Origin: a virus | Lineage: Duplodnaviria > Caudoviricetes | Virus record (IMG/VR): IMGVR_UViG_3300044655_000346 | Span: 1-56,997 of that record | DNA: 56,997 nt | Reading direction: 5' to 3' (one strand) | In this document: piece after piece, positions 1 to 56,997 of the stretch | Layout of the letters: every line of letters begins with the position of its first letter | Numbering within the stretch: the first letter of the stretch is position 1 | Notes under the pieces: generated by a model | What the model was told of the DNA's origin: nothing | Databases searched by the model: none | What the model saw: only the letters and a program-made list of their open reading frames with translations | Position numbers and translations under genes: made by a program

Positions 1-2
1 AG

Positions 3-626
3 ATCGCCAAGCGCGGCTCTGAGTTGAAGCGTGACCAAGAATTCACATTCTTGAATGGTGCAGTTGCTGCCGCTGGTAACACCACCACAGCACGCGCTAC
101 TGCCTCTTTGGGTGCGTTTGTCAAGACCAATACCGACAAGCAAACCAACGGCGCTGACCCAAGCTACACCACATTGCCAAACAATGCGCGTAGTGACGGT
201 AATGTGCGTACTTTCACTGAAACCATTCTCAAGAATGTGATTCAGAAAGTATGGACACAAGGCGGCACACCAAAAATCCTAATGGTTGGTCCTGTCAACA
301 AGCAGCGCGTGTCCGGTTTCTCTGGCATTGCATCTTCACGCTTCAACATCAACGGTGGCGAAAAGCCTGCCGTGTTGATCGGTGCAGTTGACATCTATGT
401 CAGCGACTTTGGTAATGTGGCCGTTATCGCTAATCGCTTCCAGCGCGAGCGTGATGGTTGGGTCATTGATCCTGAGTACGCAAAGATGACCGTCCTGCGT
501 CCTTACCAACAATTAGAGTTGGCGAAGACCGGTGACGCTGAGAAGCGTATGTTGTTGATCGAATTCGGCCATAAAGTCTTGGCTGAAAACGCTCACGGCC
601 TTTGCGCTGACTTGTCTACTTCTTAA
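3..626 (+). CDS. Major capsid protein, DUF5309/SU10-like (5' end outside window)
   Basis: Frame is open from position 3. Motifs KRDQEF, IYVSDFG and LAKTGDAEKRMLLIEFG are typical of this capsid family. Followed by a terminator. Confidence 0.8.
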   Translation: MAKRGSELKRDQEFTFLNGAVAAAGNTTTARATASLGAFVKTNTDKQTNGADPSYTTLPNNARSDGNVRTFTETILKNVIQKVWTQGGTPKILMVGPVNKQRVSGFSGIASSRFNINGGEKPAVLIGAVDIYVSDFGNVAVIANRFQRERDGWVIDPEYAKMTVLRPYQQLELAKTGDAEKRMLLIEFGHKVLAENAHGLCADLSTS

Positions 627-640
627 TCGACTGAGAGGAA

Positions 641-669
641 TAGGGGGAGGAGAAATCCTCCCCTTACTT
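641..669 (+). terminator. Intrinsic terminator after the capsid gene
   Basis: GGGGAGGA-GAAA-TCCTCCCC stem with GNRA loop, then a short T-rich tail. Confidence 0.65.
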
Positions 670-671
670 AT

Positions 672-986
672 ATGGAAAAACGATTTTTTGATGCAAACCC
701 CGAAAAAGGGATCACGCGCACTTGGCACTACAACGAGGACACTGATGAGGCAACGATTCAGACAACTCAGGATTTGACTGCTGTCATTGAGGCCAACAAG
801 CGCGACTTTGCCACCATCGACAACAAAGCAAACTGGAAGGGTGAATGGCATCATGTTGCCAGCATTCCTGAGTCGGTTTACTTTCAGTTGAAGGCCGAGG
901 GCAAGATTGATGATCCGGAATATATGAAGCGTTGGCTCAACGACAGTGACAATCGATTTTTCAGAGTGAGGCCAGGGAAAGTTTAA
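672..986 (+). CDS. Conserved phage hypothetical protein
   Basis: 104 aa, coupled to the next gene, C-terminal KRWLNDSDNRFFRVRPG. Confidence 0.7.
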   Translation: MEKRFFDANPEKGITRTWHYNEDTDEATIQTTQDLTAVIEANKRDFATIDNKANWKGEWHHVASIPESVYFQLKAEGKIDDPEYMKRWLNDSDNRFFRVRPGKV

Positions 987-1450
987 TGCCAAGACCAAGA
1001 ATTCCTCTTTTTGACAAGATAGAAAGAAACATAACCCGAATACCAGAATCTGGTTGTTGGATATGGATGTCCACAATTGAAAAAAGCGGATATGGCAGAG
1101 TTTGCTCTGGCAAAAAACCTTTTTATGCACATAGAGTGTCATACGAGCAAAAGCATGGCCCTATACCTAATGGAATGATGGCCTTACATCATTGCGATGT
1201 AAAGTGTTGCGTAAATCCAGATCATATTTTTGTAGGAACACAACAAGATAATATGACTGACAAAGTGCGTAAAAATAGACAAGCCAAAGGCATAAATCAT
1301 GGCAATGCGAAACTAACAGAAGATCAAGTGCGTGAAATTAAATCTAGCTCTGAGACATCTATAAAGTTATCCGCTAAATTTAATTATTCTGCATCAATGA
1401 TTCGTGCTATTAAAAATGGCTACATATGGAAACATTTGGAGAAAGTATGA
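986..1450 (+). CDS. HNH homing endonuclease (HNH_3 type)
   Basis: CWIW, AHRVSYE, LHHCDVKCCVNPDH...N and a C-terminal AKLTEDQVREI DNA-binding motif. AT-rich relative to neighbours. Confidence 0.9.
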   Translation: MPRPRIPLFDKIERNITRIPESGCWIWMSTIEKSGYGRVCSGKKPFYAHRVSYEQKHGPIPNGMMALHHCDVKCCVNPDHIFVGTQQDNMTDKVRKNRQAKGINHGNAKLTEDQVREIKSSSETSIKLSAKFNYSASMIRAIKNGYIWKHLEKV

Positions 1451-2100
1451 AATACATTGCAGTCTGCACGCCAGCGCGTGACATGGTACATACGCAGTAC
1501 ACATACTGTATGGTTAATGCTGTCGCGTATCACACGCTCAACACCACTGACGCTGTGAGCCTCAAGATACTGCAAGGCACGCTGATTCAAAACCAGCGTG
1601 CTGATTTGTGTCTGGACGCAATGCGTGAAGGTTGCAGTCACATACTGTTTATCGACTCTGACATGACTTTCCCACAAGACATGATTCAGCGTTTGCTGGC
1701 GCATGATGTGGACATCGTGGCTACAAACTGCGCCAGACGCAGAATGCCCACAGGTCCAACGGCACAGAATTACGATGAGAACGGCAAGCGCCAACAGGTT
1801 TACACCATGCCTGAATCCACCGGATTAGAGGAAGTTGGCTCAGTCGGCACTGGCGTGATGTTAATCAAGCGCGAAGTGTTTGAGGGTATGACTGAGCCAT
1901 GGTTTGATATGCCGTGGCAGACCGGCACTCGCGGCTACATGGGCGAAGATGTCTTCTTCTGCAAGAAGGCGCAGGAGCTGGGTTTCAAGGTGTATATTGA
2001 CCATGATGTCTCGAAAGAAATCGGACACATTGGCACATTTGAATTCCGACATGAACACACATGGGTGATGAAAGAACAGCTCGAAAAAGAGGCAGTCTAA
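1447..2100 (+). CDS. Glycosyltransferase, GT-A/GT2-like
   Basis: ATGA overlap with the HNH stop. HILFIDSD (DxD), GTGVMLIKREVF, GEDVFFC and IGHIG motifs. Confidence 0.85.
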   Translation: MKYIAVCTPARDMVHTQYTYCMVNAVAYHTLNTTDAVSLKILQGTLIQNQRADLCLDAMREGCSHILFIDSDMTFPQDMIQRLLAHDVDIVATNCARRRMPTGPTAQNYDENGKRQQVYTMPESTGLEEVGSVGTGVMLIKREVFEGMTEPWFDMPWQTGTRGYMGEDVFFCKKAQELGFKVYIDHDVSKEIGHIGTFEFRHEHTWVMKEQLEKEAV

Positions 2101-2730
2101 ATGGCATTGACCACCTACACAGAATTGAAGACATCGCTGGCCGATTGGCTTAATCGGTCTGATCTGACTTCAGTTATTCCTGACTTCATCAGTCTGGCCG
2201 AGGCACAGATTGAGAGACAACTACGCACCCGCCAAATGATTGTGCGTGCCACTGCATCCTTTGCGGCGGCTGCTGAGTACGGCACAGTGCCTGATGATTT
2301 CTTGGAAGCCAAGGCCATCAAGCTCAACACCAATCCAGTGACCAATCTGACATTTCAGACGATTGATGCCATGGATTCATTGTCGAACACCACTTACTTG
2401 TCCAGCGGCAAGCCACTGTATTTCAGCGTGGTGGGCAACCAATTCAGACTTTTGCCGATACCTGATGGCGCATACACGGCAGAGTTGGTCTATTACGCAA
2501 AGTTGACAAAGTTGTCATCGACTGTCGCTACAAACTGGCTGCTGACACAAGCGCCTGATGTTTATTTGTACGGTGCACTTTTACAGGCTGCGCCATACTT
2601 GCAAGACGATGCGAGAATCACTGTGTGGTCATCGTTGTATGCCGCTGGTTTAGAGCAGTTGCAGGTTGCTGATGATCGTGGCTCAACCTCTGGCGGCGCG
2701 TTGATGGCGCGTGCAAGGACATTCGGATGA
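2101..2730 (+). CDS. Head-tail adaptor / tail tubular protein A-like
   Basis: MALTTYTELKTSLADWLNR, P.PD..Y and TNWLL..APDVYLYGAL motifs. Lies after the capsid gene. Confidence 0.7.
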   Translation: MALTTYTELKTSLADWLNRSDLTSVIPDFISLAEAQIERQLRTRQMIVRATASFAAAAEYGTVPDDFLEAKAIKLNTNPVTNLTFQTIDAMDSLSNTTYLSSGKPLYFSVVGNQFRLLPIPDGAYTAELVYYAKLTKLSSTVATNWLLTQAPDVYLYGALLQAAPYLQDDARITVWSSLYAAGLEQLQVADDRGSTSGGALMARARTFG

Positions 2731-2918
2731 TGATCACCACCACCAAAGGCGACATGGACGAGTCCTTGTTGCAAAAATCTGTTGGCTCAACTGAGAGCGA
2801 CAAAGAGATCATCAGTTGGGTTGAATATCGTTTGGATGACGAACTGGTACACAGATCAGTCCATGTTGTGTTGAAACAAAGTGTCGCGGCCGATGGCGTT
2901 GCGGCAGCAATAGGATAA
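2727..2918 (+). CDS. Small phage hypothetical protein
   Basis: 63 aa, ATGA-coupled. Confidence 0.6.
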   Translation: MMITTTKGDMDESLLQKSVGSTESDKEIISWVEYRLDDELVHRSVHVVLKQSVAADGVAAAIG

Positions 2919-2928
2919 GGAATAGATC

Positions 2929-3384
2929 ATGGCCAATACTCAGGCGATGTGCACCAGTTTCAAAGGTGATTTGCTGACCGGCATTCACAATTTCGGCACA
3001 GGCGTTGTGCGTGCATCGACAGCCGCTGACACTTTCAAGGCGGCTCTGTACTTGGCTTCTGCCACTGTCAATGCCTCTACAGCGGCTTATTCGACTACTG
3101 ATGAGGTATCAGGTACAGGATACACCGCAGGCGGTGTCACCGTCACATTTGGCACTGCACCGAGCACCAGCGGCACGACAGCGTTTGTCACGCCAAGCGC
3201 CAGCATCACATATGCCGCAGTTACCTTGTCAACCGCATTTGATTGCGTGTTGATCTATAACTCAACCCAATCAAACAAAGCGGTTAGCGTTCATACATTT
3301 GGCAGTCAGACCGTGACTGCTGGGACATTCACGCTGACCATGCCCACCAATGACGCAAGCACCGGCCTGATCCGGTTGGCTTAA
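2929..3384 (+). CDS. Putative virion structural protein
   Basis: RBS AAGGA, Thr/Ala/Ser-rich 151 aa in the morphogenesis operon. Confidence 0.65.
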   Translation: MANTQAMCTSFKGDLLTGIHNFGTGVVRASTAADTFKAALYLASATVNASTAAYSTTDEVSGTGYTAGGVTVTFGTAPSTSGTTAFVTPSASITYAAVTLSTAFDCVLIYNSTQSNKAVSVHTFGSQTVTAGTFTLTMPTNDASTGLIRLA

Positions 3385-3399
3385 CCGAGGAGCAGCGGC

Positions 3400-3924
3400 A
3401 TGGCTGCTTATGGAACAGGCTACTATGGACTTGGTGTCTATGGCATAGGCAATGTCGTCATCAGTGGCAATCAGGCGAATCTCGCCATTGGTACGCTGCT
3501 GGCCAGCCGATCAATTCAAGAAGATGGCACGATTGCCACCGGCAATGTAGGCACAGTCGGCATCAACAGAACTGTGGCCATTACTGGCAATTCAGCCACT
3601 GGCGCTGTCAACTCTCTATTTGCCTCACCGATCATCACAGGCAATGCGGCCACTGGTGCTGTTGGAACGGTGATCGGCGCGGTTGTCACATTCCAAGACA
3701 TCACAGGCGTTGAAGGCACAGGGGAAGTTGGCACAATCACTTTCAGTAGCTCTGTTGTTTTGGAGATTAGTGGTGTGAGCCTCGCTGGATCGGTTGGCAC
3801 AATAACTGGATATGGGTGGGGCGTAGTGCCTGATTCCTCAGAATCTTGGACACCAGTTTCAGACACCTCAGAAAACTGGTCTGATTTAGCAGACAATTCA
3901 ATCACTTGGCAAGAAGCCGCGTAA
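3400..3924 (+). CDS. Putative virion/tail protein with Gly-Val-Gly-Thr repeats
   Basis: RBS GAGGAG, repeated ITGN.ATGAVGTV units. Confidence 0.6.
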   Translation: MAAYGTGYYGLGVYGIGNVVISGNQANLAIGTLLASRSIQEDGTIATGNVGTVGINRTVAITGNSATGAVNSLFASPIITGNAATGAVGTVIGAVVTFQDITGVEGTGEVGTITFSSSVVLEISGVSLAGSVGTITGYGWGVVPDSSESWTPVSDTSENWSDLADNSITWQEAA

Positions 3925-3936
3925 GGGGATTTAAGA

Positions 3937-4440
3937 ATGGCAGATACCACGACAAGCAACCTATTGCTGACAAAGCCAGAAGTTGGTGCAAGCACTGATA
4001 CCTGGGGAAGCAAAATCAACACCGATTTGGATAGTGTTGATGCCGTTTTCGCTGCCGCAGGCACTGGCACATCAGTTGGCTTGAACATTGGCGCAGGCAA
4101 GACATTGGCGGTGGCTGGTGTATTGAATGTCTCAGCAACCGATGCCATCAAGATTGCGTCAGGCACTACGGCACAGCGGCCAGGCTCACCGGCAGCCGGT
4201 CAACTCCGATACAACACCAGCCTGAACAAATTTGAAGGCTACAACGGCACTGTGTGGTCTTCAGTCGGTGGCGGTGCAACTGGTGGCGGTGCTGATACGG
4301 TGTTCTATGAGAACACGCTCACCGTGACCACAAACTACACACTCAGCTCTTCCAACAACGCGCACAGTGTTGGCCCTATTTCTATTAATAGCGGGGTAAC
4401 GGTTACTATTCCGAGCGGTGCAAGGTGGGTGGTTTTGTAG
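3937..4440 (+). CDS. Short tail-fibre protein (phage A)
   Basis: GTTAQRP...LRYNT....FEGYNGT.WS.VGGG motif and C-terminal G.RWVVL, both shared with 41924-42868. Confidence 0.7.
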
Positions 4441-4455
4441 ACCTAAAGGAAAAAT

Positions 4456-5202
4456 ATGTCATCAGTGGTTTATTGGATAGCGCATAAAAGCCATACTGAT
4501 ATGTTCAGTCATGGCTATATCGGCGTGTCCAACAACCATACGAAGCGTTGGTACGCCCATAGCTGGAAAACCGAAAATGTCCATTTTTTCAACGCAATTA
4601 AAAAATATGGTTGGGATAACTTGGACAAAAAGGTCATATTGATTGCTGAAGATGACTATTGTTTAGACATTGAAAAGAAATTAAGACCATCAAAAAATAT
4701 TGGCTGGAATATAGCGGTGGGTGGGGGAAAACCGCCATCGTCTTTGGGTAAAAAGTTTGGCCCTATGTCTGATGAAATAAAAGCGAAAGTCAGTGCATCA
4801 AAAAAGGGCTTCAAACACACGCCAGAGATTGAAGCAAAAGTGACGCAAAACCTGATAATTCATGGCGCACCAACACGATTCAAAAAGGGTCAATCTGCTT
4901 GGAACAAAGGTAAACCGATGCCGTCTCATGTAACCGAAGCAGTTGTAAAAGCCAATACTGGTCGTGTACATTCGATAGAGGAAAGACAAAAGCGGTCAGA
5001 AAGATTGAAGGGTCATGCGGTTTCAGATTACACAAGGGAGCGTATGCGTATTCTTGGTTTAAGAAGTGGTGAGTTTAATAAAGGTCGTGCACACACAAAA
5101 GTTGAATGTCCTCATTGCCATAAGATTGGTGGAATAACTGGTATGGCAAGATGGCATTTTGACAACTGCAAAGAAAAGGAAGAAACCAATGTCATCTCTT
5201 AG
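4456..5202 (+). CDS. GIY-YIG homing endonuclease with NUMOD3-like repeats
   Basis: VYWI...GYIGVS..R, GWNIAVGG, repeated H(T/S).E.K.K units, C-terminal CPHC...RWHFDNC. Confidence 0.85.
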   Translation: MSSVVYWIAHKSHTDMFSHGYIGVSNNHTKRWYAHSWKTENVHFFNAIKKYGWDNLDKKVILIAEDDYCLDIEKKLRPSKNIGWNIAVGGGKPPSSLGKKFGPMSDEIKAKVSASKKGFKHTPEIEAKVTQNLIIHGAPTRFKKGQSAWNKGKPMPSHVTEAVVKANTGRVHSIEERQKRSERLKGHAVSDYTRERMRILGLRSGEFNKGRAHTKVECPHCHKIGGITGMARWHFDNCKEKEETNVIS

Positions 5203-5773
5203 TCTGGCTGGTGATACCAGCGGAAATATCACAGTATCAGCCCCTGCTGTTGCTGGTACAAATACGCTGACGCTTCCAGCATTAACTGGAACTGTTCTTA
5301 CAAACAAAACGGCAGGGACTGTGTTGCAAGTTGTTAGCGTCGCCAAAACCAATGTTTTTACCACGACAAGCACAACTCTTGTTGATATTACTGGGTTAAG
5401 CGTAAGCATAACTCCAACTTCTGCAACAAGTAAAATTTTAGTGCTGTGCAGCTTATCTCTAAATGTGACCAATGGAAATTACATGGCTCAAGCAGTATTG
5501 TTTAGTGGGGCAACAAGAATCTCTGTTGGCGATGCGGCTGGTAGTAGAACTCGGTCTTCTGCTTATGCAACAATTAATGGAGATAGAGGCCGTAGTCCAT
5601 TTTCAATTACTTTTTTAGACTCTCCAGCAACCACATCATCTACAACCTATAAATTTCAAGGTTTAGTAGAATCTGGTGGGACACTTTATATAAACCAAAA
5701 CGCAAGTGATGCAGATAACGCAAATAATGGCCGCAACGCATCGACAATAACACTTATGGAGATAGCGGCATGA
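5189..5773 (+). CDS. Tail-fibre distal module protein (copy 1)
   Basis: GTVLQVV...DSPATTSSTTYK...STITLMEIAA, near-identical to 42878-43462. Confidence 0.7.
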   Translation: MSSLSLAGDTSGNITVSAPAVAGTNTLTLPALTGTVLTNKTAGTVLQVVSVAKTNVFTTTSTTLVDITGLSVSITPTSATSKILVLCSLSLNVTNGNYMAQAVLFSGATRISVGDAAGSRTRSSAYATINGDRGRSPFSITFLDSPATTSSTTYKFQGLVESGGTLYINQNASDADNANNGRNASTITLMEIAA

Positions 5774-5927
5774 ATCACGATGCAATATATGCTCTTTACC
5801 CGCAAGTTGTCTCTGTTGATGATGGCACAGGTGCTTTTGATGCACAAGGGAACAAAGTTGAAATTGACTTAGATGCAGTCAATGCTTGGATTGACCCAAA
5901 CGCATACAAAGCCAAACGAGCATCAGA
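5318..5927 (+). repeat. ~610-bp direct repeat, left copy
   Basis: Identical by eye to 43007-43616 (offset 37,689). Near-identity extends over ~5227-6155 and patchy homology to 7361. Confidence 0.95.
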
Positions 5928-6030
5928 GTACCCATCATTTGCAGACCAATTTGATTTGTTGTTTCATGGCGGCATGGACGCATGGAAAGACGCAATTCAG
6001 GCAGTCAAAGCTAAATATCCAAAGGTTTAA
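5770..6030 (+). CDS. Tail-fibre assembly chaperone-like protein (copy 1)
   Basis: 86 aa, YKAKRASEYPS..DQ.D.L.....W...I.AVK.KYPK, directly after the fibre module. Confidence 0.65.
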   Translation: MNHDAIYALYPQVVSVDDGTGAFDAQGNKVEIDLDAVNAWIDPNAYKAKRASEYPSFADQFDLLFHGGMDAWKDAIQAVKAKYPKV

Positions 6031-6032
6031 CC

Positions 6033-6629
6033 ATGTCAATACTTGCTTTAACTTCTGACACGCTGATTGGTACACCAGCCACAGGAAACATTGAATACAA
6101 CGGTCAATTCTTTGGGACTGACAGCAATGCCGCCAGAGGGCAGTTGCAGAGGATTACTCAAACTACTGCTGTTGCGTCAACATCTGGAACTTCGGTTGAA
6201 TTTACCGCCATCCCTGCGTGGGCAAAAAAGATCACCGTGATGCTTAACGGGGTTAGTTCGGCTAGTACAGGTATTATTCAAGTCCAGTTAGGTACTGGCT
6301 CCACTTCGTACACCATATCTGGTTACTTAGGAGCAACCATAACAAACGCGACTATTGCAAACATTACAACAGGATTTGCTGTTAATGTTTCAGCGGGAAG
6401 TGCAGCAGCGGGAATAATTCATGGGTTAATGACTATCACCAACGTAACAGGTAATACTTGGGTTGCATCTGGAACATTTGCTCAAAGTCAAGCAGCAAAC
6501 GTTTCTTATATGGCATATTCTGTTCCACTTGGCGCTGCTCTTACAGCGGTGCGTGTTATTGCAAGCGCAACTGGATCGCCATCAGACACCTTTGACGCTG
6601 GCAATATCAACATTTTGTACGAGGGTTAA
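6033..6629 (+). CDS. Tail-fibre module protein (INILYEG family)
   Basis: Paralog of the genes at 6633, 43722 and 44304, with conserved ends and variable core. Confidence 0.65.
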   Translation: MSILALTSDTLIGTPATGNIEYNGQFFGTDSNAARGQLQRITQTTAVASTSGTSVEFTAIPAWAKKITVMLNGVSSASTGIIQVQLGTGSTSYTISGYLGATITNATIANITTGFAVNVSAGSAAAGIIHGLMTITNVTGNTWVASGTFAQSQAANVSYMAYSVPLGAALTAVRVIASATGSPSDTFDAGNINILYEG

Positions 6630-6632
6630 ACT

Positions 6633-7163
6633 ATGTCCGTAATAATCGATGGATCAGCAAGCGTCACAATCAACTCAGGTGTGGTACTGGGGATTACCTC
6701 TGGCACTGCTGTTGCCAGCACATCAGGTACAAGCATTGACTTTACTTCTATCCCATCATGGGTGAAGCGGATTACAGTGATGTTTAGTGGAGTAAGTACA
6801 AGCGGAACATCTATTGTTCAAATTCAACTTGGTTCTGGTTCGGTAACAACAACGGGATATACCGCAAGTGCTTCCTACGGTACAACAGTTGGTCAATTTG
6901 GGGATGCTACAACTGGATTTGTTATTGAACCTTCTGCGTCTGCGACAGCGGGAGCTGTGCGTTATAGCTCTATTATTTTTTCATTGTTGTCTGCCAACAC
7001 TTGGGTTTCACAAGGCAATCTTTACACCACATCAACCAATCCAAATGTAACAAATGTTGGGAAAATTTCTCTGTCAGGCGTTCTTGATCGAGTACGCATT
7101 ACCACAGTAAACGGCACTGACACCTTTGACGCTGGAACAATCAACATTCTTTATGAAGGATAA
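6633..7163 (+). CDS. Tail-fibre module protein (INILYEG family)
   Basis: GTAVASTSGTSIDFTSIPSWVKRITVMF...LDRVRITTVNGTDTFDAGTINILYEG. Confidence 0.65.
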   Translation: MSVIIDGSASVTINSGVVLGITSGTAVASTSGTSIDFTSIPSWVKRITVMFSGVSTSGTSIVQIQLGSGSVTTTGYTASASYGTTVGQFGDATTGFVIEPSASATAGAVRYSSIIFSLLSANTWVSQGNLYTTSTNPNVTNVGKISLSGVLDRVRITTVNGTDTFDAGTINILYEG

Positions 7164-7166
7164 AAA

Positions 7167-7361
7167 ATGACACACAGAACAGTAGTTAACTGCGAAACAG
7201 GCGTAGTCACACAAGTCGAGTACACACCTGAAGAACAAGCCGTGCATGATGCGGCAGTAGCGGCACAAGCTGAAGCGCAAGCACTTGCAGACGTTGAAGC
7301 AGCAGCACAAACATTAGCGGAGCAGGAGTACCCTAGTAATGGACAACCAACAAATATTTAA
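7167..7361 (+). CDS. Small fibre-associated chaperone-like protein
   Basis: MTHR.VVN.ETG....VEY.PEEQA, homolog at 44850-45026. Confidence 0.6.
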   Translation: MTHRTVVNCETGVVTQVEYTPEEQAVHDAAVAAQAEAQALADVEAAAQTLAEQEYPSNGQPTNI

Positions 7362-7563
7362 TGTGGTAGTCGGCATTGCTGGCTTTCTTGCTGTTTATGT
7401 TTTTAACAACACGACAAGACAGATACAAAAACTGGAGGACAAGATAAATGAATTACCTAAAGAATATGTGGCAAAAGATGATTACCGCTCTGACATCGCT
7501 GAAATCAAAGATATTCTCAAACAAATCTTCAACAAGCTAGACGCAAAGGCAGACAAACCTTGA
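7339..7563 (+). CDS. Small membrane protein with coiled coil (holin-like)
   Basis: RBS AGGAG, N-terminal TM segment, LPKEYVAKDDY motif. Confidence 0.6.
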   Translation: MDNQQIFNVVVGIAGFLAVYVFNNTTRQIQKLEDKINELPKEYVAKDDYRSDIAEIKDILKQIFNKLDAKADKP

Positions 7564-7607
7564 ACATGGTGTTACATTCTCATATGTTAAATACACAGGA
7601 GAGTGTT

Positions 7608-8096
7608 ATGCCTATGCCTTTTCAAGATAAAACTGGTTTGCGTTTTGGCAGGTTGGTTGTCAAAGAGTTGATTTCTAAAAAACCTGTTGCAAAGTGGACT
7701 TGTGTTTGTGATTGCGGTAATAAGACTCAGGTTTGGGGTGGTCATTTAAGGAGTGGTGTCACTCGTTCTTGCGGTTGTTTATTGACTGATTCAAACAAAG
7801 AGAAAAAAACAACTCATGGTTTGACTAAAACAAGAACGTACAAATCATGGCGTTCAATGAAGATGAGATGCACATTACCTTCTATGCCTAGCTACAAGAA
7901 TTATGCGGGCAAAGGTATTGGGTTTGATGAATCATGGAATGACTTTAATAAATTCTATGAGGACATGGGTGAACGTCCAGAAGGCATGAGCTTGGACAGG
8001 ATTGACAACAGCAAGAGCTACAACAAAGAAAATTGTCGTTGGGCAGATGCAAAAACTCAAGCAAATAATCGTATTCAAAGGAAATCAAAAGTATGA
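7608..8096 (+). CDS. HNH endonuclease (RFGRL/CxCDCG/SCGC type)
   Basis: RBS GGAG before ATG 7608. RFGRLVV, CVCDCGN, SCGC, SW..MK.RC and SLDRIDN...ENCRWA...QANNR motifs. Confidence 0.85.
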   Translation: MPMPFQDKTGLRFGRLVVKELISKKPVAKWTCVCDCGNKTQVWGGHLRSGVTRSCGCLLTDSNKEKKTTHGLTKTRTYKSWRSMKMRCTLPSMPSYKNYAGKGIGFDESWNDFNKFYEDMGERPEGMSLDRIDNSKSYNKENCRWADAKTQANNRIQRKSKV

Positions 8097-8431
8097 ATAT
8101 GGAAAGTTTGAGCTATGTAAAGTTCGGTGACAAAGACGGACTGGGAGAGTTTTTGTTTGAGAACGGGATGCAACACCAGTTGTTCTACGACATCCTTGGG
8201 GACAATGGTATTGCTGTTCAAAAGTATCCGTTGTCAGAAGCTGACCCTGATAACTTGGATGACTGGCTGTTTGTCCATAACCAAGAGCATCAGAGGCTGG
8301 CTAGTATTTTGGGGTTGGACAATCCTTTCCAATTGTTGGACAGTGATTGGAACGTGGAAGAAGATTTTTATGACTGGCTAGGTGTGCACCAAACCATTCA
8401 TCAACAGATAGCAACAGCTTTAGGAGTGTGA
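8093..8431 (+). CDS. Phage hypothetical protein
   Basis: 112 aa with repeated W...H...H motifs, coupled to neighbours. Confidence 0.7.
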   Translation: MNMESLSYVKFGDKDGLGEFLFENGMQHQLFYDILGDNGIAVQKYPLSEADPDNLDDWLFVHNQEHQRLASILGLDNPFQLLDSDWNVEEDFYDWLGVHQTIHQQIATALGV

Positions 8432-8432
8432 T

Positions 8433-8864
8433 ATGGCAGATGTGATGCAAACAATGAGGAAGCAGACTGTTGCTGAAGATATACCTATGCTTGATATTCT
8501 GAAGAATGAAGCAAAACAAAGAGGTGTTAACTTCAACAATTTGCATGGGATGCTCAAGAGTGACATAAAGAGCGGAAAGACAAGAATCATGCGTTCTGGC
8601 AACACTTTGTTGATATATGACATCATGCAACCTGGCTTTGCTGAAGTGCATATTGCTACTATGGATTCTCCTGACAAACTTGTTGTTGCTGTCAAAGATT
8701 TGTATCAAGCTATGAAAAAGTCAGGTTATAAAACACTTATGGCTATAACTGACAATTCACAGATTGCAAGAGTTTTAAATGCGGCAAAAGTTCCTGTCTC
8801 TGTTCGACAAATACCAAGCAAAGACGGCAAGGCCGAGTATCAATTAACCATACAGGTGCAATGA
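8433..8864 (+). CDS. Phage hypothetical protein
   Basis: 143 aa, RBS AGGAG. Confidence 0.7.
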   Translation: MADVMQTMRKQTVAEDIPMLDILKNEAKQRGVNFNNLHGMLKSDIKSGKTRIMRSGNTLLIYDIMQPGFAEVHIATMDSPDKLVVAVKDLYQAMKKSGYKTLMAITDNSQIARVLNAAKVPVSVRQIPSKDGKAEYQLTIQVQ

Positions 8865-9916
8865 TGGGTAAAAAAATTACGCAAGCAGCTAATTGGGTTA
8901 ACAAAGAAGTTGTTCAACCAGTCGGTAATTTTGTTGGTGAAACAGTAGAGGCTATTGTTAATGACCCCCTACCATTTATTGCAACCGTTGCCCTGACATC
9001 AGTAGGTGTTCCTCCTGCTCTTGCATCTGCTGCCGTTACCGCAGCTAGAGGTGGAAGTATGGAAGATATTGTTGTTGCGGGAGTAGCAACCTATGCTGGA
9101 GGTGAAGTTGGTAAAGCGGCTGGTGCTAGTGCTACAAGTGCGGGAGCATCTGCTACGACTGCAAAAATTGCCGCTTCTGCTGCTGGCGCATCTACCGCTG
9201 TTGTTGTTGCTGGAACTGCTTCTGGTAAATCATTAGAAGAGTCTTTAAAAGACGGGTTGACTGCTGGTGCGTTGGCTGGTGCAACTACTGGCGTAATTGA
9301 ATATGGAAAAGAAGCTCTTACACCTCCTGAAACAGGTCAGGGTATCAAAGCTGTACCAGGCAAAGGCACTGAGCTTTTTGGTGACCAAACCAAAGTCAGT
9401 GGTACTGGATTAACCGAAAAAGTACCTACAGGTGGTGGACAAGGATTGACTGTTGATACTAGTGCCATTCTTCCAACTTCTTTGAAAAAATACGACACGG
9501 ATAAAAGTAGAGTCAGAGGAACAGAGGAGGGTGGTTTACAACCAGCTTACACCTCTGCGGCTGATACGTTAACTCCGCCATCTTTTGATAAGTCACTTGC
9601 ACCTGATGTTGGGTACAAAGAGCCAAGAACAGTCACAGAAGTTCCTGAACCACCTATTTCAAGGACAACAGAACAACTTGCAAGACCAATTGTTTCTGGT
9701 GCGTTGTCAGAGTTGTTTGGGCTTGGCCCTAAAGTTCCAGGCGCACCGTCTGCTGGTGACTCTTCTGTGGTTGCTCAAACTGCCACAACAGGCACTACCG
9801 TAGGCTTGACAGGAGCGGGTGGAGCGGGTGAAATTGAAAGTAAAGAGTCTGGCAAGAAACGTTCAAGCGTGTGGAATGAAGAGTCTTTACGACTCAAAGA
9901 TGCACTAGGAGTGTGA
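8861..9916 (+). CDS. Putative internal virion/ejection protein
   Basis: 351 aa, Ala/Gly-rich hydrophobic N-terminal half, after the tail genes. Confidence 0.6.
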   Translation: MMGKKITQAANWVNKEVVQPVGNFVGETVEAIVNDPLPFIATVALTSVGVPPALASAAVTAARGGSMEDIVVAGVATYAGGEVGKAAGASATSAGASATTAKIAASAAGASTAVVVAGTASGKSLEESLKDGLTAGALAGATTGVIEYGKEALTPPETGQGIKAVPGKGTELFGDQTKVSGTGLTEKVPTGGGQGLTVDTSAILPTSLKKYDTDKSRVRGTEEGGLQPAYTSAADTLTPPSFDKSLAPDVGYKEPRTVTEVPEPPISRTTEQLARPIVSGALSELFGLGPKVPGAPSAGDSSVVAQTATTGTTVGLTGAGGAGEIESKESGKKRSSVWNEESLRLKDALGV

Positions 9917-9917
9917 T

Positions 9918-11057
9918 ATGGCAACATTAAAAAAGATGACCCGTGTAGGTGCAGATGTGCGCCAGATTGCTCGTTTGCTACAAGCAAAAGCACCTGAAAA
10001 CCACATGCTTGCTTACATCACCCCTGAAGAAGCAGAGTTGCTCAAATCCAGAGGTGGTAGCGGTATGCCTGACCCACAGACAGGTATTCCTACCTACTAT
10101 GTTCCTGACCCTGAATATGTTGACCCATATGCTCTTATACATATGCAGTATCCTCAACAAGAAAGTGGATTCGACCCTAGCGCAAGTACAGTTCCTGTGT
10201 CTCAAAGTGATATTGCTTCTTATACTGGTTATACTTTGCGACCCACAAATTCGGGAACAGGCACTGTTGCAAGTGATTCTTTGGGCGGGGAAAGTCAACA
10301 ACAAACTGCATCTTCATATTACACAGGTGGTTCACCTAGTGCGTATGGACAGCCTGGTGCTTTTTCTACTCTTGACCAAGTAAATCAACAAGAAACTGCC
10401 CCTTCATATTACATGGGTGGAACACCTTCAGCATACGCTAGAGCCGAATATCCAGCAGACTTAGGTTTACCACCTGTTGATATTAGAGATGTCGCCGCTC
10501 CACCTATTGACACCACTCCAAGCAAAACTATTGGAGAAAGATATTCTGACCTAGCAAGGAGCTTGGGTGTTAAAGAAGACACCTTGTCTCGTATAGGTTT
10601 GGCTGGTTTGCAAGTTGGTTTAGGTGCTAGACAAGCTAGATTAGCAAGAGAAGAGGCTAGAAAAGCAAAAGAAGAACAACAAAGACTTGCCTCACCATAC
10701 CAAGCAAAAGGTGCAGAATTACAGCGTCAAGCACAGGCTGGAGAGCTTACCCCTGCGGGAAGGCAACAATTGCAGACAGTGCAAGCACAGGCAGCACAAG
10801 CGGCTTCTTCCCGTGGCGGTGTAGGCGCACAGCAAACTGCGGCAAGAGTAGAAGCTATCCGAGGCCAGTTACTGCAACAACAGTATGACTACGGATTGAA
10901 GCTGTCAGGTATTGGTGACCAAATACTCTTGGGTTCTATCAGAACAGGATTGGAAGCTGACAGGTATGTCAATCAGTTATCTAACACTTACTTTACAAAC
11001 GTTGCAAGAACACTTGCAGGTTCACCCACAGTTATCCAATATGGAGTGCCAGCATAA
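9918..11057 (+). CDS. Putative internal virion/ejection protein
   Basis: LAYITPEEAELLKSRGGSG..PQTG motif, Gln-rich helical C-terminus. Confidence 0.65.
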   Translation: MATLKKMTRVGADVRQIARLLQAKAPENHMLAYITPEEAELLKSRGGSGMPDPQTGIPTYYVPDPEYVDPYALIHMQYPQQESGFDPSASTVPVSQSDIASYTGYTLRPTNSGTGTVASDSLGGESQQQTASSYYTGGSPSAYGQPGAFSTLDQVNQQETAPSYYMGGTPSAYARAEYPADLGLPPVDIRDVAAPPIDTTPSKTIGERYSDLARSLGVKEDTLSRIGLAGLQVGLGARQARLAREEARKAKEEQQRLASPYQAKGAELQRQAQAGELTPAGRQQLQTVQAQAAQAASSRGGVGAQQTAARVEAIRGQLLQQQYDYGLKLSGIGDQILLGSIRTGLEADRYVNQLSNTYFTNVARTLAGSPTVIQYGVPA

Positions 11058-12511
11058 TGGTTGATTCTGCACTTAAAGACATAACAAAACTTTCGGTCAT
11101 GCCAGCCTTGCCAAAAACAAGAGCGGTAATGCAACCGAAACCAACACCGTCTGGAATGATTGGTGCGTCTGAACTTGGCCCTGCATTAAGTGAATTAAGT
11201 GAGGCTGAAAGGCAATCATCAATGAGAGTTGGTGAAGCTGACATTGCTATAGAAGAAGCAAAAAGACAGGAAAAAGGACAAGAAGCAGAACTAAGACAAG
11301 AGCTAGTTGGTCGTATGGCAACAGAAGCAAGAAATTTGCCAGAACGTCAAGCATTGACTGCTGCAAGGACTGAGTTTGGCAATATGGCTTTTGTGCCTAC
11401 AAAAGAGACTACGCAAGACTTGGCGGGAATCTTCTCTCTTATGAGCATTGTTGGTATGGTTGTTGGCAAAGGTAATGCACAGCTTGCCATGTCTTCTATG
11501 AATGGCATGTTGGAAGGCTACCAAAAAGGCAGAGCAGACCTTTACAAAAAAGAACTTACACAGTTTGATAAGAACTTCAAAGCCATGCAAAGCAAGGTAC
11601 TGACTCTTGAAAAAGAGCTTTCCGAAGCGATGGAGTTGAAAAAACTTGACAGGGAAAAAGGTGACCTAGGAATTACTATGGCTTTGGCAAAAGGAGAGTC
11701 TCCATTGCTTGGTGCTATGCGTAACAAGTTAGGTGATGTTGCTGTTTTGAATGCCGTTAAGGATACTAAAAACACGTTAAATACTCTTGTTACCCTGAAC
11801 AATGACTTACGAGCAAAAGCTGATGCTAGAGCAGATGCCGCAGAACGTGAAAGACGAGCAGATGAGAGAGCAAGGCTTGCTAGACAACAAGCATTAGATT
11901 TAGCAAATGCAAAAGCCAAAGAAGGTGGTTTCTTAAAACCTGGCGCAAAAGTAACAGAAGGTTATGTTGCAGATGTAATCTTGAAAAATGATTTACAAGG
12001 CTTGGTACAAGATTTAAAAAATCCAAAGCTCATACAGCAGTTGAAACAATACCGAGTTGAAGCCTTCTTGACTGAAGAAGGTAAAGTATTGAATCAGCTT
12101 CTGGCTTCAGAAATACCTCCTGATTTGCTACAGTTTTTGACAAAAGTCAGAGACATTCGTAACAACTACTATCTGAACATATCTGGTAAAGCTGTGACAG
12201 GTGGAGAGGCTTTGCGTAGTTATGGTGCTGTTCCACAGCCAGGTGATGATGCACAGGGTATGCTTAATAAGGTTGGCGGTATGGCTAGTAGGATTGAAAA
12301 CTCTATTAACCTCAAACGTCAGTTGTATGGTTACCCTGAATTAAATTTACAAGGAGGCACAAAAACAAACTTGGCTCCTGGTGAAGACTACACAAGAGAT
12401 GATTCACAAACTCAACGTAGGAGTTTTGCATCTACCGCAGAAGCAGAAGCAGCCAATCTTCCAAAAGGAACAAGAATCACCATTAACGGCAGAAATGCTA
12501 CTGTGGAGTAA
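11057..12511 (+). CDS. Putative internal virion/ejection protein
   Basis: 484 aa coiled-coil-rich, TAATG-coupled. Confidence 0.6.
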   Translation: MVDSALKDITKLSVMPALPKTRAVMQPKPTPSGMIGASELGPALSELSEAERQSSMRVGEADIAIEEAKRQEKGQEAELRQELVGRMATEARNLPERQALTAARTEFGNMAFVPTKETTQDLAGIFSLMSIVGMVVGKGNAQLAMSSMNGMLEGYQKGRADLYKKELTQFDKNFKAMQSKVLTLEKELSEAMELKKLDREKGDLGITMALAKGESPLLGAMRNKLGDVAVLNAVKDTKNTLNTLVTLNNDLRAKADARADAAERERRADERARLARQQALDLANAKAKEGGFLKPGAKVTEGYVADVILKNDLQGLVQDLKNPKLIQQLKQYRVEAFLTEEGKVLNQLLASEIPPDLLQFLTKVRDIRNNYYLNISGKAVTGGEALRSYGAVPQPGDDAQGMLNKVGGMASRIENSINLKRQLYGYPELNLQGGTKTNLAPGEDYTRDDSQTQRRSFASTAEAEAANLPKGTRITINGRNATVE

Positions 12512-12513
12512 TC

Positions 12514-15093
12514 ATGGCAATTAAATTTGAAGATGAGGCTCCCAAAACAACTATTAAATTTGAAGACGATGTTTCTGCCCAGCCTCTTTCTGACAAAAAA
12601 GAACCAGGTCTTTTAGAAAAGGGAACAGAAGTAGGCCGTCAAGGTTTGATAGGTGGTATCACTGGGGCGGTGTTTCCTGAGATAGCAGAAACAACAGGCA
12701 AGGTTATACGTAAGGGTGAGTTTTTGCCTGGCCCTGTTGGAAGAGTGGCTAAATATGTAGGCACAGGTTTAGAGTTGGCTGGTACAGCAATGAAGTCATC
12801 ACGCCCTGCGGCAATGGCAACAGGTGTTGTGGGTGGCGTAACTGGAGAAACTGGCGGTCAGATTTATGAATCTCAGTATGGCCCTGGTCTTGGTGCTGAA
12901 TTAACTCGTTTGGTAACCAGCACAATCGCTCCTGTTCCTGTTCAGTATTTAGGCACAAGAGCAGGTGGATTGGTTTCTGCTTTAGGTACAAAGATGGGCA
13001 TACCTGGCTTTTCTACAGGTAGAACTGTAGGACAGTTGTTGCAAGAGCAAGGTATTGCTGCACCTAATCTTTCAGGAGAACAACGTGCGTTCATCCAAAG
13101 AAAATTAGATGATATTCGTGGTGGTCAAAGCAGCATAGAAGCAGAAAAAGAAATTATTGAGATGCTCAAGAAGGATGTTGCCCGTTTGCGTAGTACAGCA
13201 GCAACAGATGCTAACGCAATAGAGTCGCAAGCCGCAGCACAATCAAAAAGAATATTGGACGATGCAACAAACCGTGCAAATGAAATCAGAGCTAGAGCAA
13301 GGTCAGAAAGCCCTGCTATAAGACAACTTGCAGAGACAGATGCAAAAGATATTCTCAGTAAAGCTCAAGTTCAAGTTCAACAACTTGAAAAACAAACTCG
13401 CACTCAGATTGCAAACTTGAGACAACAGTCGGGTAAGTTGAGCCAAAGAAGTGAGCAAAACATTGGCAAGGCTCAAGCTGAATTACAGACTGTTGGAAAA
13501 GATAAGCCATTAACAGATGTATTTACGCCTGTGCAAGAAACCACCTTGGCAAGACAAAAAGCCATCATTGATGAAAGAGATGTGCTTGATAAGACTCTGC
13601 GTCAAGAACAAGCAAGGATTGTTGCGGCAAATGAAGCTAATGGCGTAAAGCTGTCTGACATGGATTCGTACAAGCAGATAGAGACTCTTACACGACCTTT
13701 TGACCCAGCCACATCACCAACAGTGCGTAAGGTTACAGACCCTGGTGTGCTTGCCTTTTACAAGCGTATTCGTGACTCTGTGATTGACCAACGATATGAG
13801 TTGAATGAAGAGCAAGCAAAGGCAGCATCAAACCTTGGTTTTTCTGTGCAACAAGAGGGAGGCAAGTTTTATAGAGTTTTTAACTCATCTTTTGAAGCGG
13901 CTGATGATGCCCGTAGGTTTGCTGGCACAGTGTTCAAGAACCCGCCTGAAGGCTATGAAGCAGTCAGAGGACAAGTTCAGCAAAATGCTTATGCCTTGCT
14001 GAAGAAGTTGCAAGAGGATTATGTTGGTCAAGTACAGCGCAAAGCCTTGCAAGACAACTGGGCACAAGCTACAAAGCGTTTAGAACTGTTTGAGACAAAG
14101 GCAGGTAAATCCCTGACTGAGATAGAGCAAGGCACAGCAGATGTGTTAAAGCCACCCGCTGAACTGGCAAATGTATTTTTTGGTAACAGGACAGGGGTTG
14201 ACAGGCTAATCACCCAAACAGGAGATGAGCGTTTGGTAAGACAAACTGCTGGTGACTATGTTGCAAGTCAGCTTAGAGGAATGAACGCTCAACAGGCAAG
14301 CTCTTGGTTAAACCAAGCAAAGAATAGAGACTTCTTGTCTCATCCATCTTTGTCTGACTTGCAAGCAAAAGCTCAAGCATATGTTGCCAACCTTGCTAGG
14401 GCTGAAGGATTTGGTGCGGCAAGAGGAAAACTTGCTACAGCTTTGCGTACAGAAGCGCAGGGTTTGCCAGAGATTCTTACAAAACAAACTCCAAAAATTA
14501 CTTCTGAAGCTGAGAAACAAGCGGCAAAAGTCAAACTCAAAGCTCAACAAGATGAAGAAAAGGCATTGAAATTACAAGATAAAGCGGCTTCTGATGTTGA
14601 GTCTGCTGCAAAAAAAGAAGTAAGCGCACTTGCAAAACAGGCTGGAACAGAAGCATCAGCAGTTAGGCAAGCCGCAGAAGATAAAGCAAAAATTATCCTT
14701 GCTGGCACAACAGACTCAAAGCGTGTGCGAGACATTATTCTTGGCAAAAACCGTGCTGAGTTTGAAGAGATGTCCCGTATTGTTTTGGCAGAGACTGGTG
14801 GCAAAGAAAAATTTGCTAAAGCTGTCGGTCAAGTTATTGCTGACAAAGCAGGGAGTAGCTTAAAGGGAGCAATTAACGATTGGAAATACATCAGTGATGA
14901 CTTGGTGTCATATGGCTTGATGACCAAATCTCAGACAGATGCTATCGCCTCAAAGTTGAATGAAATCTATGTAGCCCCTGCTTCATTGGCAGACAAGATG
15001 TCAATCACACAAAGACTGATAAACAATGCAATCTTGGGATATGCAATTCCAAGACCTGTGGGTGCAATCGTTGAAACCGTAACTGGAGAATGA
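12514..15093 (+). CDS. Large internal virion/ejection protein
   Basis: 859 aa, IKFEDE repeats, Gly-rich segment, long helices. Confidence 0.65.
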   Translation: MAIKFEDEAPKTTIKFEDDVSAQPLSDKKEPGLLEKGTEVGRQGLIGGITGAVFPEIAETTGKVIRKGEFLPGPVGRVAKYVGTGLELAGTAMKSSRPAAMATGVVGGVTGETGGQIYESQYGPGLGAELTRLVTSTIAPVPVQYLGTRAGGLVSALGTKMGIPGFSTGRTVGQLLQEQGIAAPNLSGEQRAFIQRKLDDIRGGQSSIEAEKEIIEMLKKDVARLRSTAATDANAIESQAAAQSKRILDDATNRANEIRARARSESPAIRQLAETDAKDILSKAQVQVQQLEKQTRTQIANLRQQSGKLSQRSEQNIGKAQAELQTVGKDKPLTDVFTPVQETTLARQKAIIDERDVLDKTLRQEQARIVAANEANGVKLSDMDSYKQIETLTRPFDPATSPTVRKVTDPGVLAFYKRIRDSVIDQRYELNEEQAKAASNLGFSVQQEGGKFYRVFNSSFEAADDARRFAGTVFKNPPEGYEAVRGQVQQNAYALLKKLQEDYVGQVQRKALQDNWAQATKRLELFETKAGKSLTEIEQGTADVLKPPAELANVFFGNRTGVDRLITQTGDERLVRQTAGDYVASQLRGMNAQQASSWLNQAKNRDFLSHPSLSDLQAKAQAYVANLARAEGFGAARGKLATALRTEAQGLPEILTKQTPKITSEAEKQAAKVKLKAQQDEEKALKLQDKAASDVESAAKKEVSALAKQAGTEASAVRQAAEDKAKIILAGTTDSKRVRDIILGKNRAEFEEMSRIVLAETGGKEKFAKAVGQVIADKAGSSLKGAINDWKYISDDLVSYGLMTKSQTDAIASKLNEIYVAPASLADKMSITQRLINNAILGYAIPRPVGAIVETVTGE

Positions 15094-15094
15094 G

Positions 15095-15235
15095 ATGCCA
15101 CTCAAACAAGGTAGTAGTCAGAAAACCATTTCTGCCAACATTCGCAGAGAAATGAAGGCGGGTAAACCGCAAAAGCAAGCAATTGCTATTGCACTCACAA
15201 CGGCACGAAAAGTCAAAAGAAAGGCAAGAAAATGA
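15095..15235 (+). CDS. Small basic protein (46 aa)
   Basis: Own translation: MPLKQGSSQKTISANIRREMKAGKPQKQAIAIALTTARKVKRKARK. RBS GGAG. Confidence 0.7.
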   Translation: MPLKQGSSQKTISANIRREMKAGKPQKQAIAIALTTARKVKRKARK

Positions 15236-15411
15236 TGAATAAAGAATACGGCAAGCAATCTATGGGTAAGGCCACACAAGCTGATATTGACCGCATGGCT
15301 CGACAAGGTGGTGAGAATGAGGTTCGTGCTTCTGAGGACTACAACCGTCAGATGATGAAGATGCAAGCCAAACCAATGACCCGCACTGCGCCTCGCAAGA
15401 TGAAGCGATGA
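15232..15411 (+). CDS. Small hypothetical protein (59 aa)
   Basis: Own translation, ATGA-coupled at both ends. Confidence 0.55.
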   Translation: MMNKEYGKQSMGKATQADIDRMARQGGENEVRASEDYNRQMMKMQAKPMTRTAPRKMKR

Positions 15412-15620
15412 GTAGGAAGAAGGCTGAAAAGGGTATCAACCCTGCGCTAGAGAAAGCTATCAACGAACTGCTTGCTCAAGTAATGGTTGACCCTACCGCT
15501 ACCCTGACAGACAAAGCAAAAATCATTGACCGTGCCCTGAAGCTAGAGGCTCTGAAAATGAAGGATGCTGATGAAGGGTATGGCGCAGGGTTATTTGGTG
15601 ACGATGACGAGGAGACATGA
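15408..15620 (+). CDS. Hypothetical protein
   Basis: 70 aa, helical with an acidic tail. Confidence 0.6.
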   Translation: MSRKKAEKGINPALEKAINELLAQVMVDPTATLTDKAKIIDRALKLEALKMKDADEGYGAGLFGDDDEET

Positions 15621-15655
15621 TAATATGGTTATTCCGTTATTAGAGAAGGAAAATC

Positions 15656-15877
15656 ATGGAGCCAACCGCAATCATTCGCCTAGCGTTAAAGGTCATCTCA
15701 GACCGCTTAATTACCATTCTTGCTCTGCTCACCTCTTTTGGTCTGGGCTGTTGGGTAATGTGGGAGCCAAAGTGGGAGAGAGTGACAACTCTTGCAATTT
15801 ATGTAATATTCAGCTATCTGCTGGTGAGGATAAAGGAGAAAAAACATGGACATGATTCCGAAGGTCAAGACAACTAA
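15656..15877 (+). CDS. Small two-TM membrane protein
   Basis: Two hydrophobic segments, RBS AAGGA. Confidence 0.6.
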   Translation: MEPTAIIRLALKVISDRLITILALLTSFGLGCWVMWEPKWERVTTLAIYVIFSYLLVRIKEKKHGHDSEGQDN

Positions 15878-16061
15878 GCTACAGGCTCAAGTAGGCACTG
15901 GTATCACACAGAACAAGCTGTGTATGCCTGGTGAATTTACTCCTGGCAAACTTCCCGCAGGTGGCTTCCAAGCTGTGTGGAACTTTAAAAACAACGAGCC
16001 TAACGATTACTTCACTCGTAAACAATCGCCTACCTCTGGTGGCGGTGGAAAGGTCTACTGA
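15846..16061 (+). CDS. Hypothetical protein
   Basis: RBS AAGGAG, 71 aa. Confidence 0.6.
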   Translation: MDMIPKVKTTKLQAQVGTGITQNKLCMPGEFTPGKLPAGGFQAVWNFKNNEPNDYFTRKQSPTSGGGGKVY

Positions 16062-16411
16062 TGGCTAACAATATACCTTTTCAAGTTCAAGGTAAGACAA
16101 CACGTATTAACGTAACTACTGCGGCTAATACGGTTTCTATCCTTGCTGACAGCCCTTGTAATCAACTCAGAATACACAACGGTACAGCCGCAGAAGTGTT
16201 TATCCGTGTGGGCACAGAAAGCACGGATGCTGCTGTCATTCCTGTTGCGGGTACTCCTGCATATGGAACAGTTTTGCACAACAATCAAACAATCATTATT
16301 ACTTCACCCAAGCAAGCTGCAAACACTGCCGCTAATTCTGTTTATGTCTCAGCCATCGCACCCACAGGCACAGCAATCGTGTATGTAACCCCTGGCGAAG
16401 GCATGGCATAG
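16061..16411 (+). CDS. Putative virion protein (beta-rich)
   Basis: 116 aa ending VYVTPGEGMA. Confidence 0.6.
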   Translation: MANNIPFQVQGKTTRINVTTAANTVSILADSPCNQLRIHNGTAAEVFIRVGTESTDAAVIPVAGTPAYGTVLHNNQTIIITSPKQAANTAANSVYVSAIAPTGTAIVYVTPGEGMA

Positions 16412-16420
16412 GGGTTGTAA

Positions 16421-16960
16421 ATTGACCCGTTCACCGCCGCCCTAGCTGCTATTGCTGCAATAAAGCAAGGGGTTGCCCTTTATAAGGACATAAAACAAAC
16501 TGGCGGTGAACTTCACAAGATAACCAAAGAAATCTCTGGTTATATAGGTCAGTTCTTTGAGGCCAATGAAGAGGTCAAAAAGGAGGCGGAAGAGCAAAAG
16601 CGTAACCCTCCTAAATCAAAATCTCTAAAGACGCAAGCACTTGAAAATGTCTTTAACCAGATAGAGTTAGAGCGTCAAGCTGTTGAGTTACGTGAGTTTC
16701 TCATCTATCATGTAGACCCTGCTCTCGGTGCGGTGTGGACAAGATTTGAAGAAGAGTATGCTCGGCTGCGGGAAGAAGAGGAAAGAGAGAGGGGAGAGCA
16801 AGAAGAGAAGGATAGGAGAGCGGCATGGCAACGAAGGCAAATGCTAAACAAACTCCAAGACAAAGCTCTGTTAATCGGAGCAGTCCTCCTAGTTACTATA
16901 TACCTCCACCTCCTCCTATGGTCAATAAGTCTGATGAAGAAGACAACACAAGACTATTGA
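16421..16960 (+). CDS. Lysis-region coiled-coil membrane protein with ATT start
   Basis: Frame open from ATT GAC CCG right after an in-frame TAA. SD-like AGGGG 6 nt upstream. C-terminal TM. Homolog at 45188. Confidence 0.65.
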   Translation: MDPFTAALAAIAAIKQGVALYKDIKQTGGELHKITKEISGYIGQFFEANEEVKKEAEEQKRNPPKSKSLKTQALENVFNQIELERQAVELREFLIYHVDPALGAVWTRFEEEYARLREEEERERGEQEEKDRRAAWQRRQMLNKLQDKALLIGAVLLVTIYLHLLLWSISLMKKTTQDY

Positions 16961-17103
16961 TTGTTTTGGTTTGCCTGATGCTTGTTCTTCCCTTGTTTTT
17001 GTATTTGCTTGCATCTATGTATTTTGATATGCTGTTGCTCAAAGAAGAAATAAAACAACAGCAAGCAATCATCCGCAGGTTATTGATTAAGGATGCCAAA
17101 TGA
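16825..17103 (+). CDS. Small membrane protein (start 16825 or 16918)
   Basis: Single TM plus coiled coil, homolog at 45763-46050. Confidence 0.55.
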   Translation: MATKANAKQTPRQSSVNRSSPPSYYIPPPPPMVNKSDEEDNTRLLIVLVCLMLVLPLFLYLLASMYFDMLLLKEEIKQQQAIIRRLLIKDAK

Positions 17104-17612
17104 TTCCTATTGTTGCCTCTTTGCTAGGTAGCCTTGCCCAAAATGGACTAGGGTTGCTGTCTTCTGCTATTCAAGCAAAAGGCAAAGACGTTGTAGAAAA
17201 AACACTTGGCGTAAAGATTCCTGACAACCCTACACCAGAAGATGTCGCTAAGTTGCGAGAGCTTCAATATGACCATGAAGAACGCCTGTTAGAGCTTGGC
17301 ATAGAGAAAGCCAAGATGGAACTGGCTGAGTTGGATATGTTGGCAAAAGCCGCTCAAAGTGACGCAGATAACGTGACAGACCGTTGGCAAGCAGATATGT
17401 CATCTGACTCTTGGCTGTCCAAGAACATTCGCCCCATGTCTCTTATTGCCATATTTTCTGGGTATTTCCTGTTTGCCATGATGTCTGCCTTTGGTTATAA
17501 CGCCAACGAGTCTTATGTATCCTTGCTCGGACAGTGGGGGATGCTGATAATGGGTGCTTACTTTGGTGGCAGAACCATTGAAAAACTAGCCGAAATGAAA
17601 GGCAGAAAATGA
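17100..17612 (+). CDS. Holin, GTA 3TM-holin-like
   Basis: DSWLSKNIRP and AYFGGRTIEK motifs, upstream of the endolysin. Confidence 0.75.
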   Translation: MIPIVASLLGSLAQNGLGLLSSAIQAKGKDVVEKTLGVKIPDNPTPEDVAKLRELQYDHEERLLELGIEKAKMELAELDMLAKAAQSDADNVTDRWQADMSSDSWLSKNIRPMSLIAIFSGYFLFAMMSAFGYNANESYVSLLGQWGMLIMGAYFGGRTIEKLAEMKGRK

Positions 17613-17833
17613 AAGCCAAGCTGACTTTCCTTGTGACCTTGATGGTTAGCTTTACTCTGTGCATTGTTGTCGTTGGTATGGTTGGCGTTCTAATGTCTGG
17701 ATTGTTTGACGAAAAAGTTGACAATGCAGAAATCTTCAAGCTCATATCACCAGCGTTCCAGACCATTGTTGGCGGCTTTATTGGCTTGCTGGCTGGCGTG
17801 AAGCTGTCTCATGGTGAAACGGAGGAAAAATGA
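17609..17833 (+). CDS. Two-TM membrane protein
   Basis: Hydrophobic, ISPAFQTIVGGFIGLLAG. Confidence 0.6.
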   Translation: MKAKLTFLVTLMVSFTLCIVVVGMVGVLMSGLFDEKVDNAEIFKLISPAFQTIVGGFIGLLAGVKLSHGETEEK

Positions 17834-18171
17834 GCCTCAACACAGAACAAGCCGCATTTTTGCTGGACATGTGTAAGTTGATTACCTACTCTACAGAACA
17901 AGGGTTTGTCGTTACAGGTGGGGAACTTGCCCGTACACCTGAACAACAGGCCATTTATTTCAAGACAGGTCGGTCTAAGACCATGAATTCCATCCACCTG
18001 AAGAGGTGCGCCATAGACTTGAACTTCTTCAAGAATGGAAAGATAATCTGGAGCAAGGAAATCATTGCGCCTTTGGGTGCATACTGGGAGTCCTTGCACC
18101 CTAAGAACAGGTGGGGAGGTAACTTCAAGTCGCTTGTTGACTGCCCCCATTTTGAGAGGAATGTAGGATGA
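17830..18171 (+). CDS. Endolysin, peptidase M15 family
   Basis: R..E.Q, S.H....A.D and RWGGNF...D.PHFE zinc motifs. Confidence 0.85.
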   Translation: MSLNTEQAAFLLDMCKLITYSTEQGFVVTGGELARTPEQQAIYFKTGRSKTMNSIHLKRCAIDLNFFKNGKIIWSKEIIAPLGAYWESLHPKNRWGGNFKSLVDCPHFERNVG

Positions 18172-18401
18172 AAAAGAAGTTCCCTAACTTATCTGTTGGC
18201 AGAGGAGAGAAGCTCTCTGTGAAGAAGGGTGCGGGACTGACAGCCAAGGGTAGGGCAAAGGCAAACAGAGCCACAGGTAGTAACCTCAAGGCTCCAACCA
18301 AAGATACATCTAATCCTCGCCATAAATCTTTCTGCGCTAGAAGCAGTGGATGGACTGGAGAGCGTGGCAAGGCAGCAAGAAAGAGATGGGGGTGCAGATA
18401 A
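18168..18401 (+). CDS. Small basic phage protein (DUF6321-like)
   Basis: GLTAKGRAK..NLKAP..R.KSFCARS. Confidence 0.65.
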   Translation: MKKKFPNLSVGRGEKLSVKKGAGLTAKGRAKANRATGSNLKAPTKDTSNPRHKSFCARSSGWTGERGKAARKRWGCR

Positions 18402-18547
18402 TGGCATACACACCAAAAGCCCAACGTGGCTTGTACTTCAACATTAACCAACGTAGAGCAGCAGGGTTGCCTCCCAAGCGTCCAGGCATGGCGGGTTACC
18501 CCACCAAAGAAGCGTTTATCAGGTCAAAGAGAACCGCTAAACGCTGA
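18401..18547 (+). CDS. Small basic protein
   Basis: MAYTPKAQRGLYFNINQRR..., TAATG-coupled, converges with the minus-strand operon. Confidence 0.6.
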   Translation: MAYTPKAQRGLYFNINQRRAAGLPPKRPGMAGYPTKEAFIRSKRTAKR

Positions 18548-19001
18548 CCTTCTCTAGCTCTGCTATCAGGTGAGGGCCGTGGTAACGCATGTTTAGAATG
18601 CGGAACTTTCCCTTAAACCCGTACATTTTTGCCCAAGTCTTCTCGTCATCAAAATACTCTGCAAAGGTCAGAGGCGTGATGATGTTGACATGGGTAGGGT
18701 CTTGGAATGCTGGCGCATGTGGAAACGCTGGTGTCGAGGACAAGAACTTACCGCCCACCTTCATCACCCTGTAAACCTCTGACATAAGCTCTACAAACGG
18801 GTATCTACGTTGTGGGACATACAACAGTCTGGGAATGTGTTCCAGAAAGTCATAGGCAGTTACAAAGTCAAAATGGTCATCAGGATGAGGGATAGGCTCA
18901 ATAGCCAGGTCAGCGTCCTGAATATCAAGTCCTATCACCTGATTGGCTTGGTAAGGGTTGCGGATGGTTTCACCGCACCCAAGGTCAAGAGAAATGGTCA
19001 C
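18537..19001 (-). CDS. Class I SAM-dependent methyltransferase
   Basis: LDLGCG, FDFV.A.D.LEH, E.YRV.K.GG and DPTH motifs. Confidence 0.85.
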   Translation of the reverse strand: MTISLDLGCGETIRNPYQANQVIGLDIQDADLAIEPIPHPDDHFDFVTAYDFLEHIPRLLYVPQRRYPFVELMSEVYRVMKVGGKFLSSTPAFPHAPAFQDPTHVNIITPLTFAEYFDDEKTWAKMYGFKGKFRILNMRYHGPHLIAELEKVSV

Positions 19002-19744
19002 GGTGCAGGTATCAAGCCACCTTCAAACAGGTAGCTTCCAAAATGGCCTAGAACCACCCACGGTGCAGCGTAAATCTTGTACCCATGTCTACGTGCTTCT
19101 TGGCAGAAATAGTAGTCCTCTGACAGCAGTCTGCCCACACCCTCTTCAATAGCACATGCAAAGAACTCCACAATCTTGTCTTGCTTGATTTCGCCAGACA
19201 GGAAAGTAACGTCATTGATATAACTAGGCATCTTAGTAGCAAGGTCTTCTAAACAACTACGCTTTATAAGCATGAAACCTGTACCGCCATTAAAGATTTC
19301 CACAGGCTCATGTGCTGGTACTGTGACTGTGCCTTGATAGTCTTTGAGATTAACCACCAAGCTACCTGTACGGGTCTTCAGCTTGTCAACTTCCACACCC
19401 TCTTTGACTGCCTTTTCTACCTCATGCCAGTTGATTTCCTTCTTAGGGTAAATACCACAGATGATGTCTTTGTCAACCTCAATCATAGGCACGATGTCAG
19501 CGGGATTCCACTTAATATCTGCGTCAATGAACATCAGGTGAGTAGCTTCCTTCTTGTTGAGAAACCCATGTGCAAGAGCGTTTCTGCCCCGCTGAATGAG
19601 GGATTCGTTAAACATGCAGCTAAAGCTCATGTCTATATCGTTTCCCCGCATAACTGTTGTCATGTTGACCAGTGACTGACAGTAGTAGCCTGTGGTCATG
19701 CCACCATACATAGGGGTTGCCACGAAGATGTGTGCCTTGCTCAT
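18998..19744 (-). CDS. Glycosyltransferase, GT-A/GT2-like
   Basis: ATPMYGG, ESLIQRGRN, HLMFIDAD, GTGFMLIKR and SEDYYFC motifs. Confidence 0.85.
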   Translation of the reverse strand: MSKAHIFVATPMYGGMTTGYYCQSLVNMTTVMRGNDIDMSFSCMFNESLIQRGRNALAHGFLNKKEATHLMFIDADIKWNPADIVPMIEVDKDIICGIYPKKEINWHEVEKAVKEGVEVDKLKTRTGSLVVNLKDYQGTVTVPAHEPVEIFNGGTGFMLIKRSCLEDLATKMPSYINDVTFLSGEIKQDKIVEFFACAIEEGVGRLLSEDYYFCQEARRHGYKIYAAPWVVLGHFGSYLFEGGLIPAP

Positions 19745-19929
19745 TGTTGTTGACCCCTGTCTGTCTTCATAATTGCCTGTGCGTCTTCAAAGCCAGCTTG
19801 GTAGGCAATGTTCCACAGTTGTTGCAAAGACATGTTGACCAGGTTGACTGCGTAGTTGATAGAGTTGCCAGCTTTCTTCATGCTGTCTTCACTCATTTGG
19901 ATTTGTTGGGCTTGTTGAACTTCACTCAC
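19741..19929 (-). CDS. Hypothetical protein
   Basis: 62 aa, coupled within the operon. Confidence 0.55.
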   Translation of the reverse strand: MSEVQQAQQIQMSEDSMKKAGNSINYAVNLVNMSLQQLWNIAYQAGFEDAQAIMKTDRGQQQ

Positions 19930-20252
19930 GATATATCCTCAATTCTTAAAACATATTTGTTGGTCTTTGCTGACTTGCGCCAGCCATGAACTTCAATTCT
20001 GATTCCAGCATCCCTGACAAGAGCAAGCGTGTCAGAGGCCATAATCTTTTTTATACGGTCACTGACAGCAGAGGCGGTAACCTGCACTGCCAGAACCTCA
20101 CCCTTCCTGATAGCAAGAAGGTCAGCCCACCCCCACAGGTCTTTTCGTTGTTTGGTGAAACTGTTCCACTTCTCAACTACTTCAACGTGGTAGCCCAACT
20201 CACGAAGGTGAGCCAAGCTACGCTGTGTGGGAGAGACTTTCGTTGCCATCAA
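19926..20252 (-). CDS. PD-(D/E)XK nuclease / Holliday junction resolvase-like
   Basis: L.ELGYHV, DLWGWADLLA and AVQVT motifs. Confidence 0.65.
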   Translation of the reverse strand: MMATKVSPTQRSLAHLRELGYHVEVVEKWNSFTKQRKDLWGWADLLAIRKGEVLAVQVTASAVSDRIKKIMASDTLALVRDAGIRIEVHGWRKSAKTNKYVLRIEDIS

Positions 20253-20398
20253 TAGCAGTTGGTGTTGCAGTTATTGCCGTAACAGCAGGTGGTGCAAGTC
20301 ACATACCGACCATCTTGTGAGTAGGTGTGTGTTGTACATGCCGCCCAAACCAAAGAACTAGAAACAGAAAGCCAAGCCGCAATTAAAAAATTTTTCAT
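20249..20398 (-). CDS. Secreted Cys-rich miniprotein (49 aa)
   Basis: Own translation: MKKFLIAAWLSVSSSLVWA-ACTTHTYSQDGRYVTCTTCCYGNNCNTNCY. RBS AGGAG. Confidence 0.7.
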   Translation of the reverse strand: MKNFLIAAWLSVSSSLVWAACTTHTYSQDGRYVTCTTCCYGNNCNTNCY

Positions 20399-20413
20399 TT
20401 TTCTCTCCTGTGA

Positions 20414-20725
20414 TTAAAAGGGTACATCTTCATCGTCATTACGAGCGGGTCTGCGGTTGTAGGATGGCACAACCTCTTTGTCTCCCCGTTCTTCCTCTCT
20501 CTTCTTCTTGCTCCAGTTATCTTCTTTCAAAGCAAGCAAGCTGTGCCCTCGGCTGGTTGGCTTTTGCCAAGCTGCTATTTTCAACTTCTCACCCGCTTTG
20601 TAGTCCATCTCTAGAACAATGAAGCCCTTAAAGTCTGGCCCTTTGGGAGACTTACGCATCTCCTCTTCTTCCCAGTACATCACGCCTGAACCAGGCATTT
20701 CTTTGTGTGCATTTCCTGTTGACAT
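20414..20725 (-). CDS. Single-stranded DNA-binding protein-like
   Basis: PDFKG, AAWQK and the acidic C-terminal tip DDEDVPF. Likely start at 20725 with RBS AAGGA. Confidence 0.7.
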   Translation of the reverse strand: MSTGNAHKEMPGSGVMYWEEEEMRKSPKGPDFKGFIVLEMDYKAGEKLKIAAWQKPTSRGHSLLALKEDNWSKKKREEERGDKEVVPSYNRRPARNDDEDVPF

Positions 20726-20735
20726 TTCTTTCCTT

Positions 20736-20960
20736 TCAGAGTGTGTACTTTGCGTACTTCTTGCCATTTTCATTAACCATGTGCGTAAAGATTCTGTGTC
20801 CGTCTTTACGAAGACTTTCGATATGTGCTGCAAGCCTGAAACAACCGAATTCATTTAATGCCTCCATTGGTGTCAGGCTTCTCCCGTTTTGCAACCACAT
20901 CAAAACGTTTGCTCGTTGAGTCCCGAATCGGGAAGTGGTTGGGACTTGTCGGGCTTTGGG
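20736..20960 (-). CDS. Winged-helix/HTH domain in the -1 frame of the recombinase gene
   Basis: Own translation: ...TQRANVLMWLQNGRSLTPMEALNEFGCFRLAAHIESLRKDGHRI...YAKYTL. Confidence 0.7.
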   Translation of the reverse strand, partial: PKARQVPTTSRFGTQRANVLMWLQNGRSLTPMEALNEFGCFRLAAHIESLRKDGHRIFTHMVNENGKKYAKYTL

Positions 20961-21760
20961 GATACTGTTCCTCCTGATTCAACGATGGCTCCTTTGAGTT
21001 TGACTTTATCCATTGTTGAGAAGTTTTCTGTAACAACCTTGTTGCACTCGGCAAGAGAGGAGAGCTTGTCTGCCTTTTCCTCCAGAGAGTATTTTGGGCT
21101 TGCTGTGATGCGTCCGACCATTTGTGCATACCCGTCTATCCATTCCTGTACGCTTGCGTAGCGTTTGTAGGGTTGGTCAGAGTTCGGGACATATAGCGCA
21201 AACGCTCCGTCCTCAACCAGTTCGACAATCTCAACTTCTGGTATGTCTTGAACCCGCTCAACATTACCCATGAACTTTTCTTTGGGAGTTTCAAAATCCT
21301 GGACTTCCTCAGGCGTATAGACTCCGACAACACAGCCTGGAAAGACGGAACGAATGCCCTCGCTAATGACTCTCGCCCTGAGCATTGCTCTTGGATAGTT
21401 CTTCCAATTATCCTTCGTGGCAATCCCAATTTTCTTGGCTTGAGCCAGTGTCCACGTAAGCTCAAGAGTTCCCCCCGAAGGATGCGAAAACACGCCTGTG
21501 ACCTGCTCATCTGTATATTCCTTCCAGTTAACTGAACCACCAGCTTGCTGAAATCTTGCAAGCATTGCGTCTGCTTTAAGTGCTGGTCTGCCTTGGATGA
21601 CATGAAAGTCACGCATAGCTACTGCGGGGTGTAGGTTCTCGGCTTGGCACAAGAGCATGATTGCCATTGCTTCCTGTGTGTTCTTGAAACCAAACATCTT
21701 GCTACCAGCGGCAACCTCTGCCATCTGCTGCATGTCGTTAAAAGCTACGATATTACTCAT
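20900..21760 (-). CDS. RecT/Redbeta-like single-strand annealing protein
   Basis: HVIQGRP and NWKNYPRAMLRARVISEGIR.VFP..G.YTPEE motifs, next to YqaJ and SSB. Confidence 0.8.
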   Translation of the reverse strand: MSNIVAFNDMQQMAEVAAGSKMFGFKNTQEAMAIMLLCQAENLHPAVAMRDFHVIQGRPALKADAMLARFQQAGGSVNWKEYTDEQVTGVFSHPSGGTLELTWTLAQAKKIGIATKDNWKNYPRAMLRARVISEGIRSVFPGCVVGVYTPEEVQDFETPKEKFMGNVERVQDIPEVEIVELVEDGAFALYVPNSDQPYKRYASVQEWIDGYAQMVGRITASPKYSLEEKADKLSSLAECNKVVTENFSTMDKVKLKGAIVESGGTVSPKPDKSQPLPDSGLNEQTF

Positions 21761-21959
21761 TGGGAACTTCCTTTCTTTGTTTCATCATTAACTGTGCTAC
21801 CTCGTAAGAGTCTTTTACATCATCTGCAAGCAGGGTGCGTTGTCTAGCAATAAAGGTTTGCATGGCAAGACCAGCGAACCAGTCTAGTAAATCCATTCCT
21901 CCGCTCTCTGTTGTCTGACCAGAGGTAGGGTGTTTGTGCATGTAGGGATAGGCTTTCAT
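21753..21959 (-). CDS. Conserved phage hypothetical protein
   Basis: GMDLLDWFAGLAM...SYEVAQLMMKQR. Confidence 0.7.
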   Translation of the reverse strand: MKAYPYMHKHPTSGQTTESGGMDLLDWFAGLAMQTFIARQRTLLADDVKDSYEVAQLMMKQRKEVPNE

Positions 21960-22156
21960 GTTGTCACCTTCTTGTGTGGTCTGCCTATCTTCTTGCGTGG
22001 TTGACCGTCTTTGTTGACACCGTTTGGATAGGCTTTCATCAACGCATCTATGCGTGTTGTTTGAATTTCTAATCTACCTGTCAAAAATCCAATATCCCTA
22101 TACAAACATTCAATGTGATGTTGCATAACAGCTTTGTCTTTGCTTGTAAAAAACAT
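21956..22156 (-). CDS. Hypothetical protein with basic KKIGRP tail
   Basis: 66 aa, RBS GAGG. Confidence 0.6.
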   Translation of the reverse strand: MFFTSKDKAVMQHHIECLYRDIGFLTGRLEIQTTRIDALMKAYPNGVNKDGQPRKKIGRPHKKVTT

Positions 22157-22163
22157 GTGAACC

Positions 22164-23057
22164 TCACTTTAAAAGGAATCTACGAGAACCAGGCATGTCA
22201 CGCATGAACTGCTTGTGAATGTCGGGCATGGCTTCTTGGAACAACTTGGCATCGAACTTAATGCTTGACTTGGCTGACTTCCAAGTGGCAAGGACTTTGC
22301 CATCTATGGTGGTCAGTGTGTCCTTGTCTTGCATGTAACCTCTGACAAGGGTGTCGTACTGCTCTTCCTGTGCTTCTAAAGCCTTGATGTTGGCCTTGAT
22401 TTGGGCAAGGGCCATGCAAGCCTGTTCGACACTGGCTGAAGCTGTTTTAATGCTTTCTGTGCTTGTAGGGTAAAGCAGCTTGACTTGCTCAAGGTCTTCA
22501 GGTGGGAGGGTAGTTTGAGCTTGGACATGTCCCCAGATGACTGCCATTTGCTTGATAAGGTCTTCCTTCTGTTCTTCTGTGATGTTGAAGGGAATGAGGA
22601 GGAATTCCTGACCACCGAATAGTACGGCGAGATAAACCATATCGACAGAGAATACAGCTGCTTCGTGTACCAGTTGAGCCATGTCTGCTGGAGGACAGAC
22701 CCCCGCAATATCGAACTTATTGCGAGTTGCTGCGTTGTAGTTCTTAGCTTCAACGAGAAATGTCTTACCGCCTTGTTTACCAGCAAAGTCAAAATGAGAC
22801 TTAAACCAAGGGTGTTTGGCATGTGTGAGACTCTCCTCAATTTTGGTTAACTCTACGCCTAGCTTGGCCTGTGCGAGTCTGCCGATTACAGGCTCCATGA
22901 CATGACCCATCTGAACTGCTTCAACGTGGGAGATGTCTTCTATTTCCATCTTGCCTTGCTTTGTCAGGATGACTTCGTTGGCTTTGCCGCTGGCTACCTT
23001 GCGAGAGTCCCCTGACCATATGGCAGAGTTACGGGTTTCTGGTGTGAAGTCAGACAT
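22164..23057 (-). CDS. YqaJ-like viral recombination exonuclease
   Basis: R...I.SGD, GH..EP, HPWF...D, EAK, Q motif and C-terminal GSRRFLLK. Confidence 0.85.
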   Translation of the reverse strand: MSDFTPETRNSAIWSGDSRKVASGKANEVILTKQGKMEIEDISHVEAVQMGHVMEPVIGRLAQAKLGVELTKIEESLTHAKHPWFKSHFDFAGKQGGKTFLVEAKNYNAATRNKFDIAGVCPPADMAQLVHEAAVFSVDMVYLAVLFGGQEFLLIPFNITEEQKEDLIKQMAVIWGHVQAQTTLPPEDLEQVKLLYPTSTESIKTASASVEQACMALAQIKANIKALEAQEEQYDTLVRGYMQDKDTLTTIDGKVLATWKSAKSSIKFDAKLFQEAMPDIHKQFMRDMPGSRRFLLK

Positions 23058-23313
23058 ACTTGGCCTCCTTGAGCATGAGTTCTTCTTCTTCTGGAGTCAT
23101 CACATGGTCAGCAGCTTCCCAGTTTTCTGCTTCAGGCTTACAACGCCCTGTATTGCGTCTTTCAAGCTCGGCAAAGGGGCGAGTATCCCTTTCCCGAAAT
23201 GAGCCTGTTACAAGGCTTATAGTGAGGTCTTGCCCGCATCTAGCGTTATCGTCTATCTTCCCTGACAAAGAGGGAATTACATACTTGCAGTTTTTGCACA
23301 GCTTCATGGTCAC
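23050..23313 (-). CDS. Cys-containing hypothetical protein
   Basis: MKLCKNCK...C..R....C.PEA. Confidence 0.65.
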   Translation of the reverse strand: MTMKLCKNCKYVIPSLSGKIDDNARCGQDLTISLVTGSFRERDTRPFAELERRNTGRCKPEAENWEAADHVMTPEEEELMLKEAKYV

Positions 23314-23320
23314 GAACCTT

Positions 23321-23380
23321 TCAGTTAAATGTTGAGGATTAGATTATAAGCACAGTTAATTAGATGATGCAACAGTTATT
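23321..23380 (-). promoter_or_regulatory. Sigma70-type promoter for the recombination operon, with three CAGTTA repeats
   Basis: Minus strand TTGCAT (23367-23372)-N18-TATAAT (23343-23348). Confidence 0.6.
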
Positions 23381-23383
23381 TTT

Positions 23384-23893
23384 TCATGTGTTCTTCTCCT
23401 TGAGTTTTGCTTCAATGGCATCAAACGCAGGTTTACCAATCATCATTTCGCAATAGTCTTCAATGTCATTGCGTTCTTGTTCCGTCAGCCCTACCCATGC
23501 GGATGGCTTGCCAGACGATTCGCTGCGCTGTGGTGGGGTACAAGTGTGAATGTCCTTTGTGCGTTTGCCGCATCGTGAGCAAAAGTTGCGTTCTTCTAGC
23601 TGTGGTGGGGTAGTGCGAGTTAGATGCTTCAGCCAATCAGCCTGATGCCACTCATCTTGACCGTTGATACGCAACTTGATGTCAGTCATGTGTGCGTGTC
23701 TTGCTCGGTCAATCAAGCGTTGAATTGAATCCACTTGAAGGCTGTTGATTTTTTCATCTGTAATAAGCCACGCCACAGGCTCTTGCGTCTGTGCCAAGGC
23801 TTCTTTGACTGCATCACGGGCTTTCTGCCACTTCATTAGGCTTGCTCTATCCTCCAACGCATCAAGCACCAACTTTAATTCATCTTGTGTCAT
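23384..23893 (-). CDS. Mosaic phage hypothetical protein
   Basis: QEPVAW, FCSRCG and WVGLT.QE...IEAKLKEKNT modules. Confidence 0.7.
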   Translation of the reverse strand: MTQDELKLVLDALEDRASLMKWQKARDAVKEALAQTQEPVAWLITDEKINSLQVDSIQRLIDRARHAHMTDIKLRINGQDEWHQADWLKHLTRTTPPQLEERNFCSRCGKRTKDIHTCTPPQRSESSGKPSAWVGLTEQERNDIEDYCEMMIGKPAFDAIEAKLKEKNT

Positions 23894-24102
23894 CGGGATT
23901 CTCCTTCCAAGTCTTGTAAAGCAATATCAGGCATATAGGGGCTATCGTCAGGACTGAGCCGAGTGTGAGCAGCAGAGTCCAGGCTAGAACATTTGTCATG
24001 TATGTCTCCAGTGATGGTTAGGGCTTTTATGATGGCAGAGGGGGGGTGCAATATGCCACCTCTGACTTGGTTTAAGAGTTGATTTGCTTCTTGTCTGTTC
24101 AT
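23890..24102 (-). CDS. Hypothetical protein
   Basis: MNRQEANQLL...I.KAL.ITGD. Confidence 0.6.
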   Translation of the reverse strand: MNRQEANQLLNQVRGGILHPPSAIIKALTITGDIHDKCSSLDSAAHTRLSPDDSPYMPDIALQDLEGESR

Positions 24103-24109
24103 GGTTACT

Positions 24110-24400
24110 TTCTTTTAGACAATACAAGGGCTACGGTAGGGATGATGATTAGTCAATGTCCTACTTTCAGCCTTGGGGCTGTCCTGTATGGGGCTTACAC
24201 CCGTATACAGTTCTGCTGCTTTATTTATCGACCCAACTATTCCGTAGTTGCCACGGTTGACTATCAGCCTACATGGTCGTTTATCACTTGGGGCAGAACC
24301 CTCGTGCAGCCGTCCCCCTTGGGTCAAGCTGAACCGCTTTGCTTCCACGCTGCCACAGTCGGGGGCACTTACTATCGTGTGGAGTACGGTTGACGTAGTA
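24110..24400 (-). ncRNA. Candidate multi-stem structured RNA
   Basis: Many nested stems (see finding), no convincing CDS. Confidence 0.4.
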
Positions 24401-24404
24401 GGGG

Positions 24405-24508
24405 CAAAAAAAATCCACTTACAACTGCCCTCGGTGAGAACCCTAAAGTAAATACCAAGGGCGAGAGCATGTGTAAGTGGACTAATTCTGTCGCTTCTCA
24501 CGGCAACG
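24405..24508 (-). ncRNA. C4/CI-like antisense RNA or attenuator element
   Basis: Loop GUGAGAA is complementary to bulge UUCUCAC. 10-bp outer stem followed by U8. Extended -10 TGT-TATGAT upstream. Confidence 0.6.
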
Positions 24509-24531
24509 GGGTAAATCATAACATCAAACCT

Positions 24532-25119
24532 TTATTCTTTGTCAATGACTATTTTTCGGTAGTCTGTCAAAGCCTTTCCTCGGCTGAATCCAGTTATCAA
24601 ACCAGTAGATTTATTCTTTCTCCACAACGTAGAACTGGTCTTACCAACAGCGGGTTCTAATGCTAATGTTTCAAATAGTTCGGGGGCTAATTGTTTGCGC
24701 CACACGTTGATTTTCCGCATACGCCTTGCGCCTCCGTCCACAATGCTTACGCACTCGTAGCCTAGAGACTTCCAAAATCTATTAGCGTCAAGGTCAAAGC
24801 CACAGCGTAGTGAAACAGATGTAGCCCTGCCTTCGTTGGCGTATTCCTCCATCGCTGACACAAGGGCAGCACCGTAGTGCCGTAACCTTGCGTCATACTG
24901 GATGCAGACTTGATGGCACTTCACATGGTCACCTTGTGCGCCCATGTAGATGTAGCCGCATGGCTCGCCATTGAGTAGCCCTAAAAACAATCTACCCTTT
25001 TCTAATTCTCTTTCAAATACTTGTGTGGGGTAAAACGATAGGGCTTCTGCGTTAAGCCTTTGCAGTTTGTCCACGTACAAAAGAAAGTCAGGGTGTTGCT
25101 GAACTACGACAAAATCCAT
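24532..25119 (-). CDS. GNAT-family acetyltransferase
   Basis: QVCIQYDARLRHYGAAL and L.ANRFWKSLGY motifs. Confidence 0.8.
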   Translation of the reverse strand: MDFVVVQQHPDFLLYVDKLQRLNAEALSFYPTQVFERELEKGRLFLGLLNGEPCGYIYMGAQGDHVKCHQVCIQYDARLRHYGAALVSAMEEYANEGRATSVSLRCGFDLDANRFWKSLGYECVSIVDGGARRMRKINVWRKQLAPELFETLALEPAVGKTSSTLWRKNKSTGLITGFSRGKALTDYRKIVIDKE

Positions 25120-25120
25120 A

Positions 25121-25303
25121 TCAATAGCCTGAAGTAATAAGGGCAGTCAAATACCCTGCCACAAAGCAGCCAAGGTATATCACTACCCTGTCCGACAATG
25201 GGGGCTTTTCTTGCCATTCTGGGCTAGATGGGAAAGCATCCCGTAGGGTACGTGGGTACTTGCGTGGGGTGTCGTTCAAGTATTCGGGCTTGAATTTAAT
25301 CAT
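25121..25303 (-). CDS. Small membrane protein
   Basis: RKYPRTLRDAFP plus C-terminal TM. Confidence 0.65.
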   Translation of the reverse strand: MIKFKPEYLNDTPRKYPRTLRDAFPSSPEWQEKPPLSDRVVIYLGCFVAGYLTALITSGY

Positions 25304-25494
25304 GGGGCTATATCCTCTGTTACTTTGATAAGGGCATCAAAAGCAATTTTTGCTTCCTTTGTTCTATGGGGCGGGAATTGCAGCTTTTGCTCTTCCGTGT
25401 ATTTTTCCCAATGGGGCGGGTAATGGGTGCCTGTTTGCTCTATTTCACGCAAAGCCTTGAAAAGCATAGATATTGTTTGTTCTTGCTGTGTCAT
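25300..25494 (-). CDS. Early hypothetical protein
   Basis: 64 aa ending IAP, ATGA-coupled. Confidence 0.6.
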   Translation of the reverse strand: MTQQEQTISMLFKALREIEQTGTHYPPHWEKYTEEQKLQFPPHRTKEAKIAFDALIKVTEDIAP

Positions 25495-25655
25495 GGGGCT
25501 ATTCCTTTTAAGGCTTCAATTTGGGCTATTTCACTAGTAAACCATTCGACGTGAACAATATCGTCCCCGCCTTCATCGTTGGAATACTCCACTCCCCATT
25601 TGTGCGTGGGGTGTGAATCGTCATAACAGGGGAATTTGTATTGTTGGTCAATCAT
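25491..25655 (-). CDS. Early hypothetical protein (54 aa)
   Basis: Own translation MIDQQYKFPC...LKGIAP, RBS AAGGA. Confidence 0.55.
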   Translation of the reverse strand: MIDQQYKFPCYDDSHPTHKWGVEYSNDEGGDDIVHVEWFTSEIAQIEALKGIAP

Positions 25656-25660
25656 GGGGC

Positions 25661-25972
25661 TTATCCTTTCTCAATAAGGGTTAAAAGGGCTTTAATTGTG
25701 CGTTCTAAGTCTTTGGCAACATGGGGCTTATAGCAAGGGTCTTCGCTTGCATCTTCGATAAAGGGCAAACACTTGTAAAGCAATTCGAGCATATCGGGGG
25801 CAGCAGCCATAAGACGGGCATTTGCATACCCTTGTGCGTCATAGTCGGGTTGCTTTTTAAGGCTTGGGGCTTTTAAAATGGTTGCGTTGCCGATACTTGG
25901 GCCATCATCAGCGGGGACAATGTAGCGGCCTTGTGTGTGCCAAGGGCCAGGGGTTGGTTGTGTGTGTGTCAT
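25661..25972 (-). CDS. Conserved phage early protein
   Basis: TPGPW...ANARLMAAAPDMLE motif. Confidence 0.75.
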   Translation of the reverse strand: MTHTQPTPGPWHTQGRYIVPADDGPSIGNATILKAPSLKKQPDYDAQGYANARLMAAAPDMLELLYKCLPFIEDASEDPCYKPHVAKDLERTIKALLTLIEKG

Positions 25973-25998
25973 GGATACTATCCTTTCAAAGGTTGGGT

Positions 25999-26118
25999 TT
26001 AAATTAAGTCTTGCAAAATGTCATATAAAACATGGGCGGGCAAGCCTGTAATTTCAAGCAAATCAGCCCAGGTCAACTCGTTACTTTCAAATTTATCTCG
26101 CATTGTTTGAACATTCAT
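25999..26118 (-). CDS. Tiny early protein (39 aa, HTH-like)
   Basis: Own translation: MNVQTMRDKFESNELTWADLLEITGLPAHVLYDILQDLI. RBS GGAG. Confidence 0.5.
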   Translation of the reverse strand: MNVQTMRDKFESNELTWADLLEITGLPAHVLYDILQDLI

Positions 26119-26170
26119 GGTCACGGACTCCAAAGGTTAAAAAAAGGGGCATACAAGCCCCTACAAGGGG

Positions 26171-26458
26171 TTATCTCAATTCTTTTGCGGGTATGTAGCC
26201 ATGCTCGGCCATAAATTCTTTTACGGTCAAATGCTTGGCCTTGTACGTATCGCCATACTTGGTGAAACAGGCATAAACGGCTTCGCCCTTTTCGTTATGG
26301 TCGTTGGCCTCGCCTACTAGGAAATTTTGCCCTAGCATTTTTATGGGCGGTACTACTTCTAACATCTGCCAATACATGGCTTCGGTTGTTGGTATCCAAG
26401 CATCGGGGTTTGCGTCCATTGCATCCCACAATTCTTTCCATTCGAGGGGCTTATTCAT
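26171..26458 (-). CDS. Early hypothetical protein (DUF1419-like)
   Basis: TEAMYWQMLEVVPP...FLVGEA. Confidence 0.6.
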   Translation of the reverse strand: MNKPLEWKELWDAMDANPDAWIPTTEAMYWQMLEVVPPIKMLGQNFLVGEANDHNEKGEAVYACFTKYGDTYKAKHLTVKEFMAEHGYIPAKELR

Positions 26459-26730
26459 GCTGTCACCTCTTCTTTTTTGGTCAATTCATTGATACGCTTG
26501 CATAAATCTTGCAAGTTGTAGCACTGAAACACAATGCCACCGCCATATTTTTTATTGTGAAACCGTTTGCCGCCTAGGGTACGGGCAAGTGATACCGCTA
26601 GGTTATACCGTTGCGATAAATCAATACCCGAATGCATGCCGTGTACGTCCAAATGTAGGAAATGGCAAACATAGCGAGGGTTCCCGTTAACGTCATTGAT
26701 AACACGGGTAAAATCAGATGATTCAATCAT
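26455..26730 (-). CDS. Conserved phage early protein
   Basis: NDVNGNPRYV...GGGIVFQ.YN. Confidence 0.7.
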   Translation of the reverse strand: MIESSDFTRVINDVNGNPRYVCHFLHLDVHGMHSGIDLSQRYNLAVSLARTLGGKRFHNKKYGGGIVFQCYNLQDLCKRINELTKKEEVTA

Positions 26731-26767
26731 AGGAACTTCCTTTTCAAGTTGATTATGTGATTATCGA

Positions 26768-26810
26768 ATGATAATCCCTATGCCCACATAATGAGCATAG
26801 AAGTATCACT
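26768..26810 (-). promoter_or_regulatory. Intergenic RNA hairpin, RNase III-site-like
   Basis: UGAUA-C-[12-bp stem with G-U pairs]-AU-UAUCA. Confidence 0.5.
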
Positions 26811-27445
26811 TAGGCTGCTACGGGTTCAATTGTTGCAACTTTAGGCCGTGAGCACCACGTAGGCACGTTAACGCTACCATGTTCCCTCATAGGCATGATA
26901 ATTCCTACGAATAACGGTTCACTGTCAATATTGACAACGCCGCTATCGTTACCCCGTTGCTTAATTTGAACGGATATACCCGTTGACTTATGCCCTCTTA
27001 AATCGTTTGCACAATCGTAAAAGGCTTGTATGTATTCGGGGTTATATGTACTTGGTTCAATACCGCTATCACTTGTCAGCTTAGGAATAACACGGTCACA
27101 ATCAGGAAATTTACCCTCTACGGCTTGAAATACCATGCTACTACTATCGGGGTTGATAACGGTAATTTTTACCCCGTCAACCGTAAAGCATAATGATTCA
27201 TTACCTTTTTTACCCGTTGCTGCTAAGGTTTTCACGCTATCAAGCGGCAAAATAACGCTACAAGGGTTTGCTATCGGTGTTTCATCTACAAGCAAACGGC
27301 CTAGCATATGCCCGTTCGTTGCTTCGATATACGTGCCCCTGTTATCTTGCACTACGTGCAAACCGTTCAAATAATAGCGAATGTCTTTTGTCGCTGCAAT
27401 GCGTGACATGCCTTTGAGTTGTTTACGTTGAATTGAAAATTGCAT
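26810..27445 (-). CDS. DNA polymerase III beta-clamp-like protein (truncated, 211 aa)
   Basis: DIRYYLNG, ATNGHML, EGKFPD.DRVIP and IIMPMR match DnaN domain 2/3 motifs. Confidence 0.75.
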   Translation of the reverse strand: MQFSIQRKQLKGMSRIAATKDIRYYLNGLHVVQDNRGTYIEATNGHMLGRLLVDETPIANPCSVILPLDSVKTLAATGKKGNESLCFTVDGVKITVINPDSSSMVFQAVEGKFPDCDRVIPKLTSDSGIEPSTYNPEYIQAFYDCANDLRGHKSTGISVQIKQRGNDSGVVNIDSEPLFVGIIMPMREHGSVNVPTWCSRPKVATIEPVAA

Positions 27446-27485
27446 ACTATGCTCGCTTTCATTTGAAGTTGACGATTATCACTAT

Positions 27486-27530
27486 TGATAATCCTACAAA
27501 GCCCTGTAAACAAGGCCTTGTAAGGTATCA
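27486..27530 (-). promoter_or_regulatory. Intergenic RNA hairpin, RNase III-site-like
   Basis: UGAUA-C-[15-bp stem, 3 G-U pairs]-AU-UAUCA. Confidence 0.5.
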
Positions 27531-27719
27531 CAATGGTTCAAAGCCTAAGCCATATCCCGCATACCCTAGAGTTGTACAACCCGCAAACCATGTCTCTAGG
27601 TCATAATCGCTTGCAACATGATAAGCCCCATCATCGAATACAACCCAATAATCATCGCTATGAGTGTTTGACATGCGAATAGCGGCCTTTGCTGCATCAT
27701 TAAAAGTTGAATAAGCCAT
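27528..27719 (-). CDS. Early hypothetical protein (63 aa)
   Basis: ATG 27719 with RBS AGGGG. Confidence 0.55.
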   Translation of the reverse strand: MAYSTFNDAAKAAIRMSNTHSDDYWVVFDDGAYHVASDYDLETWFAGCTTLGYAGYGLGFEPL

Positions 27720-27729
27720 TGTTTGCCCC

Positions 27730-27906
27730 TTAATCGTTATAAGGTAAGTTGTTAGCTTCAAACAAGCTATAAAAGCCTGTAAACAAGCTAAACAAGAAAA
27801 CAGCTAATAACTCTAATTCTGTAATGGCTGCTATGCCAAAGCAGTACATGCTAAACATGATTAACAAGAATGAACCTATTGCATTGCATACTAGAATTGT
27901 TTTCAC
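27730..27906 (-). CDS. Early two-TM membrane protein (58 aa)
   Basis: Own translation from GTG with RBS AAGGGG: MKTILVCNAIGSFLLIMFSMYCFGIAAITELELLAVFLFSLFTGFYSLFEANNLPYND. Confidence 0.5.
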   Translation of the reverse strand: MKTILVCNAIGSFLLIMFSMYCFGIAAITELELLAVFLFSLFTGFYSLFEANNLPYND

Positions 27907-27991
27907 GGTTACTAACCCCTTAAAGTTGATTGATTGATTGATACGCTAAAGCATATCGCATAGCCTACGTTATAGGCTATACGCTAGGCTT

Positions 27992-28363
27992 TTAATCCAT
28001 ACGTGACTCTACGTATGCTTTGATACCATGCTCTGCTAGTACGCTAGCAAACGCATACGCATACGCTTCTTTTTTAGTCAACGATTGATTGAAGTCACGG
28101 ATTGACATGCTAACCCCTCCGTTATAGGCTTTGCGGCCTAAGCCGTTTGCTACTAAAAACTTAGCGAATTTACTGTTAGCGGGTTTGACGTTAACGCTAG
28201 CAAACCCGCATACACCGTCATTCACTAAGTATTGACGGATAACCTTAGATTCGTCATTAAGAGGGTTTTCACGTTGTTGCACTACCATAGGTGTAACGGT
28301 AGTCATTTGAACGGCTGCATTACCTTTGTAATGCGCTTCACTGTATATCGCTTCTAATTGCAT
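27992..28363 (-). CDS. Conserved phage early protein (GVCGFA motif)
   Basis: GVCGFA.V...QSL..KEAYA.AFA.VL...GI.A...SRMD. Likely start 28363 with RBS AAGGGG. Confidence 0.7.
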   Translation of the reverse strand: MQLEAIYSEAHYKGNAAVQMTTVTPMVVQQRENPLNDESKVIRQYLVNDGVCGFASVNVKPANSKFAKFLVANGLGRKAYNGGVSMSIRDFNQSLTKKEAYAYAFASVLAEHGIKAYVESRMD

Positions 28364-28432
28364 ACTATGCCCCTTGTTGTTGTTGATAACTCTACTTTGC
28401 ACCGTGCTAGTAAATGTCAACGATAAATATAA

Positions 28433-28559
28433 TGCACGTATCATGCCAACATATAAACCCTTGATTTACTTGAATTCTACAATTTACCTATGCACCACAA
28501 TTGCACAATTTACTAATAGTATGCACCATAACTAATCACATAATCACCATAACAGTGCA
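28433..28559 (-). promoter_or_regulatory. Sigma54-type promoter with IHF site and NtrC-like upstream sites
   Basis: TGGCATG-ATAC-GTGCA (GG-N10-GC), AATCAA-GGGT-TTA, and TGCACCA-type half sites at 28491, 28522 and 28543-28559. Confidence 0.6.
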
Positions 28560-28571
28560 TCCTGTTAACAG

Positions 28572-28609
28572 TGTGGATAACTCTAGCTTATGCACAGGCC
28601 TGTTAATAA
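28572..28609. promoter_or_regulatory. DnaA-box cluster
   Basis: TGTGGATAA (28572-80), TTATGCACA (28588-96), degenerate TGTTAATAA (28601-09). Confidence 0.6.
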
Positions 28610-29046
28610 CTTAGTTAAGACACCTGTAATAGACTAGGGTTAGACTATAGAGTATACTAATTCTATTCTAGGTGTGTTATGTAATAGGTTATCTAAGGGG
28701 TAGCTACACAATTTGTAGGGGTAGAAAAGGGGTTATCACATCCCGCTCTAGCCCTGTAGCTATTATCCCCTACATGCTACAGGCATAGCCTTTAAAAAGG
28801 GGTAAGGGTTTGTTGATACTTTGCGTGAGCTTTCCCTAGCTCGCTTGCCCGCACTATTGGGTCTGAGGGTCTGAAAAGGCGTGCACCCCACTTCTCGCCC
28901 CCCCATAAAAAAATTAGTTTTTCTGGTGGAGTTGGTTTTCCAAGACGCATGGGGATTGTCACTAGGTACTATTGGTAATAGTCACCAGCCGTGTTGGTGT
29001 ATATTGGCGTTGCTGTTGGTTCTCGGATGCTCCAGCGGTTGCCTTT

Positions 29047-29086
29047 AGGGTTGGTCAGGGGTTACTTCTTGACTAACCCTTTTTTT
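29047..29086 (+). terminator. Intrinsic terminator
   Basis: AGGGTTGGTCAGGGG-TTAC-TTCTTGACTAACCCT followed by a T run. Confidence 0.75.
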
Positions 29087-29097
29087 GCCTATACTAT
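29069..29097 (+). promoter_or_regulatory. Sigma70-type promoter for the packaging operon
   Basis: TTGACT-N17-TACTAT, overlapping the terminator. Confidence 0.5.
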
Positions 29098-29121
29098 GGA
29101 GTTATTGGTAGAGGGGAAGAG

Positions 29122-29346
29122 ATGATGATTACTGCGATAGATGTTGAAGTAGGCGTACCTGCACCCAAGATGAGGGTGGTGTATGCGTACCCGTATGAGG
29201 AGATGGATGTGGGGGATAGCTTCTGTGTACCGCTAGGGGCTAGGGCGAAGGTGTTGAATGCCAACTACAGGGCTGGTAAGCGGTTGGGTAGGGTGTTTAC
29301 GGCAAAGACCGAGGGTGAGACTGTAAGGGTGTGGAGAACGATGTGA
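29122..29346 (+). CDS. Conserved small phage protein (possibly DNA-binding)
   Basis: YPYEEMDVGDSF...F.......VRVWR. Confidence 0.7.
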   Translation: MMITAIDVEVGVPAPKMRVVYAYPYEEMDVGDSFCVPLGARAKVLNANYRAGKRLGRVFTAKTEGETVRVWRTM

Positions 29347-29558
29347 ATGAAGTGTTCTGGATGGATGAGGAGGAATTGCGGGGTGCGTATGCTGACCTGC
29401 TGACTAAACTTGTCCGTACAGAGCAGATGATGGTGATGATGGCGATAAGTATTGAGAAGGCTGTGGAGTATGGGTACAGAGTTGGATACGAGGATGGCTC
29501 TACGGGAAAGTCGTATTCAGTTGAAGCAAGACATTTGGAGAGCCTTGTCTTGCACTAG
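29331..29558 (+). CDS. Hypothetical protein
   Basis: AVEYGYRVGYEDG motif. Confidence 0.5.
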   Translation: MENDVNEVFWMDEEELRGAYADLLTKLVRTEQMMVMMAISIEKAVEYGYRVGYEDGSTGKSYSVEARHLESLVLH

Positions 29559-29694
29559 CAAGAAGCAGAAGTTGGCGTTGGTGGCAGAGTGGAAGGGTAA
29601 GTACTGTGCAGACCATGTAAAGACGCTTATCAACTGTGCGAAGAACAAACGTGCAGCGTGTGAAATCCTTGAATGGAAAGATGAGGAGTTGTAA

Positions 29695-30237
29695 ATGGAA
29701 GAAATTGACAAAGATGTTATGGGTCAGATGTTGTTTGAGAAAGCAAAGACAGATTACCCTTACTTGTCTGACAAAGACATTTCTTTTAAATACTCTCCTA
29801 ACCAAGGCCGAGGGTTTTTGGAGTTTTATCCTCCTGACGAACCTGGCTCTCCTGAGTACCCACGCCCGAAAGAGTTGCCTATGGGTAAGGTTGGTATAGA
29901 GGTGTTTGACCCATCTACAAAGCCTTTGGATATTCTTGCTGACTATGTGAGTCATTATGGTGTTGAGTCTGACCCATACCTGTCTGAGCGTTATCAGAAC
30001 TTTGTAAAGTCTATGACACCAGACCAAACCCAACGGTTACAAGAACAATATAAATACTACCAAGAACATCCAGAATATAAAGAACAACGTGCTTTTGAAG
30101 ACTGGGCAAAGGCAAGTGGGTTGCCTGGTTACTTCCGTGGATACACATTTAACCAATGGCCTGACTCCACACAGATGTACACCCCTGAACAACTGAATAT
30201 GCTTAACCAAGTCCGTAGCTACTTGGGAATTAAATGA
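29695..30237 (+). CDS. Hypothetical protein upstream of TerL
   Basis: 180 aa, RBS GAGGAG, ATGA-coupled to TerL. Confidence 0.65.
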   Translation: MEEIDKDVMGQMLFEKAKTDYPYLSDKDISFKYSPNQGRGFLEFYPPDEPGSPEYPRPKELPMGKVGIEVFDPSTKPLDILADYVSHYGVESDPYLSERYQNFVKSMTPDQTQRLQEQYKYYQEHPEYKEQRAFEDWAKASGLPGYFRGYTFNQWPDSTQMYTPEQLNMLNQVRSYLGIK

Positions 30238-31988
30238 ACTTTGACCTGAAGAAGTTTTACAAGTTCTGTTCTGAACTCAAAATTGAGACTAAGGAAGAGG
30301 GTTTGAAGAAGATGGGTAACCTTCTGGGGACTCAGACCTATGTCATGCAAGAGATACAGAAAGGTTTAGATGAAGACGTTCACTTCTTCGTTATTCTTAA
30401 AGGCCGTCAACTTGGTATTACAACCATTTCGCTTGCGCTTGATTTATATTGGCAGTTCACACACCCTGGCTGGCAAGGCACACTTGTGGCAGATACGGAA
30501 GAAAACAGGGACATGTTCAGAAGTACCCTTGGAATGTACATTGAGGGTTTACCGAAAGAATATAAGATACCTCTAGTAGCCCACAACAGAAACCAGATGG
30601 TGTTGAAGAACAGGTCAAGACTGTTCTATCAAATTGCGGGAAACAAGTCTCGTCTGGGGCAAGGTAAAGCTATTACTTACCTTCACGGTACAGAAACCGC
30701 TTCATGGGGTAACGAAGAAGGATTAGCCTCATTGATAGCTTCTCTTGCTGAAAAGAACTCAGAGAGGCTGTACATGTTTGAGAGTACTGCCCAAGGCTTC
30801 AACATGTTCCACGACATGTACAAGACTGCCAAGCGAGCAAAGACTCAACGTGCCATCTTCTGCGGTTGGTGGAGGAATGAGTATTACCAAGTCCCTGCTG
30901 ACTCCAACATCTACAAGGTGTATTGGGATGGCAAGCTGACAGGCGAAGAGAAGGAATGGCACAAAGACATTAAGAAGCTCTATGGCTTTGAGATTAACAG
31001 CAGACAAATGGCTTGGTGGCGTTGGAAGATGGCTGAAGGCATCAAAGATGATGCGCTTATGTACCAAGAGTTTCCACCCACTGAGGACTATGCCTTTGTG
31101 ATGACTGGCACATCCTTCTTCTCGCACACACGTTGCACAGAAGCCGCCAAGAAGAGCAAGACCACGGACTGCGACTACTACAGGTATTCGTTTGGTCAAC
31201 TCTTCCAAGACACTGAAGTGCTGAAATCCACAGAAAGACTAGGTACTCTCAAGGTATGGGAAGAACCCATAGACTCAGCCTACTACGTGATAGGTGCTGA
31301 CCCCGCCTATGGAAGCAGTGACTGGGCAGACAGATTCTGTATTCAGGTCTACCGCTGTTATGCAGATGGCCTAGACCAAGTAGCAGAGTTTGCAACCTCT
31401 GAACTCAACACCTACCAGTTTGCGTGGGTGATAGCGCACCTTGCAGGTGCATACAAGAACTCTACCCTGAACTTGGAAGTGAATGGCCCAGGTCAGGCTG
31501 TGATTAACGAGTTGCGGAACTTAAAACGCTTGGCAACCTCTATGGGCGGGGCTACAGGGCGTGACTTGATGGATGTGTTGGGTAGCATGACAAACTACAT
31601 CTGGAGGCGTAATGACACCCTTGGTGGCCTCTCCAACAGTATTGGCTACCTCACTACTGCCAACAGCAAAGAACGCATGTTGCAGTACATGAAAGACTAT
31701 TTTGAGCGGGGCATGATGGGCATTCTCAGCATGGATACCCTAGAAGAAATGAAAGGTATCGTGCGAGAAGGTGGCTTCTTAGGCGCACCTGGTCGTGGTA
31801 AAGATGACCGTGTGATTGCCTCTGCCCTTGCTGCCGTTGCCTACGCAGAACAGATTCAACCTAGATTGATAGCCCACAAGTTGTCTCGCAATGTGAGCGC
31901 AGCACAAGAGTCCTACAGCCCTGAACAAATCGCTGTAGGCAGAAATGTCAGCGACTACTTGAAAAGAATAGGAATGTATGGTGCATGA
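30234..31988 (+). CDS. terL: Terminase large subunit
   Basis: Walker A LKGRQLGITT, Walker B-like LHGTE, ESTA motif, nuclease motifs VIGADPA and DDRVIASALA. Confidence 0.92.
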   Translation: MNFDLKKFYKFCSELKIETKEEGLKKMGNLLGTQTYVMQEIQKGLDEDVHFFVILKGRQLGITTISLALDLYWQFTHPGWQGTLVADTEENRDMFRSTLGMYIEGLPKEYKIPLVAHNRNQMVLKNRSRLFYQIAGNKSRLGQGKAITYLHGTETASWGNEEGLASLIASLAEKNSERLYMFESTAQGFNMFHDMYKTAKRAKTQRAIFCGWWRNEYYQVPADSNIYKVYWDGKLTGEEKEWHKDIKKLYGFEINSRQMAWWRWKMAEGIKDDALMYQEFPPTEDYAFVMTGTSFFSHTRCTEAAKKSKTTDCDYYRYSFGQLFQDTEVLKSTERLGTLKVWEEPIDSAYYVIGADPAYGSSDWADRFCIQVYRCYADGLDQVAEFATSELNTYQFAWVIAHLAGAYKNSTLNLEVNGPGQAVINELRNLKRLATSMGGATGRDLMDVLGSMTNYIWRRNDTLGGLSNSIGYLTTANSKERMLQYMKDYFERGMMGILSMDTLEEMKGIVREGGFLGAPGRGKDDRVIASALAAVAYAEQIQPRLIAHKLSRNVSAAQESYSPEQIAVGRNVSDYLKRIGMYGA

Positions 31989-32784
31989 CCAATTAACAAT
32001 TGTCTCCGTCTATGGTCACAACAACGGAGCATCTGCCATACCCTCCATAGTCAAGTCTATGAAAGAGTTGCCAGACAGTAAAGGCTTACTCATTTCCATA
32101 GAAGAACCCCCAAACTTGCCAAGCAATGTAGTTTGGAAGCGTTGCCACAACATAGACTACTTAGGGTATTCCCTGTTTATGATGCACAGCCTGTATGCGT
32201 TTATAGAAACAGACTACTGCCTCATTGTCCAAGACGATGGGTGGGTGCTTAACGGTAAGAACTTCAAGCCTGAATACTATGATTACGATTACATAGGCGC
32301 ACCCTCACACTGCGCTTTTGGTAACGGCACTCTGTACCTGAACTTTCAGTGGACACAGGCAACAGAGCCTGTAAGCGTTGTACAGAATGGTGGCTTCTCT
32401 TTGAGAAGTAAGAGATTCCTAGAAGCCTGTAACAAGCACGGCATCGTGCACTTGAACAGCAATGAGATACACGGGTGGAACGAAGATGCACAGTTGTCTG
32501 TCATCTTAAAGCCTGTACTAGAGAGCTACGGCTACAAGTATTGCCCTATCGACATTGCCAAACACTTCAGCATGGAGTATGTAGGGCACGGTTTACACGA
32601 AGACAGCTTTGACTTTAGCGGGTTGCTAGGTCACCATGCTCAGACAAGAAAGCTAAAAACCAATAACCACATCGTTGTTCCCGCTGACCCTACCAAATCG
32701 TATGGGGAAGTTAAGTTTATGTTGTGGTTGCAAGACCAAGGTTACACAGTGGAGTACCAATATGAGTCCGTTAAGCAAGCGTGA
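31978..32784 (+). CDS. DUF5672-like glycosyltransferase-fold protein
   Basis: TDYCLIVQDDGWVLN, YDYIGAP, NGGFSLRSK and NED motifs. Confidence 0.75.
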   Translation: MVHDQLTIVSVYGHNNGASAIPSIVKSMKELPDSKGLLISIEEPPNLPSNVVWKRCHNIDYLGYSLFMMHSLYAFIETDYCLIVQDDGWVLNGKNFKPEYYDYDYIGAPSHCAFGNGTLYLNFQWTQATEPVSVVQNGGFSLRSKRFLEACNKHGIVHLNSNEIHGWNEDAQLSVILKPVLESYGYKYCPIDIAKHFSMEYVGHGLHEDSFDFSGLLGHHAQTRKLKTNNHIVVPADPTKSYGEVKFMLWLQDQGYTVEYQYESVKQA

Positions 32785-33151
32785 ACTGACAAAACACATG
32801 CAACGCTTCTATGCAGACAAGGATAGAGGCATCTCTATAGCCCTTTTTGCCGAACTTGCAGGGATAAGTCATGGTCATTTCCATGATGTATTCATCTATA
32901 ACGAAGAGCCACTGACAGAAAACGTGCAAAAACGGGTCAGTAAAGCCTACCAACAGTGGAAAGCGGGTAACGTAAAGGTTATGAAACGCATAGATAACAC
33001 CCGCTATGTGGACTACAGGAAAGAATCTCAACCCGTTTTTAAGCCAAAAATGGGTCTGCAAGTGACCTCAGATGGCATAAAAATCAAAGTTGGGATGGCA
33101 AACAGGCACGATTACAGCGAAATTTCACTTGACGAAGCACTTAGGGGGTAA
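32762..33151 (+). CDS. Hypothetical protein (HTH-like)
   Basis: ISIALFAELAGIS, start near 32762. Confidence 0.55.
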   Translation: MSPLSKRELTKHMQRFYADKDRGISIALFAELAGISHGHFHDVFIYNEEPLTENVQKRVSKAYQQWKAGNVKVMKRIDNTRYVDYRKESQPVFKPKMGLQVTSDGIKIKVGMANRHDYSEISLDEALRG

Positions 33152-33153
33152 AA

Positions 33154-33651
33154 ATGGGTATTTTGAGAGACTATTACTGCACAAACCACGGCATTTTTGA
33201 GGCATGGGAGGCTACATGCCCCATGAAACATTGCAAAGGTGAGTTATCTGTCGTTCACTTGAAGCCTGTAGGCACAAGGTCGGCAAAAACCTCTGCAACC
33301 GACAATAATTTGAAACAACTTGCTATTGAGTACGACATGACGGACATTAAGTCCACAAAAGCTGGTGAACACCAGACTGGGTACATGAAACGCAAGAATA
33401 AGCTCACTGACAAACAGTTTGCCGAGGCTACAGACGCAATTCAGTCCAATAATCAAAGACAAACCCGCCCTGGTGACTCCGTTATCTGGGGTGGAGGCGG
33501 CAATATCAACATGAAATCTGTTATGGGTGGACAATTTAAGTCTGTTAACGGAGAATCTGTAGGCATAAATCCCAAAGCAGCGGGTGACCTGCAAGGGCCG
33601 AGAACCGCCAGCTACATGGCAGACCCAGATAACTTACAGGTGAGAAAATGA
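33154..33651 (+). CDS. Zinc-ribbon (FmdB-like) hypothetical protein
   Basis: DYYC..HG.FE.....CP...C. Confidence 0.6.
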   Translation: MGILRDYYCTNHGIFEAWEATCPMKHCKGELSVVHLKPVGTRSAKTSATDNNLKQLAIEYDMTDIKSTKAGEHQTGYMKRKNKLTDKQFAEATDAIQSNNQRQTRPGDSVIWGGGGNINMKSVMGGQFKSVNGESVGINPKAAGDLQGPRTASYMADPDNLQVRK

Positions 33652-35294
33652 GAATACCTAAAGAACCCGTAGCCAGAGAACAGTTCTATCTTGACTTGAT
33701 AGAAAAATGCCTTGTCAGTCGTGAACAACGCAAGGTTGACTACGCTTCTTTGCGTTCTTACTACCTGTTTGGCAATGCGCCTGATGACGTTCCCGCCATC
33801 TATAACAAAATCTACCCGCACATTGACCAACTGACCTCGTTCCTGTACTCAGCAGAAACCACCAAGTTCTCTATCCACACAGGCGCGTCTGTCCCAGAGC
33901 AAGAACAAATCAAAGTACCAAGCCTGAGTAAGGCTTTGCACGATGAGTGGCTCAACAGCAACGCTGACCAAGTATTCTCAACCGCAGTTACTTGGTCACT
34001 TTGCTACAACACCACCTTTGTCAAGCTCGTCATCAATAACGGCATCCACCCCTACATGGTAGAACCCGCCTGTATAGGCGTGTTGCGTGAAGACAGTGCC
34101 TACACTGACAGACAAGAAGCCATTGTCCAAACCTACTACATCACCAAGTCTGAGTTGTATGACAGACTCTACAGTCATCCCCAAAGAGACTCTATCGTCC
34201 AGCGGGTAATGACTACACAGCATGAGCGTACAGAGATTGCCAACGGCATTCAACGCATCATCTTGTCGCAGTCCAACCCCACCATGTACGGCAACATCAA
34301 CCTTGACTTGACAGGTAACCCGAACTACAAGGCGCAAGTCTCTGAAGAGACTATAGAAATGGTCGAGTTGTGGGTCTGGAATGATGAGACTAAAGACTAT
34401 CAGGTGGTCACAAAGGCTGACCCCAACGTCATCATCTATGACCGTACAGGCGAGTCCATGTTCTTGAAAGGCGAGTTGCCTTTTGTCCAAATCTGCCCCA
34501 ACCCGCTCTACGATTACTACTGGGGGGCGTCCGAGGTACAGCGTCTAATCTACCTCCAGCAGTTACGCAACAAACGCATGACCGAAATCTTGGACATGCT
34601 TGCCAAACAAGTCAGCCCACCTACCGCCCTGATTGGCTTTACAGGTATTCTTGATGAGAAGAGCTTTGCGCTAAACCGTGCGGGTGGCTTACTGGCAACT
34701 GATATGCCAAACGCCAAAGTAGAGAAGTTAGCACCTACTATCCCACCTGATTTATTCCGAGAAATTGGTGAAGTTGACCTGATGTTTGAGGAAGCCTCTG
34801 GCATTGTTTCTGTACTGCAAGGCCGTGGCGAAGCAGGTGTTCGTTCTTCAGGACATGCCTCACAACTTGCTCGACTAGGCTCAAGCCGAGCAAAGAAACG
34901 TGCCCTTGTCATTGAGGACAGCTTGGAGAAGATGGCAACCTTGTATCTCAAGTGTATGCAGGTCTATGACAACACTCACTACACAGACACAAAAGGAATC
35001 AAGTTCATTGCCGAACAGTTCACCAAAGACTTTGTGGTGAAAGTAGATGCTCATTCAAATTCACCCATCTTCATGGAAGATAGCCGCAAGATGGCGTTTG
35101 AGTTGTTCCAGGCTGGCGTGATTGACAAAGAGTCCTTGCTTGACATGATTGAGCCTCCAATGAAACAATTGTTGTTGGATAGGCTCAGAAAAGCAGAGGA
35201 AAAGCAAGCTGCTCAACAAGCTATGGAGCAACAAGCGCAGCAAATGCAACCTCCAAAGGCAGAAGGTAAACCAGACTTGAAAAAGGTGGGATGA
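33648..35294 (+). CDS. Portal protein
   Basis: 548 aa after TerL, P22/T7-like portal features and a Gln-rich tail. Confidence 0.8.
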   Translation: MRIPKEPVAREQFYLDLIEKCLVSREQRKVDYASLRSYYLFGNAPDDVPAIYNKIYPHIDQLTSFLYSAETTKFSIHTGASVPEQEQIKVPSLSKALHDEWLNSNADQVFSTAVTWSLCYNTTFVKLVINNGIHPYMVEPACIGVLREDSAYTDRQEAIVQTYYITKSELYDRLYSHPQRDSIVQRVMTTQHERTEIANGIQRIILSQSNPTMYGNINLDLTGNPNYKAQVSEETIEMVELWVWNDETKDYQVVTKADPNVIIYDRTGESMFLKGELPFVQICPNPLYDYYWGASEVQRLIYLQQLRNKRMTEILDMLAKQVSPPTALIGFTGILDEKSFALNRAGGLLATDMPNAKVEKLAPTIPPDLFREIGEVDLMFEEASGIVSVLQGRGEAGVRSSGHASQLARLGSSRAKKRALVIEDSLEKMATLYLKCMQVYDNTHYTDTKGIKFIAEQFTKDFVVKVDAHSNSPIFMEDSRKMAFELFQAGVIDKESLLDMIEPPMKQLLLDRLRKAEEKQAAQQAMEQQAQQMQPPKAEGKPDLKKVG

Positions 35295-35473
35295 TGGCTA
35301 CAAACAATACAGGTATGACACAACCTACGGCTGACCAACCAAGGGTTGACACCGCTTCTTTGAAACGCAATGAGGCCGCACCTAACTTGACTTTGCGTCA
35401 AACAGGGTATAAAACCTCATACGGAAGAAGCCAACGTGACTTCAACCGTAAACAAACTGGAGGAATGCGATGA
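35291..35473 (+). CDS. Small hypothetical protein
   Basis: 60 aa, ATGA-coupled. Confidence 0.55.
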   Translation: MMATNNTGMTQPTADQPRVDTASLKRNEAAPNLTLRQTGYKTSYGRSQRDFNRKQTGGMR

Positions 35474-35579
35474 ACATGAAGCCAAAAAGCGGTCGTAAGT
35501 GCCGCCGTTAATCAGGATTCCGTGAGGAATGGGTATGGCTGCCTCCCCTTTGTAGGTGGCCTTGTAAAAGGAAATTATC

Positions 35580-35654
35580 ATGATGTACGGAAAAGCAAAA
35601 ATGGCTCCCAAAATGGCTCGTATGGGACGCAAAGCCCGTAAAGGCCGCAAGTAA
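35580..35654 (+). CDS. Protamine-like micropeptide (24 aa)
   Basis: MMYGKAKMAPKMARMGRKARKGRK with RBS AAGGA. Confidence 0.5.
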   Translation: MMYGKAKMAPKMARMGRKARKGRK

Positions 35655-35737
35655 TGTCTACAGAGGGCTGACAAAAAATGCCCTCTACCTATTGACAAGA
35701 TGTTTGTAAGTGGTTACAAACACGGCAAGGAGTGATT

Positions 35738-36202
35738 ATGAGTGTTCCACCAGATAAGTTGATGGAGTTAATGCGAGGTAGCCAAGCGGCTGCGGGTGCA
35801 CCGACCCCTAACGAAAAGGAAGAACCAGAAGAAATGGACACAGAGGCTCCAGAGCCTCCTCCAATGGCTTCTCCTATGTCTACTCCAGAACCCAAGATGG
35901 GAAATAAAGAAGCCGCACTTATCAACATAAGTATGGCTATCGACTTGCTTGAGCAATCTCTTCCCGCTTTTGGCTCAGTTTCTGAGGAGGGGAAGAAAAC
36001 CCTCAACGCTATTCGTGCACTCAGTGGGTTGATTGGTCAGAAAAAAGGCAAAACTGACGAATTACAGCAATCTGAGATTCTTCAGTTACTGCAAACCTTG
36101 CCACAGGCGGGTGGTGCTACCCCTGAAGGCAGAGCAATGGCTCAAGCACCTATCCCTGGTATGCCTCCCGCTGGCGGTATGCCTTCTCCTCCCCCAATGT
36201 AA
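35738..36202 (+). CDS. Hypothetical Pro-rich head-region protein
   Basis: RBS AAGGAG. Confidence 0.65.
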   Translation: MSVPPDKLMELMRGSQAAAGAPTPNEKEEPEEMDTEAPEPPPMASPMSTPEPKMGNKEAALINISMAIDLLEQSLPAFGSVSEEGKKTLNAIRALSGLIGQKKGKTDELQQSEILQLLQTLPQAGGATPEGRAMAQAPIPGMPPAGGMPSPPPM

Positions 36203-36211
36203 GGAATCAAA

Positions 36212-36394
36212 ATGGAACTCTTTAAGCCCAGAGGCGCAGCTGCACCTCGCAAACCAACAGACAACAACCAACAAAATGGCGTTGTCACCAACACTCCACG
36301 TTTTTCTCAGTTCGGTGGCTTGAGTGGCCCGAACAAATTGAACAAATCAAGCATGGCTCTCCAAAAGCCAGGTGATGGTAAGCGTGTCATTTAA
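36212..36394 (+). CDS. Small head-region protein
   Basis: RBS AAGGA, 60 aa. Confidence 0.6.
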   Translation: MELFKPRGAAAPRKPTDNNQQNGVVTNTPRFSQFGGLSGPNKLNKSSMALQKPGDGKRVI

Positions 36395-36415
36395 TCGTAT
36401 AAAGAGGGTAACTTT

Positions 36416-36946
36416 ATGTCACTAGAAAATCTTTCCTTAGAAGCCCGTGATGAGTTGGCTGCACTTGCTCAAACTCTTGCGGAAAACCCTGATACTCGCA
36501 AAGACTTCTTGCGTATGACTAGAAAGGTCAAACCAGACCTTCCTATTCCTGAACTCGACATTGAAGACTACACACACAGAGCGGTCAGCCGTTCTGAAGA
36601 CCGTGTGCAAGCCTTAGAAGCCAAGTTGCGTGAGAAAGAAGCGATTGAAGAACTTAACAATCGCAGACAGAGCTTGATGAAAAAGGGTTTGATTTCTAAC
36701 GAATCAGAAGTTGGTGACGTAGAAAAAATCATGTTGGAGCGTGGTATCACAAATCACGAAACAGCAGCCGAATACCATCAGTGGATGAAGAAAGCCGCAG
36801 TGCCTACTTCATCTGGATACAACCCAAGTGCTGTCAAGCAATTTGACTTGAACAAGTATTGGAAGAATCCAGCAGCCGCTGCTCGTAATGAGGCAATGAA
36901 TGCGCTCAATGACTTGCGTAAACCGCAACGTCCTATTGGGTTGTAA
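36416..36946 (+). CDS. Putative capsid scaffolding protein
   Basis: Helical acidic 176 aa immediately before the capsid gene. Confidence 0.6.
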   Translation: MSLENLSLEARDELAALAQTLAENPDTRKDFLRMTRKVKPDLPIPELDIEDYTHRAVSRSEDRVQALEAKLREKEAIEELNNRRQSLMKKGLISNESEVGDVEKIMLERGITNHETAAEYHQWMKKAAVPTSSGYNPSAVKQFDLNKYWKNPAAAARNEAMNALNDLRKPQRPIGL

Positions 36947-36975
36947 GAGGGTAGTTTTTTTTCATAGGAGGCCTT

Positions 36976-37977
36976 ATGGCTATTGGCGGCGGCATCCTAC
37001 CAGCAACAGGGTCAGCACAGTTCAACGAACTGACTTACGTTACTCGTAGAGCCTTCATCCCCAAGCTGGTTGTCCAGCTTTATAACTCGACACCCCTCAT
37101 GGCGGCTCTGATTGCCAACAGTCAGTCAGCCTCTGGTGGCGTGTCTTCCGTAACCGTTCCCGTCCAAGGCGCACAGTTTGTGAACGCTCAATGGTCTGAC
37201 TACAGTGGCTCTTTTGCCCAACCGTCAGTCCAGCAAGGTGCTTACAACGCTGAGTTCGACCTGAAACTGATGATTTCTCCTGTACCGTTCCTCGGTATGG
37301 AAGGCGCAGTTCAGCAAGATGCTGCCATTATTCCGTTGATTGAAGCTCGTATGAACGATGCAACCAACGTGATGATGGATGCAATGGCAACCGCTTTGTA
37401 CACCAACACCACCAATACACAACAGTTCATCGGTTTACCCGCTGCTGTTGCGAACTCAGGTACTTACGGCAACATTGACCGTAGCACCTACACTTGGTGG
37501 AAGTCTTCACAGTATGCCGCTGGCTCTGTGAACCCAACCCGTCAAAACATTCTGCAATACATTTCTGGCACAGTGAAAGCTGGTGCTGAAATGCCTAGCT
37601 TTGGTGTTTGCGGTTTTGGCACTTGGACACTGTTGGCTCAAGACTTTGTAGGTCAAGAGCAATACGTTATCACCCCAGGCGCAGGTTTTGATGGCGAAAC
37701 CAATGGCCCTCAAGCTGCTTTCCGTGCCTTGATGGTTGCTGGCGTACCTATCTATCCAGACCCTTACTGCCCTGAAGGTACTGTGTACTTCCTGAACACC
37801 AACTACTTGTCTCTGTACATCCATGAGCAAGGTTCGTTTGTGTTTACAGGCTTTGAGTCCACACTTCCTAACTGGCAAATTGGTTATGTTGGCGCAGTTT
37901 TGATGATTGCCGAATTGGTGAACGTCAAACCTAAGTCAATGACCAAGGTGACGGGTTACAACTACCTTTCACTGTAA
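36976..37977 (+). CDS. Major capsid protein (phage B)
   Basis: 333 aa, strong RBS AGGAGG, biased codons, GVPIYPDPYCP.GT.YFLNT. No visible similarity to the phage A capsid. Confidence 0.8.
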   Translation: MAIGGGILPATGSAQFNELTYVTRRAFIPKLVVQLYNSTPLMAALIANSQSASGGVSSVTVPVQGAQFVNAQWSDYSGSFAQPSVQQGAYNAEFDLKLMISPVPFLGMEGAVQQDAAIIPLIEARMNDATNVMMDAMATALYTNTTNTQQFIGLPAAVANSGTYGNIDRSTYTWWKSSQYAAGSVNPTRQNILQYISGTVKAGAEMPSFGVCGFGTWTLLAQDFVGQEQYVITPGAGFDGETNGPQAAFRALMVAGVPIYPDPYCPEGTVYFLNTNYLSLYIHEQGSFVFTGFESTLPNWQIGYVGAVLMIAELVNVKPKSMTKVTGYNYLSL

Positions 37978-37989
37978 GGAGAAAAAGTC

Positions 37990-38313
37990 ATGGCTTTAGC
38001 AATGAACAAAATCATTCTGGCGAATGCAACCACCAACACTGCTGGTGCGTACTTCTCCAACGTATCACTGACTGCCGCTAACGCAGGTACTGTGATTCCC
38101 GCAGGTACTTACATGGTGTTTCCCGCAGCTAACGTAATTGTTACTGCAAATAACGGCTCATCCATCGCAACCTTGCTTGCCAATAACACTGGCGGCATGA
38201 TTTTGTCTGATGGCGTGAACGTGTTTGCACAGTCAATTATTGCTGGCGCAGGTTCTGCTGTTGCTCTTACCATCAATGGTGGTATCAACGCAAACAGCAC
38301 CTACACAAGTTAA
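37990..38313 (+). CDS. Putative capsid decoration protein
   Basis: Small Ala/Asn/Thr-rich protein after the capsid gene, RBS AAGGAG. Confidence 0.55.
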   Translation: MALAMNKIILANATTNTAGAYFSNVSLTAANAGTVIPAGTYMVFPAANVIVTANNGSSIATLLANNTGGMILSDGVNVFAQSIIAGAGSAVALTINGGINANSTYTS

Positions 38314-38322
38314 GGAGACAGT

Positions 38323-38733
38323 ATGAACGCAAACCATGTAGGCGCACTGTATCCCGATAGTTTTGGTAATGTTTTGATTGGGCACACCTCTACTCCCTTA
38401 GGTTTGGGAAGCACAGGTAATGCACGAGCAACTATTCCAACAATCGGTACAAACTACATTGTTCGCCGTATTACTGTCCAAAATGCCAATGGAAGTGTTG
38501 CGCTTGCCAACGTCACCATCATTAACAGCAGTGATGGTGTCGTCGCAAACGCAGTTTCTAACGCAGTTGTATTGGGAAATATCACAGCAACAACAAAGTA
38601 TCAGGATTTAGGGTTGACGGCAAACACTGCCACAACAATTTATTCTGGTTCTTTGTTTGTGTGTGTCAATACAGCCGCTGCCGCAAACAACACAGTTGAC
38701 ATCGCAGTGTACGGTGACGTTGTAACTCTATGA
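38323..38733 (+). CDS. Putative virion protein
   Basis: Beta-rich, RBS AAGGAG. Confidence 0.6.
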   Translation: MNANHVGALYPDSFGNVLIGHTSTPLGLGSTGNARATIPTIGTNYIVRRITVQNANGSVALANVTIINSSDGVVANAVSNAVVLGNITATTKYQDLGLTANTATTIYSGSLFVCVNTAAAANNTVDIAVYGDVVTL

Positions 38734-39071
38734 CAGAACTCGTTTATGTAACTAACCATACCGATAAAGACCTGTACGCTGAGTACAACTATGTCGGTTA
38801 TGACTTTCCTATTGGCAAGACAGTTGAGTTGACTGTCCCTGCTGCTAGGCACATGCTTGGTTACGAAGATGAGGACAAGGAGAAGTATCTTGTCCAGTTG
38901 GGTTTGATACGACTTCACAGCGAACTTGAAGAAGCAACGGAAAAATTCAGGGGTGTTCAAATTTCTGAAGAGTCTCCCAAAAAGAACAGCTCGTTACCCT
39001 CGGCTGTTGGCGTAGTACCCTTACGGCTTGAGAGAGCCGTGGGGGGAAAGTCCAATCAGAGGGTTGCATAA
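38730..39071 (+). CDS. Hypothetical protein
   Basis: 113 aa, ATGA-coupled. Confidence 0.6.
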   Translation: MTELVYVTNHTDKDLYAEYNYVGYDFPIGKTVELTVPAARHMLGYEDEDKEKYLVQLGLIRLHSELEEATEKFRGVQISEESPKKNSSLPSAVGVVPLRLERAVGGKSNQRVA

Positions 39072-39083
39072 CATGAAGGTAAC

Positions 39084-39923
39084 ATGGCAACTCTCTCTTC
39101 CTACATCACGGAAGTACAGCGTTTATTGCATGATGCAAACTCTGTCTTCTGGACAACCTCGGAGCTAACGGACTACATCAACGATGCCCGTGAGCGAGTA
39201 GCGAGAGATACTGGGTGCTTACGCACCCTTCAAATTACTGCCACCCCAATTTCTAACACAGGCGTACCCGCAACCGTATGGACTGCGGGTGCTACTGTTA
39301 CTGCTGGCGAGTTTGTATTCAATAACATTTTCATTTACGAAGTAACTGTCAGTGGTGTGTTAAGTAGTACAGCCCCGCCTTATCCAGCTTCTGGCTACAC
39401 TTTTCCGCCTTCTACTCCATTCACAGATGGCACTGCCACTTTACAATATTCTGGCCCTGCGGAAATTATTCCCTATGCCACTATTGCCACAGGCACGACA
39501 CTAGACATTCTGAACGTCAACGTTTACTGGGGCAACAGCCGTATTCCTTTGCGGTACTTGCCCTGGTCAAACTTCAACGCACAGCTACGCTACTGGCAAA
39601 ATTATGTAGGTAGACCCGTGTGTTTCTCTGTTTATGGTCAAAACAATATCTACATTGGCCCTGTTCCAGACCAAGCCTATGTGGTGGAGATAGACAGCAC
39701 TATCTTGCCTACGCCATTGAGCTTGAACACGCCCAACGCTAATGACCAGATACAAGACCCCTACACCACTCCTGTAGCTTTTTATGCGGCTTACAAAGCC
39801 AAGTACAAGGAGCAGAGCTATGGGGAAGCTGAAATATACAAACAAGAATATGCCAAGCAGGTTCAAGCAGTGCTGAACTCTGTGTATACCCGCAGAATCC
39901 CTGACCCCTATAGCACGTTCTAA
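39084..39923 (+). CDS. Head-tail adaptor / tail tubular protein A-like
   Basis: [18 protein letters not shown] and YAAYKAK motifs. Confidence 0.65.
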
Positions 39924-39925
39924 TC

Positions 39926-41923
39926 ATGGCAGCAGCAGAACAAAAGAAATCTTATGCTGTCTATAAGAATTTCAAAGGCCTGAATACCAAGGCCAATAGA
40001 ACAGCTATTGATGAGGAAGAGTTTTCGTGGATAGAAAATGCCATGCCTATCGGGTTTGGCAACATCAAGATTGTTCCAGCCCAAGTAACTGTTAAAGATG
40101 GTGGTAATAACGCTATCTCGTTTGGAAACACGGTAACAACGCTTGTCAATACAAATTTAGAGTTGTCTGACTATTTGTTGGCTTTCCAAGAAGATGGTAG
40201 AGGACAGTACGTCATCATAGACACAGGTACTGTAGGCAATGTTGGCGTGACAGGTACATTCTCTTCTGCAAATATATCTATCGCACAGTGGAAGAATGAA
40301 GAGGTATATATAGGTGACCCCAACAAAGGACTCTTTTCTTGGGATGGCACGAACCTACTTAATGTTGGTGGTGTAGGTCAGATAGGGATTACAAACAGGG
40401 GGTCAGGATATATTTCTGCGCCAGCAGTTACCATCTCTGCCCCTAACCAGGCAAATGGCACACAGGCCACAGCAGAGGCAACAATCACTGCAAATGCCGT
40501 GTCATCCATCGCTATTACTGAAGGCGGTAGCGGGTATACCGCTGCACCTACCGTAACAATTACAGGCGGTGGCGGGAGCGGTGCTACTGCTATTGCTGAA
40601 ATCCTTACCTTTACAAAAGGTGCGTTGTTTGTTCAAGTTACAAACGGTGGTTCTGGTTATAACCCTGCATCTCCTCCCGCTGTAACCATCTCTGGTGGTG
40701 GTGGAGCAAATGCCGCTGCTACTGCTATCGTATTTGGCAATGCAGTAACACAAGTCATCATGTCAAATGTGGGCAACAACTTCACAAGTGTGCCTACAGT
40801 CACGATAGCTGCTCCTCCTACTCCTACGGGAAATGCAAATGCCACTGTAATAGGTGTGCCTAACCTAGAAGAGATAGCAAGTGTTTCTACCTTTTCTGGT
40901 CGGGTATGGGTTGCTACAGGTCGTACAGTTACCTTTTCCTCTGCAACTAGTCCTACTGATTTCACTTCTCTTTCTGCGGGGTCAGAGACAATTACAGACT
41001 CTACCTTGCGTGGCAACATACAAAACATGGTGTCTGCCAACAACTTTCTGTACATTTTTGGTGAAGACAGCATCAACGTGTTCTCAGATGTGCGGATTAC
41101 AAACACAGGGGATACCCTATTTACGAACACAAACGTGTCTGCGTCTGTAGGCAGTAAGCTCAAGTACGCTGTTTACCCTTACTTCCGTTCTGTGCTGTTT
41201 ATGAATAACTACGGGGTGTATGCCCTAGTTGGCTCAACAACAAGCAAGATTTCTGACCAACTAGATGGCATCTTTCCCTATATTGACTTTACCAAACCTG
41301 TGACTGCTGGTCAGGTCTTGCTAAACAACATTCTCTGCGCTGCATTTAACTTCTACCTGAATTCCAGTTTTCCTACCACCACGGGAGACAGGTTTGTACA
41401 GTGCGTGTTTTTTGAGAAGAAATGGTTTGTGACAAGCCAGGGTGCGTTGCGGTATGTGTCATCTGCCCCTGTAGGTGGCTTGATTAACTTGTATGGGGTA
41501 ACAGAGACTGCTCTTTTCAAGCTGTACGGGGATGCAACTGCAAATATCTCTTCTGAGATACAGACATCTTTGTCTCCTATGAAAGACCCTATTAGAACCA
41601 AACAAGCCTTGAAGTTTGGTATTGAAGCAACATTGTCTAATTCTGCCACCTTTACTGTTACTGTTGATAGTGAGTACGGAAGTAGCCCCCCTTACACTTT
41701 AACCAACGGTGCGGTTAATTGGATTAACAACAGTTCAGTTGTTATTCCTTGGACAAACAGTTTTAGCGCAATTATTCCTTGGCTGTCTTCTGGTGGATAC
41801 AACTTGTATAAATCAGATGCACAGCAATACGGCAAATATCTGGGTTTGACCATGACATCAACAGACCCCGCTTTTGTCGTAAACACATTTGAGTTTGAAC
41901 ATGAATTGAGAGTGAGGTTTTAA
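39926..41923 (+). CDS. Tail nozzle / tubular protein B-like with inserted GSGY repeats
   Basis: FKGLNT N-terminus, beta-propeller-like body, repeated GSGY..APTVTI.GGGG units. Confidence 0.65.
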
Positions 41924-42868
41924 ATGGCAGTTCCGTATACCTTTCAATCGGCAACGGGTTCTATTCCGCTGTCTCAGCTTGATAGCAACTTCGCTACCGC
42001 TATTACTATTGGTAATACGGCTGTTGTCCTTGGTGACTCTATAAGCACCATCAACAATTTAAGTCTTGCCAACGTCAGCATATCTAGTGTTTCTACTGCT
42101 TTTCCAAATGGATACTTGGCAAACAGCAATGTAATTGTGGGAACAACCACACTGACACTTGGCAGCACTGTTAGCACTATAGATGGCTTAACTTTAAGTA
42201 ATGTCACTATTTCAAGTGGAAATGTGACTATCACAAACGTGTCTGTTACTACAGCAAATGTTACTACTGCTAACGTAGGTACGTTAATAGTTAGCCAAAA
42301 TGCAACTGTTAATGGAAACGTGTCTGTTATTGGTAATGTCAGCATGAACGTGGCTACCATCACAACTGCAAATGTGAGTGGCACTGCAAATATATCCACA
42401 CTTGTAGTAACTGGGAATGCAAGTTTTACAAGCACAGGAGCTGTGTTGTTGGCAAAAGGTACAACTGCACAACAACCCACAGGTGTGGCTGGTTCGTTAA
42501 GGTTTAACACTGACACAAATACATTTGAGGGCTACAACGGCACTGCATGGTCTGCTGTAGGCGGAGGGTCAACATTATCAAACGACACGACTACAGCAAC
42601 AAACTTGTATCCAATATTTGCAGCCGCAACCACTGGAACACCAACAACCGTATACACAGGTAACGCTAAACTACTTTATAAACCAAGCACAGGCGAATTT
42701 ACATCTTCTGTGCTGACGGCAGGTAACGGCATTGTGGTAAACAGTCAGTCAGTGGCAACAAGCTATACGATTGCGGTGGGGTACTCAGCAATGTCATCAG
42801 GGCCAATCACAATTGCCTCTGGTCAAACGGTCACAGTATCTAGCGGTTGTCGCTGGGTTGTTCTGTAA
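41924..42868 (+). CDS. Tail fibre protein (phage B)
   Basis: LSQLDSNF anchor, NVT/NVS repeats, GTTAQQP...LRFNT..FEGYNG and RWVVL end. Confidence 0.7.
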   Translation: MAVPYTFQSATGSIPLSQLDSNFATAITIGNTAVVLGDSISTINNLSLANVSISSVSTAFPNGYLANSNVIVGTTTLTLGSTVSTIDGLTLSNVTISSGNVTITNVSVTTANVTTANVGTLIVSQNATVNGNVSVIGNVSMNVATITTANVSGTANISTLVVTGNASFTSTGAVLLAKGTTAQQPTGVAGSLRFNTDTNTFEGYNGTAWSAVGGGSTLSNDTTTATNLYPIFAAATTGTPTTVYTGNAKLLYKPSTGEFTSSVLTAGNGIVVNSQSVATSYTIAVGYSAMSSGPITIASGQTVTVSSGCRWVVL

Positions 42869-42877
42869 AGGAAAAAT

Positions 42878-43462
42878 ATGTCCTCAGTAATTATTTCAGG
42901 AGACACCAGCGGGGCTATCACAGTATCAGCCCCTGCTGTTGCTGGTACAAATACGCTGACGCTTCCAGCATTAACTGGAACTATTCTTACCGATAAGACC
43001 GTGGGAACTGTGTTGCAAGTTGTTAGCGTCGCCAAAACCAATGTTTTTACCACGACAAGCACAACTCTTGTTGATATTACTGGGTTAAGCGTAAGCATAA
43101 CTCCAACTTCTGCAACAAGTAAAATTTTAGTGCTGTGCAGCTTATCTCTAAATGTGACCAATGGAAATTACATGGCTCAAGCAGTATTGTTTAGTGGGGC
43201 AACAAGAATCTCTGTTGGCGATGCGGCTGGTAGTAGAACTCGGTCTTCTGCTTATGCAACAATTAATGGAGATAGAGGCCGTAGTCCATTTTCAATTACT
43301 TTTTTAGACTCTCCAGCAACCACATCATCTACAACCTATAAATTTCAAGGTTTAGTAGAATCTGGTGGGACACTTTATATAAACCAAAACGCAAGTGATG
43401 CAGATAACGCAAATAATGGCCGCAACGCATCGACAATAACACTTATGGAGATAGCGGCATGA
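42878..43462 (+). CDS. Tail-fibre distal module protein (copy 2)
   Basis: Near-identical to 5189-5773. Confidence 0.7.
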   Translation: MSSVIISGDTSGAITVSAPAVAGTNTLTLPALTGTILTDKTVGTVLQVVSVAKTNVFTTTSTTLVDITGLSVSITPTSATSKILVLCSLSLNVTNGNYMAQAVLFSGATRISVGDAAGSRTRSSAYATINGDRGRSPFSITFLDSPATTSSTTYKFQGLVESGGTLYINQNASDADNANNGRNASTITLMEIAA

Positions 43463-43616
43463 ATCACGATGCAATATATGCTCTTTACCCGCAAGTTGTC
43501 TCTGTTGATGATGGCACAGGTGCTTTTGATGCACAAGGGAACAAAGTTGAAATTGACTTAGATGCAGTCAATGCTTGGATTGACCCAAACGCATACAAAG
43601 CCAAACGAGCATCAGA
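43007..43616 (+). repeat. ~610-bp direct repeat, right copy
   Basis: Identical to 5318-5927. Confidence 0.95.
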
Positions 43617-43719
43617 ATACCCACCATTTGCAGACCAATTTGACTTGTTGTTTCATGGCGGCATGGACGCATGGAAAGCCGCAATTCAGGCAGTCAAAGA
43701 CAAATATCCAAAGGCTTAA
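43459..43719 (+). CDS. Tail-fibre chaperone-like protein (copy 2)
   Basis: 4 aa differences from 5770-6030. Confidence 0.65.
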   Translation: MNHDAIYALYPQVVSVDDGTGAFDAQGNKVEIDLDAVNAWIDPNAYKAKRASEYPPFADQFDLLFHGGMDAWKAAIQAVKDKYPKA

Positions 43720-43721
43720 TC

Positions 43722-44300
43722 ATGTCAATACTTGCTTTAACTTCTGACACGCTGATTGGTACAGCTGCCGCTGGCAACATTGAATACAACGGTCAATTCT
43801 TTGGGACTGACAGCAATGCGTCACGGGCGCAGTTGCAGAGGATTGTGAGAGGTACTGCTGTTGCATCTACTAGCGGAACATCAATTGATTTCACTGGCAT
43901 CCCTGCGTGGGTTGAACGCATCACTGTAATGTTTAGTGGTGTCAGTGGAAGTGCAACAAGTAATTTTTTGCTTCAAATAGGCGATGCTGGCGGTATTGAA
44001 AACACAGGATATTCTGGTGGTAGTTTTAACGCTGGCGCAACAGCTAATAGCACAGCAGGTTTTGATTTAACTGCTCAAAATGCCGCCGCCCAAGTATGGG
44101 GAGGCTCAATAACGCTGACAAATTTAAGCGGAAATATTTGGTGTCAGTCTGGCGTTATTAGTGGCACAAGCGCTGGCTACATTGGTGCAAGTGGCGGTGC
44201 AAAAGAACTTTCCGCAACTCTTGACCGAGTCCGCATCACCACCGTAAATGGAACGGATACTTTCGATGCCGGAAGCGTAAATATCATATATGAAGGATAA
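43722..44300 (+). CDS. Tail-fibre module protein (NIIYEG family)
   Basis: Counterpart of 6033-6629, with the ATG at the same repeat offset. Confidence 0.65.
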   Translation: MSILALTSDTLIGTAAAGNIEYNGQFFGTDSNASRAQLQRIVRGTAVASTSGTSIDFTGIPAWVERITVMFSGVSGSATSNFLLQIGDAGGIENTGYSGGSFNAGATANSTAGFDLTAQNAAAQVWGGSITLTNLSGNIWCQSGVISGTSAGYIGASGGAKELSATLDRVRITTVNGTDTFDAGSVNIIYEG

Positions 44301-44303
44301 ATC

Positions 44304-44846
44304 ATGTCAACAGTAATCGATGGTTCAGCAAGCGTCACGATCAACAATGGTACGGTACTGGGGATTACCTCTGGCACTGCTGTTGCCAGCACATCAGGTG
44401 TAAGCGTTGACTTCACAAGCATCCCATCATGGGTGAAGCGAATTACTGTGATGTTTCAAAATTTAAGTGCCGCTGGAACTAATTCTCGACTGCTAATACA
44501 AATTGGGGACTCTGGCGGTATTGAAAACACAGGATATAACAGCACTAGTGCTTACTCTACTGGTGCGGCTGGTGGATCAAACTCAGAGACTACTGGTTAT
44601 GTTATGGACAATGGTGGTGGGCAACCATCACTGTTTGTTACAGGTACTGCTGTTATCACTTTATTAGATGTATCAACAAATTTGTGGGTTATGACACACA
44701 TGGCAGAACTGGTTTCTCCTTCTTACACAATGTTTGGCGGTGGTAGAAAAACACTCTCAGGCACACTTGACAGAGTACGCATCACTTCTATAAACGGCAC
44801 GAACACATTCGACTCTGGCAGTATAAATATCATGTATGAAGGATAA
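44304..44846 (+). CDS. Tail-fibre module protein (NIMYEG family)
   Basis: Counterpart of 6633-7163. Confidence 0.65.
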   Translation: MSTVIDGSASVTINNGTVLGITSGTAVASTSGVSVDFTSIPSWVKRITVMFQNLSAAGTNSRLLIQIGDSGGIENTGYNSTSAYSTGAAGGSNSETTGYVMDNGGGQPSLFVTGTAVITLLDVSTNLWVMTHMAELVSPSYTMFGGGRKTLSGTLDRVRITSINGTNTFDSGSINIMYEG

Positions 44847-44849
44847 AAA

Positions 44850-45026
44850 ATGACACACAGAATCGTAGTTAATGTAGAGACAGGCGTAACCTCAATCGTT
44901 GAGTACTCACCTGAAGAACAAGCCATCCATGATGCGGCAGTAGCGGCACAGCAAGCAGAGGCGCAAGCACTTGCAGATGCGGCAGCAGCGGCAGCACAAC
45001 CAGCGCCTACTGAGACAGCAACATGA
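44850..45026 (+). CDS. Small fibre-associated protein (58 aa)
   Basis: Own translation, homolog of 7167-7361. Confidence 0.6.
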   Translation: MTHRIVVNVETGVTSIVEYSPEEQAIHDAAVAAQQAEAQALADAAAAAAQPAPTETAT

Positions 45027-45178
45027 CACCAGTTGAAGCACGATTAGACACGCACGAACAAGTGTGCGAGTTTCGCTACGACAGCATCAACGCTCGACTC
45101 AAGCGCATTGAGCAGATATTGATAGGGTCATGCGCTGCCATCATTGGTATGCTGTTGACGCTGGTGCTGAAGCTCTAG
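45023..45178 (+). CDS. Small holin/XhlA-like membrane protein (51 aa)
   Basis: MTPVEARLDTHEQVCEFRY..I.ARLKRIE plus C-terminal TM. Confidence 0.6.
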   Translation: MTPVEARLDTHEQVCEFRYDSINARLKRIEQILIGSCAAIIGMLLTLVLKL

Positions 45179-45187
45179 GAGCTGTAA

Positions 45188-45886
45188 ATTGATCCGATCA
45201 GCATCTGTCTGCTTGCCGCTGGGTTGGTTAAGAACATCCAAGCCGGATGCGAGCTGTACAAGCAAGCCAAGGAATCCTTTGTTGAGATCAAAGCCACTGC
45301 TGATGAAGTCATCGCAATTGGCAAAGAGGTTCATGGATTTTGGAATCAACTGCTGTCATTCTTTGGTGGCAAACAAAAGCCAGCCGCCAGTGCAAAGCCT
45401 CTGGCGAAAAAGAAGCAAGCCTATGTCGCAGTTGATGAGACTCAAGTCAAGATTGACATTGTCAGAAGCCTGACCGAGTTTTTCAAGCTACAAGAACAAC
45501 TGGCCGCGCACATCAGGGAGGAAGAAGAGAAAAGCCAAACTGTCTATGACCCTGATCAAAACCTCATGGAAGCTGCCTTAAAGCGTGTGATGGCGCAACA
45601 AGAGATGGACAGGCTGGTGATTCAAATCCGAGAGACTATGGTGTATCAGTCACCGCCAGAGATGGGCGCACTGTACTCCGAAGTCTTCAAGATGCGCGAA
45701 GTCATCTCAGAGGAACAGGAAAAAGCTAGACTCAAGGAGGAGGCGAAGAAGAGGCAAGACAGATGGCTACACCGTCAAGAGGAAAGAAACCTGCAAGCAA
45801 AGCTGGCGGGAGTAGTGGTGACTTTTATATTCCTCCTGTACCTGTGGCTGTGGCTGTGGTTCGTAAGTCACTGGGGGAAGAGATGA
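45188..45886 (+). CDS. Lysis-region coiled-coil membrane protein with ATT start
   Basis: AGGAG-N6-ATT GAT CCG after an in-frame TAA, homolog of the gene at 16421. Confidence 0.65.
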   Translation: MDPISICLLAAGLVKNIQAGCELYKQAKESFVEIKATADEVIAIGKEVHGFWNQLLSFFGGKQKPAASAKPLAKKKQAYVAVDETQVKIDIVRSLTEFFKLQEQLAAHIREEEEKSQTVYDPDQNLMEAALKRVMAQQEMDRLVIQIRETMVYQSPPEMGALYSEVFKMREVISEEQEKARLKEEAKKRQDRWLHRQEERNLQAKLAGVVVTFIFLLYLWLWLWFVSHWGKR

Positions 45887-46050
45887 TCGGATGGATTGCG
45901 GCTTGCGTACTGATTGCCCTGCTATTGCCTTTGATGGCAATACTGTATCTAGATGTGCTGGAAGTGAAGAACGAGTCCAAGCAGCAGATCGAAAAGGTGG
46001 AAGCATTGCGTAAAAAGATCGAGCAAAAGGAAAGGGACAAAGATGAGTAA
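45763..46050 (+). CDS. Small membrane protein (start 45763 or 45883)
   Basis: TM plus coiled coil, homolog of 16825-17103. Confidence 0.55.
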   Translation: MATPSRGKKPASKAGGSSGDFYIPPVPVAVAVVRKSLGEEMIGWIAACVLIALLLPLMAILYLDVLEVKNESKQQIEKVEALRKKIEQKERDKDE

Positions 46051-46369
46051 GCAACTGGAAAAAGATTCTGAATTCAACAAGTTTGATACTGACCATGATG
46101 GCGTTGTGACTGACAGCGAACTAGCACGGTCCGAGCGCATGATCACCATTGAGAACATGGACAAGATGGCAGACCAGCAACGCATCATGGCGTGGGCTGC
46201 CTTGGTTTTTCCTCCCGTCATCATTGCGTACATGGCTTCCGAGCTAGTGACGCTGGAGAAGGTTAATGCGCTGAACGGTTTGGCCACCACCTACTGCGCC
46301 GCCATGGGAACGATTGTGGTGGCATTCATGGCGGCACAGGCGTATGTCAGGGGCAAGGCTGAGTCATGA
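46043..46369 (+). CDS. Holin-like two-TM protein with EF-hand motif
   Basis: DTDHDGVVTDSE loop followed by two TM segments. Confidence 0.6.
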   Translation: MSKQLEKDSEFNKFDTDHDGVVTDSELARSERMITIENMDKMADQQRIMAWAALVFPPVIIAYMASELVTLEKVNALNGLATTYCAAMGTIVVAFMAAQAYVRGKAES

Positions 46370-46845
46370 CGATATTTAACCCTTGGGTGATTCTTGGCTT
46401 TGTGCTGGCCATGGGCACTGCTTTCAGCGGTGGATACTACAAGGGTAAAGATTCAGAGTACCAGCGCCAGCAAATAGAGATTGCCGAGTTAAACGCCAAG
46501 GCGCGTGAGACTGAGCAAGCGATGGCAAAGGTAGCGCAGACATACGGTGACACATTACGAAAGGCGAACAATGTTGCAAAGGCTAAAGAAAATCAGTTGC
46601 GTGCTGATCTCAGCAGTGGTGCTCTCAAGCTGCGGCTTCCTGTCAAAGCGCCCAACTGCGCCGTTCCAGTGTCCGAAACCGCCACCGCTGCCAGCGGAAG
46701 TGACAGCGGAGAAGCAAGAGCCGAATCTAGTGGATCGGTTGATGTCGCTGCCGATCTTCTCCAGATCGCAGCCGATGGAGATGCCGCCATCAGAAAACTC
46801 AACACCTGTCTTGAATCCTACGAAACCATAAGGAACACCAAATGA
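46366..46845 (+). CDS. Rz-like inner-membrane spanin
   Basis: N-terminal TM, coiled coil, LRADL.SG..KLR and GD.AIR.LN.C motifs. Confidence 0.75.
   Translation: MTIFNPWVILGFVLAMGTAFSGGYYKGKDSEYQRQQIEIAELNAKARETEQAMAKVAQTYGDTLRKANNVAKAKENQLRADLSSGALKLRLPVKAPNCAVPVSETATAASGSDSGEARAESSGSVDVAADLLQIAADGDAAIRKLNTCLESYETIRNTK
46571..46831 (+). CDS. Rz1-like outer-membrane lipoprotein spanin nested in Rz
   Basis: +1 frame, signal peptide with lipobox LSSC, Pro-rich CPKPPPLP. Confidence 0.7.
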   Translation: MLQRLKKISCVLISAVVLSSCGFLSKRPTAPFQCPKPPPLPAEVTAEKQEPNLVDRLMSLPIFSRSQPMEMPPSENSTPVLNPTKP

Positions 46846-47309
46846 ACTTATCAGCAAATTTCACTCTGAAAGAACTCACAAAGTCTGAGACAGCGACACG
46901 CTTGGATATTGACAATACGCCAAATGAAGAGCAGATCGAGTCATTGCGTTTGCTCTGCGAAAACATCTTGCAACCAGTGCGCGATCATTTTGGCAAGCCT
47001 GTGAAGATTTCATCTGGGTTCAGATGTAGTGCTTTGAATCAGGCGGCTGGAGGCTCTGCTACCTCGGACCATTGCAAGGGCCAAGCCTGCGATTTTGAGA
47101 TTGATGGTGTACCCAATCCTGAGTTGGCAGCGTGGATCGAAAGCAATCTGAAATTCACTCAATTGATATTAGAGTTTTACACGCCAGGCGGTGATCCAAA
47201 TGCGGGGTGGGTGCATTGCTCATATTCGCCATCAAACCTTAAATCTCAGTCACTCACCGCCACCAAGGTTGCCGGTAAGACTACCTACTTGAATGGCTTG
47301 GTGGCATAA
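46842..47309 (+). CDS. Endolysin, peptidase M15A
   Basis: NFTLKELTKS, ISSGFR, S.HCKGQACD and WVHCSY motifs. Confidence 0.88.
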   Translation: MNLSANFTLKELTKSETATRLDIDNTPNEEQIESLRLLCENILQPVRDHFGKPVKISSGFRCSALNQAAGGSATSDHCKGQACDFEIDGVPNPELAAWIESNLKFTQLILEFYTPGGDPNAGWVHCSYSPSNLKSQSLTATKVAGKTTYLNGLVA

Positions 47310-47312
47310 ACC

Positions 47313-47978
47313 ATGGCACTTAACCTTGATCAGCAGATAACACCACCAACACCGCCAAACCTTGGCGCGGCTGATGTTGCCTACGATCAGGGTTTCTTCA
47401 CACAATCCTTTGGCGGCTTGAATACCTACTTCAGCAAGCTCGCAGCGTTGTTTTCAGCGTTGTTCGGCAGGCGTGGTGGCAAGTGGATCAACAATCCCTA
47501 TGGCGGCTTTCAGGACTCCACAGACCAGACTGCGGCCAACACCACCACAGCCTACGCCGTCACCTTTAACACCACCGACTTCAGCAATGGCGTTACCTTG
47601 TCGAATTCGTCAAGGCTCAATGTGGCGCAGGCTGGAATCTACAACTTGCAATTTAGCATTCAGTTTAAAAACACCACCAATGACGGCCAAGATGTAGATG
47701 TATGGTTTCGCAAGAATGGCACAAACATTGACAATTCAAACAGCAGATTTCACCTTACACAAAGAAAATCTAGTGGCGATCCATCTCACTTAATTGCTGC
47801 GCTTAACTTCTTTGTCAGTCTGGCGGCCAATGACTATGTAGAAATCATGTGGCGAACAACAAATACTAGCGTCAGCATTGAGCATTTTGATGCCAGCAGC
47901 TCGCCAACCAGACCGGCAGTGCCGTCAGTAATTGCCACTCTTTCATTCGTGTCCAATCTGTCAGTAGAAACCGCATAA
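47313..47978 (+). CDS. Virion protein with C1q/TNF-like C-terminal domain
   Basis: AGIYNLQFSIQ, VWFRKNG and L.ANDYVEIMW motifs. Confidence 0.6.
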   Translation: MALNLDQQITPPTPPNLGAADVAYDQGFFTQSFGGLNTYFSKLAALFSALFGRRGGKWINNPYGGFQDSTDQTAANTTTAYAVTFNTTDFSNGVTLSNSSRLNVAQAGIYNLQFSIQFKNTTNDGQDVDVWFRKNGTNIDNSNSRFHLTQRKSSGDPSHLIAALNFFVSLAANDYVEIMWRTTNTSVSIEHFDASSSPTRPAVPSVIATLSFVSNLSVETA

Positions 47979-47985
47979 TTCAGCC

Positions 47986-49467
47986 ATGGCACTCATTCCT
48001 CTCAAAATCCCTGCTGGCGTGTACCGTAATGGCACAGAGTATCAGTCTGCTGGCCGCTGGTATGACGCAAATCTTGTGCGTTGGTACGAAAACACCTTGC
48101 GTCCCATTGGCGGCTGGCGTAAGAAGTCGGCCACCGCACTGACAGGCAAGTGCCGTGGAATATTGACTTGGAAGACAAACTCCGGTGCGCGGTACATTGC
48201 CGCCGGTACGCAGTCCAAGCTCTACGCCATGGACGAAAACAATGTGATCAAAGAGATCACGCCAACAGGTATTGCCTCTGGCCGCGCTGATGCCGTCAGT
48301 GGCACAGGCTATGGCTACAACACTTACGGCTCATTTGCTTATGGCGTGGCGCGTCCTGACGCTGGCGCAGTAGCGCCTGCCACCACATGGAGTCTGGACA
48401 CTTGGGGCGAGTATCTGGTGGCTTGTTCCGACTCTGATGGCAAGCTCTACGAATGGCAGTTGGGATTCACAACGCCAACCTTGGCGGTGGCCATCACCAA
48501 CGCGCCAACCGGCTGTGCGGCCTTGCTGTCTACTGCCGAGCGATTCTTGTTTGCTTTGGGTGCGTCCAGCAATCCGCGTTTGGTGAAGTGGTCAGACCAA
48601 GAGGACAACACGACATGGACGGCGGCAGCCACCAATCAGGCCGGTGACTTTGAACTGAACACGGTTGGCTCACTCAAGTGCGGAAAGCGCGTCAGGGGCA
48701 TCAATTTGCTGTTCACTGATGTCGATGTCCACACCGCGACTTATGTCGGCCTACCCTATGTCTATTCGTTTGAGCGTGCCGGTTCAGGCTGTGGCGTGAT
48801 CTCAAGTCAGTCTGTGGCGGCCATCGACTCTGCCGCCATGTGGATGAGCAGATCAGGATTCTGGGTATTTGACGGTTATGTCAAGCCATTGCCTTGCGAT
48901 GTCTCTGACTATGTGTTCAGCAACATGAACTACAACCAAGCCAGCAAAGTCTATGCTGTACACAACAGCAAATACGGTGAGGTGTGGTGGTTCTACCCAT
49001 CAAGCTCAAGCAATGAAGTTGACTCCTATGTCATCTACAACTACCGCGAAGGCCATTGGAATATTGGCACTTTGGGGCGCACTGCTGGCGTAGACCGTGG
49101 CGTGTATCTCAATCCCATCATGGTGGACGCATCAGGCTACATCTATGAGCATGAGGTGGGCTTTGGCTATGACGGCGGCTCTGTCTATGCTGAGTCTGGA
49201 CCATACGAGATTGGTGTGGGAGAGAACATCATGTCGGTGCGTCAAGTGATACCAGACGAGATGGCGCTTGGCGAGGTGCAGATCAGTTTCAAGTCTCGGA
49301 TGTATCCGACATCAGTGGAAACGACACACGGACCGTATTCAGCGTCACAGCCCACAGATGCGCGGTTCTCTGGCCGTCAGGTCAAGATTCGCTACACAGG
49401 CGCTGTGCTGGAAGATTGGCGTGTTGGCGTGACCCGAGTTGACGCTGTTGCGTCAGGTAAGCGTTGA
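47986..49467 (+). CDS. Tail stabilisation/nozzle protein (P22 gp10-like)
   Basis: 493 aa propeller-like, WSLDTWGE, WSDQE and EVWWFYP motifs. Confidence 0.7.
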   Translation: MALIPLKIPAGVYRNGTEYQSAGRWYDANLVRWYENTLRPIGGWRKKSATALTGKCRGILTWKTNSGARYIAAGTQSKLYAMDENNVIKEITPTGIASGRADAVSGTGYGYNTYGSFAYGVARPDAGAVAPATTWSLDTWGEYLVACSDSDGKLYEWQLGFTTPTLAVAITNAPTGCAALLSTAERFLFALGASSNPRLVKWSDQEDNTTWTAAATNQAGDFELNTVGSLKCGKRVRGINLLFTDVDVHTATYVGLPYVYSFERAGSGCGVISSQSVAAIDSAAMWMSRSGFWVFDGYVKPLPCDVSDYVFSNMNYNQASKVYAVHNSKYGEVWWFYPSSSSNEVDSYVIYNYREGHWNIGTLGRTAGVDRGVYLNPIMVDASGYIYEHEVGFGYDGGSVYAESGPYEIGVGENIMSVRQVIPDEMALGEVQISFKSRMYPTSVETTHGPYSASQPTDARFSGRQVKIRYTGAVLEDWRVGVTRVDAVASGKR

Positions 49468-49832
49468 TTGATTGGGAAGAGTTTGAGAGACTGCGCCATC
49501 ATGTGGCTGCGGCACTAGAATACTCTGGAGGCAGTCACGCAGTTGAGGATATTGCTGAAGGCATTGGAAAAGGGCATTTTCAGCTCTGGCCAGGTCTTGA
49601 TTCAGTAATAGTGACAGAGATCATTGTCTACCCGCAGTTAAAGGATTTGCACTTCTTCCTTGCTGGCGGCGACCTAGATGAACTCCGATTGATGCAACCT
49701 ATCATCGAATCGTGGGGGAAGAGTGAAGGTTGCAGCCGAGTGTCTCTCGCTGGCCGTAAGGGTTGGGAGAGATCATTTTTAAGAGACAGGGGATACGAGC
49801 CAAAGTGGTTCGTAATGTGCAAAGACTTATAG
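49464..49832 (+). CDS. GNAT-fold-like virion-operon protein
   Basis: VTEI..YP...LH.FLAGG...GC......GRKGW. Confidence 0.6.
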   Translation: MIDWEEFERLRHHVAAALEYSGGSHAVEDIAEGIGKGHFQLWPGLDSVIVTEIIVYPQLKDLHFFLAGGDLDELRLMQPIIESWGKSEGCSRVSLAGRKGWERSFLRDRGYEPKWFVMCKDL

Positions 49833-49841
49833 GGGTGACTT

Positions 49842-50657
49842 ATGTCTAAGGGTGGAAAACCACAAGTACAAAATCAATCACAAACGCAGAATCAATCGCA
49901 AACTACGATGATTGATCCAGAGTCTCGGGCGGCATATTTACAAAATCTAGGCTTGGCGCGATCTACTGCTGGCGGTCTTGGTGTTCAGCAATTTGCTGAC
50001 TTTGATCCGCGCTATGTGGCTGGAGAAAAGGCGCTTTACGAAGCAAGCATGAAGCCCTTTGGCGCTGAAGATATTGAGGCTTTTCAAAATCCTTTTGAAT
50101 CTGAAGTAGTCCAACAGTCTTTGAGAGACATTGAGCAATCCAGACAAATGGCGGGTTTGCGTGACGCAGAGAGAGCCACTGCCGCCAAAGCCTTTGGTGG
50201 CTCACGCGCTGGTGTTCAGTCAGCGTTGACCGATGAAGCGGCCTTGCGCGAAGCATCACGCACTGCATCAGATTTGCGTTATCGTGGATTTAATACAGCG
50301 GCAGAGTTGGCAAAGGCAGCACGCGGCATAAATATGCAAGGCTTTCAAAACGCCATGAATCTTGGATTGACCAGACAGCAATACGCACAGTTAGCGTTGG
50401 ATGCACAGCGTAATCTGCCGCTGCAACAGTTGGCTATTCAGCAGGCTGCAATGGGCGCACAACCCGCCAACCTTGGGTCAACTATGACAGGTACAAGCAC
50501 AAGCACTGGCAGATCAAGTCAGCCAACAAGTCGCAATGTTGCGTCAGGCGCATTGGGTGGCGCATTGGCTGGCGCACAGCTTGGATCAATCTTCCCAGGC
50601 GTTGGCACAGCGATTGGCGCAATTGGCGGCGGTCTGCTTGGAGGCTTATTCGGATGA
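49842..50657 (+). CDS. DNA ejection/pilot protein-like
   Basis: NPFES.VVQ, AFGGSR and a Gly-rich hydrophobic C-terminus. Confidence 0.65.
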   Translation: MSKGGKPQVQNQSQTQNQSQTTMIDPESRAAYLQNLGLARSTAGGLGVQQFADFDPRYVAGEKALYEASMKPFGAEDIEAFQNPFESEVVQQSLRDIEQSRQMAGLRDAERATAAKAFGGSRAGVQSALTDEAALREASRTASDLRYRGFNTAAELAKAARGINMQGFQNAMNLGLTRQQYAQLALDAQRNLPLQQLAIQQAAMGAQPANLGSTMTGTSTSTGRSSQPTSRNVASGALGGALAGAQLGSIFPGVGTAIGAIGGGLLGGLFG

Positions 50658-51049
50658 ACTACTTAACGAACTTATTTGGCGGTGGCAATGCCGCAGGCGG
50701 TATGCGTAAACCGTCAATGGGTACTGGCATGGATTTGTATGGTGGTCAGCCAAGCATGAATCTTGGTATGACTATGCCAAGAAATACATATGCTGATTCA
50801 GCAACCGGCACAGGCATGATGCCACCATCATCGTTTGGTCAGATGCCTACTAGCGGCATGAATATGCAAACTGCACTTGGCGCAATGCAAGCCTTGGGTG
50901 GGCTTATGGGCAAACCAGAGCAACAAGCGCCAATGCCGCAAATGGAAATGACACCAATGCAGGCAGCTCAGTTGCCCATGGGCGGCAATCAGAGCTATGA
51001 AGACTTGATGAAGATGTACGGTGTACGCAGTGGCGGCTTACTTGGATGA
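50654..51049 (+). CDS. Met/Gly-rich internal virion protein-like
   Basis: 131 aa low complexity ending GGLLG. Confidence 0.55.
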   Translation: MNYLTNLFGGGNAAGGMRKPSMGTGMDLYGGQPSMNLGMTMPRNTYADSATGTGMMPPSSFGQMPTSGMNMQTALGAMQALGGLMGKPEQQAPMPQMEMTPMQAAQLPMGGNQSYEDLMKMYGVRSGGLLG

Positions 51050-51057
51050 GGTGACAT

Positions 51058-52878
51058 ATGACTAATGAAGAATTGCAACAGATGTTTGCTGAAACTGCAA
51101 GGATTAGAGAACTTGCTAATCCAGCGGCAGTGCCTTACTCCGACTTCCAAGTGCCAGCATCAAATGTCGCGCCATCATCGTTTGCATCAAACCTTGGCGG
51201 CTTACTGTTTGGCGGTGCTGACTCAGGATTGAACGAGTACCTGTCAAGGGAGCAGCAAAAGCAGATGCAGTCTCAGGCACTGATGAGTGCGGCCATGTCT
51301 CTTCTTAGATCAGGCAGAACAACCACTACGCCAATTGGATTGGGTGAAGCACTCGGCAGCGCGTATGAGGCTGGCACTGCTGGCTACCAAGGCGCACAGA
51401 AGAATGCTATTGAGCAATTGATGACCAAGCAGAAGTTGGATGAAGCAAGGAGAGAGGCAAATCTCCAAAAATTCTTCATGGATCGCTTGTCTGGCGCAGC
51501 ACCAAGCGCGGCAGTTACTCCATCGTTGCCAGTTTCGGGACAACCATTGACAGCAATGCAAGCAGCGGCATTGCCTACGCCAGTTTACGGCGTTGGCCCG
51601 ACACCGCAACGCGCAGCGATGATTGGACAAACATTGCCTACTGAACCAGGAACAATATCACCAGTAACTGTTACTGCAAGACAAAGACCTGACATTTTTT
51701 CTTCATTGACTCCAGATCAATTAATGATTGCTGCACTTAGTCCTAAAGCAGCATTGCCAAAATTATTTGAAGAAAGTTTGAAAACAGAGAGCTTTGAAAC
51801 TATTACTGGTCAAAATGCTGCCGACCTTGGACTCGATCCTCGCGGAAAGTATCAGATCAACAATAGAACAGGTCAGGTAAGTACAGTGCAAGCGCCTAGT
51901 GATGAGTACGAGATTGTTACTGGTGCAAATGCCGTTAAGGTTGGTTTGCCTGGCGTTGGTACTTACCAGTTGAACAAAAATACAAGACAAGCCACATTGG
52001 TTGGAACTGCTGAAGGACCATTCGGTGGCGGCACAACTGGTGCTGCTTACAACATACTGCTGACCGAAGACCCAAGCAGCGCCAAATATGCTTTGGCGTA
52101 TCGTGAGTTGAGTAAGCCAGTGCCAACCGAACAGGTTCAGCCTGATGGTTCTACGCGAATTGTGTACACACAACCTGCACCTATTCCACCATCATTTGCA
52201 AAGCCAAGCTACAAAGGCAAAATTGCTACGCCATCAGCAACAACAGCGCCAGCAACTATTGTTCAGCCAAGTGCTGTCAGTGCGCCTGCGCCAGCTAGAA
52301 GTGCGGTAACACCTCCAGTTGCCGCGCCTGCTGATGGTGCTGTTGCTATTCCATTGCCTGCTGGAGTTAAATCAACTCCACTTGCGCCAAGACCAGAAGA
52401 GATTACAGCATCAAGATCAGCAATAAAAGCTGCCGTTGACTTTGTTGCTGCGCTTGAAAAAATAGAAAATGTTGTTTCTCAAGAAGGAATGCAACTTGGT
52501 GGCATTGGATCGAAAGGCGCTACACAAACAGCAATTTATGAAGATTTGCTGACCAAAGCAAGAAAAGCGGCAGAGCTTGGCGTATTAAACAAAGAAGATT
52601 TACCAAGATTGCAAGCCCAATTAAGTGACCCAACAAACCTTTCAACATACATAAAAGGTCTTGGCGGTCCAAGCTATTTCTTTGCTCAAACAGGTGAAAT
52701 GAAAGATCGCATGATTCAAGAAGCAATGCGAACAAATTTGCAATTTGGTTTCCCAATCATGCAGCTGCCCCAATCATTTACGAAAAAACCACCTCCTCCA
52801 ATTCCAACCACAACTGCAATCAAACCGCCACCAATAATTCAACAAATACTTGAACAATATCCATCAAGGAAGCAATAA
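51058..52878 (+). CDS. Internal virion/ejection protein
   Basis: 606 aa with a duplicated YQ.N..T.Q module. Confidence 0.6.
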   Translation: MTNEELQQMFAETARIRELANPAAVPYSDFQVPASNVAPSSFASNLGGLLFGGADSGLNEYLSREQQKQMQSQALMSAAMSLLRSGRTTTTPIGLGEALGSAYEAGTAGYQGAQKNAIEQLMTKQKLDEARREANLQKFFMDRLSGAAPSAAVTPSLPVSGQPLTAMQAAALPTPVYGVGPTPQRAAMIGQTLPTEPGTISPVTVTARQRPDIFSSLTPDQLMIAALSPKAALPKLFEESLKTESFETITGQNAADLGLDPRGKYQINNRTGQVSTVQAPSDEYEIVTGANAVKVGLPGVGTYQLNKNTRQATLVGTAEGPFGGGTTGAAYNILLTEDPSSAKYALAYRELSKPVPTEQVQPDGSTRIVYTQPAPIPPSFAKPSYKGKIATPSATTAPATIVQPSAVSAPAPARSAVTPPVAAPADGAVAIPLPAGVKSTPLAPRPEEITASRSAIKAAVDFVAALEKIENVVSQEGMQLGGIGSKGATQTAIYEDLLTKARKAAELGVLNKEDLPRLQAQLSDPTNLSTYIKGLGGPSYFFAQTGEMKDRMIQEAMRTNLQFGFPIMQLPQSFTKKPPPPIPTTTAIKPPPIIQQILEQYPSRKQ

Positions 52879-54980
52879 TGGCAGACCCAACTATTGACGA
52901 TCTGTATAAATCGTTGCAAGCTGCTCACGCGGCTGGTGATACGCAATCTGCTCAAGCCTTGGCCGACTACATCAGGTCACTGCCAGCACCAACGCCAAGC
53001 GAAAAGCAGATTGAGATGACTACTGGTGCGCCACTTAGTGTGAGGGCAGCAGTGGGTTCTTCTACCACAATGCAGGACAAATTGGCAACGCTGAAGAAGT
53101 TTTTCCCTGACGCGCAACCATACGACAAAGACAACTTCATCTATACCGATCCAAAAACTGGACGGCCAACATTGATGAATGAAAAGAATCCTGTATTCTT
53201 TGGCGTGCCTTTGCCAACCATGGGTGATATTGCTGGCGCTTTGCCAGAGATTTCAGAGTTTGTTGGTGCTGGTACTGGAGCTGCGGCAATGTCACCTTTT
53301 GGACCGCCAGCTATGGTTGCAGGCGCTGGAGCTGGTGGAGCTGCATTCAAGAAGCTGTACGAGATGGGTATGCAGTATGGCGGCCCATCAGTTGAAACCA
53401 GAGGCGGCACAGAGCAAGCGGCTGGCGTGACAAAAGATATTTTGATCAATGCATTAGGGCAGCGAGGTGGGCAACTTGCTGAGAAGTATCTGCCGCAATT
53501 GCTGACACCAATTCAACAGCAATTGATGGGACTGCGCCAAGGCATACCGCAAGCAGCATCAAGACTTGGTATCAAATTACCTGCTGGTGTGGCTACGCAA
53601 AGTCCTGCTGTTCAGCGTTTAGAAGCTGGACTCGCACAAACGCCTGGCGGTGCTCAAGTCATTGCCCCAAAGTACGAATTGATGCAAGAGCAGATGGGTA
53701 CTGCCGCAAGAAATATTGCTGAAGATATTTCACAAGTTGGCAAAACTCCAAGCGTTATACCTACACCACCATTCAAAGAAAAAGGTGGACTTGGACAGTT
53801 TATTCAAAAAGGCGCAGAGGCTGCTGGGAAAAGATTTGAAGAAAGACGCGAGCAACTTGATGATATTGTGGAAAGCGCTGTCGGATCAAACAATAGATTC
53901 CCAGCAACAAACACAGCTCAATTGGTTGCACAACTCCAAACTGAAATTGCCAAAAGCCCACAAACACTTGGTCCAATTTATCAGCCAGTTATTGATCGCG
54001 CCATGCGTGTTGTGTCTGATGCCCAATCTGGGTTTGGTGGCGTTCCATTTGCTGCGCTTAGAAAAGAGCGAACAAGCATTGGAAAAGATTTAGCTCGACC
54101 AGATATTTCTGGCCTTTCAGATACATCAAATTTTGCGCGTTTATATGACGCATTGCGTAAGGATGTATTGGCTGCGGCTAATCAGTCTGGAAACATCGCA
54201 AGCCGAGCAATCAAATTGCATGATCGATATGTAAGGTTCAATCGTGAAGTGAATTTGCCTGCACTACAAAAAATTGCAGATCAAAATCTTGATGTGAATG
54301 CCGTCAACTATGCAATGGCAGGCACAAAAGATGGCATGGGTAGACTCCAACTATTGGTGCGTAATTTCAAGCCAGAAGAGAGAGACACATTGGCTGCATC
54401 AGTTTGGCAACAGTTGGGCAATGCAAAAGCTGGAATGAAAGAAGGCGCAGATGTTGGTGTTGACAGTTATGAATTCAACGCCAATACATTCTTGACTAAT
54501 TGGAATAATTTAAGCGACAGCGCCAAGCAAGTATTGTTTGGCGGTGAGAGATACCGCAACATTATTCCTGCCATCAATGATTTGGTAAAGGTAACAACTG
54601 GTGCGCGTGAAGCTGGCAAGGCCGTCAATGTATCAAACACTGGTGGCGCTCAGATGGTCACATCAGCTCTATTAGGCGCTAGTGGAGCGATTGGCGGTGG
54701 AATTGGTGGAGACATGACACAAGCACTGCTTGGTGGCGCAGGAGCTTTAAGCGGTCTTGTTTTATCTAGCAACTTGGCGGCTAAACTTCTTGAAAGTCCA
54801 AGATTTATTCGCTGGGTATCAGACACCAGTAGAGCTGTTGTGAATAATCCGAACTCACTGACAACTCAAATCGCAAAACTGTCAGCAATTGCAACGGCAG
54901 AGCCAGGCATGAGCGATGCGATTGAGGCTTACTATACGCAGATCAAACCATTTGCAACAGAAATTCGCAGAGCGAGGTAA
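52878..54980 (+). CDS. Large internal virion/ejection protein
   Basis: 700 aa, Gly-rich hydrophobic stretches, helical. Confidence 0.65.
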   Translation: MADPTIDDLYKSLQAAHAAGDTQSAQALADYIRSLPAPTPSEKQIEMTTGAPLSVRAAVGSSTTMQDKLATLKKFFPDAQPYDKDNFIYTDPKTGRPTLMNEKNPVFFGVPLPTMGDIAGALPEISEFVGAGTGAAAMSPFGPPAMVAGAGAGGAAFKKLYEMGMQYGGPSVETRGGTEQAAGVTKDILINALGQRGGQLAEKYLPQLLTPIQQQLMGLRQGIPQAASRLGIKLPAGVATQSPAVQRLEAGLAQTPGGAQVIAPKYELMQEQMGTAARNIAEDISQVGKTPSVIPTPPFKEKGGLGQFIQKGAEAAGKRFEERREQLDDIVESAVGSNNRFPATNTAQLVAQLQTEIAKSPQTLGPIYQPVIDRAMRVVSDAQSGFGGVPFAALRKERTSIGKDLARPDISGLSDTSNFARLYDALRKDVLAAANQSGNIASRAIKLHDRYVRFNREVNLPALQKIADQNLDVNAVNYAMAGTKDGMGRLQLLVRNFKPEERDTLAASVWQQLGNAKAGMKEGADVGVDSYEFNANTFLTNWNNLSDSAKQVLFGGERYRNIIPAINDLVKVTTGAREAGKAVNVSNTGGAQMVTSALLGASGAIGGGIGGDMTQALLGGAGALSGLVLSSNLAAKLLESPRFIRWVSDTSRAVVNNPNSLTTQIAKLSAIATAEPGMSDAIEAYYTQIKPFATEIRRAR

Positions 54981-54983
54981 ATC

Positions 54984-56381
54984 ATGGCAGACAACCTACA
55001 AGCCACACCGCGCAACGAGTTGCTGGGACTCTTATCTGATGCCATGTATGGCGGCATCAATTACATGAAAGACCCGCGCAGATCGCAGCAGATGCAAGGC
55101 TTGGCGGGTTTGCTGGAGTCTACAGGCATACCGCAAACCACTCAGCGCATGGCGTATGGTGAGCCACTCACCAACATTGGCCGCGCCAATGTGCCATTGC
55201 TCAAACCTGAGACTGCTGATGCCATGATGAATGTTGCGCCATTTGCGCCAGCAGTGGGTAGATTGGCGAGTCGTGCTATTCGTGCCACTGAGGGTATGCC
55301 TGTTGGGATGGGGATTAAACCGATTAATCTCAACAAGGGTATTTATAAGCCTGAGTTAACAATGGAGGAAATGCTCAAAGTAAAAGACATTCCTACTGTT
55401 GATAGGGTAAAGCAATCTATTGATCTTGTTGGTGAAAAAGAATTTGAGAAGATGGTCAATGCTCAATATAAAAAGTACAAACCATCAGATCAAGATCAAG
55501 AGGCAATGCTTGTTGAATCTGTAACTCTTGACATTCTTGGCAAAGCACAAAGATCACCTTATCCACAACAATCCGCATTAGACCTTGCACAGCAACGAGC
55601 CGCATTGCCTGTTGAGCAAGGTGGTTTGGGTTTGCTTGCGAACAATACTGCAATGGATAGAGCCAAGGCGATGGGGTTTGAAACATCAGCGTTGCATGGT
55701 AGTGGGACTCCTGACATCAATGCGTTTGATCCTAATTTAGTTGGAACAAAAGCTGGCAATGCATTTGATAACTATATGTGGTTTACATCTAGTCCTGAAT
55801 CTGCTAGTGGATATGCACTAAATACAAATCAGTTTGCGTTGATTCCTGATGTAAAGGCACTAAACAATCAAATCAACCAAATAGGTAAAGATATATCAAG
55901 CGCATACACCAATAAAAATATGGATAAGGTTGGTGATTTGCGTAAAGAATTATCAGTCTTAATGAAGCAAAAATCTGATATTTATAAAGATTTTGAGATG
56001 GGTAAGTATATTTCTGAAGGCTCTACTACATATCCTGTTTTATTAAAAAGTAATGAATTTATGCCTTATGAAGCTAACAATCAAAATTGGATGAAAGCCA
56101 ATAGACCAGCAATTGAAGAATCACAAAGTCGTGGATTCCAAGGTGTTGAAATTAAAAATGTCAAAGACAATCCAAATCCAAGTATTGGTAGCGTAATTTC
56201 AAACACCTACGCAACAGAAAATCCTGACTTGATTCGCTCACGCTTTGCCGCCTTTGACCCATTCCGCAAGGATGTAGCAACGGCCACCGCAATGGGTGTT
56301 GCAGCACCTGATTTGCTGGCGGCAGAGCCTACACCAGAAGAATTGCAGCGCCGTCAGTCAGCGTCCTTGCTATTCCCATAA
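54984..56381 (+). CDS. Virion-associated polyvalent protein with ADP-ribosyltransferase-like domain
   Basis: ALHGS....FDP, FTSSP..ASGYA, YPVLL and IRSRFAAFDP motifs. Confidence 0.55.
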   Translation: MADNLQATPRNELLGLLSDAMYGGINYMKDPRRSQQMQGLAGLLESTGIPQTTQRMAYGEPLTNIGRANVPLLKPETADAMMNVAPFAPAVGRLASRAIRATEGMPVGMGIKPINLNKGIYKPELTMEEMLKVKDIPTVDRVKQSIDLVGEKEFEKMVNAQYKKYKPSDQDQEAMLVESVTLDILGKAQRSPYPQQSALDLAQQRAALPVEQGGLGLLANNTAMDRAKAMGFETSALHGSGTPDINAFDPNLVGTKAGNAFDNYMWFTSSPESASGYALNTNQFALIPDVKALNNQINQIGKDISSAYTNKNMDKVGDLRKELSVLMKQKSDIYKDFEMGKYISEGSTTYPVLLKSNEFMPYEANNQNWMKANRPAIEESQSRGFQGVEIKNVKDNPNPSIGSVISNTYATENPDLIRSRFAAFDPFRKDVATATAMGVAAPDLLAAEPTPEELQRRQSASLLFP

Positions 56382-56734
56382 AACGCAGCCACCAGCGGAT
56401 CGCGCCTCGGCTTTAACCTCTTACCTCTTTCCCTTGCCAAGCGGAAAGCCTTATCGTCCAATGTCTCGCGCTGCCTAAACCTACGCAACCTCTCCACTGC
56501 TGTCAGTGGTGGAGGTTTGACGGCATCAGTGCCGATGCCATAGCGGTACACCGCCACCAGCACTCTGCCCGATCTGCGCCACTCTTGGATGTGGACCGTG
56601 CCAGCGAGTCGCAGACGGTTGATCATCTGCTGCGCTGACCTCTCGGTGCAGTACACCTTGGCCGCCAGCTCTGGCGCTGTGCAGGCTGTGCGCTGAAGCA
56701 GATCAATTACTCGCGGGAGTCTTGCGGATTTCAT
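56354..56734 (-). CDS. Winged-HTH DNA-binding protein
   Basis: TAPELAAKV..TERS, VHI.EW and RRDPLVAAFYG motifs. Confidence 0.65.
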   Translation of the reverse strand: MKSARLPRVIDLLQRTACTAPELAAKVYCTERSAQQMINRLRLAGTVHIQEWRRSGRVLVAVYRYGIGTDAVKPPPLTAVERLRRFRQRETLDDKAFRLARERGKRLKPRRDPLVAAFYGNSKDAD

Positions 56735-56876
56735 TTCTCTTTACTGCACTCTCAATCAAATACTTTCGCAGCCACAGGCCGCCGCCCAGTTTGCGCCATT
56801 CCTTAAATTGCTCCTGCGTCAACCGCGCCCCTATGATTTTGGCGTTGGTGGTCAACTCTGTCTTTGGTCTGGGCAT
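56703..56876 (-). CDS. Small ribbon-helix-helix-like protein (57 aa)
   Basis: Own translation: MPRPKTELT...ARLTQEQFKEWRKLGGGLWLRKYL. Confidence 0.55.
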   Translation of the reverse strand: MPRPKTELTTNAKIIGARLTQEQFKEWRKLGGGLWLRKYLIESAVKRNEIRKTPASN

Positions 56877-56997
56877 TCACTTATCCTCGGTCTGGTCCAA
56901 CAAAAATTTGATGACGCAAAAGATCACCAGTAGCGTGATGGTGATGGAGAGCACCGCCACCAGCAAGAAGTTGATTATGGTTTCCATACGCGCAGCA

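Follow-up and report, generated by a model that had tools for sequence, protein, structure and literature searches.

The window analysed here (56,997 nucleotides, the whole of IMG/VR record IMGVR_UViG_3300044655_000346) raises the question of how the genome of one tailed phage comes to appear inside that of another, at a fibre segment carried by both. IMG/VR enters the record as linear, and CheckV estimates it to be 100% complete.

Two podovirus genomes in one contig

Two direct copies of a 610-bp segment, R, occupy positions 5318-5927 and 43007-43616 of the + strand. Their identity, already claimed by the first-pass annotation, was found at 610 of 610 positions, with an offset of 37,689 and an exact run that could not be extended by one base on either side; in 20 mononucleotide-shuffled versions of the window, exact repeats reached at most 14-17 nt, versus 610 nt in the window itself. 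The same annotation had proposed that deleting the interval between the copies restores a coherent phage A and that circularising the interval yields a complete phage B. This parse was demonstrated by the gene order of GenBank relatives, since the A genes were monotonic on the circular genome MW202879.1 (36,472 bp) only if position 4440 was followed by 46842, and the B genes on the circular genome MW202825.1 (34,188 bp) only if 42868 was followed by 8093. The parse also agreed with a comparison of 232 IMG/VR loci, collapsed to 168 contig groups, of which 25 had the left and right parts of A together on a locus no longer than 20.7 kb, without intervening B, and three had the two ends of B joined. 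The A-B junctions of the window, with A-left linked to B past 8097 or A-right linked to B ahead of 42400, were present in 0 of the 168 groups.

Taken together, the flanks (1-5317 and 43617-56997) form a 19.3-kb fragment of podovirus A, with an SU10-type capsid and a P22-gp10-like protein. The left flank (1-5317, + strand), recognised by PHROG and Pfam matches, was colinear with MW202879.1 from 27066 to 24217 and carries the C-terminal part of a capsid gene truncated by the contig start (3-626; Pfam SU10_MCP, 1.5e-51), a virion or tail-tubular-like protein gene (2101-2730, +) and the proximal fibre gene (3937-4440, +). On the right, the + strand of 45224-56997 was colinear with MW202879.1 from 21721 to 10279. 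It encodes a widespread 220-aa protein (45224-45886; at least 599 matching IMG/VR stretches, with up to 96% amino acid identity), a spanin (46366-46845), an M15 endolysin (46842-47309), the P22-gp10-like structural protein (47986-49467) and large virion proteins (51058-56381). For A-left (1-5300), megablast found nothing among GenBank phages, and the search of the window's large virion proteins against Pfam returned nothing above curated cut-offs save a HlyD_2 match of marginal strength that spans some 50 residues of 54984-56381. The 493-aa structural protein of A was also sought in genome contigs and found only distant relatives (46-65%), which were uninformative on the junction.

The interval, for its part, closes into a complete podovirus B genome of 37,689 bp, as judged from its gene content and order. 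Its virion or ejection-type block (8093-18171, +; colinear with MW202825.1 from 16712 to 6637) includes large proteins that matched no family (8861-15093), for which position suggests an ejection role, followed by a holin (17100-17612, +) and an endolysin (17830-18171, +). The early region (18125-28962, - strand; colinear with MW202825.1 from 4727 to 1170) encodes RecT (20900-21760), a YqaJ/RecE-type exonuclease (22164-23057) and a RusA-like or sliding-clamp-like protein (26810-27445), all on the - strand. The packaging and structural block (29122-43006, +), colinear with MW202825.1 from 31573 to 19406 at 40-89% amino acid identity, comprises TerL (30234-31988), the portal (33648-35294), the capsid gene (36976-37977; phrog_9953), a tail protein (39926-41923) and the proximal fibre (41924-42868), all on the + strand. 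The earlier assignments of RecT/YqaJ and of a separate TerL, portal, capsid and endolysin to B were thus confirmed by gene matches. In a megablast of 18001-43000 against GenBank phages, the sole match was to B capsid DNA, at 78% identity. Overall, the window holds two unrelated capsid genes, which showed no similarity by blastp and belong to different families, and two lysis sets, together with one TerL and one portal, both of B; A-B protein similarities were confined to the fibre region. No integrase family was found among the 70 ORFs searched against PHROGs, a scan that mostly covered ORFs of about 90 aa and above, and the junction consists of 610 bp of coding homology, in line with the earlier remark that neither an integrase nor a short att core is visible. 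The signature of site-specific integration, namely an integrase or recombinase gene plus a short att core where the genomes meet, is therefore not apparent in the sequence.

A shared fibre-tip segment among polymorphic endonuclease genes

R covers codons 44-194 of a fibre-tip gene and the first 52 codons of the 86-aa gene that follows it. The first copy of the fibre-tip gene (5189-5773, +; 194 aa, phrog_6942 tail fibre) and the second (starting at 42878, +) differ by eight amino acids, all at residues 4-42. Residues 1-43 are probably a conserved anchor, and the R-encoded residues 44-194 a receptor-binding domain with a predicted TNF-like lectin fold. The AF2 model of the fibre tip (pLDDT 67.8, from a 7-row alignment) found its top Foldseek matches in two TNF-like lectins (E 5e-7, TMt 0.67-0.75 for the best; E 5e-7 to 1e-5, TMt 0.65-0.75 across matches to these folds). 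Like these TNF/C1q-like trimeric lectins, PLTL of Photorhabdus (9ib9) and the N-terminal domain of BC2L-C of Burkholderia (2wq4), the tip is predicted to form a beta-sandwich over residues 44-194, but it shares only 17-19% sequence identity with them and the model is of moderate confidence. Among 80 IMG/VR relatives, the match extended over residues 1-193/194 or 6-193 in only seven (L006-L012), and in many others it was limited to about the first 35-50 residues.

The remainder of the first cassette copy (5928-7563, +) holds the rest of the 86-aa gene (5770-6030), two tip paralogues (6033-6629 and 6633-7163) and small genes at 7167-7361 and 7339-7563, the latter assigned to phrog_462. That of the second copy (43617-45178, +) holds its 86-aa gene (43459-43719), tip paralogues at 43671-44300 and 44304-44846, and small ORFs. 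The paralogues of the two copies share 51-54% amino acid identity, and the cassette proteins matched no Pfam family above curated cut-offs. Upstream of R, identity between the copies was 88-92% across 5200-5399 (100-nt windows), with a second exact repeat of 67 nt (5227-5293 and 42916-42982). Downstream it fell from 96% through 91% and 78% to 60% between 5900 and 6299, and beyond 6299 it was patchy, at 76-90%, up to about 7300/44990. The edges of R were sharp and SNP-dense, with nine differences in the 24 nt of 5294-5317. Assignment of the right halves of the cassettes to A or B by means of relatives proved unworkable. B relatives carry unrelated fibres there, with the counterpart of 7323-7557 coming after the fibre region in L090 and L093, and A relatives are copy-2-like in most segments, not in all; in the A-type contigs L036 and L052, for example, most segments were nearer to copy 2 than to copy 1 (e.g., 92.7% versus 83.2%).

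R was also found, at about 99% identity and with five private SNPs each in 610 bp, in L006 and L007, two contigs of A-like background that come from other IMG samples. L006 is 99.8-100% identical to window positions 1-1700, and the capsid regions of the two contigs are 94-95% identical overall. On either side of R they carry the copy-1 alleles at 9 of 9 discriminating sites (5294-5317) and at 9 of 10 (5928-6077), the tenth site matching neither copy. These contigs were considered as the true A and rejected, given a switch from the copy-1 to the copy-2 allele between 6077 and 6081, where no exact repeat lies; they seem instead to represent a third natural mosaic rather than a parent. Because R recurs at about 99% in two contigs from other samples, the shared cassette is real and recently exchanged between unrelated phages, which upholds the first-pass reading of a recently exchanged fibre cassette. 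Exact 40-mer scans gave 0 matches for the R core against metagenome contigs and 0 matches each in IMG/VR for the sequences to the right of copy 1 (6400-6439) and of copy 2 (44090-44129), so that no further strain-level junctions were obtained.

The locus accordingly displays a near-identical segment in unrelated genomes, placed in the distal, receptor-binding part of the fibre and recurring elsewhere, as expected of module exchange. The exchange of tail-fibre or receptor-binding modules between unrelated tailed phages is classical mosaicism, reportedly set out by Haggard-Ljungquist et al. in 1992. As in such exchanges, the receptor-binding segment is 100% identical between phages whose capsid, portal and terminase genes are unrelated, and it has conserved flanks from which identity decays on both sides. 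Unlike them, the unit here measures only 610 bp (one domain and the first 52 codons of the gene after it), and it lies amid a patchwork of older conversion tracts, bordered by polymorphic homing endonuclease genes.

Three predicted free-standing homing endonuclease genes are present in some close relatives and missing, with exact junctions, from others, as observed in IMG/VR contigs and in Logan contigs from four sequencing runs (X1-X4, X1 being the likely source run). The HNH gene of A at 986-1450 (+; Pfam HNH_3, 3.7e-13) is missing in L007, L036 and L166, where window position 976 joins 1443-1446, and X2 contigs skip from 929/976 to 1443. A putative homing endonuclease gene (4456-5202, +; phrog_314, 2e-24) sits at the 5′ end of the fibre-tip gene of A and takes over its ribosome site and first codons, the fibre gene restarting at 5189. 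Positions 4444-4466 equal 42866-42888 save one mismatch, so the B allele represents the uninterrupted site, and in L036, L037 and L052 the endonuclease gene is missing and 4466 is directly joined to 42866-like sequence. An X3 contig that skips from 4466 to 5216 resembled an A allele lacking the endonuclease gene, but the 16 letters that bridge the gap are those of window 42889-42904, equally compatible with the copy-2 junction of B, and the contig was set aside as uninformative. The putative HNH gene of B (7560-8096, +; phrog_374, 9.8e-60) is missing in L090 and L093, where 7557/7569 joins 8092/8094, and an X4 contig skips from 7569 to 8113. The products of 4456-5202 and 7560-8096 had no Pfam match above curated cut-offs, a threshold reached only by that of 986-1450. 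The arrangement resembles that of SegB and mobE in T4-like phages, with HNH or Seg-like ORFs between structural genes, present or absent among near-identical genomes and with clean, excision-like junctions; unlike those systems, the present endonucleases are known from sequence alone, two of the three by PHROG assignment only.

How the two genomes came to be joined

The nested contig is probably an assembler join of two co-occurring lake podoviruses at the shared fibre segment. Chimeric contigs in viromes and metagenomes arise from regions common to coexisting viruses, as described by Roux et al. (2017, PMC5610896), and repeat regions in mosaic phages likewise give assembly artefacts according to the Phables preprint (PMC10104058). 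Like such chimeras, the window joins two genomes at a similar region exceeding typical short reads, with parts colinear with independent relatives; unlike them, it traverses a whole circular genome once between the node copies, which gives a nested look and not an end-to-end switch. Identical repeat copies longer than short reads stand at both junctions, and the gene order of both components recurs in independent genomes free of the other component, as an assembler chimera predicts. We infer the assembler's part from the two function sets, the separately colinear relatives and the lack of any A-B junction in IMG/VR, as well as from the size of a cointegrate, which would exceed the 34-39 kb of the relatives. 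Phages A and B would coexist in the sampled lake community and owe their common receptor-binding tip to a recent exchange, in which homologous recombination acted on conserved flanks, namely the N-terminal anchor codons upstream and the region of small genes and tip paralogues downstream. The assembler path may then have entered the shared 610-bp node from A, run once round circular B and come out into A, in which case the real molecules would be A-left/R/A-right and a circular B.

Depth in the Logan contigs, a coarse and poor measure, was compared across the junctions. In X1, the A contig adjoining the repeat (3348-5256) had a depth of 14.8, the B contigs 15.3, 12.7 and 14.8, and the repeat bin 23.2. 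Exact-match A contigs at 913-1748 had depths of 8.5-10.2, below those of B, and A as a whole stood at 8.5-12.8 to the left of the junction-adjacent part. A coverage step at the repeats had been proposed earlier as evidence against a physical cointegrate; the X1 contigs revealed no A-B step in the left flank of A, so the cointegrate stands unrefuted on this point, and far-left A was shallower, which weakly suggests that some copies of B lie outside this A. None of the Logan contigs held A-left/R/A-right or B-end/R/B-start at strain-level identity, and none bridged all 610 bp. Moreover, X2 and X3, from other lake samples and other studies, yielded B pieces with 0 differences (10 among the matches listed, over 6373-18632), and since such pieces occur in two other lake samples, B appears to circulate as a phage in its own right. 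The A segment 3336-4669 was nearly uncovered in X2/X3 (0.67/1.07; 0/0.11), with B covered, and this was rejected as an instance of B without A, missing cover proving nothing.

On priors, nesting in one molecule is less likely than an assembly join. It is unlikely that a single homologous crossover in the fibre-tip segment during co-infection, carried out by RecT/YqaJ of B or by host recombination, put a circular or concatemeric B into A and gave a molecule persisting as a replicative intermediate or non-packaged replicon at a level sufficient for assembly. This account would explain why exact direct repeats bound exactly one B genome length of 37,689 bp, and it could draw on the recombination genes encoded by B and on a receptor-binding domain common to both phages, which makes one host plausible. 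The X1 depths (14.8 for A, 12.7-15.3 for B, 23.2 for R, about their sum) are exactly what a 1:1 cointegrate predicts and in that respect tell against an assembler join, although similar depth is also a condition that favours assembler joining and so discriminates little. The copy-1 combination of left flank, R and right flank is natural in L006 and L007, which fits somewhat more readily with a copy 1 whose assembled contiguity is genuine. Likewise, a simple loop-traversal error becomes less automatic because B is not a single clean graph loop, its holin region being common in X1 to another phage at depth 177. Against a cointegrate stand the 0 of 168 IMG/VR groups with A-B junctions, versus 25 A-A and three B-B, the identical B sequence in two other samples and, weakly, the shallower left-end A contigs. 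The cointegrate would measure no less than 57 kb, probably about 75 kb (about 74-77 kb if A has the size of its relatives), which neither capsid should hold. A true double-phage replicon from co-infected lake bacteria, at about 1:1 and over capsid size, with initiating breaks possibly given by the endonuclease genes, is accordingly rather improbable.

The exchange itself could have been driven by homing, since free-standing phage endonucleases such as SegB (PMC2330249) and mobE (PMC2790892) reportedly convert flanking DNA. The product of 4456-5202 would cleave, at a hypothetical target, the uninterrupted allele of a co-infecting phage such as B, and repair would copy the fibre sequence of A. 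The gene is inserted exactly at the fibre gene start, is missing in near relatives and faces an uninterrupted site in B, and two more polymorphic HNH genes flank structural modules. However, the 129-nt stretch from the insertion site to R is where the shared gene has diverged most (88-92%), the endonuclease gene did not pass to B and ordinary homologous recombination accounts for the patchwork equally well, which leaves conversion by homing highly unlikely. Least probable of all is that the 610-bp identity is itself an artefact of two slightly different fibre alleles collapsed to a consensus used twice. A de Bruijn assembler would output one node sequence twice, and a Logan contig break within R at 5591 in X1 suggests within-sample variation, but the X1 contig 5591-6085 matched with 0 differences, the SNP-dense edges at 5294-5317 were assembled separately for each copy, and the core in L006 and L007, with just five private SNPs each, makes near-identity reproducible whatever the background.

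Consequences for phage catalogues and fibre mosaicism

If the join is an assembly artefact, the record should become two entries, a fragment of A and the full B genome of 37.7 kb. It cleanly illustrates how a receptor-binding module present in two phages can lead a catalogue to place one genome inside the other. Only if the cointegrate were physical would the finding be surprising, since a metagenome would then have captured an abundant cointegrate formed in nature between phage families. The biology seen here is ordinary tail-fibre mosaicism, a known phenomenon observed at high resolution. Because the receptor-binding domain is common to both, A and B plausibly share a host, and the segment implies that exchange is ongoing. 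Two unrelated freshwater podoviruses carry one predicted TNF-like lectin-fold domain at 100% DNA identity, in a locus rich in putative mobile endonuclease genes.

Gene content and order of the two phages

The window is an entire IMG/VR virus record (56,997 bp), listed as linear with a CheckV completeness of 100%, and PHROG and Pfam scans of 70 ORFs, plus selected proteins, revealed two sets of phage functions in it. The flanks (phage A; 1–5317 and 43617–56997) encode the C-terminal 207 aa of an SU10-type major capsid protein (3–626), an HNH endonuclease (986–1450), a virion/tail-tubular-like protein (2101–2730), a proximal fibre gene (3937–4440) and a homing endonuclease gene (4456–5202), and, after the second repeat copy, a widespread 220-aa protein (45224–45886), a spanin and M15 endolysin (46366–47309), a P22-gp10-like structural protein (47986–49467) and large virion proteins. 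The interval (phage B; 5318–43006) carries a different capsid protein (36976–37977), TerL, portal and tail proteins, a proximal fibre gene (41924–42868), its own holin and endolysin (17100–18171) and an early region on the minus strand that encodes RecT and a YqaJ-type exonuclease. Among plus-strand ORFs, protein similarity between flanks and interval was confined to the fibre region, with one marginal exception (2101–2730 versus 39084–39923; 28 residues at E 0.001, the E-value cut-off). No integrase family was found among the 70 ORFs scanned against PHROG, in agreement with the first-pass annotation.

The gene order was assessed by tblastn of all window ORFs against three GenBank genomes. B genes were monotonic on the circular MW202825.1 (34,188 bp), window 29122>42868 corresponding to record 31573>19406 and then 8093>23057 to 16712>1170, and A genes were monotonic on the circular MW202879.1 (36,472 bp), with 3>4440 at 27066>24217 and then 46842>56734 at 21721>10279. 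This mapping bears out the earlier proposal that circularizing 5318–43006 gives the order of B and that its removal restores A, and the two-phage parse of the window is thus well supported. The exceptions, a B holin resembling that of the A relative (55% aa) and an A protein (47313–47978) that resembles, at 34% aa, a C1q-like protein encoded by the B relative, are small mosaic modules.

Further modules were observed in both lineages. Each phage has one phrog_1574 protein with no assigned function, at 1426–2100 (E 2e-27) and at 18998–19744 on the minus strand (E 1.9e-47), in differing contexts and on opposite strands. A 210-bp piece (23599–23808) of the B early gene 23384–23893 is 97% identical in the A-type IMG/VR contigs L220 and L237, several kb downstream of A-right genes, and is another small module common to both phage types. 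The small lipoprotein-like phrog_462 gene (7339–7563) forms the end of the cassette in B and in B relatives, and its homologues (68–70%) lie directly ahead of the 45224–45886 homologue in three A-type loci (L199, L206, L207), so that the cassette end module is also common to the lineages. The 45224–45886 protein had no PHROG or Pfam match and at least 599 matching IMG/VR stretches, with up to 96% aa identity; among the matches listed, it always directly followed the fibre cassette, ahead of the lysis genes. A 46%-identical relative of the A 493-aa structural protein was found in the 1.64-Mb contig of an uncultured proteobacterium MAG (L239), so the wider A-like group may include some prophages.

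The A–B junctions in relatives and sequencing runs

As first annotated, 5318–5927 and 43007–43616 are identical (610/610), the exact run ending on either side at these coordinates; the longest exact repeat in 20 shuffled versions of the window was 14–17 nt. This core is embedded in a longer homologous stretch. On its left, another exact repeat, 67 nt long (5227–5293 and 42916–42982), is separated from it by a 24-nt patch (5294–5317 and 42983–43006) whose 9 differences alter fibre-tip residues 36, 39 and 42, at the anchor-domain boundary, and which has the look of a conversion-tract edge or of a hinge under selection. Rightward, identity per 100 nt drops through 96, 91, 78 and 60%, with islands of 76–90% reaching about 7300/44990.

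Scanning IMG/VR with three protein seeds and one exact pattern yielded 232 loci, a sample biased by retrieval through cassette-adjacent genes, which formed 168 groups by shared 31-mers. A region was counted as present from 300 aligned bases upward. Both A sides lay together on a single locus, no longer than 20.7 kb, in 25 groups, as in L036 (1446–4466 at 91.6%, a cassette, then 45186–51443 at 87–95%), and the B ends were joined in three, as in L090 (35689–42404, another fibre, then 7323–7557 and 8092 onward). A-right was combined with small B modules elsewhere in two groups, and none of the 168 had A-left beside B past 8097 or B before 42400 beside A-right; the A–B junctions of the window are unique within this biased sample.

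A run search seeded with 2318–12317 retrieved X1, the likely source run (word share 0.99), and three other lake-water runs, X2–X4 (0.58, 0.44 and 0.28), whose Logan contigs were aligned over 1–20000. The X1 contig of A at 3348–5256, ending within the 67-nt repeat, had a depth of 14.8, three A contigs further left 8.5, 10.2 and 12.8, the repeat bin 23.2, and three B contigs 15.3, 12.7 (a single 10.7-kb contig) and 14.8; contig 5591–6085 (19.7) crossed the right edge of the repeat into copy-1 sequence with 0 differences. The coverage comparison proposed earlier therefore revealed no step at the repeat in X1 and left a cointegrate unrefuted, the shallower far-left A arguing weakly against strict 1:1 linkage. 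In X2 and X3, pieces of B matched with 0 differences (five listed per run; depth about 3–4.6). An X3 contig ran from copy-2-type upstream sequence into the repeat, a junction present in both cointegrate and separate forms and thus non-discriminating, and no contig among those listed for X1–X4 bridged the entire repeat. At 17389–17830, X1 depth reached 177 (at 17400) versus about 13 for the remaining B, and before 17389 contigs of X1 and X2 carried the same unlike sequence; the B holin region is therefore near-identical in a far more abundant third phage.

Taken together, these data make an assembly join the probable origin of the contig, the A–B nesting being unproven and probably an artefact. 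A cointegrate would measure at least 57 kb, probably about 75 kb, versus 34–39 kb for the relatives, which are unanimously A–A and B–B, and B was found independently elsewhere. To our knowledge, abundant inter-phage cointegrates are generally rare. A physical molecule of A and B is unlikely, even though their X1 depths are similar beside the junction with the repeat at about their sum, B encodes RecT/YqaJ, and the copy-1 flank combination occurs naturally in L006 and L007, loci from other samples; against it stands, weakly, the far-left A depth below that of B. Since its holin region is shared with the phage at depth 177, B is no simple one-edge loop, which, given how assemblers handle such loops, makes a trivial loop-traversal error less automatic. 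Assemblers have been described as tending to build chimeras at regions common to co-existing viruses (PMC5610896, PMC10104058), which favours the assembly join. The remaining probability falls to a collapsed-consensus core or other explanations.

Exchange of the fibre-tip module

In the 194-aa fibre-tip protein, residues 44–194 are encoded by the repeat, which also takes in the first 52 codons of the 86-aa gene that follows; between the two fibre-tip copies there are 8 residue differences, all at positions 4–42. In an AlphaFold2 model (7-row alignment; pLDDT 67.8), residues 44–194 were predicted to form a beta-sandwich whose best PDB matches, at E 5e-7 to 1e-5 and TMt 0.65–0.75, were TNF-like trimeric lectins (PLTL and the N-terminal domain of BC2L-C), and they are read as a putative receptor-binding domain. 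Full-length-type matches (residues 1–193/194 or 6–193) were found in only 7 of 80 IMG/VR relatives (L006–L012), many others matching about the first 35–50 residues, the anchor.

L006 and L007 carry the repeat with 5 private SNPs each, and the claim of a shared fibre cassette proved real. L006 matched the window at 99.8–100% over 1–1700 and at 80–97% (per 200 nt) over 1800–2728, the next roughly 2.5 kb being unrelated, and L007 ran on into an A-type downstream gene. Beside the repeat, both had copy-1 alleles at 9 of 9 left sites and, up to 6077, at 9 of 10 right sites; past this point they had copy-2 alleles at 11 sites (6081–6158) and then a mixture. Conversion tracts that end at different points make up this patchwork, which looks like repeated homologous exchange of the receptor-binding module.

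Three endonuclease ORFs vary in presence among close relatives, with clean junctions: 986–1450 is missing from L007, L036, L166 and an X2 contig, 4456–5202 from L036, L037 and L052, and 7560–8096 from L090, L093 and an X4 contig. The second begins with the ribosome site and first codons of the fibre-tip gene (4444–4466 equals 42866–42888 with one mismatch), which restarts behind it at 5189. Conversion of flanking DNA by free-standing phage endonucleases has been reported (PMC2330249, PMC2790892); such conversion is nonetheless an improbable source of the identical tract, as the shared fibre gene is most diverged in the 129 nt adjoining the insertion.

The interest of the contig is modest, unless read-level data should establish a physical cointegrate. 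The receptor-binding cassette common to the two phages is real and the shared segment is mobile, and its biology represents a new, cleanly resolved case of known tail-fibre mosaicism.

Follow-up and report, generated by a model that had tools for sequence, protein, structure and literature searches.

The 56,997-nt stretch of DNA analysed here (the window; IMG/VR record IMGVR_UViG_3300044655_000346) raises the question of why about 37 kb of a phage contig should be free of GATC and CCGG when both words occur on either side. Two issues are bound up with this question: (i) whether the window represents one genome or two; and (ii) what kind of pressure would empty a phage genome of particular short words. 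We consider it rather probable that the window is a chimeric contig in which a complete, restriction-purged phage, B, is enclosed by a fragment of a second phage, A, that A belongs to a methyltransferase-bearing lineage, and that the two phages share cassettes.

Full site listings confirm the absence of GATC and CCGG over about 37 kb that was described in the initial annotation. GATC occurs 85 times in the window, 24 times at or before 7086, 61 times from 44339 onwards and nowhere between; the void is real, and its reported start at 7090 is the base after the last GATC at 7086. CCGG occurs 21 times, 11 times up to 4196, 10 times from 44269 and not at all between these positions. CGCG, which had been described as rare, is found 59 times in the window (18 up to 6347 and 40 from 45505), with a single intervening copy at 33884. 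For positions 7091-44268 (37,178 nt), expectations were derived from base composition and from a maximal-order Markov model: GATC was expected 142.5 and 86.9 times, respectively, and observed 0 times; CCGG 98.7 and 57.9 times, and observed 0 times; and CGCG 98.7 and 46.1 times, and observed once. No other of the 256 four-mers has so low a count in the interval; the next lowest, TCGA, has 28 copies, a number accounted for by its Markov expectation of 35.9. An additional void is that of GGWCC, which has no copy within 1754-46127; its count in the B backbone is 0 versus 25.5 expected by the Markov model and 50.7 by composition, the lowest of any 5-mer class. Short palindromes alone are depleted in B. 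A similar density of words inside and outside B, which would argue against a void, was not seen, as GATC in the flanks is at expectation (85 versus 94 by the Markov model) and CCGG is moderately low there (21 versus 39).

The genes of the purged interval are those of a single phage. B consists of a backbone at 7339..42077 (34,739 nt; GATC 0, CCGG 0, CGCG 1 at 33884, GGWCC 0) and a tail-fibre cassette. At about 37.7 kb it is a complete phage genome, and circular relatives of 34-36 kb are collinear with it. Tail genes and genes of unknown function occupy 7339-17612 on the plus strand. The early genes (17443-28444) are on the minus strand and include RecT (20900-21760), a RecE-like gene (22164-23057) and a clamp-like gene (26810-27445). 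The head genes are on the plus strand and include TerL (30234-31988), portal (33648-35294), the B capsid gene, which encodes a PHROG 9953 major head protein (36976-37977), and a gene for an Ig-like protein (39926-41923). The fibre cassette is represented at both ends of B, always on the plus strand. Its left part (42078..43006), with g0 (41924-42868) and the start of g1 (42878-43462), which runs into the repeat discussed below, has no GATC, CCGG, CGCG or GGWCC, and no ACGT after 42348. The end part (6729..7338) holds the rest of g4 up to 7163, an unpurged GATC at 7086, and g6 (7167-7361). No match to the integrase/recombinase families PF00589 or PF00239 was found in six frames of the window, which leaves site-specific insertion of B into A with no integrase of either family. 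B is a widespread, apparently non-temperate freshwater phage.

The DNA on either side belongs to A, a fragment of about 19 kb of a P22-like podovirus, with all genes described here on the plus strand. The contig starts within the A capsid gene, so that an SU10-type major capsid protein (SU10_MCP; 3-626) is cut at base 1 and retains its C-terminal 207 aa; the protein is 62% identical in amino acids to the capsid protein of MW202879.1. The left part of A (1..5226) carries virion and tail genes, among them fibre gene g0 (3937-4440) and a GIY-YIG homing endonuclease gene (4456-5202), and is 87-97% identical in nucleotides to the A-family contig G004. The right part (45023..56997) carries lysis genes, the gene for a 493-aa 'stabilization' protein (47986-49467), genes for large virion proteins (51058-56381) and the start of the early region. 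A is collinear with a circular 36.5-kb record, and complete A-family genomes are 37.1-38.3 kb long. A is truncated at both contig ends, and no terminal overlap was found between the window ends; B is complete. The proposal that two genomes are present is borne out by the two unrelated capsid genes in one contig and by the separate synteny of A and B with different circular records. Megablast of the A and B parts against GenBank phages gave no match, and relatives were found by protein searches.

A has a word void of its own, which is different from those of B. Both parts of A lack ACGT, and GATC, CCGG and CGCG are present in the left part; the site listing places ACGT before 7291 at 6442 and 6499 only, and none after 42348. 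In synonymous shuffles of 19 A genes, ACGT was expected 42.9±5.0 times and was observed 0 times. The void is common in the family: at an amino acid identity of 93% or more, 33 of 34 A-family loci have 0-3 ACGT versus 9-31 expected, with GATC near expectation, and the GenBank relative MW202879.1 has an observed/expected ratio of 0/81.

Where do the two genomes meet? An exact repeat of 610 nt, 100% identical, is present on the plus strand at 5318..5927 and again at 43007..43616, an offset of 37,689, and its first copy is the most likely point of mis-joining. This copy is located within the zone of passage from A to B, cassette copy X1 (5227..6728, plus strand), which comprises g1 (5189-5773), g2 (5770-6030), g3 (6033-6629) and the start of g4, and which holds all of the exact repeats of at least 31 nt in common with cassette copy X2 (610, 67, 46, 44, 43 and 34 nt). 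The right part of copy X2 (43617..45022, plus strand) is assigned to A; it contains g3 (43671-44300), g4 (44304-44846) and g6 (44850-45026), a CCGG at 44269, GATC at 44339 and 44575, and no ACGT, and G004 matches the window continuously over 44757-46041 with 92.6% identity. Contigs from public runs, assembled at k=31 and breaking at the repeats, end at 5256/5591, 6085/6101 and 6710, and one of 10,709 nt covers 6710-17418 unbroken and with 0 differences. The true A/B joint lies within 5227-6728. The positions 7090 and 44268, offered earlier as boundaries, turn out to mark the outermost unpurged sites, and were rejected as joints: the independent contig of 6710-17418 passes through 7090, the exact sequence in common at the two positions is at most 13 nt (by eye), B-family homology resumes at 7339, and the backbone ends at 42077. 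One clean crossover was likewise rejected as a full account of the marker words, because at least five sites are on the wrong side at any position. One further contig (L056) has a length of 37,689 nt, the same as the repeat offset; since it is 67-78% identical to B, we treat the match as a coincidence.

The shared cassette also bears on the hosts of A and B, which the initial annotation supposed might be different. It is possible, if unlikely, that A and B differ through having separate hosts with different restriction enzymes rather than through following different strategies in one host. The disjoint void sets (ACGT in A; GATC, CCGG, CGCG and GGWCC in B) could be explained in this way, and the sets shift between close relatives in each family, which fits strain-level host enzymes. 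However, A and B have 610 identical nucleotides, and the g1 and g2 fibre proteins of the two are nearly alike, with few residue differences. The lysis genes are also common to A and B (A-family loci are 72-74% identical in nucleotides over 16411-18164, and the holin is 68% identical in amino acids to that of MW202879.1), homologues of one small A gene occur in B-family loci, and A and B co-occur in four of the four runs examined. The idea of different hosts is weakened accordingly, and from the exchange of fibre and lysis cassettes we infer that the two phages very probably encounter each other within shared host cells. A comparison of fibre protein g1 with bacterial genomes gave no relative. 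An alignment search with TerL found three phage-sized contigs binned into metagenome-assembled genomes (MAGs); the label is 'uncultured beta proteobacterium' for two of these and Balneolaceae for the third. The bins gave no host signal for the B family, and no host is claimed: each MAG was compared over 65-80 kb of its other DNA, where GATC, CCGG and CGCG occur at about the expected frequency, and the GC content of the MAGs differs (0.42-0.50).

Most likely the composite contig is an assembly chimera, mis-joined at the shared fibre segment, because contigs of both families in other samples cross the locus free of the partner. Seven A-family contigs (L005, L132, L133, L139, L140, L147 and G004) bridge the left part of A to the right part within 1.7-4.2 kb. 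All eight of the B-family loci that extend past about 42050 (window coordinate) continue to 7339 or 8093, with 1.4-4.4 kb of variable fibre DNA in between. A backbone genes are present in 0 of 89 B-family loci, and B backbone DNA outside the lysis region in 0 of 80 A-family loci. A scenario in which the composite is real would involve a single homologous crossover in the fibre cassette between circular B and an A genome in a co-infected cell, followed by sequencing of the cointegrate. The layout fits such an event, with the cassette copies forming direct repeats that flank B at the offset given above, and B encodes RecE-like and RecT recombination proteins; in addition, the k-mers of the contig are all present in run X1 (0.96 share), where the depths of A (8.5-14.8) and B (12.7-14.8) are similar. 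We nevertheless hold the scenario to be quite improbable. Judging from the genome sizes of 37.1-38.3 and about 37.7 kb, neither capsid should have room for a molecule of about 75 kb; the cointegrate is seen in 0 of 7 A-family and 0 of 8 B-family bridging contigs; a single clean crossover does not account for the marker words; and the abundances and sequence variants of A and B change independently in other runs. Run X4 gives a depth of 21-1263 for A-like sequence as far as 7337 and one of 0.4-13 across B, most bins being near 2; in run X2, A is a diverged variant at a depth of 8-11 and B is exact at about 4. A little less credible still is that an A::B cointegrate of abundant lake phages with opposite anti-restriction strategies persisted in the sample at about the level of its parents. 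Similar A and B depth, as in run X1, is what one real molecule would predict, and the k=31 contigs supplied no molecule that speaks against the joins of the window. IMG/VR lists the record as linear with a CheckV completeness of 100, and the initial annotation did not notice the composite itself as a probable assembly artefact.

The voids of B are shared by its lineage. In a major capsid protein tree of 83 rows, GATC, CCGG, CGCG and GGWCC are all missing in 20 of the 21 B-clade rows, and the sister clades have nested subsets of the four voids; a deficit common to relatives points to a lineage trait rather than to chance in a single genome. Total voids are also found in the GenBank relative MW202753.1 (observed/expected: GATC 0/97, ACGT 0/61 and GGCC 0/80). 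Both families are very common in lake metagenomes, with at least 599 matched stretches for each in IMG/VR.

Restriction-modification pressure, proposed at the outset as the cause of palindrome avoidance, is the best, if inferred, reading of these patterns. The hosts of B would have Type II restriction enzymes cleaving the four words, presumably of the types MboI/Sau3AI, HpaII/MspI, FnuDII/BstUI and AvaII, and the B lineage would have removed GATC, CCGG, CGCG and GGWCC from its backbone via synonymous and tolerated changes, while B encodes no DNA methyltransferase for their protection. The A lineage would have purged ACGT only, and would carry instead the C5 cytosine methyltransferase seen in complete relatives. 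A and B would exchange tail-fibre and lysis cassettes, and B would most probably have come to be nested inside A by mis-assembly at the shared fibre cassette, through the 610-nt and shorter repeats within 5227-6728. Six-frame searches for D12, C5 and N6/N4 DNA methyltransferases found none in the window, where A is present as a fragment. The claim of different strategies is supported by extension from relatives, since a C5 methyltransferase (PF00145) is present in three of three complete A-family records, and in three of the five A-family records searched; the gene is outside the A portion present in the window. In the closest complete record the enzyme is 509 aa long, and the two halves of the model match it on either side of a long intervening stretch. 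MW202879.1 has the ACGT void and is without a C5 methyltransferase. In the B family a C5 enzyme is found in one of five records, with no clear correlation with the voids, and two B-family members, G011 and G012, retain GATC, CCGG and CGCG and have no recognised methyltransferase. The presence or absence of a methyltransferase alone therefore does not predict the voids.

Could the words instead have been purged to escape methylation-dependent nucleases (Type IV or DpnI-like) rather than classical restriction enzymes? In this case orphan methylases of a host would mark the four words, and DNA so marked would be cut on entry into the next host. GATC, CCGG, CGCG and GGWCC are common methylase targets, B is without a methyltransferase of its own, and by sequence alone the two types of pressure are indistinguishable. 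We give this possibility little credence, however, because a C5 methyltransferase in the A family, which draws on the same gene pool, would be harmful if nucleases against 5-methylcytosine were the main threat.

Whatever the enzymes, the voids reflect more than the coding content of B. When synonymous codons were permuted 300 times across 43 B-backbone genes with 28,974 nt of coding sequence, the shuffled genes contained 72.9±6.6 GATC, 53.0±6.3 CCGG and 41.0±5.6 CGCG, and counts as low as those observed were reached in 0 of 300 shuffles, so that protein sequence together with codon usage fails to account for the voids. The alternative that mutation bias, CpG depletion, codon usage, or an artefact of sequencing or assembly produced them has next to no chance of being correct and is already refuted: CG-containing words are generally scarce in B (e.g., TCGA, 28 versus 142 by composition), but Markov models that absorb CpG still expect 58 CCGG and 46 CGCG, GATC contains no CpG, no synonymous shuffle comes near zero, and 20 contigs from other samples, each assembled independently, show the same voids.

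The target words that B retains are few; they are in recently imported fibre genes and cluster in swapped cassettes. The B cassette of the window (2,950 nt) has four GATC and one CGCG, and the 19 closest relatives of B have 12 residual sites in 177,905 nt of backbone versus 21 in 45,862 nt of variable DNA, a comparison for which the binomial test takes related loci as independent. That residual sites are found in freshly exchanged fibre genes suggests that switching host range has a cost, in that each imported receptor-binding gene would carry restriction targets into the genome. A literature search at the level of listings gave no description of site clustering in fibre genes or of these word sets, which hints that such a cost may be undescribed so far. 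More broadly, A and B offer a natural comparison, in which the B family purges words stepwise in nested, clade-specific sets, and the A family combines a cytosine methyltransferase with a purge of ACGT alone; despite the contrasting strategies, the families still trade fibre and lysis cassettes. The void sets could also document which restriction enzymes an uncultured host population carries. As a practical matter, the IMG/VR record most likely unites two phages and is unfit as a single genome for taxonomy, host prediction or size statistics.

Finally, we note how these properties relate to known systems. The window resembles inter-genome chimeric metagenome contigs, in that unrelated genomes are joined at a 610-nt exact repeat that short reads are unable to span, and one partner is complete while the other is cut at the contig ends. 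A large staphylococcal phage is without GATC and Bacillus phages are without GGCC; like B, they have zero copies of a 4-bp palindrome, there cut by a host enzyme, but they are cultured phages with known host enzymes, whereas B is uncultured. Self-methylating phages carry C5 methyltransferases, including the multispecific enzymes of Bacillus phages, and are paralleled by the PF00145 enzyme of complete A-family genomes, the gene for which is outside the window; by length alone, it is suggested that the A-family enzyme may be multispecific. Restriction-site avoidance is a known phenomenon, of which B is a clean example. In the headline results of a broad survey, about one-tenth of the viral genomes are reported to avoid recognition sites, non-temperate phages more strongly so, and the avoided sites are mostly orthodox Type II sites (Rusinov et al. 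2018, BMC Genomics 19:885, PMC6286503). B agrees with those results in its loss of short palindromic Type II words and in having no integrase. Set against the same headline results, B is distinctive in that four words are void together in one 35-kb backbone, and that the voids form nested clade-specific sets across 83 uncultured relatives.

The middle of the window, filled by the phage called B (~37.7 kb with its fibre cassette), is devoid of two short palindromes and nearly devoid of a third. GATC occurs 85 times in the window, 24 times at or before 7086, 61 times from 44339 on and nowhere in between; the 21 CCGG sites likewise fall at or before 4196 (11) or from 44269 on (10), and for CGCG (59 sites), 33884 is the sole site between 6347 and 45505. 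For 7091-44268, composition predicts 142.5, 98.7 and 98.7 sites for GATC, CCGG and CGCG, respectively, and a Markov model 86.9, 57.9 and 46.1; the three words rank at the bottom of all 256 four-mers. Synonymous-codon shuffling of 43 B backbone genes gave 72.9±6.6, 53.0±6.3 and 41.0±5.6 sites, and none of 300 rounds was as low as observed. The deficit far exceeds chance, and the full site listing, Markov expectations and shuffles bear out the initial annotation, which had reported GATC and CCGG as absent and CGCG as rare.

Observed and expected counts for all 4- to 6-mers upheld the void in B and added one more there. GGWCC is the fourth total void of the B backbone (0 versus 25.5 by the Markov model and 50.7 by composition), occurring in the window at 288 and 1753 and then not until 46128. 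The flanks, which belong to an unrelated P22-like podovirus, A, have a separate void: ACGT is found before 7291 only at 6442 and 6499 and is absent beyond 42348, compared with 42.9±5.0 expected from synonymous shuffles of 19 flank genes, while flank GATC matches expectation (85 versus 94). There may be further, weaker avoidance in the B backbone (7339-42077), where AAGCTT is absent (10-22 expected; a weaker signal than GGWCC) and GGCC reaches roughly half of the expected count (49 versus 93-106).

The window is an entire linear IMG/VR virus contig with a CheckV completeness of 100, yet the proposal that it holds two genomes is upheld by the separate collinearity of B and A with different circular records. 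The genes of B include those for a large terminase, portal, capsid protein, RecT and a RecE-like protein, and its early region is divergent; gene by gene, two circular GenBank records (35.6 and 34.2 kb) are collinear with it (73-75% amino acid identity in TerL, 89-91% in capsid). A is already within an SU10-type capsid gene at base 1; it shares its gene order with a circular 36.5-kb record and has 87-97% nucleotide identity to a complete IMG/VR genome of 37,176 nt (G004). B is therefore a complete genome and A a fragment of ~19 kb. B also encodes a sliding clamp-like protein (26810-27445, minus strand) matching the central domain of DNA polymerase III beta (PF02767, E 2.4e-6). A 176-aa cysteine-rich ORF at 7566-8096, with no Pfam match, is absent from at least six close B-family contigs, which jump from ~7557-7573 to 8092-8114; from this distribution it looks like a mobile insertion.

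The two genomes meet in homologous tail-fibre cassettes at 4225-7307 and 42518-44993 (gene order g0C-g1-g2-g3-g4-g6). These share an exact 610-nt repeat (5318-5927 = 43007-43616) and other exact runs of 67, 46, 44, 43 and 34 nt, all inside 5227-6728. In a public lake-water run with 96% of sampled window words, contigs end precisely at the cassette repeats, and a 10,709-nt contig covers 6710-17418 with 0 differences, crossing 7090, the boundary first proposed. In eight close B-family contigs the match to the window ends at ~42024-42404, gives way to 1.4-4.4 kb of fibre DNA that cannot be aligned, and resumes at 7339 or 8093; the B backbone is thus 7339-42077, its circle closed by the cassette. 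The parts of A on either side of B are bridged within 1.7-4.2 kb in seven A-family contigs. Among the matches listed, A backbone genes are found in 0 of 89 B-family loci and B backbone DNA outside the lysis region in 0 of 80 A-family loci.

If the crossover is placed at any position in 5227-6130, the 19,308 nt of A are free of ACGT, and the B backbone (34,739 nt) has one CGCG and no GATC, CCGG or GGWCC; the B cassette (2,950 nt) has four GATC and one CGCG. Because these unpurged sites remain in the B cassette after the words are divided between A and B, 7090 is not the joint; it marks the final site left unpurged within the fibre genes that belong to B. A single crossover that splits the words perfectly was also considered and rejected, as every position leaves sites misplaced. 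The left cassette copy alone carries a GIY-YIG homing endonuclease gene (4456-5202, between fibre genes g0 and g1), whose end lies 116 nt upstream of the 610-nt tract; the endonuclease-free junction of the right copy is found in sequencing runs X1-X3.

Taken together, the exact repeats, contig breaks, partner-free A and B contigs, independent depths and genome sizes indicate that a mis-join at the cassette common to both phages most likely produced the composite. That it is a real A::B cointegrate is improbable: A and B have similar depths in run X1, but the bridging A-family and B-family contigs lack the partner, and depth patterns differ in two other runs, where A and B behave independently. 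Run X4 shows an A-like depth of 21-1263 as far as 7337 and one of 0.4-13 past that point (~2 in most bins); run X2 contains a diverged variant of A, at depth 8-11, together with an exact B at ~4. A cointegrate would also measure ~75 kb, compared with 37.1-38.3 kb for complete A-family genomes, sizes from which we infer that it should not be packaged. The record should preferably be handled as a chimera in which two common lake phages are joined.

The voids are clade-specific. Of the 83 rows in a capsid-gene tree, B's clade accounts for 21, and 20 of these lack all four B words. The exception, L029, sits inside this clade and retains the GATC and GGWCC voids, with 24 CCGG and CGCG sites spread across 6 kb of backbone; either avoidance was lost or the backbone was swapped by recombination. 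The GGWCC void is the widest across the tree, the GATC void covers most of a 63-row clade, the CGCG and CCGG voids mark sub-clades, and a separate clade lacks GATC, ACGT and GGCC. Among the 19 closest B relatives, residual sites number 21 in 45,862 nt of variable DNA versus 12 in 177,905 nt of backbone, a 6.8-fold higher density (binomial P 9e-8, the loci not being independent). In the A family, 33 of the 34 loci sharing at least 93% amino acid identity contain 0-3 ACGT sites where 9-31 are expected; ACGT is often retained by more distant members, some of which lack CCGG. B-family genomes also turn up as whole contigs binned into MAGs of different bacterial taxa (L090 and L092, of 36,786 and 37,605 nt, and L091); all three are probably binning passengers, and L091 has voids of its own (CCGG 0/20, ACGT 0/21). 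The B-family GenBank relative MW202825.1 (L002), flagged UNVERIFIED_CONTAM, has adenine methylase fragments and no GATC void, and its GTAC is strongly low (14 versus 114).

The initial annotation had also suggested different hosts, which is probably incorrect given the shared cassette and lysis genes and the co-occurrence of A and B in all four runs (X1-X4). Besides the 610 identical nt, the g1 and g2 proteins differ by a few residues; the B holin (17100-17612) has 68% amino acid identity to that of the A relative MW202879.1 and 52% to that of B's own relative MW202753.1; and the B lysis region (16411-18164) is 72-74% identical in nucleotides to three A-family loci (L150, L174, L195). B-family loci L014 and L037 each have a homologue (42-47% identity) of a small A gene (986-1450), and L079 matches it over a shorter length, pointing to gene flow between the families; the L014 homologue occupies a gap in that locus's alignment to B, immediately upstream of the capsid gene. 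These likenesses and the co-occurrence suggest that A and B co-infect the same cells. Neither a search of bacterial genomes with a fibre protein nor the MAG contigs with B-family phages yielded a host. Of the original reading, then, the two genomes and their different strategies are supported; the boundaries were misplaced.

With regard to strategy, B has no D12, C5 or N6/N4 DNA methyltransferase; all it carries is a SAM methyltransferase that is small and generic (18537-19001), along with a DUF5672 protein. The proposed search for a Dam- or HpaII-like methyltransferase in A is answered in part by its relatives: a C5 methyltransferase is present in three of three complete A-family genomes, and absent from MW202879.1 and a 76%-complete record. 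In the closest of these genomes the enzyme measures 509 aa, and its conserved halves are separated by a long stretch. These gene contents support different anti-restriction strategies. B would evade restriction by carrying no target words, and A by cytosine methylation, with ACGT purged as the sole word that methylation does not cover. Enzymes of the MboI/Sau3AI, HpaII/MspI, FnuDII/BstUI, AvaII and MaeII types presumably fit the words.

Finally, word avoidance of this kind is a known phenomenon, and the earlier observation is confirmed and extended here. No tyrosine or serine recombinase was found in B, and the survey literature describes avoidance of orthodox Type II sites by phages, most strongly in non-temperate ones (PMC6286503). 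The pattern seen here fits that description: the loss is total, affects short palindromes only and acts at synonymous positions, with rapid clade-specific change and re-entry of sites with imported DNA.
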